Assembly: GCF_011386835.1 (NCBI RefSeq)
Contig: NC_088800.1
Span: forward strand, 38,750,001 to 38,814,000
DNA from: Chrysemys picta bellii
Lineage: Eukaryota
Reading direction: 5' to 3'
DNA length: 64,000 nucleotides
Below the pieces are notes generated by a model. The model had not been told where the DNA came from. It saw nothing but the letters and a program-made list of their open reading frames with translations, and made no database searches. Shown piece by piece: positions 1 through 64,000 of this stretch. Position 1 is the stretch's first letter; each line of letters opens with the position of its first letter. Position numbers and translations under genes: made by a program.

Positions 1-45
1 GATGCTAGGGATCAGTAGGGGCTCCTGGCTTGCCTGAATCCTTAC

Positions 46-459
46 CTGCAAGGTGCTGCCACATTCATGGAGCCCAGCTAAAAAGATCACCGTGTTCTCC
101 ACAGCATTAAGGGACGTGTACTGGCAGGCAGCTGGGCCAAGGCTCAGGTCAGCAGCTTTGATCAGTCGCCCCGTCCCAAACAGATCCCTGTGCACAGTGA
201 TCACCAGCTGAGCCGCCTCACACTGCAGCATGACAGGCTGCAGTGGGGACACAGCCCTGGACTGGGAAGCATCAGCCCGAGCCCAGGGGTAGGGCTGGGC
301 AAGAGAAGGCACATGGGCATTTCTGTGAGGGGGCTCAGCCCTGGGGGTGGGTCTCCAGATGGCAGAGTCTCTCCTAGAGAAATCCCAGGGATTGTAACCA
401 GTCACCCCACTGACCACCCAGCACAGGAGAGCAAAGCCCAGGCTGCTTCTATATCCCAT
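46..459 (-). CDS. ZP3: ZP3 paralog A, exon 1 only (rest of gene lies off the left edge)
   Basis: Hand translation gives 138 open codons, [18 protein letters not shown]...[35 protein letters not shown]...LHECGSTLQ, ending at a CAG|GTAAGG donor. Same 414-nt size as exon 1 of B-E. Completeness of the gene cannot be judged. Confidence 0.93.
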
Positions 460-504
460 CCTGCCTGCCTGCAGCAAACCCAGCATGGAGAGAAACTCCT
501 GCTC

Positions 505-680
505 TGGGCCCTTTATACCCTGCAGCTAAAGGCAGCCCACAGCTGCCCCAGGTAATTAACATGCTCCTCTAATCTCCAGACAGCTGGGGCCCAATCACAC
601 ATGCTGCTCACACCCTGGAGCAAGGAAACAGGAGGACCAATGGGAATCTGCCCCACCTGTTGGTCAGTTCATCAGCTGCA
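505..680 (-). promoter_or_regulatory. ZP3-A proximal promoter: TATAAA (512-517), E-boxes CAGCTG (540-545, 581-586, 673-678), CCAAT (591-595), E-box CACCTG (654-659)
   Basis: Motifs read directly; the same order and spacing recur upstream of B, C and D, and partly E. Confidence 0.7.
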
Positions 681-789
681 GTTTGGGAAATTCCTGCTCT
701 GTTTCATTCAATGGAAGGCTAAGGGTGGGCTCCACCACAAAGGGACCCAGGCCCCTCAATCCCAGATTTAGGCCTGTAAATCCTGGGTT

Positions 790-1320
790 TGACTCCACTG
801 TGATCCACAAACTACACAGTGAACTTCGTAGGTGCCTAAATTCACTCAGCAGCACCTAAGTTTTTACAGTATAAAGTTCCTTAGGTGCCTGTGTTTCAGC
901 CTCTGGGCACGTGCACAGCTGCCTCCCTCTAGGAGTCCAGACACCTATCTCCCACCTAAGCCCAGAGTGATCCATGAGCCAGGGGAAGTTAGTCGTTTGG
1001 CTGCCTAAGTTGCATGTTGGCCCCAATCCACTGGGTGTGCTGCCTGCTGGCTTCGGCCCCACTCACAATTCCACTAGAGCAGAACATGGTGTCCACCTCA
1101 GAGCTTTTAGCCCAGTGGTTAGAGCATTTACCTGGAATGTGGGAGACCCAGGTTTGATTCCCCCTCTCTTCTGTGGGGGAGAGAAAGGATATGAACAGGG
1201 GTATCCCATCTCTCAGAAGAATGCTTGAACCACTGAGCTAGGGGGCATTCTGATGCTGGGCTTCCTCCTGCTCTCCCATTCAAGCTGTACTGTTGTGGAT
1301 AAATAATGAAAGAGGGACCA
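790..1320. repeat. Degenerate non-autonomous repeat containing tRNA-derived (A/B-box) segments
   Basis: TAGCCCAGTGG...GGTTTGATTCC at about 1107-1160 and an A-box-like piece on the minus strand near 1225-1240; the first ~150 bp recur at about 12165-12315. Family not identified. Confidence 0.4.
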
Positions 1321-1325
1321 GACAC

Positions 1326-1589
1326 CAGGGCTGGCTCTAACTTTTTTGCTGCCCCAAGCAGCAAAAAAAAGCGCCCCCACGCCAAGCGCTGCGCCGCTGG
1401 AGCCCGTCCCCCCTCGCCGAGCGCCGTGCCGCTGGAGCCCTGCCCTGAGCGCCCCGCGCCGCGCCACCGGAGCGCCCGCCCCACGGAATGCCGCGCCGCG
1501 CTGCCCCCCGCCACCCCAAGATTGGCCGCCCCTTACCAGGTGCCGCCCCAAGTATGTGCTTGGTTGCCTGGTGCCTGGAGCCAGCCCTG
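1326..1589. mobile_element. hAT-like MITE
   Basis: 12-bp terminal inverted repeats CAGGGCTGGCTC / GAGCCAGCCCTG and a GC-rich non-coding interior; no clean TSD. Confidence 0.6.
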
Positions 1590-1859
1590 GCTCCCACCTC
1601 CCACTGGACTACAGCAGCATTCCCAGTCACTTGCTCTCTCAGTCTGGCCCAACGACTGTTCCACTGTGGATAAGTGGAAATTTGTGTCCTCTCTAATATC
1701 CACATAACTAGCCAGATGAGTTCCAAAACTGTAGTTCTTATTCCAGGGTTGGGGTGGAGTTTGCGGGGTTGAGTTGTTTTCCCCAATGTGTTCCCCACAT
1801 CAGCCCCCATTTCTCCCCTCCCCCAGAATGGTTTGTTTTTCAAAGCCAAGAGAAGGCCT

Positions 1860-4315
1860 GGGTGACCTGTGCTCGCCTTGTTTCCCAAGAAGGGGGATCC
1901 CCGCAACCTTAGGAATTGGCATCCCATCTCGCTCCTCAGCACAGACTAGAAAGTCGTAGCGAAGGCCATCTCACTGTGGCTGGGGTTCCATGCTGGTGGA
2001 TCTGGTCCATCCTGACCAGACATACACCGTCCTGAGCTGGACCATCCTCGATAACCTGTACTTGGTCCAGGACCTCTTGGAGCTGGAGCGTAGGGATGGT
2101 CTGTCATTCGACCTCCTGTTTCTAGACCAGGAGAAGGTGTTCGACCGGATGGACCACAGGTATCTCCTGGGCACTCTGCGAGCCTTCGGTTTCGGGCCCC
2201 AGTTTGTGGGGTTTCTTCAGGTGCTGTACGCTTCCTCGGAGTGTCTGGTCAAGCTCAACTGGACCCTGACTGAGCCGGTCAGCTTCAGGCGAGGGGTGCG
2301 CCAGGGGTGTCCACTGTCGGGTCAGCTGTATGCCCTGGTGATCGAGCTCTTCCTTTGTCTGCTCCACCGGAAGTTGAAGGGGTTGGTGCAGCGAGAGCCA
2401 GAGTTGCGGCTGATCCTATTGGCATACGCCGACAACGTGCTCCTCGCAGTCCAGGACCCGGGCAACCTGGTGCAGGTGGAGGTTTGCCAGGCCATCTACT
2501 TGGCAGCCTCCTCTGCCCGGGTCAACTGAGTCAAGAGCTCTGGTCTAGTGGTTGGGGACAGGTGGCAGGCAAGCTCCGCCCCACCTGCGCTTCAGGCCAT
2601 CCGGTAGGGCACGGATTCGCTGCTCTATCTCAGCGTTTACCTTTCTGCCACGCATCCGTCTCCGCTGGAGAACTGGCAAGGTTTAGAGGGCAGAGTATTG
2701 GAGCGGCTGCAGAGGTGGATGGAACTACTCCAAGGGAAGGCACTGGTATTGAACCAACTAGTACTGTCCATGCTCTGGCACTGGCTCAACACCCTGGTCC
2801 CGGCCCTGAGTTTCCTGGCCAACCTCCGGAAGCTGGTTCTGGAGTTCTTTTGGCCAGGACTGCACTGGGTCTTTGCATAGGTTCTCCACCTTCCCCTGAA
2901 GGAGGGAGGACAGGGCCTAAAGTCCTCAGGTCCACATCTTCCGCCTCTAGGCCCTGCAGAGGCTCCTTTATGGTGCAGGTAGTCTGGGGTGGAGCATACT
3001 GGTGCACGCCTTCCTGCGCCGCTTCCAAGGGCTCCAATATGACCAGCAGCTCCTTTATCTCCATCTGAGAGGTCTTCCATGAGACCTCTCTGGGCTGCCG
3101 GTCTTCTACTAGGACCTCCTCTAGGCCTGGAAATTGGTCTCGGTGACCAGGTCCACGGCGGCCACCGAGCGGGCAGATCTTCTCACAGTGCCCCTGCTAC
3201 ACGACCCCCAGCTCCATGTGCAGGTGGCAGAGTCCCCCTCGGTGCGACAGAGGCTGGTCCTGGCAGAAGTCACCAGAGTCGGAGACCTCCTGTACTACGA
3301 CTGGGGAGACTATCTGGATCCCCTGATGCTCGCCCAGCGCGTGGGGCTCTCTAGCCCTCATACTCCCCGGTGCGTACTTCAGGAGGTGAGGGCTGCTCTA
3401 CGGCCCACTGCTCGGGCTTACCTTGACAGGGTCCTGCAGGAGGGCGCTCCCCACCCACCCTACACCCCAGGTCCTCTGGACCTTTTCACTAGGCCTCTGC
3501 CCCGTCGACCTACCGGCCATCCCACCCCTTCACCAAGAGCTGGCTGCACAACTTGCAGCCTGTTCACTTCCAGACCACGTCAAGGAAATATCTGTACATG
3601 CTCGTGCTCCACACTCTTCACATCCTCACCCTTGTGTCCCTCTCTGACATGAAGTGGCAAGACCTCCTACCACCTTTGAAGGGTGAGGAACCCCGGTGGG
3701 CCAGCCTATACTCCACCCTGGTCCCGAGGCCTGCTGGGGATGTCAGTTGGCGGCTCCTTCATGGAGCTGTGAGCATGGGCATGTTCTTGGCGCGGTTTGC
3801 CCCTGTCCTGGACACCTGCCCCTTTTGCGGCATGAGGGAGACCCTGGCACAAGTGTATCTGGAGTGCTCCAGGTTGCAGCCCCTATTCCGGCTCCTCTTA
3901 GATATCCTATTGCATTTTTGGCTGCACTTTTCCCCTCACTTCTTTATTTATGCACTCCCTATCTGCGGCCCCACAAAGTCTTGGGACCTCCTTGTCAGCC
4001 TCCTCCTAGCGCTGGCCAAAATGGCCATCTACAAGACCAGAGAGAGGAGGTTGGCTGACGGGGTTTCCTGCGACTGTGGGGCCTATTTCCAATCCTCTGT
4101 CCACTCATGTATCCGGGCAGAGTTCCTCTGAGCGGCGTCCGCTGGCTCCTTGACACTTTCGAGGAGCAGTGGGCGCTGTCTGGGGTTCTCTGCTCGGTGT
4201 CCCCATCAGGTTCCCTTCATTTCGCCCTGTGACCTCACACCCATCCCTGTTATGTCTTTAGTTGTCCCCTGTAATTACTTGAGATCCCGGACTTGGATCC
4301 TCCCCTTAGGCTGCC
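1860..4315 (+). mobile_element. Tx1-type (L1 clade) non-LTR retrotransposon, 5'-truncated and degenerate ORF2
   Basis: RT motifs PKKGDPRNLRNWHPISLLSTD*K, FLDQEKVFDRMDH, GVRQGCPLS, LAYADNV; C-terminal CPFCG-x-ETL-x-x-VYLEC zinc-binding motif (ORFs 1990-2529, 2698-2880, 3134-3652, 3553-4131); several stops and frameshifts. Confidence 0.88.
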
Positions 4316-4318
4316 TCA

Positions 4319-4603
4319 GGCTTGGTCTACACTAAACCCCCAAATCGAACTAAGGTACGCAACTTCAGCTACGTGAATAACGTAGCTGAAGTCGACGTAC
4401 CTTAGTTCGAACTTACCGCCGTCCAGACCCGGCAGGCAGGCTCCCCCGTCGACTCCGCGTACTCCTCGCGGCGAGCAGGATTACCGGAGTCGACGGGGAG
4501 CACTTCTGAGTTCGATTTATCGCGTCCAGACTAGACGCGATAAATCGAACCCAGAAGTTCGATTGCCTGCCGCCGAACCAGCGCGGTAAGTATAGACAAG
4601 CCC
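4319..4603. mobile_element. PIF/Harbinger MITE
   Basis: TIRs GGCTTGGTCTACACT / AGTATAGACAAGCCC, 3-bp TSD TCA (4316-4318, 4604-4606), three internal hairpins, CpG still abundant. Confidence 0.85.
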
Positions 4604-4629
4604 TCAGGTATGAGGGATCCTTACCTGTG

Positions 4630-5000
4630 CCAGCTGGGTGTTAACTCCCCAATGCAACCAGCCCATCAGCCCCTCAAGCATTCTTCTCTGGGCTAGCCCA
4701 GCCCTGTCTTTTGCCTTGCAGGTTGACAATCAATGCACCCCAGGCTTCAAGTCCCTTCAAAGTGGCCCCCTGTGGGGTCCAGTCCTGATCACTGAATACC
4801 CACAGAAATCCCAGATCCTCTGTTTCCAACTTAACTAACAAGTTATCCTCCAGTCTCAAAAAGTGTCTTTCACCCAAGTTCTCTCCAACATTTTCAGCCA
4901 AGTGTGGCGAGACCCCTTTTTCATGATGCCAACTCGCTGTCAGTTTACTTCCTAGGCACCTGATGTTGGGGTGTCTTTTTGCCCCTCAAATATACCAGAA
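4630..5000. repeat. LTR-like fragment, duplicated with the gene unit (paralog at about 12470-12900)
   Basis: Clear homology between the two spacers; LTR identity is by resemblance only and termini were not found. Confidence 0.4.
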
Positions 5001-5406
5001 TGTCCCTTTGATGTAAGTTCTCTAATGAAACCCCGGGTCACACTGGTCATCATAACCATTGTGAGGTGTAGGTATGGGACATATGCAAGGAGCACTGAAA
5101 ATTAGGCTCTGTGGGCCATGTAGATAAAGCAGGCCTCTCAAAGGTAGTGGGTCTTGAGACTGTCCTGCAGACAGGAGTGGTGGGTGATGCTTATCTCCAT
5201 GGTGGACCATTCTGTGTTGTATGTCATACAACATCTAAGTCAAATGCTAATGAGGAGCTGGCAGAGACTTCAGAAAGAAACTAACAGGAAGACGTCAACA
5301 TTGGAGGGGGAATCCTAGCTATAGGTAAACATCAAACATAGCCTTATACAAGGGCAAGGCAGCTCTCATGCTCCAGCATCTTAGAGCTAAGCTAACTGAG
5401 AGGTTA

Positions 5407-6396
5407 CAGTAACTCCTCACTTAATGTTGTAGTTATGTTCCTAAAAAGTGCTACTTTAAGTGAAACAATGTTAAGTGAATCCAATTTCCCCATGAGAATT
5501 AATGTAAATAGGGAGGGTTAGGTTCCAGGGGGAAAATTTTCACCAGACAAAAGACATTATATATATATACACACACAAACTCACACAGTATAAGCTTTAA
5601 ACAAACCATTTAATACTTTACACAGCAATGATGATTGTGAAGCTTAGTTGAGGTGGTGGAGTCAGAGGGAGGGATATTTCCCAGGGAATGCTTTGCTGCT
5701 AAATGATGAACTAGTACTCGGCTGAGCCCTCAAGGGTTAACACCTTGTTGCTAATGTAGCCTCACACTCTACAAAGCAGCACCAATGGAGGGAGGGGAGA
5801 CAGCATGGCAGAGAGAGACAGAGACACACACCATGTGTGTGTGAGAGAGAGAGACACGCACATTGCCCCTTTAAGTATGCTGACCCCACTCTAAGTACAT
5901 TGCCTTTTTAAGTAGATTAGCAAATTGAGACACCAACTGCTGCCAGCAAGCTCCCTCTGTCCTGAGCCCTGTCGTGCCCCCGCTGCTCTGTGGAGAAGGG
6001 GAGGGGTCAGCCTGACATTAGCCCCCCTCTCCCTCCCCCCCTCTGCACAGGAAGCAGGAGGCTCCCAGGAGCAGCTCCAAGGCAGAGGGCAGGAGCAGCA
6101 CACGGCATTGGGGGGGCACGACAGCTGAACTGCTCGGCCATTGAGAACCTGCTGGGCAGCTGCTGCACAGGGAACTTAGGGGAGCGGGGAGCTGATGGGG
6201 GGTTGCCGGTCCACCCTGGTTCCAAGCCCCCACCAGCTAGCACCAATGGGCTGCTCTTTCTGCAAGCAGTAGAAAAAGCAGGCAGCTGCCAAACAACATT
6301 ATAAGGGAGCATTGCACAACTTTAAACGAGCACGTTCTCTAATTGATCAGCAAGGTAACAAGGTTAATGAGGATGATTTTAAGTGAGGTATTACTG
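5407..6396. mobile_element. Tc1/mariner-pogo (Tigger-like) non-autonomous DNA transposon
   Basis: TIRs CAGTAACTCCTCACTTAA / TTAAGTGAGGTATTACTG with TA TSD (5405-5406, 6397-6398); empty site GGTTACATCATG in the paralogous spacer near 13660. Confidence 0.85.
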
Positions 6397-8405
6397 TAAA
6401 TCATGTTCCTCCTAGGAAAGCTAGGAATAAAACCCAGGTATCTCCAGCTGACCCCAGTCACAGCCATGCTGCTCTCTGAAATGAATGCATGGAGTTAATA
6501 CGGTTGGTTACCCTCCCTGTGCTAAGCAAGAGACCACAGTCGTCTCCTACAGCTGGGTAGAGAACCCAGGAATCCTGATTCTCTGCCAAGCAGCTGTGAA
6601 GCCCACTTACAGACAGGTCGGGTCAAGGGGCAGAGGACTGTGTCCAAACCAGGTGACTCCCAGGGGTGTAATTTTGGCTCCACATGCTGGGATTGCTCTT
6701 TTCCCAGTTTAGTGAAGGTTGCAGCTAAATTTCTATTTAAAAACCAAATTTTGCATCCTCTCTTCAAAGTACCCCAGAAAGCCAGAAAATTGGCAGGTCA
6801 GGCGGCTGACAGCTCTACCAGCTGCAGTACCTCCAGGCAGTGAATCCACACCCCTCATGCAGCACAAAACTCTTTGTTAGGGAACTGGCCACTAATTTTG
6901 GCTTAGCGGCACTGAACCTCAGAGCCTCCTCCATGAAACAAGGACAGTAATGATTCCTGCTGTTTGTCTAGATACAGCCAACAACATTTGGGAGGGAGAG
7001 AAACAAGCGGAGTGTGAAGAAAGAAGGGGGATTCGATGGATGTCAGGGCCTTGGAGCTTCCCAAGTGAGGGACCCAGAGTTTGCTGGGGTAATTGTGGCA
7101 GGGCTGGAATTATGTCAGAGGCAGGGGAAATTTGCCCACAACAGAGGGGCTGGAGCTCAGCTAGGCAGGGGGGAGAAGAACAGAGGGACCATGGAAAGCT
7201 GGAAAGCAATGGTCTGATGGTTGAGATACCACCTTGGCATGCAAGAGATGAAGGTTAAGTTCCACATTGTGCCAATACCTTCCTGGGCAATCTCACTTAA
7301 TGATCCTGTGTCTCTTTCCACCCTTGTATGAGAGGGGGTCAGCACTCCCCTGCCTCCCAGGGTGCTGAGACACTTGATACTATATATGAGGTGCTCTGAC
7401 CTTGGACAGCCCCTGTCAGCACCGAGTCCCTTCTACTTGCAGATCCACAGCAAGCCTACAAGGGCCGCACAAAAAGCTGTGTGTGTTGGAGGAAAGAGGG
7501 GCTGCTCCTGCCCCACTACTTTGCCCACCAGCTTCAGCCTCACATGGGAGAGGCTGAATAAGCACTGCTGCAGAGAGCTTTTTCTGGGAACACACACTAA
7601 GCTGCTCTGTATGCCATTCCTGGTCCTGCTGACAGGGCTTCTTGTGTGTGCAGCCTAGATCTGATCTACACACAGCTACAGGAGAGATGTTTGTTCAAAA
7701 AACATGCTATAATGCAGAAGGGTGGGATGTGTTCTATACAGTGGTAGAGAGAGCAAAGCCCTTTAGACTTGGGTTTGAGTAGAGGCTGCCGTGGGTGTAT
7801 GGTCAGTGTGGAACAGGGTTCACTGATCTGCAGGTCATGCCCCAGAGCATGAGCAGAAATGAAGATTTTTAGACCATCTTTGCCTAGGCCCTGTGGTACC
7901 AGTAGAAGGGTGGCCTACACAACCATATCTAACTTAAGCCCAAAGAATTCACAGCAGAGGTGATTTCAGTCTATGGTAAAAAGAACTTGGCTTCTCACTT
8001 TAAACAGAAGTATCAGAGGGAAGTTATCCTAGAGCATCACCCAACTCTAGTAATGGAATCAGGAGGAACTCTCATTGAGTCTGTTTCACTCACAGGACAC
8101 AGTGGCTGGGGGAAAAATGTGTGTTCTCTCTAGTGCTAGAGCCCTGTAATGGTTACAGCTGCCAAGTCAGAAGGAGGGAAATGCCCCTGCCATTTGCTTA
8201 TGAGAGATACCAGCCATTAGACTCTTGGAACCTGAAGGCAGGAAGCTCTGCTCTCTTCACCCTCACATGATCTCTCCTTGTGGAGCCCATTGGTGTGTCC
8301 ATGATGTGGTAGGTGCATCAACCACATAATTTCCTTCCCCATAGAAGGGAAGGCATCTCCCTTGCCCATTAAGAATAAGTCATGGACCAGACTCAGTTTA
8401 CTGAA

Positions 8406-8411
8406 TTTATT
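8406..8411 (-). terminator. Polyadenylation signal AATAAA of ZP3-B
   Basis: 35 nt downstream of the stop codon; equivalent signals follow C (about 15947-15952), D (26234-26239) and E (52647-52652). Confidence 0.75.
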
Positions 8412-8445
8412 TACATTAGACAGAAGGTAGAAGGCAGGTGACTGC

Positions 8446-11400
8446 TCAGGCACTAGAACGGCTGCATCTTCTATATACAAGTAACCCCAGAGTAATGAAG
8501 GCCAGTGCAATGGCAGCTGCCACAGAGATCAGCCCAACTGTAGAAGAGAATCCTACAAGAGGAAGAACACATCGTTAAGACTGCAAGTAGTTGCTTTTCC
8601 AACTACCTCTCCAAAAAAATCCACCACAGACTTGCTGGGTACATTAGTGAAGGCCACAGTTAATAAAATTGAGGGGATATTTGAGCTATATTGAAGGGTT
8701 GTGTTTTTTGAAGTGGTTGCAGGTCTCAGGCACAACTGGTTTCCCAGCAGATAAGCCCAGGCGCCAATGTTTGACTGGCTCTGGTTGGACTATCTAAACA
8801 AGGAGCCCTCCTTGAGCCTTGTTGACTCATTCCTAACATCCCCTCCTTGGACTAAGGGATTCTTACAGCTGAATTTGCAAGACCCATTTCTTCCATCCTT
8901 TAGATCAACTTTTCCAAGTCAACCTAATGTAGATTAGTAAGTGACAATAGAGGCACCATGTGACTTGTTCACAAGAACTAGTTACCCTCTGAGGCAGCGT
9001 TCTCTGCTTCCATTTGATCGGTTGAGACATCCCTGGATCCTCGATAAGCATCAAAGATGAATAGAGGTCCTACCACAACATCAGCCTCAGCTTCCCTCAT
9101 GAAGGGGTCATCTGTATTGGTGAGAGAAGCACTGCTAGAGCACCAATACATGTCAGGTTAGTCTCATCCATCCCATTTTGGGTGGAAGATCCCCTAGGAA
9201 GAGTCCATTGGAGTAAGCCAGACATCTTCCCAAGTGAAGTGGGACAGAACCTACCATGCCTGGAGGCCACATCTCTCTGGAAGCGCCTCCCTGGCCATCT
9301 GTCCAGAGGTCTGACTCTCCCAGACTGTCCAGCCAGCCCACAGTTCCCAGTCTCACAGCACCTGCAGATGTCTCTGGTGCCTTCCACTGGAGACCAGCTG
9401 CAACAGAACAGGAACAATCTACAGTGAAGTGTTCTGTTCTAGGCTGCCCATCACTCCCCTGGTGGGGTTCTAGTCTACTCACATGTTGCCTGCTTTGTTG
9501 AAGGAACAAGCCTTGTTCAAGGGATCTGGGGCTTGCTCAGCTGCAGTGACTTTCAGATGGCAGGTGATGTAGATCTGGAGGGGAAGTGGGAAGAGGGGTT
9601 AGTACCATCCCGGGGACACTAACACCTACTTAGCTGGGTGGGAGGGGAAAGAGGAGGGGGAAAACCGACTTGGAGCAGAAATATGGAGCTCACCAAGTTC
9701 CTAGCATCTCCTGCAAACCTGAACACATCCACCATGAACTGCAGCGTGTCCTGCCTGGGCCTGGGGGATATGAAGGCTGAGGTGGTGTCATCTGATCTCC
9801 CATCCACCAGGCATCTAGACACAAGAACCAAGGTTCAGTGAGAGTCCCTGATCGGTCTTGTTTTAGACTAGAAAGGGCTCCCAGCTCTTACCCATTGAAG
9901 TCAATGACAGCATAGCGGGGAGAGGAGTCCCTGTCTGGGGTCAGAGTGGCCACACAGCTGTCCACAAAGAGCCTCAGAGCCACATGGTTCCCAGTGCTGA
10001 CATCAGCTTGGATATGCATGACCTCCCCCAGCTGGAATCCATTGGAGGGTCTCTCAGCACTCCAGTCATCTGCAAGGCAAGCTCACAGTGAGCAGGACAG
10101 ACAGGCAAGCAGGGCGGGGCTCCCCTGAAGGCTCCTCCCACCCACCTACCATTCATCAGGCGCAGGGAGAAACCCAGCCTCTCCTCAGCAGACAGGGTGG
10201 AGTGGAAGGGAACCCACGTTGGCTTGATGGCTTTACTGCTCACGTTGTCCTTCCTGTGAGAGGAGCAAACCTCAGTCACTGAGCCAGATCCCACAACAGG
10301 GTCTGAATGGGAGGGAGGAGACCTGAGCATCTCAGACACTCACCTCGGGTAGTGACACTCAATGGGAATCACAGCCGGATTGGTTCTTAGGATCACTGGG
10401 TTGCTGGCAGGGGTGGGGTTATAGTTCAGGCTTGTGCTGTAAACTAGAGAGTCTGGGGTCATCTGAGAAGAACCAGACATGGAAGGGTTAACACTAGACT
10501 ACATGGCATTTGAAAGTTACTTAAGATGAGCCCAAGAACAAGCCTCAGCCAGATGGAAACAAGAGCTCAAGTTTTCCAACAAGTGCCCAGTCAACTGGCA
10601 ACTGCCTTTGGAAGGGCTGGACACTAGAAGCGGGGGGATTGCAGCGCTCAATCTGCTAGAGCAGCCTTAGGAATACTAGAGCCACTGTAGTGCCATTTTA
10701 CACAGCTCTACTCACTAGGTTCCTCTGTGCAGGTTATGAAGGAATATCAGACTGTAAAACCCCCAAGTTTCTATCAGCTTCTTTCAGGTGAATTTTGACC
10801 AGGGATTAAGGAAGCCAATTGTCTGTCCCTTTCCCTCCTACAGCTTATGTGGAGCTCAGGCTAACGCCAACCAGTGTATTCAGTTGAGTGGTCCTGTCCG
10901 TAGAGTCTCCAGACAAGCTTTCAACAGGGTGTGTGTGTGTCCAGAAATAAAGTGTCTGAGCCACCAGACCACCCGCTTCAGCCTTCACTCATGAGCCTGC
11001 TTTAGGAGCCAAGCTGGGCAGAATTCTATGACTGGTGCAGGAGATTGAAGGCTAGGAAGAAGAACCCAGGAAAAACAGGGAGCTTGTCAATGTCAGGAAC
11101 AAAATGCCACCCACTGTTTTCTCCCCCACCCCATTTTTAACCCTATCAGACAAGACAGGGGTAGTGATGCTAGGGATCAGTAGGGGCTCCTGGTGTGCAT
11201 GAATCCTTACCTGCAAGGTGCTGCCACATTCATGGAGCCCAGCTGTAAAAGTCATTGTGTTCTCTGCAGCATTAAGGGACGTGTACTGGCAGGCAGCCGG
11301 GCCAAGGCTCAGGTCAGAAGCTTCGATCAGTCGCCCCGTCCCAAACAGATCCCTGTGCACAGCGATCACCAGCTGAGCCGCCTCACACTGCACCATGACA

Positions 11401-11624
11401 GGCTGCAGTGGGGACACAGCCCTGAGCTGGGAAGAATCAACCCGAGCCCAGGGGTAGGGGTGGGCAAGAGAGGGCACATGGGCTCTTCTGCGAGGGGGCT
11501 CAGCCCTGGGGGTGGGTCTCCAGATGGCTGAGTCTCTCCTAGAGAAATCCCAGGGATTGTAACCAGTCACCCCACTGACCACCCAGCAAAGGAGAGCAAA
11601 GCCCAGGCTGCTTCTTTGTCTCAT
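8446..11624 (-). CDS. ZP3: ZP3 paralog B, complete, 9 exons, 467 aa
   Basis: Exons 11211-11624, 10344-10462, 10150-10253, 9892-10069, 9694-9814, 9483-9574, 9255-9397, 8986-9111, 8446-8552 (414/119/104/178/121/92/143/126/107 nt; total 1404, in frame, all GT-AG). Signal peptide, ZP-N, PTWVPF linker, ZP-C with [17 protein letters not shown] ([10 protein letters not shown]) and TM helix. Confidence 0.96.
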
Positions 11625-11669
11625 CCTGCCTGCCTGCAGCAAACCCAGCATAGAGGGAAACTGCTGCTC

Positions 11670-11845
11670 TGGGGCCTTTATACCCTGACCTAGAGCCAGG
11701 TGACAGCTGCCCCAAGTAATTAACACCCTCCCCAATCTGCAGTCAGCTGGGGCCCAATCACACCCACTGCCCACACTCTGGTCCAGGGAAATAAGAGGAC
11801 CAATGGGAATCAGCCCCACCTGTTGGTCAGTTCACCAGCTGCAGT
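11670..11845 (-). promoter_or_regulatory. ZP3-B proximal promoter (TATAAA 11677-11682, CAGCTG 11704-11709, CCAAT, CACCTG 11817-11822)
   Basis: Same motif order and spacing as A, C and D. Confidence 0.7.
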
Positions 11846-11983
11846 TTAGGAAATTTCTGCCCTGTTTCATTCAATGGAAGGCTAAGGGTGGGCTCCACCA
11901 CAAAGGGACCCAGGCCTCTCAATCCCAGATTTAGACCTGTAAATCCTGGGTTTGGTTCCATCATGATTAGCAAACCACACTCA

Positions 11984-12162
11984 GGGGGGTGGGATAGCTC
12001 AGTGGTTTGAGTATTGGCCTGTTAAACCCAGGGTTGTAAGTTCAATCCTTTAGGGGGCCACTTAGGGATCTGGGGCAAAATCAGTTCTGCTAGTGAAGGC
12101 AGGGGGCTGGACTCAATGACCTTTCAGGGTCCCTTCCAGTTCTATGAAATAGGTATATCTAA
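11984..12162 (+). mobile_element. tRNA-derived SINE with CR1-like 3' tail (tortoise Pol III/SINE type)
   Basis: Head GGGATAGCTCAGTGG...AGTTCAATCC and tail GGCTGGACTCAATGACCTTTCAGGGTCCCTTCCAGTTCT; absent from the paralogous site near 820. Confidence 0.85.
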
Positions 12163-15100
12163 CTCCATAGGTGCCTAAATTCACTCAGTAGAACCCAAGT
12201 TTTTACAGTATAAAGTTCCTTAGGTGCCCATGTTTCAGCCTCTGGGCACATGCACAGCTGCCTCCCTCTAGGAGTCTAGGCACCTATCTCCCACCTAAGC
12301 CCAGAGCAATCCATGAGGTTTGTTTTTCAAAGCCAAGAGAGGGCCTGTCCTGGGGGGAGAATCCATGTGAAACTGAGATTCCTGGGACAGGGACTTACAC
12401 ACTTCTCAGGGCAGCCAGGGCTGTGCATCACCCTAGTTGCCACCTGTCTCCATATGAGAGAGCCTTGCCTGTGTTAGCTCCCCAATGCAACCAGCCCCTC
12501 AGCCCCTACAGCATTCTTCTCTGGGCTAGCCCAGCCCTGTCTTTTGCCTTGCAGTTGACAAGCAATGCACCCCAGGCTTCAAGTCCCTTCAAAGTGTCCT
12601 GCTGTGGGGTTCAGCCCCGATCACTGGATACCCACTGATACCCAAAGGAACAGCGCACCCTTGTTTGCCAGTTTGGCTTTAGCTCACTGCTCTTGTATCA
12701 CACACAGCACTTCAGCTCAATTCTAAAGCAAAAGGAGATTAATTCTACAGTCTAGAAAAGTGTTGTCATCCCAGTTCCCTCCAGCATTTTCAGCCAAGCG
12801 TGGCTGTGACCCCTTTTTCATGATGCCAACTCTCTGTCAGTTTACTTCCTAGGCACTTGATGTCAAGGTGTCTTTTTGCCCTTCAAATATACCAGAATGC
12901 ACCTTTGATGTTTGCCTCTAGCTAGGGTTCCCTCTCCAATGTTGACTTCTTCCTGTTAGTTTCTTTCTGAAGTCTCTGCCAGCTTCTCATTAGCATTTGA
13001 CTTAGATGTTGTATGGCATATAATACACAATGGTCATCATGGAGATTAGCATCGCCCACCACACCTGTCTGCAGGACTTTGTCTCAAGACCCACTACCTT
13101 TGAGAGGCCTGCTTTATCTACATGGCCCACAGAGCCTAATTTTCAGTGCTCCTTGCATATTTCCCATACCTACATCTCACAATGGTTATGATGACCAGTG
13201 TGACCCGGGGTTTCATTAGAGAACTTACATGACATTCTCTTGGTGAACCCAGGGGGTCCCTGTGCCCCTGTGTCTCCCAGTGCCCTCTGCCAGTTGGCAT
13301 CATGAGGTTCTTGGGTCATGAGTACCCCTGCGGCAATCTAGTTGCCTGCATCAAGGGCAAGCTCCAAAAGCTAGTCCATATGAAGTTATTCAGGTTTATT
13401 TCTGGTTTGATGGAGCAACCAATGGGACTGCTGCGTGCCCTGCATAGAATGACAGTGTGCCCAGAGATAGACAGACACCTGTTCTCAACACCATACCTGT
13501 GGGGAGCCCATGGGATGGCATGCAACTGTTCCATTCCACTGCTGGCTCTTAATATGTATTTGTACCTACAGCACTAATAACTGATCAAGGCTTCACAGCC
13601 CTATACTAGTGCAAGGCAGCTCTCATGCTCCAGCATCTTAGAGCTAAGCTACCTGAGAGGTTACATCATGTTCCTCCTGGGAAAGCTAGGAATAAAACCC
13701 AGGTCACTCCAGATGACCTCAGTCACAGCCATGCTGCCGTCTGAAATGAATGCATGGAGGTAATGTGGTTGGTTACCCTTCCTGGGTTTGTAACTGGTCA
13801 CTAATTTTGACTTAGCCGCACTGAACCTCAGAGTCTCCTCCATGAAATGAGGACAGTAATGATTCCTGCTGTTTGTGTAGATACAGCCAACATCATTTGG
13901 GAGGGAGAGAAACAAGTTGAGTGCAGAAAAAGAAGGTGGATTTGAGGGATGTCAGGGCCTTGGAGCTTCCCAACTGGAGGACCCAGATTTTGGTGGAAGG
14001 GCTGGAATTGTGCCAGAGGCAGGGGAAATGTACCTACGGCATGGGGGCTGGATCTCCGCTAGTCAGAGAGGGGACAAGAACAGAGGGGCCATGGGAATAT
14101 GGGCTGAAAAGCATTGAGAGAAGTGGTCTGATGGTTGAGACGCCACCTTGGCATGCAAGAGACCAAGGTTAAGTTCCACACTGTGCCAAAGCCATCCTGG
14201 GCAATCTCATGTAATCATCCTGCGTGTTAGTCTTTTCCCTGCTTGTGTGAAAGGCAGTCAGCACTCCCCTACCACCCAGGGGTGCTGTTAGGGGCATTTT
14301 TATACTGTGTGCAAAGTGCTGACATTAATCAGCCCCCATCACTACCTTTATAGCTCAAAGTCCCTTCCAAGTCTAGGTGCACAGCAAGCCTACAAAGGCC
14401 ATTGCTCTGAGAGTGCTACATTTGGTTGAGGAAAAAGGGGCTGCTCCTTCCCCACTATCTTGCCCACCAGCTTCAATGCCCCACTACAGCATCATATGGC
14501 AGAGAGGCTGAATAACCACTGCTGCAGAGAACTAGTTCTGGGAACATACACCATGCTACTCCCCTATACCCTCCCTGGGCTTGCTGATAGCACATCTTGT
14601 GTGTGCAGCCCTGGGCGAGATCTGCTCCCCAGGCACTTATAGGAGAAAGGTTATTTGAACAAATGATGTCCTGTCACATAGCAGGGTGGGCTGTGTTCTC
14701 TACAGTGGTAGAGAGATCAAGATAGTAGAGCCCTTTAGACTTCAGTTTGAGCAGAGTTGCCCCAGGTGCATGATCAGTTTGGAGCAGGCCTCACTGATCT
14801 GCAGGTCATGGCCCAGAGCACAAGCAGAAACTGGAAGATTTTCTTAGACTGGGGTGGGCAAACAAAGGCCTGCAGGCCACATCTGGACCTTTTAATCCAG
14901 GCCTTGAGCGCTTGCCGGGGGCTTGCTCTGCCCACCCAGTGATCCCCACTCACAACTCCTCGATGAGCACCATCTGCCTGCCGTCACACTGCACAGGTGC
15001 AAGTGGTATTGCTTACCCAGACTTCACTGGGCTGTTTCCAGAATCAGAACCCTGCCCCTACATGACAGGGCACCCTGTCCCCACAGCACCAGCCTCCACC

Positions 15101-15332
15101 TAAACTGGCCAATGATCAAGACCAGCAGCATCACAGGATACCACCCTCTGGACTCTCACAACCGCCCAAGGGCCTCACCCATCCCAGCTAGGGGGCCTTG
15201 TACAGCCACTTTGGTGTCACTGCCAGCAGGGCCCCTAGGAGTCCCTGAGGAGGTGATTTCAGTCCATGGTGAGAAGAACTTGGTGAGCCTGCTCACCTTA
15301 CACACAAGGATCAGGGGGAAGTTACCCTAGAG

Positions 15333-15590
15333 CAGCAGTTCCCAAACTGTGGGTTAGGACCCCAAGTAGGTCATGACCTCATTTTAATGGGGTTGCTAGA
15401 GCTGTGGTAGACTGGCTGGGGCTGAAGCCACAGTCTGAGCCCTACTGCTCAGGGCCAAAGGCAAAGGGCTTCAGTCCCCCCCCCCCCCATCCCATCCCCA
15501 GGGCTGAAGCCTTAGGGTTTGACCCCTTGGGCTAGGACAGTAATTGTCATCAGAAGGGGGTTGTGGTACAATGAAGTTTGAGAACTACTG
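15333..15590. mobile_element. hAT (Charlie-like) MITE
   Basis: TIRs CAGCAGTTCCCAAACT / AGTTTGAGAACTACTG; 8-bp TSD CCCTAGAG/TCCTAGAG; empty site TCCTAGAG at about 8027-8034. Confidence 0.85.
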
Positions 15591-15986
15591 TCCTAGAGCA
15601 TCACCTAAAGCCAGTCATGGAGTCTGTTTCACTCAGAGTACACAGTGGCTGGGCAAAATGTGTGTTCTCTCTACTGCTAGAGCCCTGTAATGATTCCATC
15701 TGGACAATTCAGAAGGAGGGAAGTCCCCTGCTATTTGCTTATGAGAGATACCAGCCATTAGACTCTTGGAACCTGAAGGCAGGAAGCTCTGCTCTCTTCA
15801 CCCTCACATGATCTCTCCTTGTGGAGCCCATTGGGGTGTCCATGATGTGGTTGGTGCATCAACCACACCATTTCCTTCCCCACAGAAGGGAAGGCATCTC
15901 CCTTGCCCATTAAGAATAAGTCATGGACCAGACTCAATTTACTGAATTTATTTACATTAGACAGAAGGTACAAGGCAGGTGACTGC

Positions 15987-18900
15987 TCAGGCACTAGAAC
16001 GGCTGCATCTTCTGTATACAAGTATCCCCAGAGTAATGAAGGCCAGTGCAATGGCAGCTGCCATGGAGATCAGCCCAGCTATAGAAGAGAATCCTACAAG
16101 AGGAAGAACACATTATTAAAACTGCAAGTAATTGCTTTTCCAACTACCTTTCCAAAAATCCACCATGGACTTGCTGGATATGTTAGTGACAGGCACAGTT
16201 AATAAAGTTGGGGATTTTATTTGAGCTATATTGAAGGGTTGTTGTTTTTTTTGAAGTGGTTTTTAGCCATACCAACCGGGTAATGTTTACTAGAAGTGGC
16301 TAGAGTAGGAGATCAGCACCTGTTTATAAATCCCACTAGATAATAGGTTGCAGGTCTCCTGCCACAACTGGTGTCCCAGCAGATAAGCCCAGGCTGCAAT
16401 GGGTGACAGTCCTATGTTTGGCTGGCTCTGGTTGGACCATTTCAATGAGGAGCCCTCCTTGAGTCTTGTTGACTCATTACACTCACTCTCGGATTCTTAC
16501 AGCTGACTTTGCAAGACCCATTTCTTCCATCCTTTAGATCAGCTTTTCCAAGCCAACCTAATGTAGATTAATAAGTGACAAGAGGCACCATGTGACTTGT
16601 TCTTCACTAGAACTAGTTACCCTCTGAGGTGGCCTTCTCTGCTTCCATTTGATCAGTTGAGACATCCCTGGATCCTCGATAAGCATCAAAGATGACTAGG
16701 GGTCCTACCACAACATCAGCTTCCCTCACCAAGGGGTCACCTGTATTGGTGAGAGAAGCACTACTAGAGAACCAATACATGTCAGGTTAGTCTCATCCAT
16801 CCCATTTTGGATGGAAGATCCCCTAGGAACAGTCTGTTGAAGTAAGCCAGACATCTTCCCAAGTGAAGTGGGACAGAACCTACCATGCCTGGAGGCCACA
16901 TCTCTCTGGAAGCGCCTCCCTGGCCATCTGTCCAGAGGTCTGACTCTCCCAGACTGTCCAGCCAGCCCACAGTTCCCAGTCTCACAGCACCTGCAGATGT
17001 CTCTGGTGCCTTCCACTGGAGACCAGCTGCAACAGAACAGGAACAATCTACAGTGAAGTGTTCTGTTCTAGGCTGCCCATCACTCCCCCGGTGGGGTTCT
17101 AGTCTACTCACATGTTGCCTGCTTTGTTGAAGGAACAAGCCTTGAACAAGGCATCTGGGGCTTGCTCAGCTGCAGTGACTTTCAGATGGCAGGTGATGTA
17201 GATCTGGAGGGGAAGTGGGAAGAGGGGTTAGGACCATCCCAGGGGACACCAACACCTACTTAGCTGGGGGGGGGGGAGAAGAGGGGGAAAACCGACTTGG
17301 AGCAGAAATATGGAGCTCACCAAGTTCCTAGCATCTCCTGCAAACCTGAACACATCCACCATGAACTGCAGTGTGTCCTGCCTGGGCCTGGGGGATATGA
17401 AGGCTGAGGTGGTGTCATCTGATCTCCCATCCACCAGGCATCTAGACAGAAGAACCAAGAGTCAGTGAGAGTCCCTGATCAGTCTTGTTTTAGACTAGAA
17501 AGGGCTCCCAGCTCTTACCCATTGAAGTCAATGACAGCATAGCGGGGAGAGGAGTCCCTGTCTGGGGTCAGGGTGGCCACACAGCTGTCCACAAAGAGCC
17601 TCAAAGCCACATGGTTCCCAGTGCTGACATCAGCTTGGATATGCATGACCTCCCCCAGCTGGAATCCATTGGAGGGTCTCTCAGCACTCCAGTCATCTGC
17701 AAGGCAAGCTCACAGTGAGCAGGACAGACAGGCAAGCAGGGTGGGGCTCCCCTGAGGTCTCCTCCCACCCACCTACCATTCATCAGGCGCAGGGAGAAAC
17801 CCAGCCTCTCCTCAGCAGACAGGGTAGAGCTGAAGGGAACCCACGTTGGCTTGATGGCTTTGCTGCTCACATTGTCCTTCCTGTGAGAGGAGCAAACCTC
17901 AGTCACTGAGCCACATCCCACAACAGGGTCTGAATGGGAGGGAGGGGACCTGAGCATCTCAGACACTCACCTGGGGTAGTGACACTCAATGGGAATCACA
18001 GCTGGATTCGTTCTCAGGATCACTGGGTTGCTGGCAGGGGTGGGGTTATAGTTCAGGCTTGTGCTGTAAACCAGGGAGTCTGGGGTCATCTGGAAGGAGG
18101 GGGACATTGGACAGATTAAGGGGAAGTAGTTAATATTGAGCTTAACAGCTCTCAGCTGAAGACAGTTCTCTAGTCCACAGGAAGTGGGCATGTCTTTCAA
18201 TAAGTGGTTCCTGCGCTCATTCTGCTGGAGCAGCCATCAGAATACTGGAGCTACCATAGTGACCTCTTCTGCATGACTCTGCTGACTGTGGCACTTGCCT
18301 TAGAATAGGCACAGAGGAAACCAGAGTAACCCCCAAGTACAACATACTCACACCACTACTCAAATTGAGCTACCAGAGTACAGAAACACATTCAGCTGCC
18401 CCCTTCCTGTCTACTGTCTTTGCAGAGCTCAGAGATTTCAGGGTGCCAGACTCCATTTTACTGGCAGTAAAATTCCCTGGCTTGGACTAGGCACAAGTGT
18501 CCAGTGGTGAAATCTGACAAAACCACCACAGCTCCCTCCCCCCGCATGCTCTTAAGCCTGCTTTTGGAACACATGAAATAATTCAACTATAAGGAGACTG
18601 ACGACTAAGAAACAGACCCCCCCAAAAAATAGCCAGTTGGTCAGTAACTGAGCCAAGGCCCTGCACAGTACTGTTACCCTTCTTAAGCCACACAAATAGG
18701 AAGCTCCTGGCTTATATGAAGCGGCCTTACCTGCAAGGTGCTGCCACATTCATGGAGCCCAGCTGCAAAGGTCACTGTGTTCTCTGCAGCATTAAGGGAC
18801 GTGTACTGGCAGGCAGCTGGGCCAAGGCTCAGGTCAGCAGCTTTGATCAGTTGCCCTGTCCCAAACAGATCCCTGTGCACAGTGATCACCAGCTGAGCCT

Positions 18901-19144
18901 CCTCACACTGCACCGTGACAGGCTGCCGCAAGGACACAGCCCTGAGCTGGGAAGAATCAACTCGAGCCCAGGGGTAGGGCTGGGCAAGAGAGGGCACATG
19001 GGCTCTTCTGCGAGGGGGCTCAGTCCTGGGGGATGGTCTCCAGATGGCTGAGTCTCTCCTAGAGAAATCCCAGGGATTGTAACCAGTCACCCCACTGACC
19101 ACCCAGCACAGGAGAGCAAAGCCCAGGCTGCCTCTATATCCCAT
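15987..19144 (-). CDS. ZP3: ZP3 paralog C, complete, 9 exons, 465 aa
   Basis: Exons 18731-19144, 17971-18089, 17777-17880, 17519-17696, 17321-17441, 17112-17203, 16884-17026, 16621-16740, 15987-16093 (total 1398 nt, in frame, GT-AG). Exon 8 is 6 nt shorter than in B. Confidence 0.96.
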
Positions 19145-19189
19145 CCTGCCTGCCTGCAGCAAACCCAGCATGGAGAGAAACTGCTGCTC

Positions 19190-19365
19190 TGGGCCCTTTA
19201 TACCCTGCAGCTAAAGCCAGCTCACAGCTGCCCCAGGTAATTATCACCCTCCCCTAGCCTGCAGGCAGCTGGAGCTCAATCACATCCACCACCCATCACT
19301 GGAGCAAGGAAATGGGAGGACCAATGGGAATCAGCCCCACCTGTTGGTCAGTTCATCAGTTGTAT
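19190..19365 (-). promoter_or_regulatory. ZP3-C proximal promoter (TATAAA 19197-19202, CACCTG 19338-19343)
   Basis: Conserved with the other paralogs. Confidence 0.7.
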
Positions 19366-19584
19366 TCTAGGCGATTCTTGTGATGTTTCATTCAATTAAA
19401 GGCTGAAACATTTTGATGTGGATGTGAAATATCGGCTGTGCAGAGTCTGCAGTGCTGATGCTCAATGCCAAAGGGGATTTTTACCATGGAGCAGTGATAG
19501 CTGCATCATGGTTAAGTTTGTAACACAATCTCTGTTTAAATTCTTGGTCTCTGAATTTTGCCTCTTATCTGAACTTGGTTGGGT

Positions 19585-19760
19585 TATCTGCTCGGCGACC
19601 CGTCAGGTTCCCTTCGTTTGACCTTTTCACCTCACTCCTATCCCTGTTATCTCATTAGTTGTCCCCTGGAATCATTTGGCTTCCAGGTCCTGTGGATCCC
19701 CCCCTCAGGCTGGGAGGAGGTCCTTTAGGAGTGGGCAGGCTTCCTGGATCCCAATAGGAT
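19585..19760 (+). mobile_element. Short 3' fragment of a Tx1-like element
   Basis: Aligns by eye to 4185-4315 (CTGCTCGG...TCAGGTTCCCTTC...GGATCC...AGGCTG). Confidence 0.6.
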
Positions 19761-21093
19761 CTGAACTTGGCCTAGATAGTCAGATCAGCTCCCAAACTGG
19801 CATTCTAGTTCAGTGGCTGAGATGCATTTTGGGATGCAAACTTGAGTTCATTTGACCAAAGGGTTTTCCAGCTACAGCTCTCCCAAGTGGCCTGGTTTTA
19901 AATGTTGAGTATCCTGTTTGAACAGCCTTTTCATGATATTTTTGCACTGCTAGGAAATGATTGGGGTGGGATCCATGTGAAATGGAGATTGTTGGGCTAC
20001 CCCTGCTGAGGGCTAATGTCCAGTCCGAAGAACAAGTTCCAAAACTTAGCCTATCCAAAATCATTCTGTTTTGTTTCTGGTCCTGCGGAAGGGCCCAGGG
20101 GTTTTCTGTGAGCCCCGCAGGCCGTGCCCGTATACACAGATAAACCCAGGACTCCTCTTTCAACCAGGGGACAGTGCACAGGGCTGGGAACCATGACCCA
20201 ACTCCTCAAAGGTAGTTAGGCTCAATGGAACTTAGGAGCCTAAATACCTTGGAAGAACTGGGCCCAGGAGACTGTAAATTCAAGAGTTGTTGCTTCCAGT
20301 GATGGCTGTTCATATTTATGTGTATTTATACTTGACTGTAGCTTCCTCTGCATGCACTAGGGGAGACAGGTCTCATTCTCCCCTATTTTACAGGTAAGGT
20401 CACCAAGAGGCTGCACAATGGTCCTCTTGGGAAAGGTCACATTAAAATCTAGGTCATTAATATGGCAGACATGAGTGTCATCCACTGAGCCAGGCTGTTT
20501 GTTGAAGCAAACATCTGAAGCATGTGTTTGGTTGTTCTGACAGTAGCCACAGCTCTAACCACTAGAAAACACTTCCATTCCCAACACAGGCACAGAACCA
20601 GGCAGCCTGAATCTACTGCTGTCTAACAAACCATTGAACAGTCCACTTACACAGTGGATTAGCTGATTGGGCAGAGGGCCATGGGCTGGTTCTAAAGGGC
20701 TTGCATTAAAGTGGATGCCGATCACGGTTGGGCATTTTATGGTTCCACATGATGGAATTTCGCTGTGGCCAGTTTCATGAAGGCCACAGCTAAATTTCTC
20801 TTTAAAACCAAATTTTGCTTCTTTTTTTTTCTCCAAAATCACTTACATGGGACTTTAGGTAAGTGGCCACTAATTTTGGTCCTTTGTCACCATGCCTTAG
20901 TTCCTCTGTGTGAGATGGGGATGATTACACCCCCCCTCCTTAACTTCAGTTTTGGGTAGATAAATGCAGTCATGTTTAGGAGGCAGAGTGGAGGGATGTC
21001 AGGGGCTGGGAGCTGTCTAGAGTGGAACATAGGGCTGTGTTGAAAGCATAAGGAATGGTGAGAAGGTTAAAGTTGTCCTGGAGGCAACTGAGC

Positions 21094-21229
21094 AGTGGGC
21101 TGTAGCCCACAAAAGCTTATGCTCAAATAAATTTGTTAGTCTCTAAGGTGCCACAAATACTCCTGGTCTTTTTGCGGATACAGACTAACACGGCTGCTAC
21201 TCTGAAACCTGAGCAGTCAGTATCTCGGC
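21094..21229 (+). mobile_element. Penelope-like element terminal (pLTR) fragment
   Basis: GTGGGCTGTAGCCCAC...GTTAGTCTCTAAGGTGCCAC...GCTACTCTGAAAC matches the end of the Penelope at 22671. Confidence 0.8.
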
Positions 21230-22089
21230 AGCACCGGGTGTGGGAAGGCTGGGAGAACAGAGGGGCTGTCAGGAATATGGTCAGGGGATAGAGCCAGCTC
21301 TGCTCTTTTGAGGGCAGTGTGTGCACAGAACCCTGCTCATGACCTTCAGCAGGGTAGTTGGGTGTTCTTGTGGTTGAAGCACTGGCTTTGGACTCACCAG
21401 CTGATGGTTAAATTCCTGGTTCTACCACCATATTCTTGGGTGACCACAACAACGTCACAGCCTCTCTATGCCTCAGTTTCCACAGCTGTAAGCTAGGGAT
21501 AAAATTTCTTCCCCCCATCTTGTGTCAGCAGAGGCACTGACTCTGTGGGTGCTCTGGGGCTAGAACACCCACAGGAAAAAAATGGTGGGGGCTAAGCACT
21601 TAGTGCCTCCTGCCCACCAGCACACCCCATGGATCAGTGCCTCTGCCTCCCACCCGACACCTCCCATGAACAGCTGTTCTGCAGCATGCAGGAGGGAGGT
21701 GTGAGAATGCAGCATGCTCAGGGAAAGGGGTGGAACTGGGCAGGAAGAGGCAGGGCGGGTGTGAAGCAGGGGTGGGTATGGGGCCTTGGGGGAAGGGGTA
21801 GAATGGCATCAAGTATCCCCTAGCACCTTGGAAAGTTGGTGCCTGTGTATGTCAGGATATCTTCCCTCATGTTAGTGAGATACCCTGGTAGCATGGCAAT
21901 AGGGAACAGCATAAAAACCACCTCCAGTTTTAAGTTCACTGGAGCTTCAGTGCTGTAAAGCACCAGTGTAGACCGTGCACCAGCACTGGTAGCTTCACCC
22001 CTTGTGCAGGTGATTTGGAGCACTGGGAGAGCTCTGCCATTAAAGCACTGCCAGTGTAGACTAGACACTTGGCAGCCTCTTGAGACTCA

Positions 22090-22378
22090 GGCTATGTCTT
22101 CACTTCCCGCCTGAATCGGCGGGTAGAACTCAATCTCTCGGAGATCGAATTATCCCATCTCATTGGGACGTGACAATCAATCCCCAAATCGACACTTGTA
22201 CTCCACCAGCGGAGGTAGGAATAAGTGCCGTCGATGGGGGAGCCGTGGAGGTCGATTTGCCACCGTCCTCAGAGCGGGGTAAGTTGCCTAGGATACGTCG
22301 AACTCAGCTACGCTATTCGCGTAGCTGAATTTGCGTATCTTAAATCAACCTCCCCCCCCCCGTAGTGAGGACGTAGCC
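22090..22378. mobile_element. PIF/Harbinger MITE
   Basis: TIRs GGCTATGTCTTCACT / AGTGAGGACGTAGCC; TSD TCA/TAA; shares the CAGCTACG...CGTAGCTG hairpin with 4319-4603. Confidence 0.8.
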
Positions 22379-22670
22379 TAAGGGCAATAGCCTTGTGTAG
22401 TGAAAGCCTCATCAGCTCCAGGCCAAAGGCAGTGGTGTTAATCTTGATGTAAGGACCCCACATGACAGCAGCCCTTGCTCAGCTTTACCAATGATTCATC
22501 ACTCACCCCAGTAAGAGACCGTGCGTCTGCCCAGTGTGAATTTGGTTAGTTCCCCTCCCAGCCCTTGGATCTAGTTATGCCTTTGCCTGGCAGATTACAT
22601 GATTTGTGTCCGCTATCTCCTCCCCCTCTTGGGCCAAATCAGTCTTCTCAATTGCCCTAGTTTATGGAAG

Positions 22671-23680
22671 GTTTCAGAGTAGCAGCCGTGTTAGTCTGTA
22701 TCCGCAAAAAGAAGAACAGGAGGACTTGTGGCACCTTAGAGACTAACAAATTTATTAGAGCATAAGCTTTCGTGGACTATAGCCCACTTCTTCGGATGCA
22801 TATAGAATGGAACATATATTGAGGAGATATATATACACACATACAGAGAGCATAAACAGGTGGGAGTTGTCTTACCACCTCTGAGAGGCCAATTAATTAA
22901 GAGAAAAAAACTTGTGAAGTGATAATCAAGCTAGCCCAGCACAGACAGACAGTTAGATAACAAGTGTGAGAATACTTACAAGGGGAGATAGATTTCAATG
23001 TTTGTAATGGCCCAACCATTCCCAGTCCTTATTTAAACCGGAGTTGATTGTGTCTAGTTTGCATATCAATTCTAGCTCAGCAGTTTCTCGTTGGAGTCTG
23101 TTTTTGAAGTTTTTCTGTTGTAATATAGCCACCCGCAGGTCTGTCACTGAATGACCAGACAGGTTAAAGTGTTCTCCCACTGGTTTTTGAGTATTTTGAT
23201 TCCTGATGTCAGATTTGTGTCCATTAATTCTTTTGCGTAGAGACTGTCCGGTTTGGCCAATGTACATGGCAGAGGGGCATTGCTGGCACATGATGGCATA
23301 TATCACATTGGTAGATGTGCAGGTGAACGAGCCCCTGATGGTATGGCTGATGTGATTAGGTCCTATGATGATGTCACTGGAATAGATATGTGGACAGAGT
23401 TGACATCGGGGTTTGTTACAAGGATAGGTTCCTGGGTTAGTGGTTTTGTTCAGTGATGTGTGGTTGCTGGTGAGTATTTGCTTTAGGTTGGGGGGTTGTC
23501 TGTAAGCGAGGACAGGTCTGTCTCCCAAGATCTGTGAGAGTAAAGGATCATCTTTCAGGATAGGTTGTAGATCTCTGATGATGCGCTGGAGAGGTTTTAG
23601 TTGGGGGCTGAAGGTGACAGCTAGTGGTGTTCTGTTATTTTCTTTGTTGGGCCTGTCTTGTAGGAGGTGACTTCTGGGTA
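22671..23680 (-). mobile_element. Penelope-like retroelement, 5'-truncated, with intact GIY-YIG endonuclease frame
   Basis: ORF 22995-23735 contains VIYAIMCQQCPSAMYIGQTGQSLRKRINGH; perfect 14-bp TSD CTAGTTTATGGAAG at 22657-22670 and 23681-23694. Confidence 0.93.
22760..22799 (-). ncRNA. Candidate minimal type I hammerhead ribozyme in the Penelope pLTR
   Basis: GCAT-CCGAAGA-A-GTGGGC-TATA-GTCCAC-GAAA-GCTT-ATGC: 4-bp stem I, 6-bp stem II, palindromic AAGCTT helix III; the core has C at position 4. Confidence 0.55.
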
Positions 23681-25199
23681 CTAGTTTATGGAAGAACTCC
23701 ACCCTTTGCACACACCACCACATTTGCTGCTTCACTAACTTAAGATTGTAGTGTAGACAGCCTAAGTGGACCTATGTTAGGTCAACTTACAGCCACTGCA
23801 TTAAATTACCACTGTGGCCGCTGTTCATGTTATCCTCCTCCTGTTGGTGGTACATGTCCTCACCAGGATCACTTTTACCAACTGGAGAGGGGCCCACCTG
23901 GGGGACAGAGCCAGGGCTTCTCACCTCTGTGCTCCCAGCCAGGGGAAGGTGGCTGCCTGGGGCTTCTTGAAGAGAGATCCACACTTGGAGTCGAGCTGGC
24001 TGCCACGCTCCTAACAGGGACTCTGGGGGGCTGTAGGGCTCCCAGTGGGGAGCCCAGGTAGCAGCCGAAGCCAGGATGGCAGCCTGGCTTGGTGTGGAGA
24101 CCTGGCAGCAGCCAGGCTGGGGAAACTGGCTTTCTTGTTAATTGCATGACTTCAGTGGAGCCATGAAATTGACAAGAATGACAGTCAGCTGATGCAAGGA
24201 ACGGTATCTACATTGTCACTCCATCACCCTAACTACACTGACAGAAGCACTATACCACTCATTGAGGTGGTTTATTATGTTGCCATTGCAGGGGAGTTAC
24301 ATTGGCAGGAAGAACAAGTCTGCAAAAGCTGATTTTTTGTCAACAAAACTGTTCGATGTAGACAAGGCCATAGTGTTCCCCACAGCAGCACAGCTCTATG
24401 AAGAGGTTTAGGAGGCACACAGGCTTATTTCCTATTCCACATCTCCCCAATAGGAACACACCTCATAGCTGCTGGTATCCTTCACCCCAACATTACTGGG
24501 GCCATCAGTGTTCCTGCTCTCTATGCACCCACTTAGGGCCAGCTCTGTCCCCTGCATTGGCAGTTTTCACTGTAACATGACTTTCCAACCTACAGAGGTC
24601 ATCAGAGCACAGCTGCAGAGTCCCTTCCCCACAATGTAAGGGATGTCAAGCAGCAGAGTTTTCTGATCAATCCAGATAGAGTGCAGGAGGTTGTTTAAGT
24701 GATGTTTGCTAGGACACTGTATAAACAAGGCAAGCCCTACTGAACCACCCCAGGGCCAGGATTATGACTAATGCCTGGCCACTGTAGTTACACCAGGGAT
24801 GAGTTTGGTCCATTGGTAGCTGTTCTCATTAGCAATAGCCTCCATGCTACACTAGACTTTACAAGGTGTCAATTCTAGCTGGTGGAGGTTTATCTGCACT
24901 AGTCTGATCTTGCCAACTTCAAAATAAAATTGTTTAGTGGGGTACTGTGAGGTGCTAGTTACCCACAGTGATACCTTGTTACATAGTGAGGCAGTGAGCC
25001 CCTCCCATCCCATAGCTACACTATTTTTAGCATGGGTATCTCCCCTCAAGATGGAATTTACATCTTGATATCTAGGATAGGCATGATGTTAGATCGGTTC
25101 TCAGCACTCTGGCTGTTGCCACTGGTGACTCAGCCTTCTGCAAACAGGCCAGTGCTGAGGGAGTCATGACTGGGAGACTGGTTTTGGCTACAGGTGGCA

Positions 25200-26070
25200 G
25201 GTGTTAGATTCCAAGAAGTTCAGAACAGCACCGCCAACAGCTCAACTCCTGAAGGATTAAAATCCATGTGCATTTTATATAACAATCTGGTATATTGATT
25301 GTGCCAGCTTTTTTCTAGACCCAAAGTCCAGAGTATGGTCAAGAGACCAGAGGCCTAGCTAATAGTGATCAGCTAAGAGAAAGCTGGGGTAAACAAGATA
25401 ACATTGCCTTTGCTAAGATCTGCTTGGTCAGTAGAAATGCCAGATGTTGAAGCAATAACTGAATAATCATGTTTCATCCAATGTTTCAGATTGAACAAAG
25501 GATCCCTGTTCCTATTGTGTCAGTCTCTTCTGTAGGGAATGTTCTTACCACAGATCCAACCTTGAGTTTATGAAAAGTTGGCACACATCAGTATAAAGAT
25601 TGGGAAGGGAGGTGGAAGGATTCCCTGAGACCAATGCCCTGCCTTAAGACATCAGTATTGTCATGTACTTTCACTGTTTTTGCTTTAACCCCTAGGAATG
25701 TACTGTTGGACAATCAAAGGAGTTGCTCCATTCCTATGGACCCCAAATCAGAATTTGATACATATTTTATACTAACATTTAATACTTTGCTAAAATGTTA
25801 ACGTGCTAACTTGAGACCATGGGCAGAGACCTTATGTAACCTTTTAACCATTGGCTAATGTGCTATTTGTCTTGCTGCAAAACCTATCCTGGGGTATGGA
25901 ACTGCCTACCCCATCACTTTCCCCCCCATCCATGGAAATAAAAACATTCTATTGTAATCAACTGATTGCCAGTGTCTGAGCCTAATAAGCAAGGTGACAC
26001 ACCATCAGCACTGTGTGCAATAAACTCCTATGCTTGACCTCTACACGGTGTGTCTTTATGTCCTTCAACT
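25200..26070 (+). mobile_element. Probable solo LTR (ERV/Gypsy-like)
   Basis: TATA-like AGTATAAAGA (~25590), AATAAA (~26028) followed by a short U5-like tail; no matching TSD found, so termini are approximate. Confidence 0.45.
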
Positions 26071-26258
26071 CCATTGCCAGGAGAGGCTAACGCTGCACTC
26101 AACACCCCCTATTCACAAGCACTGCAGTCTCAGTTCATGAGAGGACCAGCTGGTTGAGTTACCCCCACAGAATAGACAGCATCACTCACCCATTAAGAAA
26201 TCAGTACTGACCAGACTCAAGTCCATTTATGGGTTTATTTTATATGACAAGGTACAAG

Positions 26259-29200
26259 TCACATGACAGCACCAGCCATTGCACGGCTGTGGTTTTTGTA
26301 GATGAAGCAGATGGTCAGAGTCATGGAGGCCAAACCAATAGCAGCAGCCACCAAGCTCAGCCCAAACACCAGCCCAGGAGTCTCTTCCATGCCTGTAGGA
26401 AAGATCTGTGGTTAGAATGGGAACTAGATGTTTTTCCAGCTTTAGTGAAGTCAATATTGGTGGGTGTTTGATTTTTCCTTCTTAAGTGTTGTGCTTAGCA
26501 CTTCTTTATTGACCTTCATCTTGAGTTCTCCAGTCAATTTTGAATTCTTATCCTGTCCTCCAGAGTGCAAGCTGAGAGGAGTTTCAAGGTGTCAGCCACA
26601 AATTTAATACACTCACCCCTCATCTAAAGGGAGAATGAGGATATTGACTAGAACCAGACCCAGGGACTAACCCCCTAAATACACCCTCAGCCTCACAGCA
26701 GACCATAGACAATTACTGAGTACCATCTTTCAACCAGTTGTGAACCCAGTTATAGCAGTTTCATCTACATGCACTTCCTTAGTTTACTTACAAGACTCAT
26801 TGGACCTGTCAAAGGATTACTAAAAAGTGTATCCACTCCCAACATGTCTGCTTCCCCCACCTCTGGCACCACTAGGCCAGTAATTTCCTTTTTTGACTGT
26901 TATTGGTTTGACATGATTTGTTCTTGATACGTTTGTACTGCCTATTCCCTATAACCTTATTGTCTTCTAGGTGCTTACAAACTGATTGTTTGATACCTTT
27001 CCAAGTAACAAAGTGAGACTGACTGGTCTGATTTCCCAGGCCTTCTGTTCCCCTTTTTAAAAGCTAGGTACTACATTTGCACCTCTCTAGTCCTCTGGGA
27101 CCTCACTCATCCTGTGTTCTCAGGAGATGATCACAGAGTTCAGAGATTGCTTCAGCTAGTTCCTTAGGATGATATACTCCCAACTGGAATACATCTAAAT
27201 TCTCTCTTCTGTTCTTTAACTACTTTGTCTTGTGTTCCTTCCACCTTAATAGTGGTGTTGAGTATCTGGTCACTGTTACCAATTTTAAATGGTGACTGAA
27301 GCAGAAATAGGCACTAGACACCTCAGCCTTCTTGATGTCATTCATTATTAGATCTCCACCCCACTAAGGAAAGGGTAGGTCCTTTCCTTAGTCTTACTCC
27401 TAGTGTATTTGCAGAATTGCTCATTGCCTTTTATGTCCCTTGGTAGGTGTAACTCATTTTGTGACAGTGATTTTGTCCCTACATGCTTGTGCTATTCTTT
27501 TGTACTCAGCATTTTTAATTCAGGTAATTGAAGAGCTCTTGATGGAGCCATCTTGGCCTTACTCTATCTTTCCTTTAAATTGGGATAGTTTGCAGTTGTG
27601 CTTGTAATATTTCTCCTTGATAAATTGCTAGCTCACCTGAATTACTTTTCCCCTTAAGTTTTCTTCCCTTGGGACCTTTCCCTACCCATCTGTTAAAGTC
27701 TGCTTTTTTGAAGTCCATTGTCTTGATGTTACTGCTCTTGTCTTATGCTTGCAAAAGATCATTGCATGATCACTTCCACCCCAATTGCCTTCCATCTTCT
27801 GATTGGTTACGAATGCCTCCCTGTTGGTCAGGATGAAGTCTCCGATGGCTCTCCCCCAGTTACTTCTCAAAACAGAAGAGTTGTCCCCACTACATTCTAA
27901 GAACTTGTTGGGAGAATTAGGTTTTGCTGTCTGGGTAGTCCAATACATCTTAGAATAGTCTCCCCCACCCCCCATTATCACCAGGTCTTATGTTTTGATA
28001 TTTCTATAGGTCCTAGAAATGCCTCATCCACCTCTTTCTGATTTAGGTGTCTACAATAGACCCCCCCAGCCCCATGATATGATCTTGAGGCAGATCAGTT
28101 TAAAGTCTCTGCCTAATCACCTTCTGGATCTTAGGAGACATGTACGTCAAGAATGGACAATGTCTCCTTTTTTTAATCCTGTCCTTCCTGAAAGAGCTGT
28201 ATCCATCTATAGCTATGTTCCAGTCATGATATTTATCCCATCAAGTCTGACAATTAAATCATGGTTTAGTTTATGTACTTATGCCACCAGTTCTGTTTAT
28301 TCCCCATACTCCTTGGATTTGTGTATTGACATCCAAGACATGGATCAGATTTCCACCTTGTAAAATTACAATAGGGTCATAGGATTAACATGTTCCCTTC
28401 TAATTCTAGCCCTCTGTTAAGGTCACTGTATTGATTATGTGGGGTCATAACTTCCTGGAGTTTAGCAGGAAATATCTGTCTCCTACAAGCCACCCAGATT
28501 ATAAATTGGTCCTGACCAATTTAGTGCTTCAACCCTGGGGGTGGAGTCAGGAGTGGAGGGTGGAGAACTCCCCTGGATTCTAGTTAGCTCCTTTCCTGTC
28601 CTCCCCACTGGTTTGGCAGGCCCATAGGTTTGTCCTGGCAAAGCTGTTTACTTGGTGTTCCCTTGAAGAGGTGGGTTGCAGGGCTGAGCCTTGTGGTTGG
28701 AGGGAGTTTTCACCTTTTACAACAGGCCCAATACCCTGAAGGTGCATAGACTATTGGTGTACAAGTTAGGTACCTGGAGATGCTGCCTTCCCTACTTCCA
28801 TTTGTTCTTCCACAAGATTCCTGGATCCCCGATAGGCATAAGTGATGAATAGGGGTCCTACCACAACATCAGCCTCAGCTTCCCTCACTAAGGAGTCACC
28901 TGTATTGAGGGAAGAGAAATTACATCTGTGTGGCTTTTCATTCTCACAATGTGGATAAAGACAACCCATGGACCTTCAGCTCAGCTAGCAGACCCCCCTT
29001 TTTATTGGGAAAAACCTAAACACCCCACAAAGCCACCTATTAACTCCAATTATATAGATCCTACCATGCCTGGAGGCCACATCTCTCTGGAAGCGCCTCC
29101 CTGGCCATCTGTCCAGAGGTCTGACTCTCCCAGACTGTCCAGCCAGCCCACAGTTCCCAGTCTCACAGCACCTGCAGATGTCTCTGGTGCCTTCCACTGG

Positions 29201-32200
29201 AGACCAGCTGCAACAGAACAGGAATAATCATCTACAGTGAAGTATTTTGTTCTAGGCTGCCCATCACTCCCCTGGTGGGGTTCTAGTCTACTCACATGTT
29301 GCCTGCTTTGTTGAAGGAACAAGCCTTGTTCAAGGGATCTGGGGCTTGCTCAGCTGCAGTGACTTTCAGATGGCAGGTGATGTAGATCTGGAGGGGAAGT
29401 GGGAAGAGGGGTTAGGACCATCCCAGGGGACACTAACACCTGCTTAGCCTGGGGGGGGGCGGGGGGATAAAAAAAAAAAAAAAAACACCAACTTGGAACA
29501 GAAATCTGGGAGCTCACCAAGTTCCTAGCATCTCCTGCAAACCTGAACACATTCACCATGAACTGCAGCGTGTCCTGCCTGGGCCTGGGGGATATGAAGG
29601 CTGAGGTGGTGTCATCTGATCTCCCATCCACCAGGCATCTAGACACAAGAACCAAGGGTCAGTGAGAGTCCCTGATCAGTCTTGTTTTAGACTAGAAAGG
29701 GCTCCCAGCTCTTACCCATTGAAGTCAATGACAGCATAGCGGGGAGAGGAGTCCCTGTCTGGGGTCAGGGTGGCCACACAGCTGTCCACAAAGAGCCTCA
29801 GAGCCACATGGTTCCCAGTGCTGACATCAGCTTGGATATGCATGACCTCCCCCAGCTGGAATCCATTGGAGGGTCTCTCAGCACTCCAGTCATCTGCAAG
29901 GCAAGCTCACAGTGAGCAGGACAGACAGGCAAGGTGGGGCTCCCCTGAAGTCTCCTCCCACCCACCTACCATTCATCAGGCGCAGGGAGAAACCTAGCCT
30001 CTCCTCAGCAGACAGGGTAGAGCTGAAGGGAACCCACGTTGGCTTGATTGCTTTACTGCTTACATTGTCCTTCCTGTGAGAGGAGCAAACCTCAGTCACT
30101 GAGTCAGATCCAACAACAAGAACTGAATGGGAGGGAGGGATCCAAGTTTTTCAGACACTCACCTGGGATAGTGACACTCAATGGGAATCACAACTGGATT
30201 GGTTCTCAGGATCACTGGGTTGCTGGCAGGGGTGGGGTTATAGTTCAGGCTTGTGCTGTAAACTAGGGAGTCTGAGGTCATCTGGGAAGAATCAGACATG
30301 GAAGGGTTAGCAGCATACAAACATTCAAAACCACTAGGTTCAGCAAGACCTAGAGAGACATTTCCTATTAATGGAAAGGTCTTTCAATACATGTACAACC
30401 ATGGTTGTAAGGTAATAGAAACATTGTTTTTAGAGCTCATTCCATAGAATGCCGGCCAGGTCAATACTGATGGGTACCATAGGCCCTGGTTCTACACATC
30501 TCTGGTCATTGCAGCATCTGCTTCTAGCACTGTCTTTCCTACAGGTAATCATCTTTTCTCCTACAGTGAAGATGAATTCACTTCGGAAGTTAGCAAGAAT
30601 CTAGCTCCTACTGGGCACTCCCTTATGCAGTCAGCAATCTTTCCCTGGGCAAGGATTAATCCAGCTGTCCTGGCCTATTGTTATAGGGACTCTCCCATAG
30701 AGTCACATATTGGGAAAATGTTGGGGGGAGGGGTGGGGAAGGTCCAACAGTTGGTTGCAACCATCTCTTAGCATTGTGTGGGAAAATAGAACTGGGGGGC
30801 CTTCCTTTTAATAACCTGAGTAACACCGAAGGTCCAAATTCAGACCCTGTGACAGAGGCTCAGTACAGAACTAAGCTGTACAATTCCCTGCCAAACTTGG
30901 TCAAGGGTCATGACCAGAGGAGGGAGGAAGTAACAGTGGTAAAGGCCTCAGCAACCTAATAACCACAAGTTTATAAAATATAATAACCACTTGTATGAAG
31001 AAATTGCTTTTGCAAATGCCAATTTCTCCTGTAATTCCAGCTATCTGCAAAATTAGCCAATCATGTATCCTCTTTGAACGTCCTAGGTTAACCCCCTTGT
31101 ACCCATAACACCCCAGAAAATATGTACCCTGATGAAAAATACCCCTAAACTGGTACCAAGTACCACCCCTGGGGAAAAAACCACCAAGCGCCCCTATACC
31201 CAAATAGGGCACCCAATTCTTGGAAAATAAGGAAGGTGCCAGGAAAGGGGGGACTGACCCCAACCCCAATTTCTTAACTCATGACGTATTGTTTGTCCTT
31301 TGCTTGCAGTTTAATGAAATAAAAGCCGCCTGCGACCGGTCCTAGGTGCGTCAGTCTTCGGACTGCACCCCAGTGCACTGGTATGCATGTCAATAAACTG
31401 GCCTCAGGCTTGAGTCTGTAAACTAAAATCAATGCATGGGTGTCTTTGACCACGACAATTGCAAACAGGGAAAGCTGATCAACATGGTGGTACCTCAAGA
31501 GATGACCCAGAGACTTAGGTTTCCTAGCCAATACTACACTGGCCTACAGCCTCCCACAGCACTGGGCATCAGAGATGTGGCAGAAAGTTAGGTGAGATCC
31601 AGGTGCTCCTGTCCACACCGCCATGTACTTCTCTAAAGGTACAGCTAAAACTACAAATAAAAGCAGTGTTCTTAACTCGGGTGAGCTAACTGGGGTTCAA
31701 ATAGCAGAGAAGACCTGGCACATCTGATTTTAATCCAGGTTGCAGCTCAGACTCAACCCCAGGCTCCTCTACAAACTTTAGCTGAGCTGCTAATGCAAGT
31801 TAAAAAGCCAAGTTGCGGTGTCTTCAGTGCTGTTTGACCCCTCGAGATGCCAATGCCAAGTAAGAACTTCTTTGAATTTAGACACACCCTCGATCAATCC
31901 CTCTAGAAGGTCACTATTGTGAGTGAAGTGTTAGACAAGGAAACCTCAAGCTAATAGAGTGACATGTGCCAGGTTCCTGCTCTCCAACTCAGACCTGGCC
32001 AGGCATGGAGGAGTCATTCACTTACCCCTGTTCCTTATGGGGCACCAGGGATCACAACCGATCAGTGCATTTGCTTGGGTTTTCTGGTGTCTCACAGGAC
32101 CAGGCCTACTCCAGCCTAAGCAAAATTTATAGCCTGTGTCCAGAGGGGAAGTCACATTGTGCTACCAAGCATCCCTCCCCACCCTATTTTTGGGCACTGC

Positions 32201-32830
32201 TTTAAAAGCACAGCTCAGGATTGTTGTGGGACAGGTGACATTAGGGATTATGATGCAGCATCCACAAAAGAGGACCAGAGTTAATCCCACCCTTTGGTGC
32301 CTTTACCCCAAGATTGCCTTTACTCCCCATTTATCCCACCTAACAAAGCACAGATGGGACAGGGTATGAGGCTCACCTTACTCACAGGTGCTCTAGCTTG
32401 TATGAAGCTGCCTTACCTGCAAAGTGCTGCCACATTCATGGAGCCCAGCTTCAAAGGTCACTGTGTTCTCTGCAGCATTAAGGGATGTGTACCGGCAAGC
32501 AGCCAGGCCAAGGCTCAGGTCAGCAGCTTTGATCAGTCGCCCCGTCCCAAACAGATCCCTGTGCACAGTGATCACCATCTGAGCCTCCTCACACTGCACT
32601 GTGACAGGCTGCAGTGGGGACACAGCCCGGAGCTGGGAAGCATCAACCCGAGCCCAGGGGTAGGGCTGGGCAAGAGAAGGTACATGGGGTTGTCTTTGAG
32701 GGGTCTCAACCCTGAGATTGGGTCTCCAGATGGCTGAGTCTCTCCTAGAGAAATCCCAGGGATTATAACAGGTCACCCCACTGACTGCCCAGCACAGAAC
32801 AGCAAAGCCCAGGCCACCTCTGTACCCCAT
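26259..32830 (-). CDS. ZP3: ZP3 paralog D, complete, 9 exons, 476 aa
   Basis: Exons 32417-32830, 30163-30281, 29970-30073, 29716-29893, 29518-29638, 29296-29387, 29065-29207, 28774-28899, 26259-26392 (total 1431 nt, in frame). Last exon [44 protein letters not shown]; the exon 8 donor (GTACCT) is weak. Confidence 0.94.
26690..28370 (-). mobile_element. Degenerate CR1 LINE ORF2 fragment in ZP3-D intron 8
   Basis: Endonuclease motifs LTNRE...GGSDH-x-MI (ORF 27682-27981) followed by RT-proximal remnants; boundaries approximate. Confidence 0.75.
30777..31457 (+). mobile_element. Solo LTR in ZP3-D intron 1
   Basis: TG...CA ends, 4-bp TSD ATTG (30773-30776, 31458-31461), AATAAA near 31392. Confidence 0.75.
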
Positions 32831-32877
32831 CCTGCCTGCCTGCAGCAAACCCAGCATGAAATGAAACACTAGCTCTG

Positions 32878-33052
32878 GGGCCTTTTATACCCTGCACCTA
32901 AAGCCAGCTCACAGTTGCCCCAGGTAATTAACACCCTCCCCTAGACTGCAGACAGCTGGAGCCCAATCACACCCACTGCCCACACCCTGGAGCAGGGAAG
33001 TGGGAGGAACTATGCAAATCAGTGCCACCTGTTGGTCAGTTCATCAGTTGTA
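32878..33052 (-). promoter_or_regulatory. ZP3-D proximal promoter (TATAAA 32884-32889, CACCTG 33026-33031)
   Basis: Conserved with the other paralogs. Confidence 0.7.
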
Positions 33053-33384
33053 TTTTGGGAGATTCCTACCATATTTTATTCAATTAAAGTTTAAAAGATT
33101 GTGATATGATGGAAGTGCCAGCCGTACAGTCTGCTTTGGAAATGAGGGATTCCAGGGGGCTTTCCATCCTGGGGCAGTGATAGCTGCACCTGTGTTAAAC
33201 TTGCAACATGGGTTCTGTTTAAAGCTGAAGCTTGCATCCTCTCTGAAATCCACATACACAGGCAGATCAGCTTCTGGGTCAATGGCTGGGGTGGAGATTG
33301 TGATGCAAAGTTGAGTTCATTTGACCAAAGGCATCATCTCCAGATACAGCTCTGCCAAAGGACCTGTTTTGAAATGTGAACATT

Positions 33385-34760
33385 CTTATCATGAAAGTCA
33401 TAGATTCCAAGGCCAGAAGAAACTACACATAAAATCTTGTCTGATGTCCTGATCAGCACAGGCCAGAGAACTTCCCCCAAATAATTCCTAGAGCAGATCT
33501 CTCAGAAAAACATCCAATCTGGATTTAAAAATTGCCAGTGATGGAGAATCCCATTGCCCCCCCATAGTAAGTTGATCCAATTGTTAATTACTCTCACTGT
33601 GAAAGATTTACACCTTATTTCCAGTCTGAATTTGTCTAGCTTCAACCTCCAGCCATTGGATGGAGTTAGACCTTTGTCTGCTAGGTTGAAGAGCCCATTA
33701 TTAAATATTTGTTGCCCAGGTAGATATTTATACACTGTAATCAAGTCACCCCTTCACCTTCTCTTTGTTAAGACAATAAATGGAGCTCTTTGAGACTATC
33801 CCCATAAGGCGTGTTTTCTAATCTGTTACTCCTTCTCGTGGCTCTTCTCTGAACCCTCTCCAATTTATCAATATCCTCCTTGAACTGGATACAGGATTCC
33901 AGCAGCAGTCGTACCAATGCCAAATATAGAGGTAAAATGAAATCTGTGCTCCAATTCGAGATTTCCCTGTTTATACATCTCAGGATCACATTTGGCTGCA
34001 GTGTCACACTGGGAGCTCACCCCCAAATCTTTTCCAGAGTCACTGATGCCCAGAATAGAGTCCCCCATTCTGTAAGTATGGCCTACACTCTTTGTTTCTA
34101 GATATATATATTTACATTTAGACATATTAAAATGCATATTGTTTGCTTGCACCCAGTTTACCAAGCGATCCATATTGCTCTGTATCAGTGGCCTGTCTTC
34201 ATTATTTACCACTTCCCCAGTTTCTGTATTATCTTCAAAAGTTATCAGTGATGATTTTATGTTTTCCTCCAGCTCATTGATGAAAATGTTAAATAGCATA
34301 GGGCCATGAACCAATCCCTGTGGGATCCCACTGGAAACACCGCTGCTCAATGACGATTCCCCGTTTACAGTTATATTTGAGACCTATCAATTTGCCAGTT
34401 TTTAATCCATTGAATGTGTGACGTGCTCATTTTAGATCGTTCTAGTTTTTTAATCAAAATGTCATGTGGTACCAAGTCAAATGCCTTACAGAAGTCCAAG
34501 TCTACTATGTCAATACTGTTACCTTTCTCAACCAAACTTGCAATCTCATCAAAAAAGATATCAAGTTAGTTTGACAGGATCTATTTTCCATAAGGCCATG
34601 GTGATTGGCATTAATTACATTACAAAACACATTACTCTCCTTTAATTCTTTTTTAATTGAGTCCCACATCAGCTGCTCCATTAGCTTGCCCAGAATTACC
34701 GACAGTCCTATAATTAGCCAGGTCATCCCATTTACCGTTTATAAAAATTGGCACATCAGT
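33385..34760 (-). mobile_element. Degenerate CR1 LINE, RT domain and 3' end
   Basis: SCQTNLISF, SSGIPQGLVHGPMLFNIFIN, LERVQRRAT, RFRLEIR-like motifs (ORFs 34505-34726, 33868-34350, 33768-34007, 33502-33744). Confidence 0.88.
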
Positions 34761-35393
34761 TTTATTCTAGTCTTCTGAACCTCCTAGTGCCCCAACACTT
34801 ACTGAAAATCAAAATTTACGATACTCCCCAGCCTGCACTCTTATATGCACAGAGATAGGGAGGGAGGAAGGGTCCACCTGAAGCCGAGATCATTGGGATA
34901 CCCCTGCTAAGGGCGAGTGTCCAATCCCAAAGTGCAAGTTCCTAAACTTGTCCCATCCATTCAACTTTATTGCTGGCCCTGGAGAGCAGTCCAGGGCTTG
35001 CTGGAAGCTCTGCGTGCCAGGCCAGTCGATAGCTGAAGATAGACAGAAGGCCCTGTAGTTTGGGGAAGTTGCTGGGACCCACAAGGACATAAATTCAAGA
35101 GTCCTCTTCTACTGCTGGCTGTTAATATTGATGTGTATCACTCAGCTCTGATAATTGACTAGAGCTTCCTATCCTACATTGGGGGGGACACCTCTCTCAT
35201 TCTCCCCCATTTTACAGATCAGGTAACTTTGAGGCTGCACAAGGCTCCTTCTGGGAGAGCTCAGAATAAAATCCAGGCCATTAATATGACAGACCTCAGG
35301 GTCATCCATTGATCCATACTGGCATTTGAAATGCTCACCCCAAATGTTTATGGTGGATTCTCTTGTCTGCAGCCTCGACTCTAACCTCTAGAG

Positions 35394-36515
35394 CAGTGGT
35401 TCCCAAACTTTAACAGCCCGCGAACCCCTTTCACTAAACTGTGAAATCTCGTGAACCCCCTCCTAAAAATGAATATTCTCAGGGATTTAAGTTTAAATTT
35501 CCTCAGTGTGATGGATGCCCCAACTGCCCGGCCCCGCTCTTCTGGGGCTCAGCCTGCCAGTCCCGTGCCGAGCGCTGGGGTTCATGCTGCCAGCTCCCCC
35601 GCTGATGGGGGCAGGGCTCGGGCTGCCGGCCCCAACTGCCCGGCCCCGCTGTCCTCCAGGCTTGGGTTGTCACCCTGCGCGGAGCGCTGGGGTTCGTGCT
35701 GCCGGCTCCCCCGCTGACGGGGGCAGGGCTCAGGCTGCTGGCCCCAACTGCCCGGCCCGACTCTCCCTGGGGCTCGGGCTGCCGGCTCCCCCGCTGACGG
35801 GGGCAGGGCTTGGGCTGCCAGCCCCAACTGCCCAGCCCCGCTGTCCCTGGGGCTTGGGTTGTCAGCCCTGCGCGGAGTGCTGGGATTCGTGCTGCCGGCT
35901 CCTCCGCTGACCGCTGGGACTCGGGCTGCCGGCCCCAACTGCCCGGCCCCGCTCTCCCTGGGGCTCGGGCTGCCAGCCCTGCATGGGGAGCGCTGGGGTT
36001 TGGGCTGCCGGCTCCCCCGCTGACGGGGGCAGGGCTCGGGCTGCCGGCCCCAAATGCCTGGCCCTGCTGTCCCTGGGGCTTGGGCGGTCTGCCCCGCGCT
36101 GGGGTTCGGGCTGCCGGCTTTCCTGCTAACGGGGGCAGGGCTCGGGCTGCCAGCGCTGCATGGGGAGCGCTTGGGTTTGGGCTGCCGGCTCCCCCGCTGA
36201 CGGTGGCAGGGCTCGGGCTTCCGGCCCCAACTGCCCAGGCCCGCACTCCCTGGGGCTTGGGTTGTCAGCCCCATGCGGAGCACTGGGGTTCGGGCTGCCA
36301 GCTTCCCTGCTGACCGCTGGGACTTGGGCTGCCAGCCCCAACTGCCCAGCCCCATTCTCCCTGGGGCTCGGGGTGTCTGCCCTGCAACTGGGTCCGACCT
36401 GCTGTCTCCAATGCCCAGGGTTCTCTGTCCGTCATTAGTGAAATTTTTCTAGCGAACTCCTTGTAGCGTTCTGCGAACCCCCAGGGGTTCGCAAACCCCA
36501 GTTTGGGAACCACTG
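35394..36515. mobile_element. hAT MITE with internal GC-rich minisatellite (about 35515-36390)
   Basis: Perfect 16-bp TIRs CAGTGGTTCCCAAACT / AGTTTGGGAACCACTG; TSD CTCTAGAG/CTCTACAG. Confidence 0.88.
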
Positions 36516-36806
36516 CTCTACAGCACACTTGCAGCCCAGAGACAGGCGCAGAAGCCAGGACGCCTGCATCTGCTGCTGTCTAACAGCCCTACTTACAGAG
36601 CAAGTTACCTCCAGGGTGAGGGACCATGGGGTGGTTTTGAAGGGTCAGTGAGCAAATCCTTCTGCTGAGCTACATTGCGAGCTCTGTGGTTCCAAATGAA
36701 GGAATTTCTCTTTGGGGTCTTGGTGAAGATTGCAGCTAAATTTCTCTTTGAAACCAAATGTTGCACTTTCTTCAAAATCAATCACACTAGAATTTTGCTA
36801 GGTGGC

Positions 36807-38103
36807 TGTAGTAAGAGGAGGCCTTAGACATAATGGGAGTGTGTTTCTATCTGTGTCACCAAAGTAAAAGGGCCAAAGTACAACATCAGACTAAAAAAAC
36901 ATGGTTATGCTTGAATACAAGGTGGTATCATATGTATACATACATACTATACATATATGCCCATACACACTACAAATATATATGCCATATCCATATAATT
37001 CATATATATTAATTATTTGGGAGTGCCTCTAAAACTCAATCATAATACTACATTCCTTAGTCATGGTCCCGGGCCTAACATTCTCAGGCCCACCATAAGG
37101 GACTAAAAAATAATTGAATAATAAAATCTGCCTATCAGTCGTACGTGGGAATGTGCAAACTAAAAAGACAAATGGGGCATAAGTGTATAAATGGTAAAAT
37201 AAAATGACCACATAACAGTGTTTAGCCCACTGGGTTATCTTTAGTCCATGCATTATGCTTTTCCGGGACGATGGGTAAACATCCTCCCCTTAAAAAGACA
37301 AAAAGTGGGGGAATGTAGTAAGAGGAGGCCTTAGACATAAATCCTTGTATCAGAGGCCTGGTATGAGGCCTAAGGCCTGAACTAAAGTAATGGTCAAGAC
37401 TTTGCTAACATAAAGCAAAATTAAGCTGTGAGCCAGAGGCAGGCCCTGCTCACAGAAGCTGGCAAGGAAAGGGCTGATGCTGCAAAAAGAGACATACCTA
37501 AAAGGTACTGGACACCAGATATCAGAACATTCGCATACTTGTACATTCCACACACAAGGAACAAGCTGACCCATCCCAATGACAGGGCCAAAAGGGTAAT
37601 ATGATGGATAGAGTTGTTTTGTTCAAACCAACATGTACAAGGTGAGAGGCGGCACCTTACTACGTAAAGGGGTTGTACCTTGCTGCGTAGAAGGGTTGCA
37701 CCTCAGTACGTCAGGAGTAATGTGTAACTTGTTTGTACCTGTGTATAAAAATGCATCCCTGAGTGAATATCTTTGTCCAGCCTAGGGGGCAGTGGAAAGT
37801 CCCACCACTGACTAAGCTAAGTCCATTGTCAGGGAGCACATAAGTACTGGCTAGCCGCACCTTAGCAGCACCTTGGACTTCGTTTGCCAGGGAGCTGAAG
37901 ACTGTGTTTCTCTTCGACAATAAACCTGGCCGACGTGCCTTCGTACCTTACTAGAGTCTGTGGGCATTGGGCGTTCTCTCGGGATCTGCTGTGTCAGCTA
38001 TCTGCGCAGAGCTGGGGCAGCACACAGAGGGAACACATGCGCGCAGCCGATTAGTATCAACATTAAACAGAGCAGAGCACCACACCGGTAGCATCTAACA
38101 ACA
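36807..38103 (+). mobile_element. Internally deleted ERV-like element: 27-bp 5' LTR stub, ~480 bp interior, PPT, full 3' LTR (37314-38103)
   Basis: TGTAGTAAGAGGAGGCCTTAGACATAA at both 36807 and 37314; PPT AAAAAGTGGGGGAA precedes the second; AATAAA near 37920; TSD GTGGC/ATGGC; empty site in the paralogous spacers. Confidence 0.78.
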
Positions 38104-38807
38104 ATGGCCATTCATTTTGGCCCTTTAGCTATGTGCTTCAGTTTCCCTGTGTGGAATGGGGATGATTGTATTCCCCTCAGCCACTGCAGCTTTGGGTAGA
38201 TAAATTCAGGGGTGTTTGCGAAGAAGAGTGGAGAGATGTCAGGGGCTCGGAGTTTTCTAGGTCAGGATAGTCATGTGGGGAACGTTGGTCTGTGTTAGAG
38301 GGTTGGAGTTCTGCCAGGGGTAGCGGTTAGCGTGGGGACCCCATCTGCTGCATAGGGTGGAGGAGGGCTGGGAGAACAGAGGGACCAAGGAGCTGTTGGG
38401 AATGTGGCCAGGGGACCCCAGGGATGAAAGAGGGTCAGAGATTTGTACAGATCAGGCACTGGCTTCAGATTCACCAGAGCAGGGTCCAGCCCTGGTTCTG
38501 CCACTCTCTTCTTCTGTGACCTTGCCCAAGTCATTCGGCCTCAGTTTCCACATTTGTGAAATAGAGATAATAGTTCCTCACTCCCGCAACACTGGCAGGG
38601 TATCTTCACTCATATTAGCAGTGTTCAGATAGTATAGTGATGGGGCTACGTAAGCACCTCGCTGGAGCCATCAGTGGCTGCTCTCAGGCGCCACCTCCAG
38701 TATTAGACTCATGGAGAGTCTGGACAGCCCTTCTAACCCTTGAGAGGCTAGGTAAGGGGCACCAGTCTTAAACAGAAACAATGAGGAAACCTTATGGCAC
38801 CTTAGAG

Positions 38808-39530
38808 CAAGGGCGGGCAAACTTTTTGGCCTGAGGGTCGCACTGGCCCCCATCTCCTATCTGCCCCCCCGGGACTCCTGCCCCATCCAAATCCCCCTGT
38901 TCTTTGACGGCCCCTCTGGGACCCCTGCCCCATCCACACACCCCAGCTCCCTGTCCCCTGACCATCCCCCGGACCTCCGCTGCCCCATCCAACCCTTCCT
39001 CTCATTCCTGACGGCCCCCCTGGGGCCCCGCCCCATCCAACCAACCCTTCTCCCTGTCCCGACTTCCCCCTGCCATTCCATCCAACACCCCTTCCTTCCT
39101 GACTGCCCCCCAGGATCCATGCCCCCATTCAACCCCCTGTTTCCCTCCGACCCCTATCCACACACCCCGAACTCCCCTGCCCTCTATCCAACCCTCCCGC
39201 TCCCTGCCTCACCGCGCTGCCTGGAGAACTGGTGGCTGGTGGTGCTACAGCCGTGCTACCCAGCTGGAGCCAGGCCACGCCGCCGCCACCACCACCACGC
39301 AACACAGAGACCGGGTCAGGCCAGGCTCTGCAGCTGCGCTGCCCCAGGAGTTCACAGCCCCGGCGCCAAGAGCATTGAGCTGGCAGCGGAGCGAGCAAGC
39401 TGAGGCTGCAGGGGAGGGGGAACAGTAGGGGAGGGGCCGGGGGGTAGCTTCCCAGGGCAGGAGCTCGGGGCTGGCCAGGACGGTCCCGCAGGCCGAATGT
39501 GGCCCACGGGCCGTAGTTTGCCCACCTCTG
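38808..39530. mobile_element. hAT MITE with C-rich minisatellite, inserted into a Penelope terminal fragment
   Basis: TIRs CAAGGGCGGGCAAACT / AGTTTGCCCACCTCTG; TSD CCTTAGAG/CCTTACAG splits the Penelope motif GGCACCTTAGAGACTAAC. Confidence 0.82.
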
Positions 39531-39712
39531 CCTTACAGACTAACACATTTATTTGGGCATAAGCTTTTGTGGGCTATAACTCACTTCATCAGATGCAAGT
39601 GGGTTCTAGCCCACGAAAGCTTAGTCCAAATAAATTTGTTAGTCTCTAAGGTGCCACAAGGACTCCTTGTTGTTTTTGCTGCTATAGACTACCACAGCTA
39701 CCCCTCTGAAAC
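39531..39712. mobile_element. Fold-back (head-to-head) Penelope pLTR fragments
   Basis: A minus-strand pLTR piece ending in the hammerhead-like motif (39557-39596) is joined to a plus-strand piece ending CTCTGAAAC. Confidence 0.8.
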
Positions 39713-40345
39713 CAGTCTTAAATAGTGAACACCTTGGCAGCTACCCTCAGGGCCAGGCCTAAGCAGTCAAAGGGTAGAGGTATTAGTTTGAATTTAAGGA
39801 CTCCAGGTGCTAGCAAATCCTCCAGTGCTCCTGCTAAGCTGTACCAAGGGCTGATCATCCCCCCTCTGTAAATATTGGCACCTTCTGTTCAGTTTCAAGT
39901 TGGTTACTTCAGCTCCCACATCTCTTTTGTCTTCATCTGTTAGGAAGGCCCCTGTGTCTGCAGTCTCCTCCCCATGTAGGAACTGCTGATCTTCCTTACT
40001 CGCCCCAGGTTATGGAACAACTCTGGGCCCTGGAGAGAACACACAGTTGAGAGTAGAGCAGCACACCTCATTTTTCTTTCTTTTTGAAAAGACCAGGCAA
40101 AGAGCAGAATGGCCCAGGCCCACTGTTTCTAGTTTCAGAGCTGTATGGCACAGCTAGCGATGTTTCCCCCTCTCCCCCCGCACTAGCTCTGCCAGCACCT
40201 GCTGAGGTGGCCGAAGAACATATTAATGGAAGCGGGTTGTCGTGTAACAGAACAGTTTTCTAAAGAAGTGAAGATTGGCCACTGTAGAGAGCAAGTTTTA
40301 GTCAGCCCAGAGAGCAGAGTTCTCTGGATATGTGTGCAGTGCCTA

Positions 40346-41838
40346 TGTACGCGGGGGAATGGTCCTGCTATTGTGGGGAACTTTCCAGGCTTCTGCACTA
40401 CCCCGGTGAAATGGGCTAGCGGAAGGATCTGAGGCCTCACTCCCACTCTCTTTATCCAGAGGCCTCCCTGCCCTCAAGGACTCCCTTTCCACTCTCCCAT
40501 CTGGCAGAGTCCTTGTAACTCCAACAAGGCTGGGCCCAGGATTCCTGGGGGCTCGACCCCCAACCTTGCTGTGGTCACCTAGGTCAGGGTGTCCCCACTC
40601 CAGGATACTCTCTCTGCACTGGATGCTTTCCTGACCCACTGATCATTACATACGATTTAAAGCAATACAGTTTATTTAATTAACAATTAGTTTAAAAAGA
40701 AATAAGGAAAAATGGGAAAGGTTAAAGGAAACACATCACCCCACTCTGTGGCAGGGAACATTACAAACAGTAACAGAGAGTCCCATGGCACCTTTAAGAC
40801 TAACAGATGTATTGGAGCATAAGCTTTCGTGGGTGAATACCCACTTCTTTGGATGCATTCACCCACGAAAGCTTATGCTCCAATACATCTGTTAGTCTTA
40901 AAGGTGCCACAGGACTCTCTGTTGCTTTTTACAGATCCAGACTAACACAGCTACCCCTCTGATACATCACAAACAGTGTCTCTGGAAGGTCAGGGCAGGT
41001 CACAGTCTGTTCCTTGTAGGTCCCAGGCCTCCTTCTCAGCCCCTGGCTGTGCTGCAGGGATGCTGTGGGTTGGACACTTGCTCCGGCGGTGGCCACACGC
41101 TCTCAGGCTCTAGGTGGCAGGTCCTTCTTCCCAGCGTTGCCCCCCCTCTGACAGGGTTACGATCCCCCTCCAAGTCTGGCCTGCAGGGCCTCTTAGCTGA
41201 GGCATCTCCCTGTGCTGGGCCCACTGCCCAGGGTCCCCCTCACTCTCCCCAGCTGCTCATCGCACCCAGCTCCGGACTGCTCCAGCCCCAGCTCCAGCTC
41301 CAGCTCCAGCTCCACTCTGCCTCAGCACAGCTGCTGCTCTGCCTCCAGCCCCCTGGGCTGCTTCTCCGGCCCCTCTGGCTCTGGTTGCTGCAGCTCTGCT
41401 CCCAGGACAGGTCTGCTCTGCAGGCTGCTTCTGTGACTCTGCTCCCAGCTCTGATCTGCTTCCTGGCTGCTTGTCTGGCCCCTCTGGCTCTGGTTGCTGC
41501 AGGTCTGCTCCCAGGGCAGCTCTGCTCTCTCTGGGCCGTGCTCTGGCGTTGGGGCTGCAGCTCTGCTTCCAGCAGCATAGCTCGGCCCCACCCTGTCTGA
41601 CTCAGGCCATTCCAGTTCACACGGAGGACGGGACCCCCCCTGGCCTCCTGACTCCCTGATTAGCCTGCCTGCCCTGTCAATCAGGCTGACCTGGAGCATT
41701 GGCCTCTCGCCATTGTTCCTGGGGACTGTCAGTCTTAGGCTCCTGATTTGCCACCGACCCTTCCCCTTTTAGTGCTGGGAGCTAGCCAACCAAAACACCC
41801 CCACTGAGTGTTAGTAAGGGGGCAACAGTCCCCTTACA
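40346..41838. mobile_element. Solo LTR (Gypsy-like) carrying a Penelope insertion and (CAGCTC)n repeats
   Basis: TGTA...TACA ends with 4-bp TSD CCTA (40342-40345, 41839-41842). Confidence 0.72.
40772..40963. mobile_element. Fold-back Penelope pLTR with a perfect 52-bp inverted repeat (40787-40838 / 40857-40908)
   Basis: Arms are exact reverse complements with an 18-nt spacer; 14-bp TSD ACAT(T/C)ACAAACAGT at 40758-40771 and 40964-40977. Confidence 0.85.
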
Positions 41839-41944
41839 CCTAGTTAGGCAGCTTGCTGACCTGGGGACAGACCTTTTTCACCAATGGCATTTTAACCTAA
41901 TCAGGTTCTAGCACAGAAGGTGGTTTAAGTAGTTTACGCTAGAC

Positions 41945-42255
41945 CAGGGGTAGGCAACCTATGGCACGTGTACCGAAGGCGGCATGCGAGCTGATTTTCA
42001 GTGGCACTCACACTGCCCAGGTCCTGGCCACCAGTCCGGGGGGCGCTGCATTTTAATGTACTTTTAAATGAAGCTTCTTAAACATTTTTAAAACCTTATT
42101 TACTTTACATACAACAATAGTTTAGTTATATATTATAGACTTAAAGAAAGAGACCATCTAAAAACGTTAAAATGTATTACTGACACGCGAAACCTTAAAT
42201 TAGAGTGAATAAATGAAGACTCGACACACCACTTCTGAAAGGTTGCCGACCCCTG
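41945..42255. mobile_element. hAT (Charlie-like) MITE
   Basis: TIRs CAGGGGTAGGCAACC / GGTTGCCGACCCCTG; perfect 8-bp TSD CGCTAGAC. Confidence 0.9.
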
Positions 42256-42537
42256 CGCTAGACCAATACGTAGACAAGCCAAGGCATATCAGCGAGCACA
42301 GAGCTACATTCATCACAAACACCCGCCTACTGAAGTCATACCAGGGATGAGCCTGGGCCATTATTAACCTGGTGTCATTGTTGCCACAACTCAGAGTGCT
42401 GTGAATTGATACAGTGTGTTGTCAATACTCAGCCTTGGGCCCTGTTTGAAAGGGGAGTAGTGGCTAGGAGCGTTTTCCCCACTAGTCTGGGGAAAGGGCT
42501 CTAGGTTCTTGCAGCTGGCAGGGAGAAGCTCAGAGCC

Positions 42538-43008
42538 AGGATTCAGAGTAGCAGCCGTGTCAGTCTGTATCTGCAAAAAGAACAGGAGTACTTGTGGCAC
42601 CTTAGAGACTAACAAATTTATTAGAGCAGAAGCTTTCGTGGGCTACTGCCCACTTCTTCGGATGCATATAGAGTGGAACATATATCGAGGAGATATATAT
42701 ATATATATATACACACACATACACACATACAGAGAGCATGAACAGGTGGGAGTTGTCTTACCAACTCTGAGAGGCCAATTAAGTAAGAGAAAAAAAATTT
42801 TGAAGTGATAATCAAGCTAGCCCAGTACAGACAGTTTGAGAAGAAGTGTGAGAATACTTACAAGGATCCCCTTGTAAGTATTCTCACACTTCTTCTCAAA
42901 CTGTCTGTACTGGGCTAGCTTGATTATCACTTCAAAAAATATTTTTCTCTTACTTAATTGGCCTCTCAGAGTTGGTAAGACAACTCCCACCTGTTCATGC
43001 TCTCTGTA

Positions 43009-43047
<39 letters not shown>

Positions 43048-43150
43048 CTCCTCGATATATGTTCCATTCTATATGCATCCGAAGAAGTGGGCAGTAGCCC
43101 ACGAAAACTTCTGCTCTAATAAATTTGTTAGTCTCTAAGGTGCCACAAGT
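42538..43150. repeat. Near-perfect 561-bp palindrome (42590-43150) formed by inverted Penelope 3' ends
   Basis: Arms of about 276-281 bp meet at AAGG-ATCC-CCTT (42866-42869); they differ by a few substitutions and (TA)n/(CA)n length. Confidence 0.92.
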
Positions 43151-43269
43151 TATTTTTTCAGAGACAGGAGGAAGTCTCCTTTAACATTTGTCCAGTACAT
43201 GGTATGCCCAGCAGTTCAACTCTTCATATAGATGGAGGATAATGCCACATACAGCCCCTGTGCACCCTG

Positions 43270-43932
43270 GAAAAAATCTCATTGAAATGCGCCCCCAGGG
43301 ACAAAGTCAGGCAAGCCAAGGCAAGGCCTGAGTTAAAACTGGCAAAAAATATGAGTGTCAAGAAGGGGTTCTACAAATATACTAGCCAAAAAAGGAAGCT
43401 CAGGGACCTGGGCCTGCTGCTCACTGGGGGGGCGGGGGGGGGTGAGCTGGTAATAGAAGATAGGAAAGCAGAGCTGTTCACTGCTGCCTTTCTTCAGTCT
43501 TCACACAAAAAACCAACATGATCAGCTGACTAGCGAAGTTACCATAGACAATAACGTTGAAGAAATGCAGCTCTGGCTAAGTAAAGAACACATCAGAGAT
43601 CTGACTAATTTGAGCAAATTCAAGTAGGGTCTGATGTTATGCGCCCCAGGTTGTGAAAGAAATCCCAGAGCCACCGGTGATATTTGTCCACTCAGGGCTG
43701 ACAGGAGAGGTCCTGGCTGACTGAAGAGCTAACATGGTTCCTCTTTAAAAAGGAGGAGCTGAGGAACTCTATAGATCCTCAGCCTGACCTGGATACCTGG
43801 GAAGCTACTAGAGCAATGCATAAAATATTCCATTTGCATGTAGCTAGAGGATGAAGGGGCAAGACTAGCAGCCAGCATGGATTTACCAAGAACAAATCAT
43901 GTCAAACCAGCTTGATTTCCTTCTTTGACAAG
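43270..43932 (+). mobile_element. CR1 LINE ORF2, left half (host of the Gypsy insertion)
   Basis: RDKVRQAKA...KGFYKY (ORF 43282-43521) through SCQTSLISFFDK, cut at 43932. Confidence 0.8.
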
Positions 43933-44245
43933 TGTGACGGAGCAGGGCGGATTTGACCTGGGAATGTAGCCTGGGAGTTACATTGAGCTACCTGAGCTGT
44001 AACCTGAGCCAGGAGGGGGGTGGGGGAAGTGACACCTTCTGCCCGGGAGACTGAACAAAGGAGAGGAGGAGCAGAGGGGAGGGGAGAGAGAGCTGCTGGA
44101 GGGATTTGGGGATTTTTCAGTTTGGGCTGGGAGGTGCAACGCAGGGAACCCAAGCTGGGGTCTAAGCTCCCTGCGCTCCCCAAGAAGACTTGATTGAGGG
44201 GTCCTGGTTGTATCTATGAGCTCTGCTGTAGACTGTGTTCCTGTT

Positions 44246-45209
44246 AATAACAGAACACCACTAGCTGTGACCTTCAGCCCCCAACTAAAACCTCTCCAGC
44301 GCATTATCAGAGATCTACAACCTATCCTGAAAGATGATCCCTTACTCTCACAGATCTTGGGAGACAGACCTGTCCTCGCTTACAGACAACCCCCCAACCT
44401 AAAGCAAATACTCACCAGCAACCACACATCACTGAACAAAACCACTAACCCAGGAACCTATCCTTGTAACAAACCCCGATGCCAACTCTGTCCACATATC
44501 TATTCAAGTGACATCATCATAGGACCTAATCACATCAGCCATACCATCAGGGGCTCGTTCACCTGCACATCTACCAATGTGATATATGCCATCATGTGCC
44601 AGCAATGCCCCTCGGCCATGTACATTGGCCAAACCGGACAGTCTCTACGCAAAAGAATTAATGGACACAAATCTGACATCAGGAATCAAAATACTCAAAA
44701 ACCAGTGGGAGAACACTTTAACCTGTCTGGTTATTCAGTGACAGACCTGCGGGTGGCTATATTACAACAGAAAAACTTCAAAAACAGACTCCAACGAGAG
44801 ACTGCTGAGCTGGAATTGATATGCAAACTAGACACAATCAACTCAGGATTGAATAAGGACTGGGAATGGCTGAGCCATTACAAACATTGAATCTATCTCC
44901 CCTTGTAAGTATGCTCACACTTCTTATCAAACTGTCTGTACTGGGCTATCTTGATTATCACTTCAAAAGTTTTTTTTCTCTTAATTAATTGGCCTCTCAG
45001 AGTTGGTAAGACAACTCCCACCTGTTTATGCTCTCTCTATGTGTGTATATATATCTCCTCAATATATGTTCCATTCTATATGCATCCGAAGAAGTGGGCT
45101 GTAGTCCATGAAAGCTTATGCTCTAATAAATTTGTTAGTCTCTAAGGTGCCACAAGTACTCCTGTTCTTCTTTTTGCGGATACAGACTAACACGCTGCTA
45201 CTCTGTAAC
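44246..45209 (+). mobile_element. Penelope-like element (GIY-YIG ORF to 44890 plus pLTR) embedded in the Gypsy 5' LTR
   Basis: About 215-aa GIY-YIG frame differs by 2 aa from the copy at 22995-23680; ends GCTACTCTGTAAC; no TSD found. Confidence 0.92.
45082..45121 (+). ncRNA. Candidate minimal hammerhead ribozyme within the Penelope part of the Gypsy 5' LTR
   Basis: GCAT-CCGAAGA-A-GTGGGC-TGTA-GTCCAT-GAAA-GCTT-ATGC. Confidence 0.5.
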
Positions 45210-45410
45210 CCCTGGGAGTGTGTGACCAGTGAGAAGGACTTTTGCAGTAACAGGGTCCCCTGGGGGATCACAGCGAGCAGTCCCGGGGTGGAGGAGGCTG
45301 CAGCTCGACCCTGGCAGGGAGGTGGTGACCTGAAGAAGGGCTGGCACACTAGGGGTCCCCCGGAATGGTGGAAAGCGGAGAGCACAGGCCGGCGAGTGGC
45401 CAGCAGGAGG

Positions 45411-47570
45411 ATGTATGCTAAACGCCTCAAGAGCCACCTGGTGGAGCTGTGCAGGCAGAGGGGGCTGCGCATTGGGAGGTCCACCAAAGAACAGCTCATT
45501 GCCCAGCTGGAGGAGAGGGATCGCTTGGATGAACCGAGCCCTGTCCCTGAGGGCAGCCGCCCGGCGGATGCAGCGTGGGCCCCGGGGCCTGACATGGCTG
45601 AGAGGGGTCAGACTGCTGCCGAGGACATCCCGAGACCCTGCCTACCTATACCTAGAGGAGGGGTTGGGGGAAGCCCAGCAAATACCGAGGGCACCCTGAC
45701 CCCGGCGGCCAGCAGGGGATCGTCCCGGCGGAGCTCCCCGTCCCGGGAGCTGATGCGACTGGAATATGACAGGGAGCTGAGATTGAAAGAGCTCGAGCTC
45801 GAGTTAAGGCAGCAAGAACTGAAGCAGGAACGGGAAGAGAAGGAGAGACAACGTCAGCATGAGCGGGACCAACGTCAACATGAGCGGGAAGAACGGGAAA
45901 AACAGCGTCAGCATGAGGAGAACGAACGTCAGCATGAGCGGGACCAATGTCAGTATGAGCTGGAACTGGCGAGGCTGAGGAGCAGTGGGGCCCCGGCTGC
46001 GGTGAGCGAGGGGGGACCCAAGACTGCAAAGAGCTTTGATAAGTGCTTCCTGGCCCAGCGTAAGGAGGGGGAGGACATGGATACCTTCCTGACGGCCTTT
46101 GAGAATACCTGCGAGCTGCTCCAGGTTGACCCTGCAGACAGGCTCCAGTTTCTCATTCCCTCACTGGACCCCACAGCCAGGGAGGTGTACAGCTGACTGA
46201 AAGGGGCGGAGACAGGGGACTACGAACTGTTCAAAAAGGCCCTGCTCTGCGAGTTTGGGCTGACCCCTGAGATGTACCGGCAAAGGTTCCGGAATCAGCG
46301 TAAAACCCGCAAGGTCACATACCCACAACTAGCCAACCGGGTGCAGGGGTATGCCCGCAAGTGGACGGCTGGGGCCCAAACTATAGAGGACCTGCTTGAC
46401 CTAGTCGTACTGGAGCACGTGTATGAGCAGTGCCCATCCGACCTGAGGCGATGGTTGATGGACCAAAAGCCAGAGAACCCGCAGCATGCAGGCCAGCTGG
46501 CCGACGAGTTTGTGAACAGTCGGGCAGGGGATAACCGGGAGGAGTCCCAAAGGAACAGGCCCACCACAACGCAAAGAGAGAGTCATCATGGGACCTCCCA
46601 GCGAGGAAATAGGGAGAATCCCCACCAAAGGGGAACATCCAGCGTCAGGTCCATCCGTCCTGCTCGAGGGGACCCACGGGACATGGGCTGCTATCACTGT
46701 GGCCAGAGAGGCCACATACGGGCCCAGTGCCCCAGGCTCAGGGACAGGCTGAGCAGACCAAACCCACAGAGGGTTGACTGGGTAGAGGCCCAGCCGGGCG
46801 AGAGGCAGCATTCCCAGGGAAGGGGAGCTGGCAAAGTACCACCTGCTAAGGAGGGAGGAGAGCTCCAGGCCAGCTCCTCTGGAGGGCTGGATGCTCCAGA
46901 CTCAGGGTTTTCGGTTTATACGGTGGACGCGGGGCTGTCCCTCCGCAGTGAGTGCCTTGTTCCCCTGGAGGTGGATGGGAGGAAGGTCAATGGATACTGG
47001 GATACGGGCGCAGAGGTGACGTTGGCCCAGCCCGAGGTGGTGGCCCCAGATTGGGTGGTGCCTGACACCTACCTAACCCTGACAGGGGTGGGTGGGACCC
47101 CATTCAAGGTGCCTGTGGCGAGGGTACACCTGAAGTGGGGGGCCAAGGAGGGTCCCAAGGATGTGGGGGTGCACCACCATTTGCCCACTGAGGTGTTGAT
47201 GGGGGGGGGACCTGGAGGACTGGCCAAGCGACCCTCCGGGTGCCCTGGTCGTGACCCGTAGTCAGAGCCGGCAAGGGGCACTGCACCCTGACCTTGGGGA
47301 CGGTACCTTGCCCAAGGCGCAGGACCCTAACCGGGTGGGGAGGGACCACCCAGGGACACAGCTCAGGGGGGCTACGGCCTCAGACCCAGCCCGTGAGAGA
47401 GAGCAGGTGCCCAGCCCTGTCCCAGCTGCTGAGTTCCAGGCCGAGTTGCAGAGGGATCCCTCCTTGCAGAAGATAAGGGACCTGGCGGACCTCAGGGCAG
47501 TACAGACCATGGGGAGAGGCTCCTGTGAGAGAAGGGGTTCCTGTACTGAGAATGGGCTCCCCCAGGGGAA
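45411..47570 (+). pseudogene. Gypsy gag-protease, disrupted
   Basis: ATG 45411, coiled coil, SCAN-like domain (YRQRFR...LVVLEH...AGQLADEF), CCHC knuckle CYHCGQRGHIRAQC, protease DTGA; in-frame TGA at 46194-46196 and frameshifts near 47205 (G run) and about 47530. Confidence 0.88.
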
Positions 47571-50279
47571 GTGGAGTTGTGGGGGATCAGGAGGCAGCTG
47601 GTGGTTCCCCAGAAGTTTCACCACAAGCTATTGTACCTGGCCCATGACATCCCTCTCGCAGGGCACCAGGGAATCTGGCGCACCAGGCAGAGGCTGCTAC
47701 AGAACTTTTACTGGCCTGGGGTCTTTACCAACGTCCGACAGTACTGCCGATCCTGTGACCCCTGTCAGAGGGTGGGGAAGGCCCGGGACAAGGGGAAAGC
47801 AGCGTTGAGGCCTTTACCCATCATACAGGAGCCTTTCCAGAAGGTGGCTATGGACATAGTGGGACCTCTCAGCAAGACGACCCGGTCAGGGAAGAAATAC
47901 ATTCTGGTGGTGGTAGATTTCGCCACCTGCTACCCCGAGGCAGTGCCCTTATCATCCATCGAAGCGGACACTGTGGCAGATGCGTTGCTGACCATTTTCA
48001 GCCGAGTGGGGTTTCCCAAGGAAGTCTTAACGGACCAAGGGTCCAACTTCATGTCGGCCCTACTCCGGTGCTTGTGGGAGAAATGCGGGGTCCGGCACAA
48101 CTGGGCCTCCGCGTATCACCCCCAATCCAACGGGCTGGTGGAGAGGTTCAACGGGACACTAAAGATGATGCTAAAAACATTTATGAACCAGCACCCACAG
48201 GACTGGGACAAGTACTTACCTCACCTGCTGTTCGCGTACAGGGAGGTACCCCAGGAGTCTACCGGGTTTTCGCCTTTCGAACTGTTATATGGAAGGCGGG
48301 TAAGGGGGCCCCTGGACCTGATGAGAGACGAATGGGAGGGAAAGGCCACTCCCGATGGAGAGTCGGTGGTGGAGTATGTCCTGACCTTCCGGGAACGACT
48401 TGCCGAGCTCATGGGCCTGGCCAGGGAGAATCTGTCCCGAGCCCAGAAGAAGCAGAAGGTCTGGTATGACCGCACGGCGCGGGCCCGCGCCTTTGTCACC
48501 GGGGATCAGGTGATGGTCCTCATCCCCGTGAGGAAGAACAAACTCCAGGCCGCATGGGAAGGGCCCTTCAAGGTTGTCAAGCAACTAAATGAGGTGAACT
48601 ATGTGGTGGAGCTGTCGAACCAGGCGCACCACCGCCGGGTGTACCATGTGAACATGATGAAGCCATATTATAACAGGGGGGATGTGGTGTTGGCCGTGTG
48701 TGGGCACTGGGAGGAGCAGGGAGATGACCCTTTAGTAGATCTATTCCCTGGGACAAGAGCTGGTTTCCCCCTGGAAGCAATTCCCCTCTCTCATCAGCTG
48801 ACCCCGGCCCAGCAAGCTGAGATCAGAGGGGTGCTGCATCTGTACCGACGGCTGTTTTCCAACCAGCCTGGACGCACTAATCTGACTGTCCACCGGGTGC
48901 AGACAGGATCACACCCGCCTATAAAATGCTCCCCCTTCCGAGTCACAGGGAAAACTGCTCAGGACCTGGAAAGAGAGGTCAATGACATGCTGGCTTTGGG
49001 GGTGATCCAGCTGTCCTCCAGTCCTTGGGCCTCGCTGGTGGTGCTGGTCCCCAAAAAGGACGGATCAATCCGGTTCTGTGTGGACTATCGGAAGCTCAAT
49101 GCCATCACTGTAGCCGATGCCTGCCCCATGCCCAGGTCTGACGAGCTCCTAGACAAGCTGGGAGGCGCTCGGTACCTTACCACCATGGATCTTACAAAGG
49201 GCTATTGGCAAGTGCCGCTGGATGCAGATGCCATGCTGAAATCGACCTTTATCACCCCTCTGGGGCTCTATGAGTTCCTGACCCTGCCTTTCGGCCTCAA
49301 GGGAGCGCCGGCCACCTTCCAGCGCCTGGTGGATCAGCTACTGAGGGAGATGGAGAGTTTTGCCGTGGCGTATATTGATGACATCTGTGTCTTTAGCCAG
49401 ACCTGGGAGGACCACGTGTCCCAGGTTAGACAAGTGCTGGACCGACTCCAGGAGGCTGGGCTGACCGTAAAAGCTGAGAAGTGCAAGGTGGGGATGGCTG
49501 AAGTATCCTACCTAGGTCACCGGGTGGGGAGCGGCTGCCTAAAGCTGGAACCAGCCAAAGTGGAGGTGATCAGAGACTGGCCTGCCCCCCAAACCAAAAA
49601 GCAGGTCCAAGCCTTTATTGGGATGGCGGGATACTATCGAAGGTTCGTGCCCCACTTTAGCGCCATAGCCGCCCCCATCACTGAGCTGTGCAAGAAGGGG
49701 AAGCCAGACAAGGTGGTCTGGACCGAGGAGTGCCAGAAAGCGCTCCGGGCGCTGAAGGAGGCTCTGGTCAGTGGCCCAGTTCTGGCAAACCCAGACTTTG
49801 ACAAGCCCTTTTTGGTGTTCACCGACACCTCAGACACGGGACTGGGGGCGGTGTTAATGCAGGAGGATGAAAAGGGGGAGAGACACCCGATTGTGTACCT
49901 GAGCAAGAAGTTGCTACCCCGGGAGCAGAACTACGCGGCCATCGAGAAGGAATGCCTGGCCATGGTGTGGGCCCTCAAGAAACTAGAGCCATATCTCTTT
50001 GGGCGACACTTCACCGTGCACACTGACCACTCTCCTCTGACCTGGCTACACCAGATGAAAGGAACCAACGCCAAGCTCCTGAGGTGGAGCCTGCTCCTGC
50101 AGGATTATGACATGGAGGTGGTCCATGTGAAGGGGAGTGACAACCTGATAGCGGATGCGTTGTCCTGGAGAGGGGGCCCTGAACTTCCCCAGGTCACTGG
50201 TCAGAGTGACCCCGCTCAGTTCAGTCTAGAAGGGGGGAGAGGTGTGACGGAGCAGGGCGGATTTGACCTGGGAATGTAG
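47571..50279 (+). CDS. Gypsy pol segment: integrase - reverse transcriptase - RNase H, 902 open codons
   Basis: HHCC zinc finger, DIVGP...DQGSNF...ERFN integrase core, YIDD RT site, RNase H TD..D/EKE/TDH; the frame runs through the PPT into the 3' LTR. Confidence 0.93.
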   Translation: MELWGIRRQLVVPQKFHHKLLYLAHDIPLAGHQGIWRTRQRLLQNFYWPGVFTNVRQYCRSCDPCQRVGKARDKGKAALRPLPIIQEPFQKVAMDIVGPLSKTTRSGKKYILVVVDFATCYPEAVPLSSIEADTVADALLTIFSRVGFPKEVLTDQGSNFMSALLRCLWEKCGVRHNWASAYHPQSNGLVERFNGTLKMMLKTFMNQHPQDWDKYLPHLLFAYREVPQESTGFSPFELLYGRRVRGPLDLMRDEWEGKATPDGESVVEYVLTFRERLAELMGLARENLSRAQKKQKVWYDRTARARAFVTGDQVMVLIPVRKNKLQAAWEGPFKVVKQLNEVNYVVELSNQAHHRRVYHVNMMKPYYNRGDVVLAVCGHWEEQGDDPLVDLFPGTRAGFPLEAIPLSHQLTPAQQAEIRGVLHLYRRLFSNQPGRTNLTVHRVQTGSHPPIKCSPFRVTGKTAQDLEREVNDMLALGVIQLSSSPWASLVVLVPKKDGSIRFCVDYRKLNAITVADACPMPRSDELLDKLGGARYLTTMDLTKGYWQVPLDADAMLKSTFITPLGLYEFLTLPFGLKGAPATFQRLVDQLLREMESFAVAYIDDICVFSQTWEDHVSQVRQVLDRLQEAGLTVKAEKCKVGMAEVSYLGHRVGSGCLKLEPAKVEVIRDWPAPQTKKQVQAFIGMAGYYRRFVPHFSAIAAPITELCKKGKPDKVVWTEECQKALRALKEALVSGPVLANPDFDKPFLVFTDTSDTGLGAVLMQEDEKGERHPIVYLSKKLLPREQNYAAIEKECLAMVWALKKLEPYLFGRHFTVHTDHSPLTWLHQMKGTNAKLLRWSLLLQDYDMEVVHVKGSDNLIADALSWRGGPELPQVTGQSDPAQFSLEGGRGVTEQGGFDLGM

Positions 50280-50587
50280 CCTGGGAGTTACATTGAGCTA
50301 CCTGAGCTGTAACCTGAGCCGGGGGTGGGGTGGGGAAAGTGACACCTTCTGCCCGGGAGACTGAACAAAGGAGAGGAGGAGCAGAGGGGAGGGGAGAGAG
50401 CTGCTGGAGGGTTTGGAACGTCTTCAGTTTTGGGCTGGGAGGTGCAACGCAGGGAACCCCAAGCTGGGGTCTAAGCTCCCTGTGCTTCCCCAAGAAGACT
50501 TGATTGAGGGGTCCTGGTTGTATCTACGAGCTCTGCTGTAGACTGTGTTCCTGTTAATAACAGAACAGCACTAGCTGTCACCTTCAG

Positions 50588-52545
50588 AAATGTAGGCTCA
50601 GTAGAACTACCATTAAGTGGATACATAATGGTTAAACAACTGCAAAACAGAGGAACTATTTATGGAATGACATCAGTGTGGAAGATCTTGAGTAGGGTTC
50701 CCTAAGGCTCTGTTCTGGGGCCAGTGTTACTTAACATTAAGGAGCTGAATGTAGGAGTAGAGCTACTGATCAAGTTTGCAGATGAGACGAAGCTGGGGGT
50801 TGTAAACAGTGCTGAATGTGTAATGAAAGATACCAGCCTCCCCCCCACACACACACTCAAACAAACAAACAAAAAAACTTCCATAACCAGATGCAGCAAT
50901 CCTAGAGATATTGGGGCTCCAAACTGCCAAGTCTAGAGGTGCCAGGGCTTAGTGCTGGCACAAGTTAAGTACTGGGTATAAACACGTTAGAGGATAAGAA
51001 CTAAAATTTAGAGAGAATCTTGACAAATTAGAGAACTGGGCAATAGACAAAATGAAATTCAATTAAGAAAAGTTTAAGATGCTACACTTAGGGAAGACAA
51101 ACCAAATGCACAAACACAGATTGGGGGATAACTGGTTTGTCAGCAGCACTGCTGAGAAGGATTGGGGAGTTGTGGTGGATCACAATCTCAGCAGGAGTCA
51201 ACCAAGCAATACCGTTGTGCCCCGCCAGAACAACTGCAATTTTGGGTTGCATTAACAGAACATACAAGTACTACTCCTCCTCATGGCTGGTTAGGCCTAA
51301 GCTGGAGTACTGTGTCCTATTTTGGACAGAGCTGTCTAGAAAGGATATAGAGAAACTGAAAAGGATCCAGAGGCAAGAAAAAAAAAAAATCAAAGGGATA
51401 GAATACAAGCCATATGAGCAAAGGCTGAGGGAACTGGGCCTAGGCCCTGACTTCTGATTGGGCCAGTGCATGCTTGATCCCCTCTGCCCCCAGCCCTGCC
51501 CCCTCCTTCCATTCCACCCCCTCCCCCAAATCCCCAGCCCCGCCTCTTCCCAAGTGGGCTATGTTTCCACTCCCCCCCCCCCCCCGGAGCTTGCTACACT
51601 GCCAAACAGCTGTTTGGTGGCAGCAAGTACTGTGAGGTAGATAGAGGAGTGGGGAGGTGGTGGGCTCAGGGGAAGAGGCAGAGAGAGTAAGTTTGGCTGC
51701 TGCTGGGTGCGGAAGACCCATGGGGTCAGCCCCTATGGAACTGGGTACATTATATTTGGAAAAAAAAAGATGGCGGGGGGGGGGGGGAGAGAAATGACAG
51801 CAATCTTCAAATACTTGAAAGTCTGCCATAAAAGAAGATGGAGAACAATTGTTTTCTTGCCCCAGATGGCAGGACAAGAGGCAATGGGTTCAAAATTACA
51901 GCAGAGTAGATTTAATTTAAATCTCAGAAAAAATTAACTAAAAACAGTAGGACAATGGAACAGACTAGGAAACTTTTTCCAGAGGTTTTCAAAAGGAGAC
52001 TGGATAGCCATCCACAGGTGCCAACTCTGGGGGTGCTCCAGGGCTGGATCACCCATAAAAAAAGTGGGTGCTCAGCACCCACTAGCAGCCCCTCCCCCTG
52101 ATCAACTCCTGCCTGTCCCTCCAGCACCTTCTGTCCACCAGTGGGCCCCAGCAATCAGCTCCTCCCCTCCCAGCACCTCCCACAAGCAGGTGCCTCTTGC
52201 ATGCTGCTGAACACTGGGGTACAGTGAGGGTGGGGCATGCTCAGGGACAGGGGAAGGGGTAGAGGCCAAGGTAGAGCAGGAGGTCAAGCACCTGCCAGCA
52301 AATCAAAGACAGCACCTTTGTAGCTATCTGTCTTGGATGGTTTAGACCAGTGATTTTCAGCCTTCTCATTTGTAGGCCCTTAAATTTTTAGTGGAGGTGT
52401 GGATCCCTTTCAGCATCATCTGCAGACCCCCAGGGGTCCATGGATCATGTGTCTAAACCAATTTTCAACCTAACTCCTGCACCTTGGTAGGAGTTTAGAC
52501 TAGATGACCCTTGCAGTCCCTTCTAACCCCATGGCTCTATGCACT
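50588..52545 (+). mobile_element. CR1 LINE right half (RT C-terminus and 3' end), interrupted by small MITE-like inserts
   Basis: GSVLGPVLL, LIKFADETKL, ILGCINR, LVRPKLEYCV motifs; CR1-like tail near 52495-52540. Confidence 0.8.
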
Positions 52546-52675
52546 GGCTATCTCAGCTTGTCTCCTTCCGCACTTGCCCATAGAACAGAAGACCCCTCCC
52601 TCACCCACTAGGAAATCACCACTGACCAGATGAGACATTGTGTAGTTTTATTTTGTGTTAGACAAAAGGTGCCAG

Positions 52676-55600
52676 TCACACAACAGTTCCAGCAATGGCA
52701 CAGCTGTGGTTTTTGTATATGAAGCAGATGGCCAGAATCATGGAGGCCAAAGCTATGGCAGCTGCCACCAAGGTCAGTCCCAGCTCCAGCCCAGGATTCT
52801 CCTCTGCACCTACAGGAGAAGGTCAGTAGTTAGAACCAGAATTGGTGCTTAGTGGTGGGGGTGCACCACAGATAAGGGAATGCTGTGGTAGATGAAGTGG
52901 GAAGTTTTGTTTGTGCTGTTCAGCTATTGCTCAGCTTTGTGGACTTGATCCTCCATATTGATTCTGTTGACTAGTGTTTTAGTCAAGACCAACTGGAGTA
53001 AACAGGAATCTGGATTCCAGAGTTGTGGGTTTTAGGCCACCCTTTGGTGCAACCAATCATCTGAGCTGGGGGGGGGCGGGGGCGCACGGGGAAGATGGGC
53101 TGCATTGCTGATAGTCTAGATCAGGGGTCAGCAACCTTTCAGAAGTGATGTGCCGAGTCTTCATTTATTCACCCGAATTTAAGATTTCATGTGCCAGTAA
53201 TACATTAACATTTTTAGAAGCTCTTTCTTTAAGTCTAATAAATAAATTAATGGAGATATCCCATCTCCTAGAACTGGAAGGGACCTTGAAAGGTCATAGA
53301 GTCCAGCCCCCTGCCTTCACTAGCAGGACCAAGTACTGATTTTGCCCCAGATCCCTAAGTGGCCCCCTCAAGGATTGAACTCACAACCCTGGGTTTAGCA
53401 GGCCAATGCTCAAACCACTGAGCTATCCCTCCCCCCCTAATATATAAACTAAACTATTGTTGTATGTTTAAGAAGCTTCATTTAAAATTACATTAAAATG
53501 CAGAGACCCCTAGACTGGTGGCCAGGACCTGGGCAGTGTGAGTGCCACTGAAAAAAAAAAAAAAAAAAAAAAAGACCACCACAGCTTGCGTGCCGCCTTT
53601 GGCACACGTGCCATAGGTTGCCTACCCCGGTCTAGAAATTTCCCTCAGACACTGCAGAGAACTCCCCTGGATTTAGTTTGCTCTTTTGCTTGCCAGCTGC
53701 TGCCCACAGGCTGGATAGCACTAAGACTCGTCTTTGAAAGGGACATTATTCAGGGTTCCCTTGAGGTGGAAGGCATCCCCTCTCCCCTGAAAGGGGGGTA
53801 ACATATGCTCCCAGGGTGCATGCCTGGTTCTTATAACCTAGACAATACCTGGTGCGGCTGCCTTCCCTGCTTCCATTCGATCTTCTACAACACCCCTGGA
53901 TTCTTGATAGGCATCAAGGATGATTAGGGGTCCTACCACAACATCAGCCTCTTCTACCCTCACTGAGAAGTCACCTGTATTGAAGAGAGGAGTTACCAGA
54001 GAACCCATCAACATTACTGCTCTTCTCATTTTAGAAGGAAGACAACCAAAGAACAGTGGGTTTTACTAAGAGAACCATTTCTTTGGGTTCAACCTCCTAT
54101 TAGCTACAAACGATGTACAGCCTACCATGTCTGGAGGCCACATCTCTCTGGAAGTGCCTGCCTGGCCGTCTGTCCAGAGGGCTGCCTCTCCCAGAATGTC
54201 CTCCAAGTAATGCACAATTTCCAGTCTCACAGCACCTGCAGATGTCTCTGGTGCCTTCCACTGGAGACCAGCTGGAACAGAAGAAGGGGCAGGGTCGCTC
54301 ACAGTAAGTCTTGTCCTCTCCATGCTGCTGATCCCACCAGCCCTCAAACCACCACCTCCATGGGGTTCTACTCCAGCTACTCACATGTTGCCTGCTTTGT
54401 TGAAGGAACAAGCCTTGTTCAAGGGATCTGGGGCTTGCTCAGCTGCAGTGACTTTCAGATGGCAGGTGATGTAGACCTGGAGGGGAAGTGGGAAGAGGGG
54501 TTAGGACTATCCCAGGGGACACTAACACCTGCTTAGCTTGGGGGGGGGGGGGAACCCAACTTCAAGCAGAAGTCTGGGAGCTCACCAAGTTCCTGGCATC
54601 TCCTGCAAACCTGAACACATCCACCATGAACTGCAGCGTGTCCTGCCTGGGCCTGGGGAATATGAAGGCTGAGGTGCTGTCATCTGATCTCCCATCCACC
54701 AGGCATCTACACACAAGAACTCTGGTTAGTAAGATCCCCACAGACTCAAGGTAGATTCTAGACTAGAAAGGGCTGCCACCTCTTACCCATTGAAGTCAAT
54801 GACAGCATAGTGGGGAGAGGAGTCCTTGTCTGGGGTCAGGGTGGCCACACAGCTGTCCACAAAGAGCCTCAAAGCCACATGGTTGCCAGTATGGACATCA
54901 GCTTGGATATGCATGACCTCCCCCAGCTGGAATCCATTGGAGGGTCTCTCAGCACTCCAGTCATCTGCAAGACAAGCTCACAGTAAGCAGGACAAACAGG
55001 CAGGGCTGGGCTCAGCTCCCCTGAAGGCACCTCCTACCTACTCTTCATCAGGCGCAGGAAGAAACCCAGCCTCTCCTCAGCAGAGAGGGTGGAACTGAAG
55101 GGAACCCACGTTGGCTTGATGGCTTTGCTGCTCACGTTGTCCTTCCTGTGAGAGGAGCAAACCTCAGTCACTGAGCCAGATCCCACAACAGGGACTGAAT
55201 GGGAGGGAGAGAACCTGAGCATCTCAGACACTCACCTGGGGTAGTGACACTCAATGGGAATCACAGCTGGACTGGTTCTCAGGATCACTGGGTTGCTGGC
55301 AGGGGCAGGGTTATAGTTCAAGCTCGTGCTGTAAATCAGGGAGTCTGGGGTCATCTGAGAAGAACCAGACATGGAAAGGTTAACAGCACACAATTGACAT
55401 AAAACTACAGTACTAGGTTCAGCAAGACCTAGACAGATATTTCCTATTAACAGAAAGTCTTCCAGCACATGCACAACTCATGAAACCACCAACCATCGCT
55501 GGAAGGTAATAGAAGCATAAGAGCTTTTTGAGCTTACTCCCCCAGAATGACTGCCTGGGGACTACTGATGGGCACTGTAGGGCCTTGTTCTGCACAGCTG

Positions 55601-56507
55601 TGGTCACCACAGCTACTGCTTCTAGTACTGTCCAACTATTTTGTAGGATAAGCTGTTTTCCCTTACAGGACAGCAGCATTCTGGAAGACAGTTGACATCT
55701 AGCACCCTTTGGCCACTCCAGTTCTGCTGTCTGTCATCTCTCTCTGGGAGCAGTGAAGCTGTTGTGGCTTCTTGAAATAGGGACTCCCAGTGGAGGAGGA
55801 GATTGCAGGGGCATGGCTCAGCTCACTCTTCTCTCAAGAGAAGATGTCACTCAAAGGGGAAGCTCTGACAGCAGCTGCCTCTTTAGCACTGCAAGCAGGG
55901 GAAACCAATAACTCTAGCTATGGACCCAGGCCATTAGGCATCCTAGATGTTAATATCAAACTAGCCTAGACATGCCCATCACCCACATACAGCACCATGC
56001 ATCACAGAAATTTAGCTGGGGCCTGCACAATGGGAGGGATCAAGATACTCATCTGACCCACTGGAGCACCAGGCTTGTATGAAGCTGTCTTACCTGTAAG
56101 GTGCTGCCACATTCATGGAGCCCAGCTGTAAAAGTCACTGTGTTCTCTGCAGCATTAAGGGACGTGTACTGGCAGGCGGCCGGGCCAAGGCTCAGGTCAG
56201 CAGCTTTGATCAGTCGCCCCGTCCCAAACAGATCCCTGTGCACAGTGATCACCAGCTGAGCCTCCTCACACTGCGCCGTGACAGGCTGTAGTGGGGACAC
56301 AGCCCTGAGCTGGGAAGAATCAACTCGAGCCCAGAGGTAGGGCTGGGCAAGAGAGGGCACATGGGGTTGTCTGCGAGGGGGCTCAGCCCTGGGGGATGGT
56401 CTCCAGATGGCTGAGTCTCTTCTAGAGAAATCCCAGGGATTGTAACAGGTCACCCCACTGACCACCCAGCACAGGAGAGCAAAGCTCAGGCTACCTCTAT
56501 GCCCCAT
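52676..56507 (-). CDS. ZP3: ZP3 paralog E, complete, 9 exons, 477 aa
   Basis: Exons 56094-56507, 55236-55354, 55042-55145, 54787-54964, 54586-54706, 54385-54476, 54126-54271, 53849-53974, 52676-52809 (total 1434 nt, in frame, GT-AG). Exon 7 is one codon longer. Confidence 0.95.
53122..53629. mobile_element. hAT MITE (same family as 41945-42255) in ZP3-E intron 8
   Basis: TIR-like ends and TSD GTCTAGAT/GTCTAGAA. Confidence 0.85.
53252..53437 (-). mobile_element. tRNA-derived SINE (tortoise Pol III/SINE type) nested in the hAT MITE
   Basis: Reverse complement of the 11984-12162 family. Confidence 0.87.
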
Positions 56508-56554
56508 CCTGCCTACCTGCAGCAAACCCAGCATGGAGAGAAACTGCTGCTCTG

Positions 56555-56690
56555 GGCCCTTTATATCCTGACCTAAAGCCAGCTCACAGCTGCCCCAGGT
56601 AATTAATTCCCCTGTCTCACCCAAAGCCCAGACCCTGGGGCAGGGAAATAATGAATGGGAATTAATACCACCTGGGAGTTGTTATCATTT
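56555..56690 (-). promoter_or_regulatory. ZP3-E proximal promoter (TATAAA 56560-56565, CAGCTG, CACCTG 56669-56674)
   Basis: TATA and both flanking E-boxes are kept; the middle segment is shorter than in A-D. Confidence 0.62.
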
Positions 56691-59600
56691 GTGTTTAGGA
56701 AACTCCCTACGCTGTTTCAGCCAATTAATGGCTAACAGACTTTGATGTTGATGGGAACTATCAGCCATGTAGCGTGGGATACTGATAATGGATTCCAGAG
56801 GGAATTTTTGTATATTACGAATCTTGTGCTATGAGTGGGAAGCATTAAGTCCAACTGATTTGCTGATGAAATAGTTTAAATCACAGTCTTAAAGATTTAT
56901 TAGCTTTAGTCTTCGCCGTGTGCTCTTACCGGACAGTGCAACTGAGCAAATATGACTCCATGCTGTTTGGAAAGCTGTCTCAGGGTGAGAAATGCTCCTT
57001 ACTGCATAGACAACACAAATGGCCAGGACAAGAATAGCAAGGGAGTGATGCACAGCAGATCTGCAGAGCCCTGGTAAAGTGGAAATGGAGTCCCACAACT
57101 GAAACATCTCAGGAATGATGTGTTTTGGCAGATCCCTGAGGAATCCAGGACTGGAATCTCAAGGACGTCTTGCCGTGAAATAGCAGTTGTGTGCTGCCTG
57201 GGAAGCACTGTCAATCAAAATGCCTCTGAATGCACTGTGTGCTCATGTGAGCATTAGTAAATTAGGACTTGCATGGGCAGATGGATCAAAGAACATCAGC
57301 AAAAAAAACCCAACTCAGACTGTTTAGCAGAGTGCTGTGTTCCTGGAAGCAGCCTCTCTCATAATGCTCCTTGGCCCACACATCCTCAAAGGAATCCTAA
57401 ATCCCTTTGAGGATCTGGGCCTGAAATTTTCCAGAGTAAGTGAGCCCAGAGCTCAGTGCCTGCAAGCCAAAGCAGCCCAGGCCCAGCACTCCACCCACCT
57501 CCCTGCCTGCCAGACAATAGAGCTTCCTTTAACAGCAGGATTTCTCCTTTGTGTGCATCTCTCTCACACCTTCCCGAGCAAATAGGATGTTCCTTGGTGT
57601 ATGAGACAGATAACGGAACCAAAACAGCCATTGTAGCGGGTCCAGTGTTGCAGCTGGGTGTGGAGAAGTGCCCCACCTATCACCTCTTCCTGTTGGGTGG
57701 TGAGATACCCCATGTTCTCCATTGGATGGGAGACAGTTTGACATCACTGTTGGTTGGTCTGATCCTAGCCCCCCATGCCGCATACTTGATCCATCCTCTC
57801 TGGGCTCAGGCATTATCCTGGTGCTCATTTCTTGAGGGCACAGCTGTGCCCCATCCATCTCCTGATGTGTGGAGATCAAACTCAGGGCTCTCATTCAGTA
57901 GTAAAGACAAGGGCTCGAACCCTTGAAAGTATCTGGACACCTACCTCCCAGCTAAATGCCTAAATACCTTTGAGGATCTGGGCCCACAGCAGGATCTGGG
58001 CCTGCTTCTCCCTGTCTGGCACCTTGTCAGAACAGGAGCATTTTGCAGCCACTTGGCACAGGCATAAATGACTACACAAGGGGACAGTCAGGCCCTGATT
58101 CTTGGCGCCTGAGTCTAATCCTGAGATTCCCCTGTGTGCAGCATAAAGAGTTTTTAAAGGGGAAGGCAATGACCCCCTGACAATACCTCCCATGGAGGGG
58201 GCATCCCTGGCTGCTACAGAGCTGGGGTAATGGCTGTACACTAGCCCTGCTCCCGGCCCTGACTACAGGGGGTCATCCTGGCGGCAGGAAAGGGTGAGCC
58301 CAAGGTAGGGAGGGGGGTACCCTACTGTGGCTATTTTTCTGCTTGCTGGGGTCCCAGGAAATAGAGCGTAACTTAGCACAGGCTGCTCAAACTTTCACCA
58401 GGGCCAGGCCAGCCCCCAAATACACAGCTGTGGCTGAAAGCCAACTTTGCCTTCCCCTCTGTTTCTGGCCCAAGTAGAGCTGCGAATCAGCCCCTTGGCC
58501 TCTTGTGTAGTAATGACAAGCGCCCACTGCCCCTGCAGAAGTGAGGTGCTGCCAAAGTACAGACAAGGGGCACCCATGAACCTTTTCTCCATTAGCCTGG
58601 ACTTCCTCCTGACCCTCTGTGCTGGGGCGGGGGGGGGGGTGCATTGGCATTGAATAAAGGGAGGTATTGGGAATCTATTACGTTGTTTTCCCACTTTGGT
58701 AGACCCGTAACCACATTGCAAACAAACATCTACCCAGTGCCCACTGTTACTGGAAACATTTGCTCCTGAAAACTCTCCTGAGCAGGTTGATTAAACAATG
58801 TGCTGCTCAGACCTGTGCCATTGGAAACGGAGTGATGGGGGTAAGTGAAGGCCTCAGAGTGGGGAACCAGGGTGCACCGGTCCCAGGAAATGTTCCAAGT
58901 ATACCTGAGAGTGACTAGAACCTGGTGCATTCCAACGGCAGAACACTTGCTCTGCAGAAGTATTTTGATGAACCTTGTGGATTACGTTCCTGTCTGGCAA
59001 GGGTGATTTAAGAGAATCCAGAGGGGGACGACTTCACCAGAGGCAGGGAACTCCCCGACCTCTCTTCACCTCAGTGGCAGAACTTCAACATAGATCTTCT
59101 GCAAGCCGTCTCTAGCATACAGTTGTCCTACAAGCTTAAGGAGTCAGGAGCCAGACCCAGCAGCTGAGGCTATGTCTCCTGTGTGATAATAAGGTGTGCT
59201 CCCAGTTCCAGCTGGCCAGAGATCATCAAATGCAGGTGTCTTGTGGCATACAGTAGAACACACATTCCCTGCCCCTGCTGAGCCATGGAGCAAGGGACCA
59301 GGGCTAGGAATGAAATCCAGGTCCCTCCTGGGACAATGTAAAGCTCAGTTAGTTTAATTAATAGCTTTCAATAAATTATTTGCTTTTCACTAATAACCCT
59401 GTTGACCAGCAAGAGAATGTGGGCTTCAGGAGCTGCTAGAGACAGGGCGTGTGACAGATGTATAGGTAAGTTAAAGCTTCCAGCGCAGCAATCTGTGGCC
59501 TGGAGATGGGGGCCACCAGTCACTTGGTTTTGAGGCAGATCTCTAGTACTACTGCACTGACCCAGGGTTGGTCTGGCTGTGGAGGGTGAATTGCTATTTG

Positions 59601-60724
59601 CTGGTTGCCAATTGCTGCAGAAAGGTTTTTCCAGGGGTCATGTATTATTTTACACACAAAGCATCCATTTGCATCTCCCCAGGGCTTGGTGGGCTCTTCT
59701 AGAATGTTAAAATGCTCCAAATAAACCTCAGTCAAGGGTCAGAAGTGGATTGACTTGGAGGCCCCAGAGCCTCTCCCCCTCCTTTTCTCTGCCCTCCTTA
59801 TTTCCCCCAACTGCCCTCCCCCCCACACACACTTCAGTTCAACAGCTGGTGCCCCATGTTAGGGCCTGATTTTGAAATAGGTTTGGCAGGCAAAAGTGCA
59901 CACAGAATCCAGGCCTAATTTGCATCCTTATTGATTCCAATTTCATATGCAAATTGGGTAATTTCCCATGCAGAGGCCCATAACTAGCCCCTTATATCTG
60001 CAGCCGACCCCCTTCCCCAGTCACTGTAAATGCAGGCAGGTGACTGCACATACATGTTTCATGCATGTTCACAACTAGCACAGTTCTTCAGTATTGGCAG
60101 AAGCTGTTTCCAATCAGCACAGAAAACTCTGGGTCGACATCCCTCCCTGACCGTGCTAACAGCTTTTATCCCTCCGGGTGTAATTCTGCTCCCAGTGCAG
60201 TCAACGGGAATATTGCCAGTGACTTCATAGGACTAGCAGTTGGTTCTCATAGCCGTTCAGCTACATCTGTGTTTGTTATGGACGGCAGCACCAACAGAAG
60301 CTCCTTGCTTTGTGGAGGCCCCTTTGGCCTCCTGGACTCTGCCTTTTGGCTGCTGGGCGGCTGTCACTCACACAGCTCTTGGCACTGGCTTTGAAGAGGG
60401 CTCTGATGTATGTTCAGAGAGGTCATTATTCTTTGGACAGGGCTACTACAGGTTAGACTCCAAGGGAAATGCACTAGCGAGGCTGAGAGCGAAATCTGAC
60501 CCAATGGGCACACTCCAGCCCCTAGTGGACATGCACTGGTGCCAATCAATTTACCTGGGGGAAGAGCCATTCCTAGTTTTATTCACATTCTTGTTATTAA
60601 TGACTATTAAATAGCACCAGGATATACCTGGGGCTCTGTAAGCCTCAGAACAAGAGACAATATCTGTCTTGAAGCCAGATCCTCAGCTGGTGTCAATGGG
60701 CCGTTGACTTTAATAGAGCTATGT

Positions 60725-61607
60725 TGTCAAGGCTGTATCCCCACTTTGAACTTTAGAGTACAAATGTAGGGGCCTGCATGAAAACTTCTAAGCTTAACTA
60801 CCAGCTTAGCTCTGGTCCGCTGCCACCATCCCAATGGATTCCCTCCCTGGGAAGCCTTGAGAGACCTTCACCAATTCCCTGGTGAATACAGATCCAAACC
60901 CCTTGGATCTTAAAACAAGGAGAAATTAACCATTCCCCTTCTTCCTCCCACCAACTCCGGGTGAATACAGTTCCAACCGCCCTGGGATCTAAAACAAGGA
61001 GAAATTAACCATTCCCCCTCCTTCCTCCCACCAATTCCTGGTGAATACAGATCCAACCCCCTTGGATCTAAAACAAGGAAAAATCAATCAGGTTCTTAAA
61101 AAAAAGGTTTTTAATTAAAGAAAAAGGTAAAAATCATTTCTGTAAAATCAGTATGGAAAATAACTTTACAGGGTAATCAAACTTAAAGAGCTCAGAGAAC
61201 TCCCCTCTAGTCTTAGGTTCAAAGTACAGCAAACAAAAATAAACACTCTAGTAAAAGGTACATTTACAAGTTAAAAAAACAAAGTAAAACTAAAACGCCT
61301 TGCCTGGCTATTTACTTACAAGTTTAAAATAGGTGAGACTTGTTTAAAAAAATGTGAAAAACCTGAATTAATGTCTGGTCCCTCTCAGTCCCCAGAGCAA
61401 ACAAAGAGCACAAACAAAAGCCTTCCCCCCCCCCAAGATTTGAAAGTATCTTGTCCCCTTATTGGTCCTTTAGGTCAGATGCCAGCCAGGTTACCTGAGC
61501 TTCTTAACCCTTTACAGGGCAAAGGATTTTGGAGTCTCTGACCAGGAGGGATTTTATAGTACTGTACACAGGACAGCTGTTACACCCTTCCCTTTATAGT
61601 TATGACA
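60725..61607. mobile_element. Solo LTR with internal ~80-bp tandem repeat (about 2.7 copies, 60871-61085)
   Basis: TGTCA...TGACA termini; 5-bp TSD TATGT (60720-60724, 61608-61612). Confidence 0.85.
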
Positions 61608-62384
61608 TATGTCCATTGACATGAACCCAGGATTTGGTCCATTGTCACGGTCTGTCACCTGGCTTCGCTCTCTCCTCTCTCTTTTCCAATCTGCCCAACA
61701 AGTTTTGTCCTGTTGGGGCTCATTCCAGTCTGTGATCCACTGCTCTCACCTGTTCTGGACGAGTGGGGATGGCCCAGAGCTTGCAGCTCAAACTGCCCTT
61801 CAATCCATCCATGAAGTGTTTGTTTGGGTTCTCTTGCTGTCATGCTGGAAAATCCACTGCAGAGCTTTACAGGAAGAGACTGGAATTGATGTGCTGATAA
61901 CAAGAAGCAGTGAACTGAGTCACAAAATCAAACCCCATCTGTAACACCCGTGATAAAATAAAAATGTTACAGGGCCCAGATCTAGGGGCCACTGTAACCA
62001 ATTAAAAGACACCCATTGACTTCTATGGGCCTGGGATCCAGCTCTTAGAGAGGGATCTGATACGGGGTGAACTTCCCAATACGTCTGTTGTATTAATTTA
62101 GATGGAATACATGGGCCAAAGGTGTTAACACAACGCAGTCACTGTACAATCTGAAACAGCATTAAACAAGGTCTAGGGGTTGGTATCCAGAGACCTTCTA
62201 ATCCCATGGCAAACACACCATTAAAAATCCTTTGAACCTTTTATGAAAGATACAGAAAAGAAGGGAAAACAGTCAAAGCATCTGAAATGTAAAGGATTAA
62301 GTGATGCTTTCATTTGTCCCCTTGTTCCCTTTCCCTGGAGAGAGTTTTTAGAAGGAAAGCCTCTCTCCCAGAGGGGAGGGTCCC

Positions 62385-62510
62385 AGAGCCTGGATTCCAA
62401 CCCAAGTCCGAATGTCTACACCGCAATTAAACAGCCCCGAAGCCCAAGGCCCGTGAGCCAGAGTCAGCTGACATGGGCCAGACATAGGTGTTTAATTGCA
62501 GCATAGACAT
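62385..62510. repeat. Harbinger-type MITE remnant
   Basis: ATGTCTACACCGCAATTAAACA...TGTTTAATTGCAGCATAGACAT inverted arrangement. Confidence 0.5.
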
Positions 62511-64000
62511 TTACTTTACAGCAGTCATGAGGCCGCTCTAAAATACACCATGGCCAGGGTTGGCATAGAACTGGCCCTAGGATCAGAGAGCTGCAAGTGG
62601 CTACTAGGCACAGCTGAGAAGTTAGCCCTGGGACTCCTTAATCCTAGTCCAGTGTTCATGGGACTGTAGCATCTCCTTGGCAAAGTTCTTGAGATGACCA
62701 TCAAAATTAATATAGGAGGCTATCAATAGGTCACTGTGAATTGAAATTCCATGGAAAATCCATAAATCCAAAGACAGGTGATATCCACAGAATATTTACA
62801 ATGTGTTTGGTGGATCCTACCTCATTTGAGGTTCCCTGCGGATCCCTTTGGGAGTGGAAGATATCTCCACCTTACATCGTTTGCTTCCTCTTTAAGATCC
62901 TTTGCTAATACTAAGTATTATTGGTATTGCAGTCGTGCCTCGAAGCCGTAGTCGTGGAGTAGGACACCATTGTGTTAAGTGCTGTAAACAATGACATTGT
63001 TTCCTTTCCGATAGTTAGACTAATATATTTATGAAATAAGCAAAATCTGACTCCTCCTGGATAGCTGCAGGTGCATCTGCTCATATGCTCACACTCTGCA
63101 CACTGTGCTGGTGATACAATCCCTGGCACAGAAGTTGTCAAAGCAGGGCAGGGCTGGGAAATTTACTCTCACAGGTATCTGGCTGATCGCACATTCATCG
63201 CATTGCCTGCCTGCATTGCCCCTTCTATTTAAGTCCCTATTAACCTGGAACATCCATCAGTTGGTTTTAAGAGGAAGGCGGCTTTCCAAAAGCAATAGGA
63301 TTCATATTCAAATATAAGCACAAGAAGGGACTGGAACAGGTAAGCCTCGGCTTTCAGCTTCTGTGGGGCTTTCCAAACAGGATAGAAATGATGCACCTGT
63401 ATATATACTTTTATTAACAGCTCCCCTCCCGACAGTGTGCTTAGAAGTAGGCCAATTTACACAAGCTGAGGATCTGTGCCCCAATCTTTAAATTAAGACA
63501 TCTTGTATTCATTGATATCAAAGAAGCGATAACCAGACAATATTCCGTTTAGACCATGTGAAATTGTTATTAAACTGTTCTCTGTCTAACAGGTCTTCTA
63601 AGAATTGAAACTTCTGAAGAAAATTCAGCTCTGACCACTACAATAGGTAATGGTTTGACAGCTGCTTTCTTCATGTTGGGATGATAAGACTTCCAGTTCA
63701 AGCCTGACCTACCCAGCCTAACCATTCTTCCCTGGTGGGCTAGCTTCCTCCTAAATCCTCCCCTGAAGAGACCCACCTCCTAGACTAGGGAGACCAGACA
63801 CTCCAGCTTCTGATGGTGAGAGTGGGAGGAACTGACCTCACTCCTGAACCCGAGGAACTGTCCTACTCAGCTCTGATCAGGGGGGAGAGCTCCCTTCATT
63901 GCAGACCTTGGGGGCAGGATGAGCTTTTCAGACCAAGAGAAGGAAGAGTTGGACATGGAAGTGAGGAGGCTACATTAGTTTCCCAAACCCCATGGCACGT

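What the first reader, a model, noticed from the sequence alone, without database searches (positions are those of the whole stretch)
46..56507. Tandem array of at least five ZP3 co-orthologs, four demonstrably intact
Seen: four 9-exon genes with conserved exon sizes, open frames, TATA boxes and poly(A) signals, plus an intact fifth exon 1; the array may extend leftward. Established: ZP3 is a core egg-coat subunit and sperm ligand, typically single-copy at its locus in mammals and birds; the sequences closely resemble chicken ZP3 as recalled. Inference: a lineage-specific expansion maintained for dosage (large yolky eggs) or for egg-coat diversification.
Basis: partly seen in the sequence, partly recalled or inferred. 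Interest (0 to 1): 0.7.

Follow-up and report, generated by a model that had tools for sequence, protein, structure and literature searches.

The report
Five-gene ZP3 egg-coat array, painted turtle
The window holds a real head-to-tail array of intact ZP3 egg-coat genes in the painted turtle, but public annotation already lists it, all major turtle lineages sampled share it, and it predates living turtles rather than being a recent expansion.

Summary
Four complete 9-exon ZP3 genes lie on the minus strand (G1 11624-8446, G2 19144-15987, G3 32830-26259, G4 56507-52676). Exon 1 of a fifth gene (G0, 459-46) sits at the left edge. All 32 introns are GT-AG and all frames are open. Each gene has a TATAAA 58-59 nt before the ATG, and the four complete genes have an AATAAA 20-35 nt after the stop.

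The window is Chrysemys picta bellii CM062327.1:38,750,001-38,814,000. All five genes are already called there as ZP3-like. G0, G3 and G4 match database proteins exactly.

Assembled contigs from four small, probably RNA runs carry all eight G4 exon junctions.

The expansion is not species-specific. Three tail-defined gene types (G0; G1/G2; G3/G4) each have a side-necked-turtle member, and the loggerhead has the same gene order. A single Chrysemys clade is rejected (p-AU 4e-40).

Exons 2-7 are homogenised by gene conversion. Exons 1, 8 and 9 are not. G0-type genes lack the transmembrane tail in all turtles checked.

A 2026 paper already tabulates 8 ZP3 genes in the red-eared slider and 3 in chicken. 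This is ordinary and largely known. The conversion mosaic and the tail-less paralog are modest additions.

The parts
46..459 (-). G0 exon 1 (138 codons: signal peptide, N-terminal stretch, start of ZP-N). The other 8 exons lie left of the window.
   Evidence: Runs from the ATG at 459 to a GT donor after 46. It is 100% identical to residues 10-147 of P0336 (XP_065415670.1, Chrysemys picta bellii). The full G0 model from L003 equals that protein minus 9 N-terminal residues.
512..558 (-). G0 proximal promoter: TAATTA, then CAGCTG, then TATAAA (517-512).
   Evidence: Five-promoter alignment. The same core occurs in sea-turtle orthologs.
8446..11624 (-). G1, complete 9-exon ZP3 gene, 467 aa. Exons: 11624-11211, 10462-10344, 10253-10150, 10069-9892, 9814-9694, 9574-9483, 9397-9255, 9111-8986, 8552-8446.
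   Evidence: all introns GT-AG, open frame. A 476-aa gene (467 + 9) is called at this place in the public annotation. TATAAA at 11682-11677 and AATAAA at 8411-8406.
15987..19144 (-). G2, complete 9-exon ZP3 gene, 465 aa. Exons: 19144-18731, 18089-17971, 17880-17777, 17696-17519, 17441-17321, 17203-17112, 17026-16884, 16740-16621, 16093-15987.
   Evidence: It is 98.7% identical to XP_005311667.2. A 474-aa gene (465 + 9) is called here. TATAAA at 19202-19197 and AATAAA at 15952-15947.
26259..32830 (-). G3, complete 9-exon ZP3 gene, 476 aa, with long introns 1 (2135 bp) and 8 (2381 bp). Exons: 32830-32417, 30281-30163, 30073-29970, 29893-29716, 29638-29518, 29387-29296, 29207-29065, 28899-28774, 26392-26259.
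   Evidence: It is 100% identical to residues 10-485 of P0294 (XP_042717992.2). Pfam ZP-N + ZP-C. TATAAA at 32889-32884 and AATAAA at 26239-26234.
52676..56507 (-). G4, complete 9-exon ZP3 gene, 477 aa. Exons: 56507-56094, 55354-55236, 55145-55042, 54964-54787, 54706-54586, 54476-54385, 54271-54126, 53974-53849, 52809-52676.
   Evidence: It is 100% identical to residues 10-486 of P0299 (XP_023967915.3). All 8 exon junctions are found in contigs of four runs. Gapless match to chicken ZP3 3NK3. TATAAA at 56565-56560 and AATAAA at 52652-52647.
29056..30312 (-). Gene-conversion tract in G3 (about 30 bp before exon 2 to about 8 bp past exon 7). Its partners are G1 9246-10493 and G2 16875-18093.
   Evidence: 94.1-94.5% identity over about 1.25 kb, introns included. 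Exon 7 is 100% identical and introns 3, 4 and 6 are 95-99% identical. The adjoining intron 7 is 45-51% identical and exons 8 and 9 are 64-77% identical. The break is visible in the alignment.
43932..50587 (+). LTR retrotransposon in the G3-G4 spacer. It is not part of any ZP3 gene.
   Evidence: LTRs at 43932-44277 and 50242-50587 are 94.6% identical. The ORFs carry SCAN/zinc knuckle/protease, integrase, RT and RNase H domains, plus a GIY-YIG ORF.

Best explanation
The window is Chrysemys picta bellii chromosome CM062327.1, 38,750,001-38,814,000. It holds most of a head-to-tail array of ZP3 genes, all on the minus strand. In order of transcription they are G4, G3, G2, G1 and G0. A decayed sixth copy lies beyond G0.

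Each intact gene encodes a standard ZP3 precursor. It has a signal peptide, a turtle-specific N-terminal stretch, ZP-N, a linker, and ZP-C with the ZP3-type cysteines. After these come a basic cleavage site (RRFQR in G1-G3), an external hydrophobic patch (DVVVGPL) and, in G1-G4, a transmembrane helix.

By analogy with chicken and mouse ZP3 (inferred, not shown here), each precursor is cleaved at the basic site. This removes the patch and the anchor and lets the mature module polymerise into the egg coat (the inner perivitelline layer).

The array is old. Three types defined by their last two exons already existed before side-necked and hidden-necked turtles split. They are the G0 type without an anchor, the G1/G2 type ending in RRCSRSSA, and the G3/G4 type with IYKNHS. 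G3 and G4 split before sea turtles and pond turtles diverged.

Since then, repeated gene conversion has kept exons 2-7 and their short introns nearly identical among neighbours. Exon 1 and its promoter flank, intron 1, and exons 8-9 have escaped it. The copies therefore yield very similar mature subunits that differ mainly in the N-terminal stretch and in the cleaved propeptide and anchor.
For: - Identity of the locus: L003 and L001 overlap the window base for base.
- Gene models. Three models equal public proteins exactly. All five genes are called in the public annotation with products of 453, 476, 474, 485 and 486 aa.
- ZP3 nature: Pfam ZP-N + ZP-C only. Chicken ZP3 crystal chain 3NK3 aligns at E = 1.5e-156 with no gaps. 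13 cysteine columns (12 in the ZP module, one in the signal peptide), one N-glycan sequon and the cleavage site all align with chicken.
- Transcription: contigs of runs X1, X6, X7 and X5 (four studies) carry all eight G4 junctions exactly at the model boundaries. Several variant letters in those contigs are the states of G0-G3, which hints that other copies are transcribed too.
- Age: careful tree with the G0 type at 100/99, the G1/2 type at 96/91 and G3+G4 at 99/98, each including Emydura. AU tests. Diagnostic tails in Emydura and Pelodiscus. Same order and exon sizes in Caretta and Chelonia.
- Conversion: identity mosaic. Within-species paralog dS in the core is 0.05-0.19, against ortholog dS of 0.07-0.12. 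In exons 8-9 dS between tail types is 0.30-0.78, against ortholog dS of 0.06-0.26. The core tree groups by lineage and the tail tree groups by type.
- Constraint: ortholog omega is 0.26-0.43 for every type, and 0.18-0.32 in the core.
Against: - Only G4 was laid against reads. The runs are coded, are only guessed to be RNA, and their tissue is unknown.
- Expression of G0-G3 rests on annotation, on conserved promoters and on a few paralog-state letters.
- The orthology signal comes mainly from 86 tail columns and partly from exon 1. The second AU test used a group named after I had seen the tree.
- G4 (RHFQR) and G0 (EHFQR) lack an arginine at P4 of the presumed cleavage site, so their processing may differ.
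- No protein-level evidence was available.
Confidence: 0.9

Rival explanations
1. A recent expansion specific to this species or family, kept for dosage in large yolky eggs or for egg-coat diversification.
For: Copies G1-G3 are 97-100% identical across exons 4-7 and several introns. Taken alone, that looks recent. G1 and G2 are similar along their whole length (dS 0.08). Sea turtles appear to have their own near-identical G1/2 pair (dS 0.038), so some duplication or homogenisation is indeed lineage-specific.
Against: Holding the five genes as one clade costs 524 lnL units, p-AU 3.9e-40. Exons 8-9 differ between types by dS 0.3-0.8, several times the Chrysemys-sea turtle ortholog distance. The tail motifs of all three types occur in Emydura, and a G0-like stretch before the cleavage site (the record ends before the tail motif) occurs in Pelodiscus. 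The gene order is the same in Caretta.
Confidence: 0.07
2. One working ZP3 gene plus silent or dying copies that merely look intact.
For: Reads were laid on G4 only. A truly decayed copy does exist beyond G0. A fragmentary copy sits at the second locus.
Against: All five have open frames, 32 of 32 canonical splice sites, and conserved TATA/TAATTA/CAGCTG promoters. Every type has intact orthologs with the same exon sizes in sea turtles, with omega 0.26-0.43. Neutral decay over more than 100 My would not leave that. Contigs laid on G4 carry G2-specific and G0-G3-state letters across spliced junctions.
Confidence: 0.03
3. An assembly artefact: uncollapsed haplotypes or a falsely duplicated segment.
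For: False tandem duplicates are known in bird assemblies. Feng et al. 2018 cite such a report in their reference list.
Against: The copies differ by 6-35% in exons 1, 8 and 9. Introns 1, 7 and 8 cannot be aligned between most copies. Spacers are 3.5-20 kb with different transposons. Each copy has its own ortholog in independently assembled genomes of other turtles.
Confidence: 0.01

Closest known systems
Chicken ZP3 (ZPC), crystal structures 3NK3/3NK4
   Same: The domain plan is the same, and the ZP module is very similar to G4 over a gapless 289-residue alignment (E = 1.5e-156; identity not computed). All module cysteines are conserved. So are the N-glycan sequon, the threonine in the ZP-N/ZP-C linker (AIKPTW against AIRPTW), the basic cleavage site (RRFQR against RRFRR), the hydrophobic patch and the TM helix.
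   Different: The turtle proteins carry about 21 extra residues between the signal peptide and ZP-N. There are five tandem copies instead of the one classical chicken gene. One copy (G0) has no TM helix.
RefSeq 'zona pellucida sperm-binding protein 3-like' genes of Chrysemys picta bellii and other turtles
   Same: These are the same genes. XP_065415670.1, XP_042717992.2 and XP_023967915.3 equal G0, G3 and G4. G1 and G2 are called as 476- and 474-aa products. Every turtle genome seen has several such entries on one chromosome of about 85 Mb.
   Different: The Chrysemys models start at an in-frame ATG 27 nt upstream. That ATG is absent from six of the seven other promoters checked (five of six sea-turtle genes and the far Chrysemys locus) and lies about 30 nt after the TATA box. 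The databases give no analysis of orthology or gene conversion.
Teleost ZP3/ZPC tandem arrays (for example catfish chromosomes 2 and 17, PMC13704971)
   Same: Head-to-tail local amplification of ZP3 genes. Many fish ZP proteins lack a TM domain (my recollection, not checked here), as G0 does.
   Different: Fish arrays have 12-40 copies and vary between species. The turtle array is small, old and collinear between families. That paper's Table 1 lists 8 ZP3 genes in the red-eared slider without comment.
Long-lived concerted evolution of tandem paralogs (for example mammalian gene pairs kept alike for more than 100 My, PMC2720389; listed and known to me only from its abstract)
   Same: Paralogs are more alike than orthologs in part of the gene, with sharp tract borders and flanks that have escaped.
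   Different: Here the tract coincides with the exons for the secreted mature module, and the exons for the cleaved propeptide escape.

Membership tests
ZP3 (ZPC) subfamily of egg-coat ZP proteins | One ZP module (ZP-N + ZP-C) with no extra N-terminal ZP-N repeats or trefoil domain | tested here: met
   Pfam finds only PF23344 and PF00100 in P0294 (G3), P0299 (G4), P0336 (G0) and P0282 (G2-like). G1 aligns along its whole length.
ZP3 (ZPC) subfamily of egg-coat ZP proteins | ZP3-type cysteine pattern, including the C-terminal CxCC...C subdomain | tested here: met
   13 cysteine columns (12 in the ZP module, one in the signal peptide) are shared by G0-G4, chicken ZP3 and the far paralog. Gapless alignment to 3NK3.
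ZP3 (ZPC) subfamily of egg-coat ZP proteins | Closest solved and named relatives are ZP3, not ZP1/2/4/D/AX | tested here: met
   PDB hits in order: chicken ZP3, then 8BQU (ZP3), then mouse ZP3 ZP-N. Nearly all of the 120 listed database relatives are named ZP3, ZP3-like or zona pellucida C, apart from a few unnamed or evidently misnamed records. No non-ZP3 outgroup was included in the trees.
ZP3 (ZPC) subfamily of egg-coat ZP proteins | N-terminal signal peptide | tested here: inconclusive
   A hydrophobic [13 protein letters not shown] stretch aligns with the chicken signal region. No signal-peptide predictor was available.
ZP3 (ZPC) subfamily of egg-coat ZP proteins | Consensus furin-type cleavage site followed by an external hydrophobic patch | tested here: inconclusive
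   G1-G3 have RRFQR, aligned with chicken RRFRR. G4 has RHFQR and G0 has EHFQR, neither with Arg at P4. The DVVVGPL patch is present in all five. Cleavage itself was not tested.
ZP3 (ZPC) subfamily of egg-coat ZP proteins | C-terminal transmembrane anchor | tested here: met
   G1-G4 have a 19-residue window with Kyte-Doolittle mean 2.1-2.7 (chicken 2.8). G0 does not meet this feature (0.88). Its tail-less end (...RRWHQR...) is conserved in sea turtles, emydids and Emydura.
ZP3 (ZPC) subfamily of egg-coat ZP proteins | Made by the oocyte or granulosa cells and built into the egg coat | not testable with these tools
   Spliced G4 contigs exist in four runs, but run identities and tissues are coded. 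No proteomics was available.
Tandem gene array under concerted evolution | Paralogs within a species are more alike than orthologs between species in a defined tract, while the flanks keep orthology | tested here: met
   Core dS for G1-G3 is 0.05-0.07, against ortholog dS of 0.07-0.12. Tail dS between types is 0.30-0.78, against ortholog dS of 0.06-0.26. Region trees. Lineage-wide shared states in the core, such as ERLGFSLRL in Chrysemys copies and ERLDFSLHL in all sea-turtle copies.

The most novel reading that the evidence does not exclude
The turtle ZP3 array is a system more than 200 My old. Gene conversion holds the secreted ZP module uniform. The exons that are cut off or that steer secretion (N-terminal stretch, propeptide, anchor) are kept apart and define stable types. 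One of these types has no anchor and is conserved across turtles. On this reading the copies are specialised by route or cell of secretion (oocyte, granulosa, perhaps liver) rather than by the structure of the coat.
Probability: 0.35. Interest if true: 0.5.

Novelty: already known. Interest (0 to 1): 0.3.

Why it matters
ZP3 is the core egg-coat subunit and a classic sperm-binding and speciation candidate. Work on amniotes usually treats it as a single gene. Turtles carry a stable five-gene array plus a second locus, and birds and crocodilians appear to have at least two genes. Ortholog-based selection scans and outgroup choices that pick one turtle 'ZP3' can therefore mix paralogs and conversion tracts. 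The genes themselves are already in the databases, so the value here is a tidy description, not a discovery.

Tried and rejected
- Plus-strand ORFs of the repeated block gave no Pfam or PDB hit, so the genes are on the other strand.
- A tblastn search with the C-terminal 130 residues of distant ZP3s did not find exon 9. I found it by reading frames for a hydrophobic helix and then by self-similarity.
- Long ORFs in the GC-rich spacers are transposon remnants (RT, GIY-YIG) or nothing. They are not further genes.
- Rfam and tRNA scans of the whole window found nothing.
- A words search of earlier findings for ZP3 was empty.
- Six literature searches found no analysis of turtle ZP3 paralogs. They found only a copy-number table. 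Feng et al. 2018 has no turtle in its main text.
- No listed run is on record as RNA. I treated small runs holding about a third of the words (the exon share) as RNA, and the joints bear this out.
- Spliced proteins were never typed into or sent to a search tool. G0, G3 and G4 were searched through identical database ids. G1 and G2 were searched exon by exon or handled only inside scripts, so the joined search step for those two was left out.
Full report
**What is there.**
- A self-comparison of the window shows two blocks, each repeated four or five times. A ~700-bp block lies at 1, 11166, 18703, 32386 and 56063. A ~1.3-1.8-kb block ends about 0.7 kb to the left of each of the last four.
- Plus-strand ORFs in the first block match nothing. 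The minus-strand ORFs match Pfam ZP-N and the chicken ZP3 crystal chain 3NK3.
- A library-wide HMMER search with one exon-1 ORF returned ZP3 proteins of reptiles. I used these as references for tblastn.
- From the four-gene alignment, frame reading of the 3' ends and splice-site patterns, I built four 9-exon models: G1 11624-8446 (467 aa), G2 19144-15987 (465 aa), G3 32830-26259 (476 aa) and G4 56507-52676 (477 aa). All 32 introns are GT-AG, and exon sizes are conserved.
- A fifth exon 1 (G0) occupies 459-46.
- TATAAA lies 58-59 nt before every ATG. AATAAA lies 20-35 nt after each stop of the four complete genes.

**Where it comes from, and what is already on record.**
- G3 and G4 equal Chrysemys picta bellii proteins XP_042717992.2 and XP_023967915.3 over their whole length. 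G0 exon 1 equals XP_065415670.1.
- Loci fetched for these proteins overlap the window base for base. They place it at CM062327.1:38,750,001-38,814,000 of GCA_011386835.2.
- All five genes are called there, with products of 453, 476, 474, 485 and 486 aa. Each equals my model plus nine residues from an upstream in-frame ATG.
- That ATG sits about 30 nt after the TATA box and is missing from five of the six sea-turtle genes checked and from the far Chrysemys locus.

**They are ZP3.**
- Pfam finds only ZP-N and ZP-C.
- The G4 module aligns to chicken ZP3 (3NK3) over 289 residues without a gap, E = 1.5e-156.
- Against chicken ZPC, all five copies keep the module cysteines, the single N-glycan sequon, the linker threonine and the hydrophobic patch DVVVGPL. 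G1-G3 keep the basic site RRFQR (chicken RRFRR).
- G4 has RHFQR and G0 has EHFQR.
- G1-G4 end in a strongly hydrophobic helix. G0 stops before it.
- How the precursors are cleaved and polymerised is inferred from what is established for chicken and mouse ZP3. It was not tested here.

**Transcription.**
- I used both on G4.
- Four small runs from four studies hold about a third of the words of the 4-kb stretch, which is the exon share.
- Their contigs carry joints at 52809/53849, 53974/54126, 54271/54385, 54476/54586, 54706/54787, 54964/55042, 55145/55236 and 55354/56094. These are exactly the eight introns of the model, with CT..AC ends on the plus strand. G4 is therefore spliced as modelled.
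- Many variant letters in those contigs are the states of G0-G3 at the same exon positions. One of them is G2-specific. This hints that other copies are transcribed as well. It is weak evidence.
- Tissue is unknown because the runs are coded, and they are only guessed to be RNA.

**Extent of the array.**
- Left of the window lie the rest of G0 and, 4.5-7.3 kb beyond its stop, a decayed copy. That copy has a frameshifted exon 1, pieces of exons 4-6 and nothing else.
- Nothing ZP3-like lies between G4 and the right end of the window, or 2.5 kb beyond it.
- A second locus 8.7 Mb away holds one intact gene (XP_023959786.1) and a fragment.
- The spacers in the window are transposon debris, a complete LTR element and minisatellites.

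**Age.**
- Database relatives show several ZP3-like clusters in every turtle genome, on the same chromosome.
- In a careful ML tree of 62 proteins, turtle ZP3s form one clade (91/91). It splits into the distant-locus clade and the array clade (99/89).
- The array clade holds a G0 type (100/99), a G1/G2 type (96/91) and a G3+G4 clade (99/98). G3 (99/94) and G4 (100/98) each include sea turtles.
- Each of the three types has one Emydura (pleurodire) member. The diagnostic tails (…RRWHQR; …LISVAAA…KRCSRSSA; …ICFIYKKHS…) are plain in Emydura. Pelodiscus has a G0-like stretch before the cleavage site.
- Holding the five Chrysemys genes together is rejected (p-AU 3.9e-40). Holding the three Emydura genes together is also rejected (p = 0.004, a group named after I had seen the tree).
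- In Caretta the order is G4 type, G3 type, G1/2 type..., G1/2 type, G0 type, then a COMM-domain gene. Exon sizes are the same, and the span is about 130 kb.
- The array therefore predates living turtles. It is not a Chrysemys or emydid novelty.

**Concerted evolution.**
- Identity along the genes is a mosaic. Among G1, G2 and G3, exons 4-7 are 97-100% identical and introns 3, 4 and 6 are 95-99% identical.
- G3 differs from G1/G2 in intron 7 (45-51%, unalignable) and in exons 8 and 9 (64-77%). The break comes within about 10 bp after exon 7.
- Intron 1 is unalignable in most pairs.
- Synonymous distances tell the same story. In the core, paralogs within Chrysemys are at dS 0.05-0.19, while Chrysemys-sea turtle orthologs are at 0.07-0.12. 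In exons 8-9, different types are at 0.30-0.78, while orthologs are at 0.06-0.26.
- Trees by region agree. The core groups G1/2, G3 and partly G4 by lineage, and the tail groups them by type.
- Sea-turtle copies all share ERLDFSLHL where all Chrysemys copies have ERLGFSLRL.
- The presumed mature products differ at 16-40 of 365 positions, about half of them in exon 1. The cleaved tails differ at 12-66 of 92 positions.

**Constraint.**
- Ortholog omega (NG86) is 0.26-0.43 for every type, and 0.18-0.32 in the core.
- This is purifying selection of the moderate strength usual for reproductive proteins. It argues that all types are kept in use.

**What is known.**
- The genes are annotated.
- PMC13704971 (2026), Table 1, lists ZP3 = 8 for the red-eared slider and 3 for chicken, without discussion.
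- Feng et al. 2018 (PMC6262864) reports tandem ZP1/4 copies in alligators but has no turtle in its main text.
- I found no paper on the turtle array's orthology, its conversion or the anchor-less type. The held library is incomplete.

**Verdict.** The finding is real, intact, and at least partly expressed. It is also ancient, shared across the major turtle lineages sampled (pleurodires, softshells, sea turtles, tortoises, pond turtles) and already catalogued. The idea of a lineage-specific expansion holds only at the level of turtles as a whole. The additions here are the conversion mosaic, the three old tail types and the conserved anchor-less G0.

**Procedural note.** The joined G1 and G2 proteins were used only inside scripts and were not sent to search tools.

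Noticed in passing
L003:17565-20295 (about 7.1-9.8 kb left of the window start): A sixth, decayed ZP3 copy lies downstream of G0. Exon 1 has a frameshift, exon 4 is partial, exon 5 has a 12-nt deletion and exon 6 has a 1-nt indel. Exons 2, 3 and 7-9 were not found.
   Followed up: partly
L003:10028-13002 (G0; only exon 1 is in the window, at 46-459): G0-type ZP3 ends before the transmembrane helix (…RRWHQRERRRG). The same short tail is conserved in sea turtles and emydids (437-445 aa). Emydura's 435-aa record ends at the shared …RRWHQR motif.
   Followed up: partly
L002 (CM062327.1:47,490,591-47,514,891): A second ZP3 locus lies 8.7 Mb away on the same chromosome. It has one intact 454-aa gene and an upstream fragmentary copy. 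Its clade includes softshell turtles.
   Followed up: partly
window:47571-50279 (+): The pol ORF of the LTR element has its integrase domains before RT and RNase H. This is the reverse of the usual Gypsy order, although the domains are Gypsy-like. A GIY-YIG (Penelope-type) ORF sits at 44216-44890 inside the element. A 96.6% identical inverted copy of about 1 kb overlapping that ORF lies at 22670-23639.
   Followed up: partly
window:53136-53671: A repeat in G4 intron 8 reaches contig word depths of up to 2x10^5 in all four runs laid. Related pieces lie at 11984-12160 and 41939-42085. It gave no Rfam or tRNA match.
   Followed up: partly
window:56508-56534 and the same place in G0-G3: The in-frame ATG 27 nt upstream, which the public Chrysemys models use as the start, is ATA or GTA in five of the six sea-turtle genes checked and GGC at the far Chrysemys locus. 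An X1 contig nevertheless runs from exon 1 past the TATA box, so some transcripts may start further upstream.
   Followed up: partly
window:35517-36386 and 60869-61084: A GC-rich minisatellite (units of about 80-177 bp) and a 79-bp tandem repeat (2.7 copies) lie in the spacers.
   Followed up: no
L004, L006 (Caretta caretta OZ222934.1:47.74-47.88 Mb): The loggerhead array spans about 130 kb between the G4-type and G0-type genes, against about 59 kb in Chrysemys. It may hold more copies. A COMM-domain gene flanks it beyond G0.
   Followed up: no
window:512-558, 11677-11722, 19197-19243, 32884-32930, 56560-56605: A TAATTA motif, a CAGCTG E-box and TATAAA are conserved in order and spacing in the five Chrysemys promoters (G3 has CAACTG in place of the E-box). 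Most sea-turtle promoters and the far locus share them. They look like homeobox and bHLH sites of oocyte regulators, which is inference only.
   Followed up: partly
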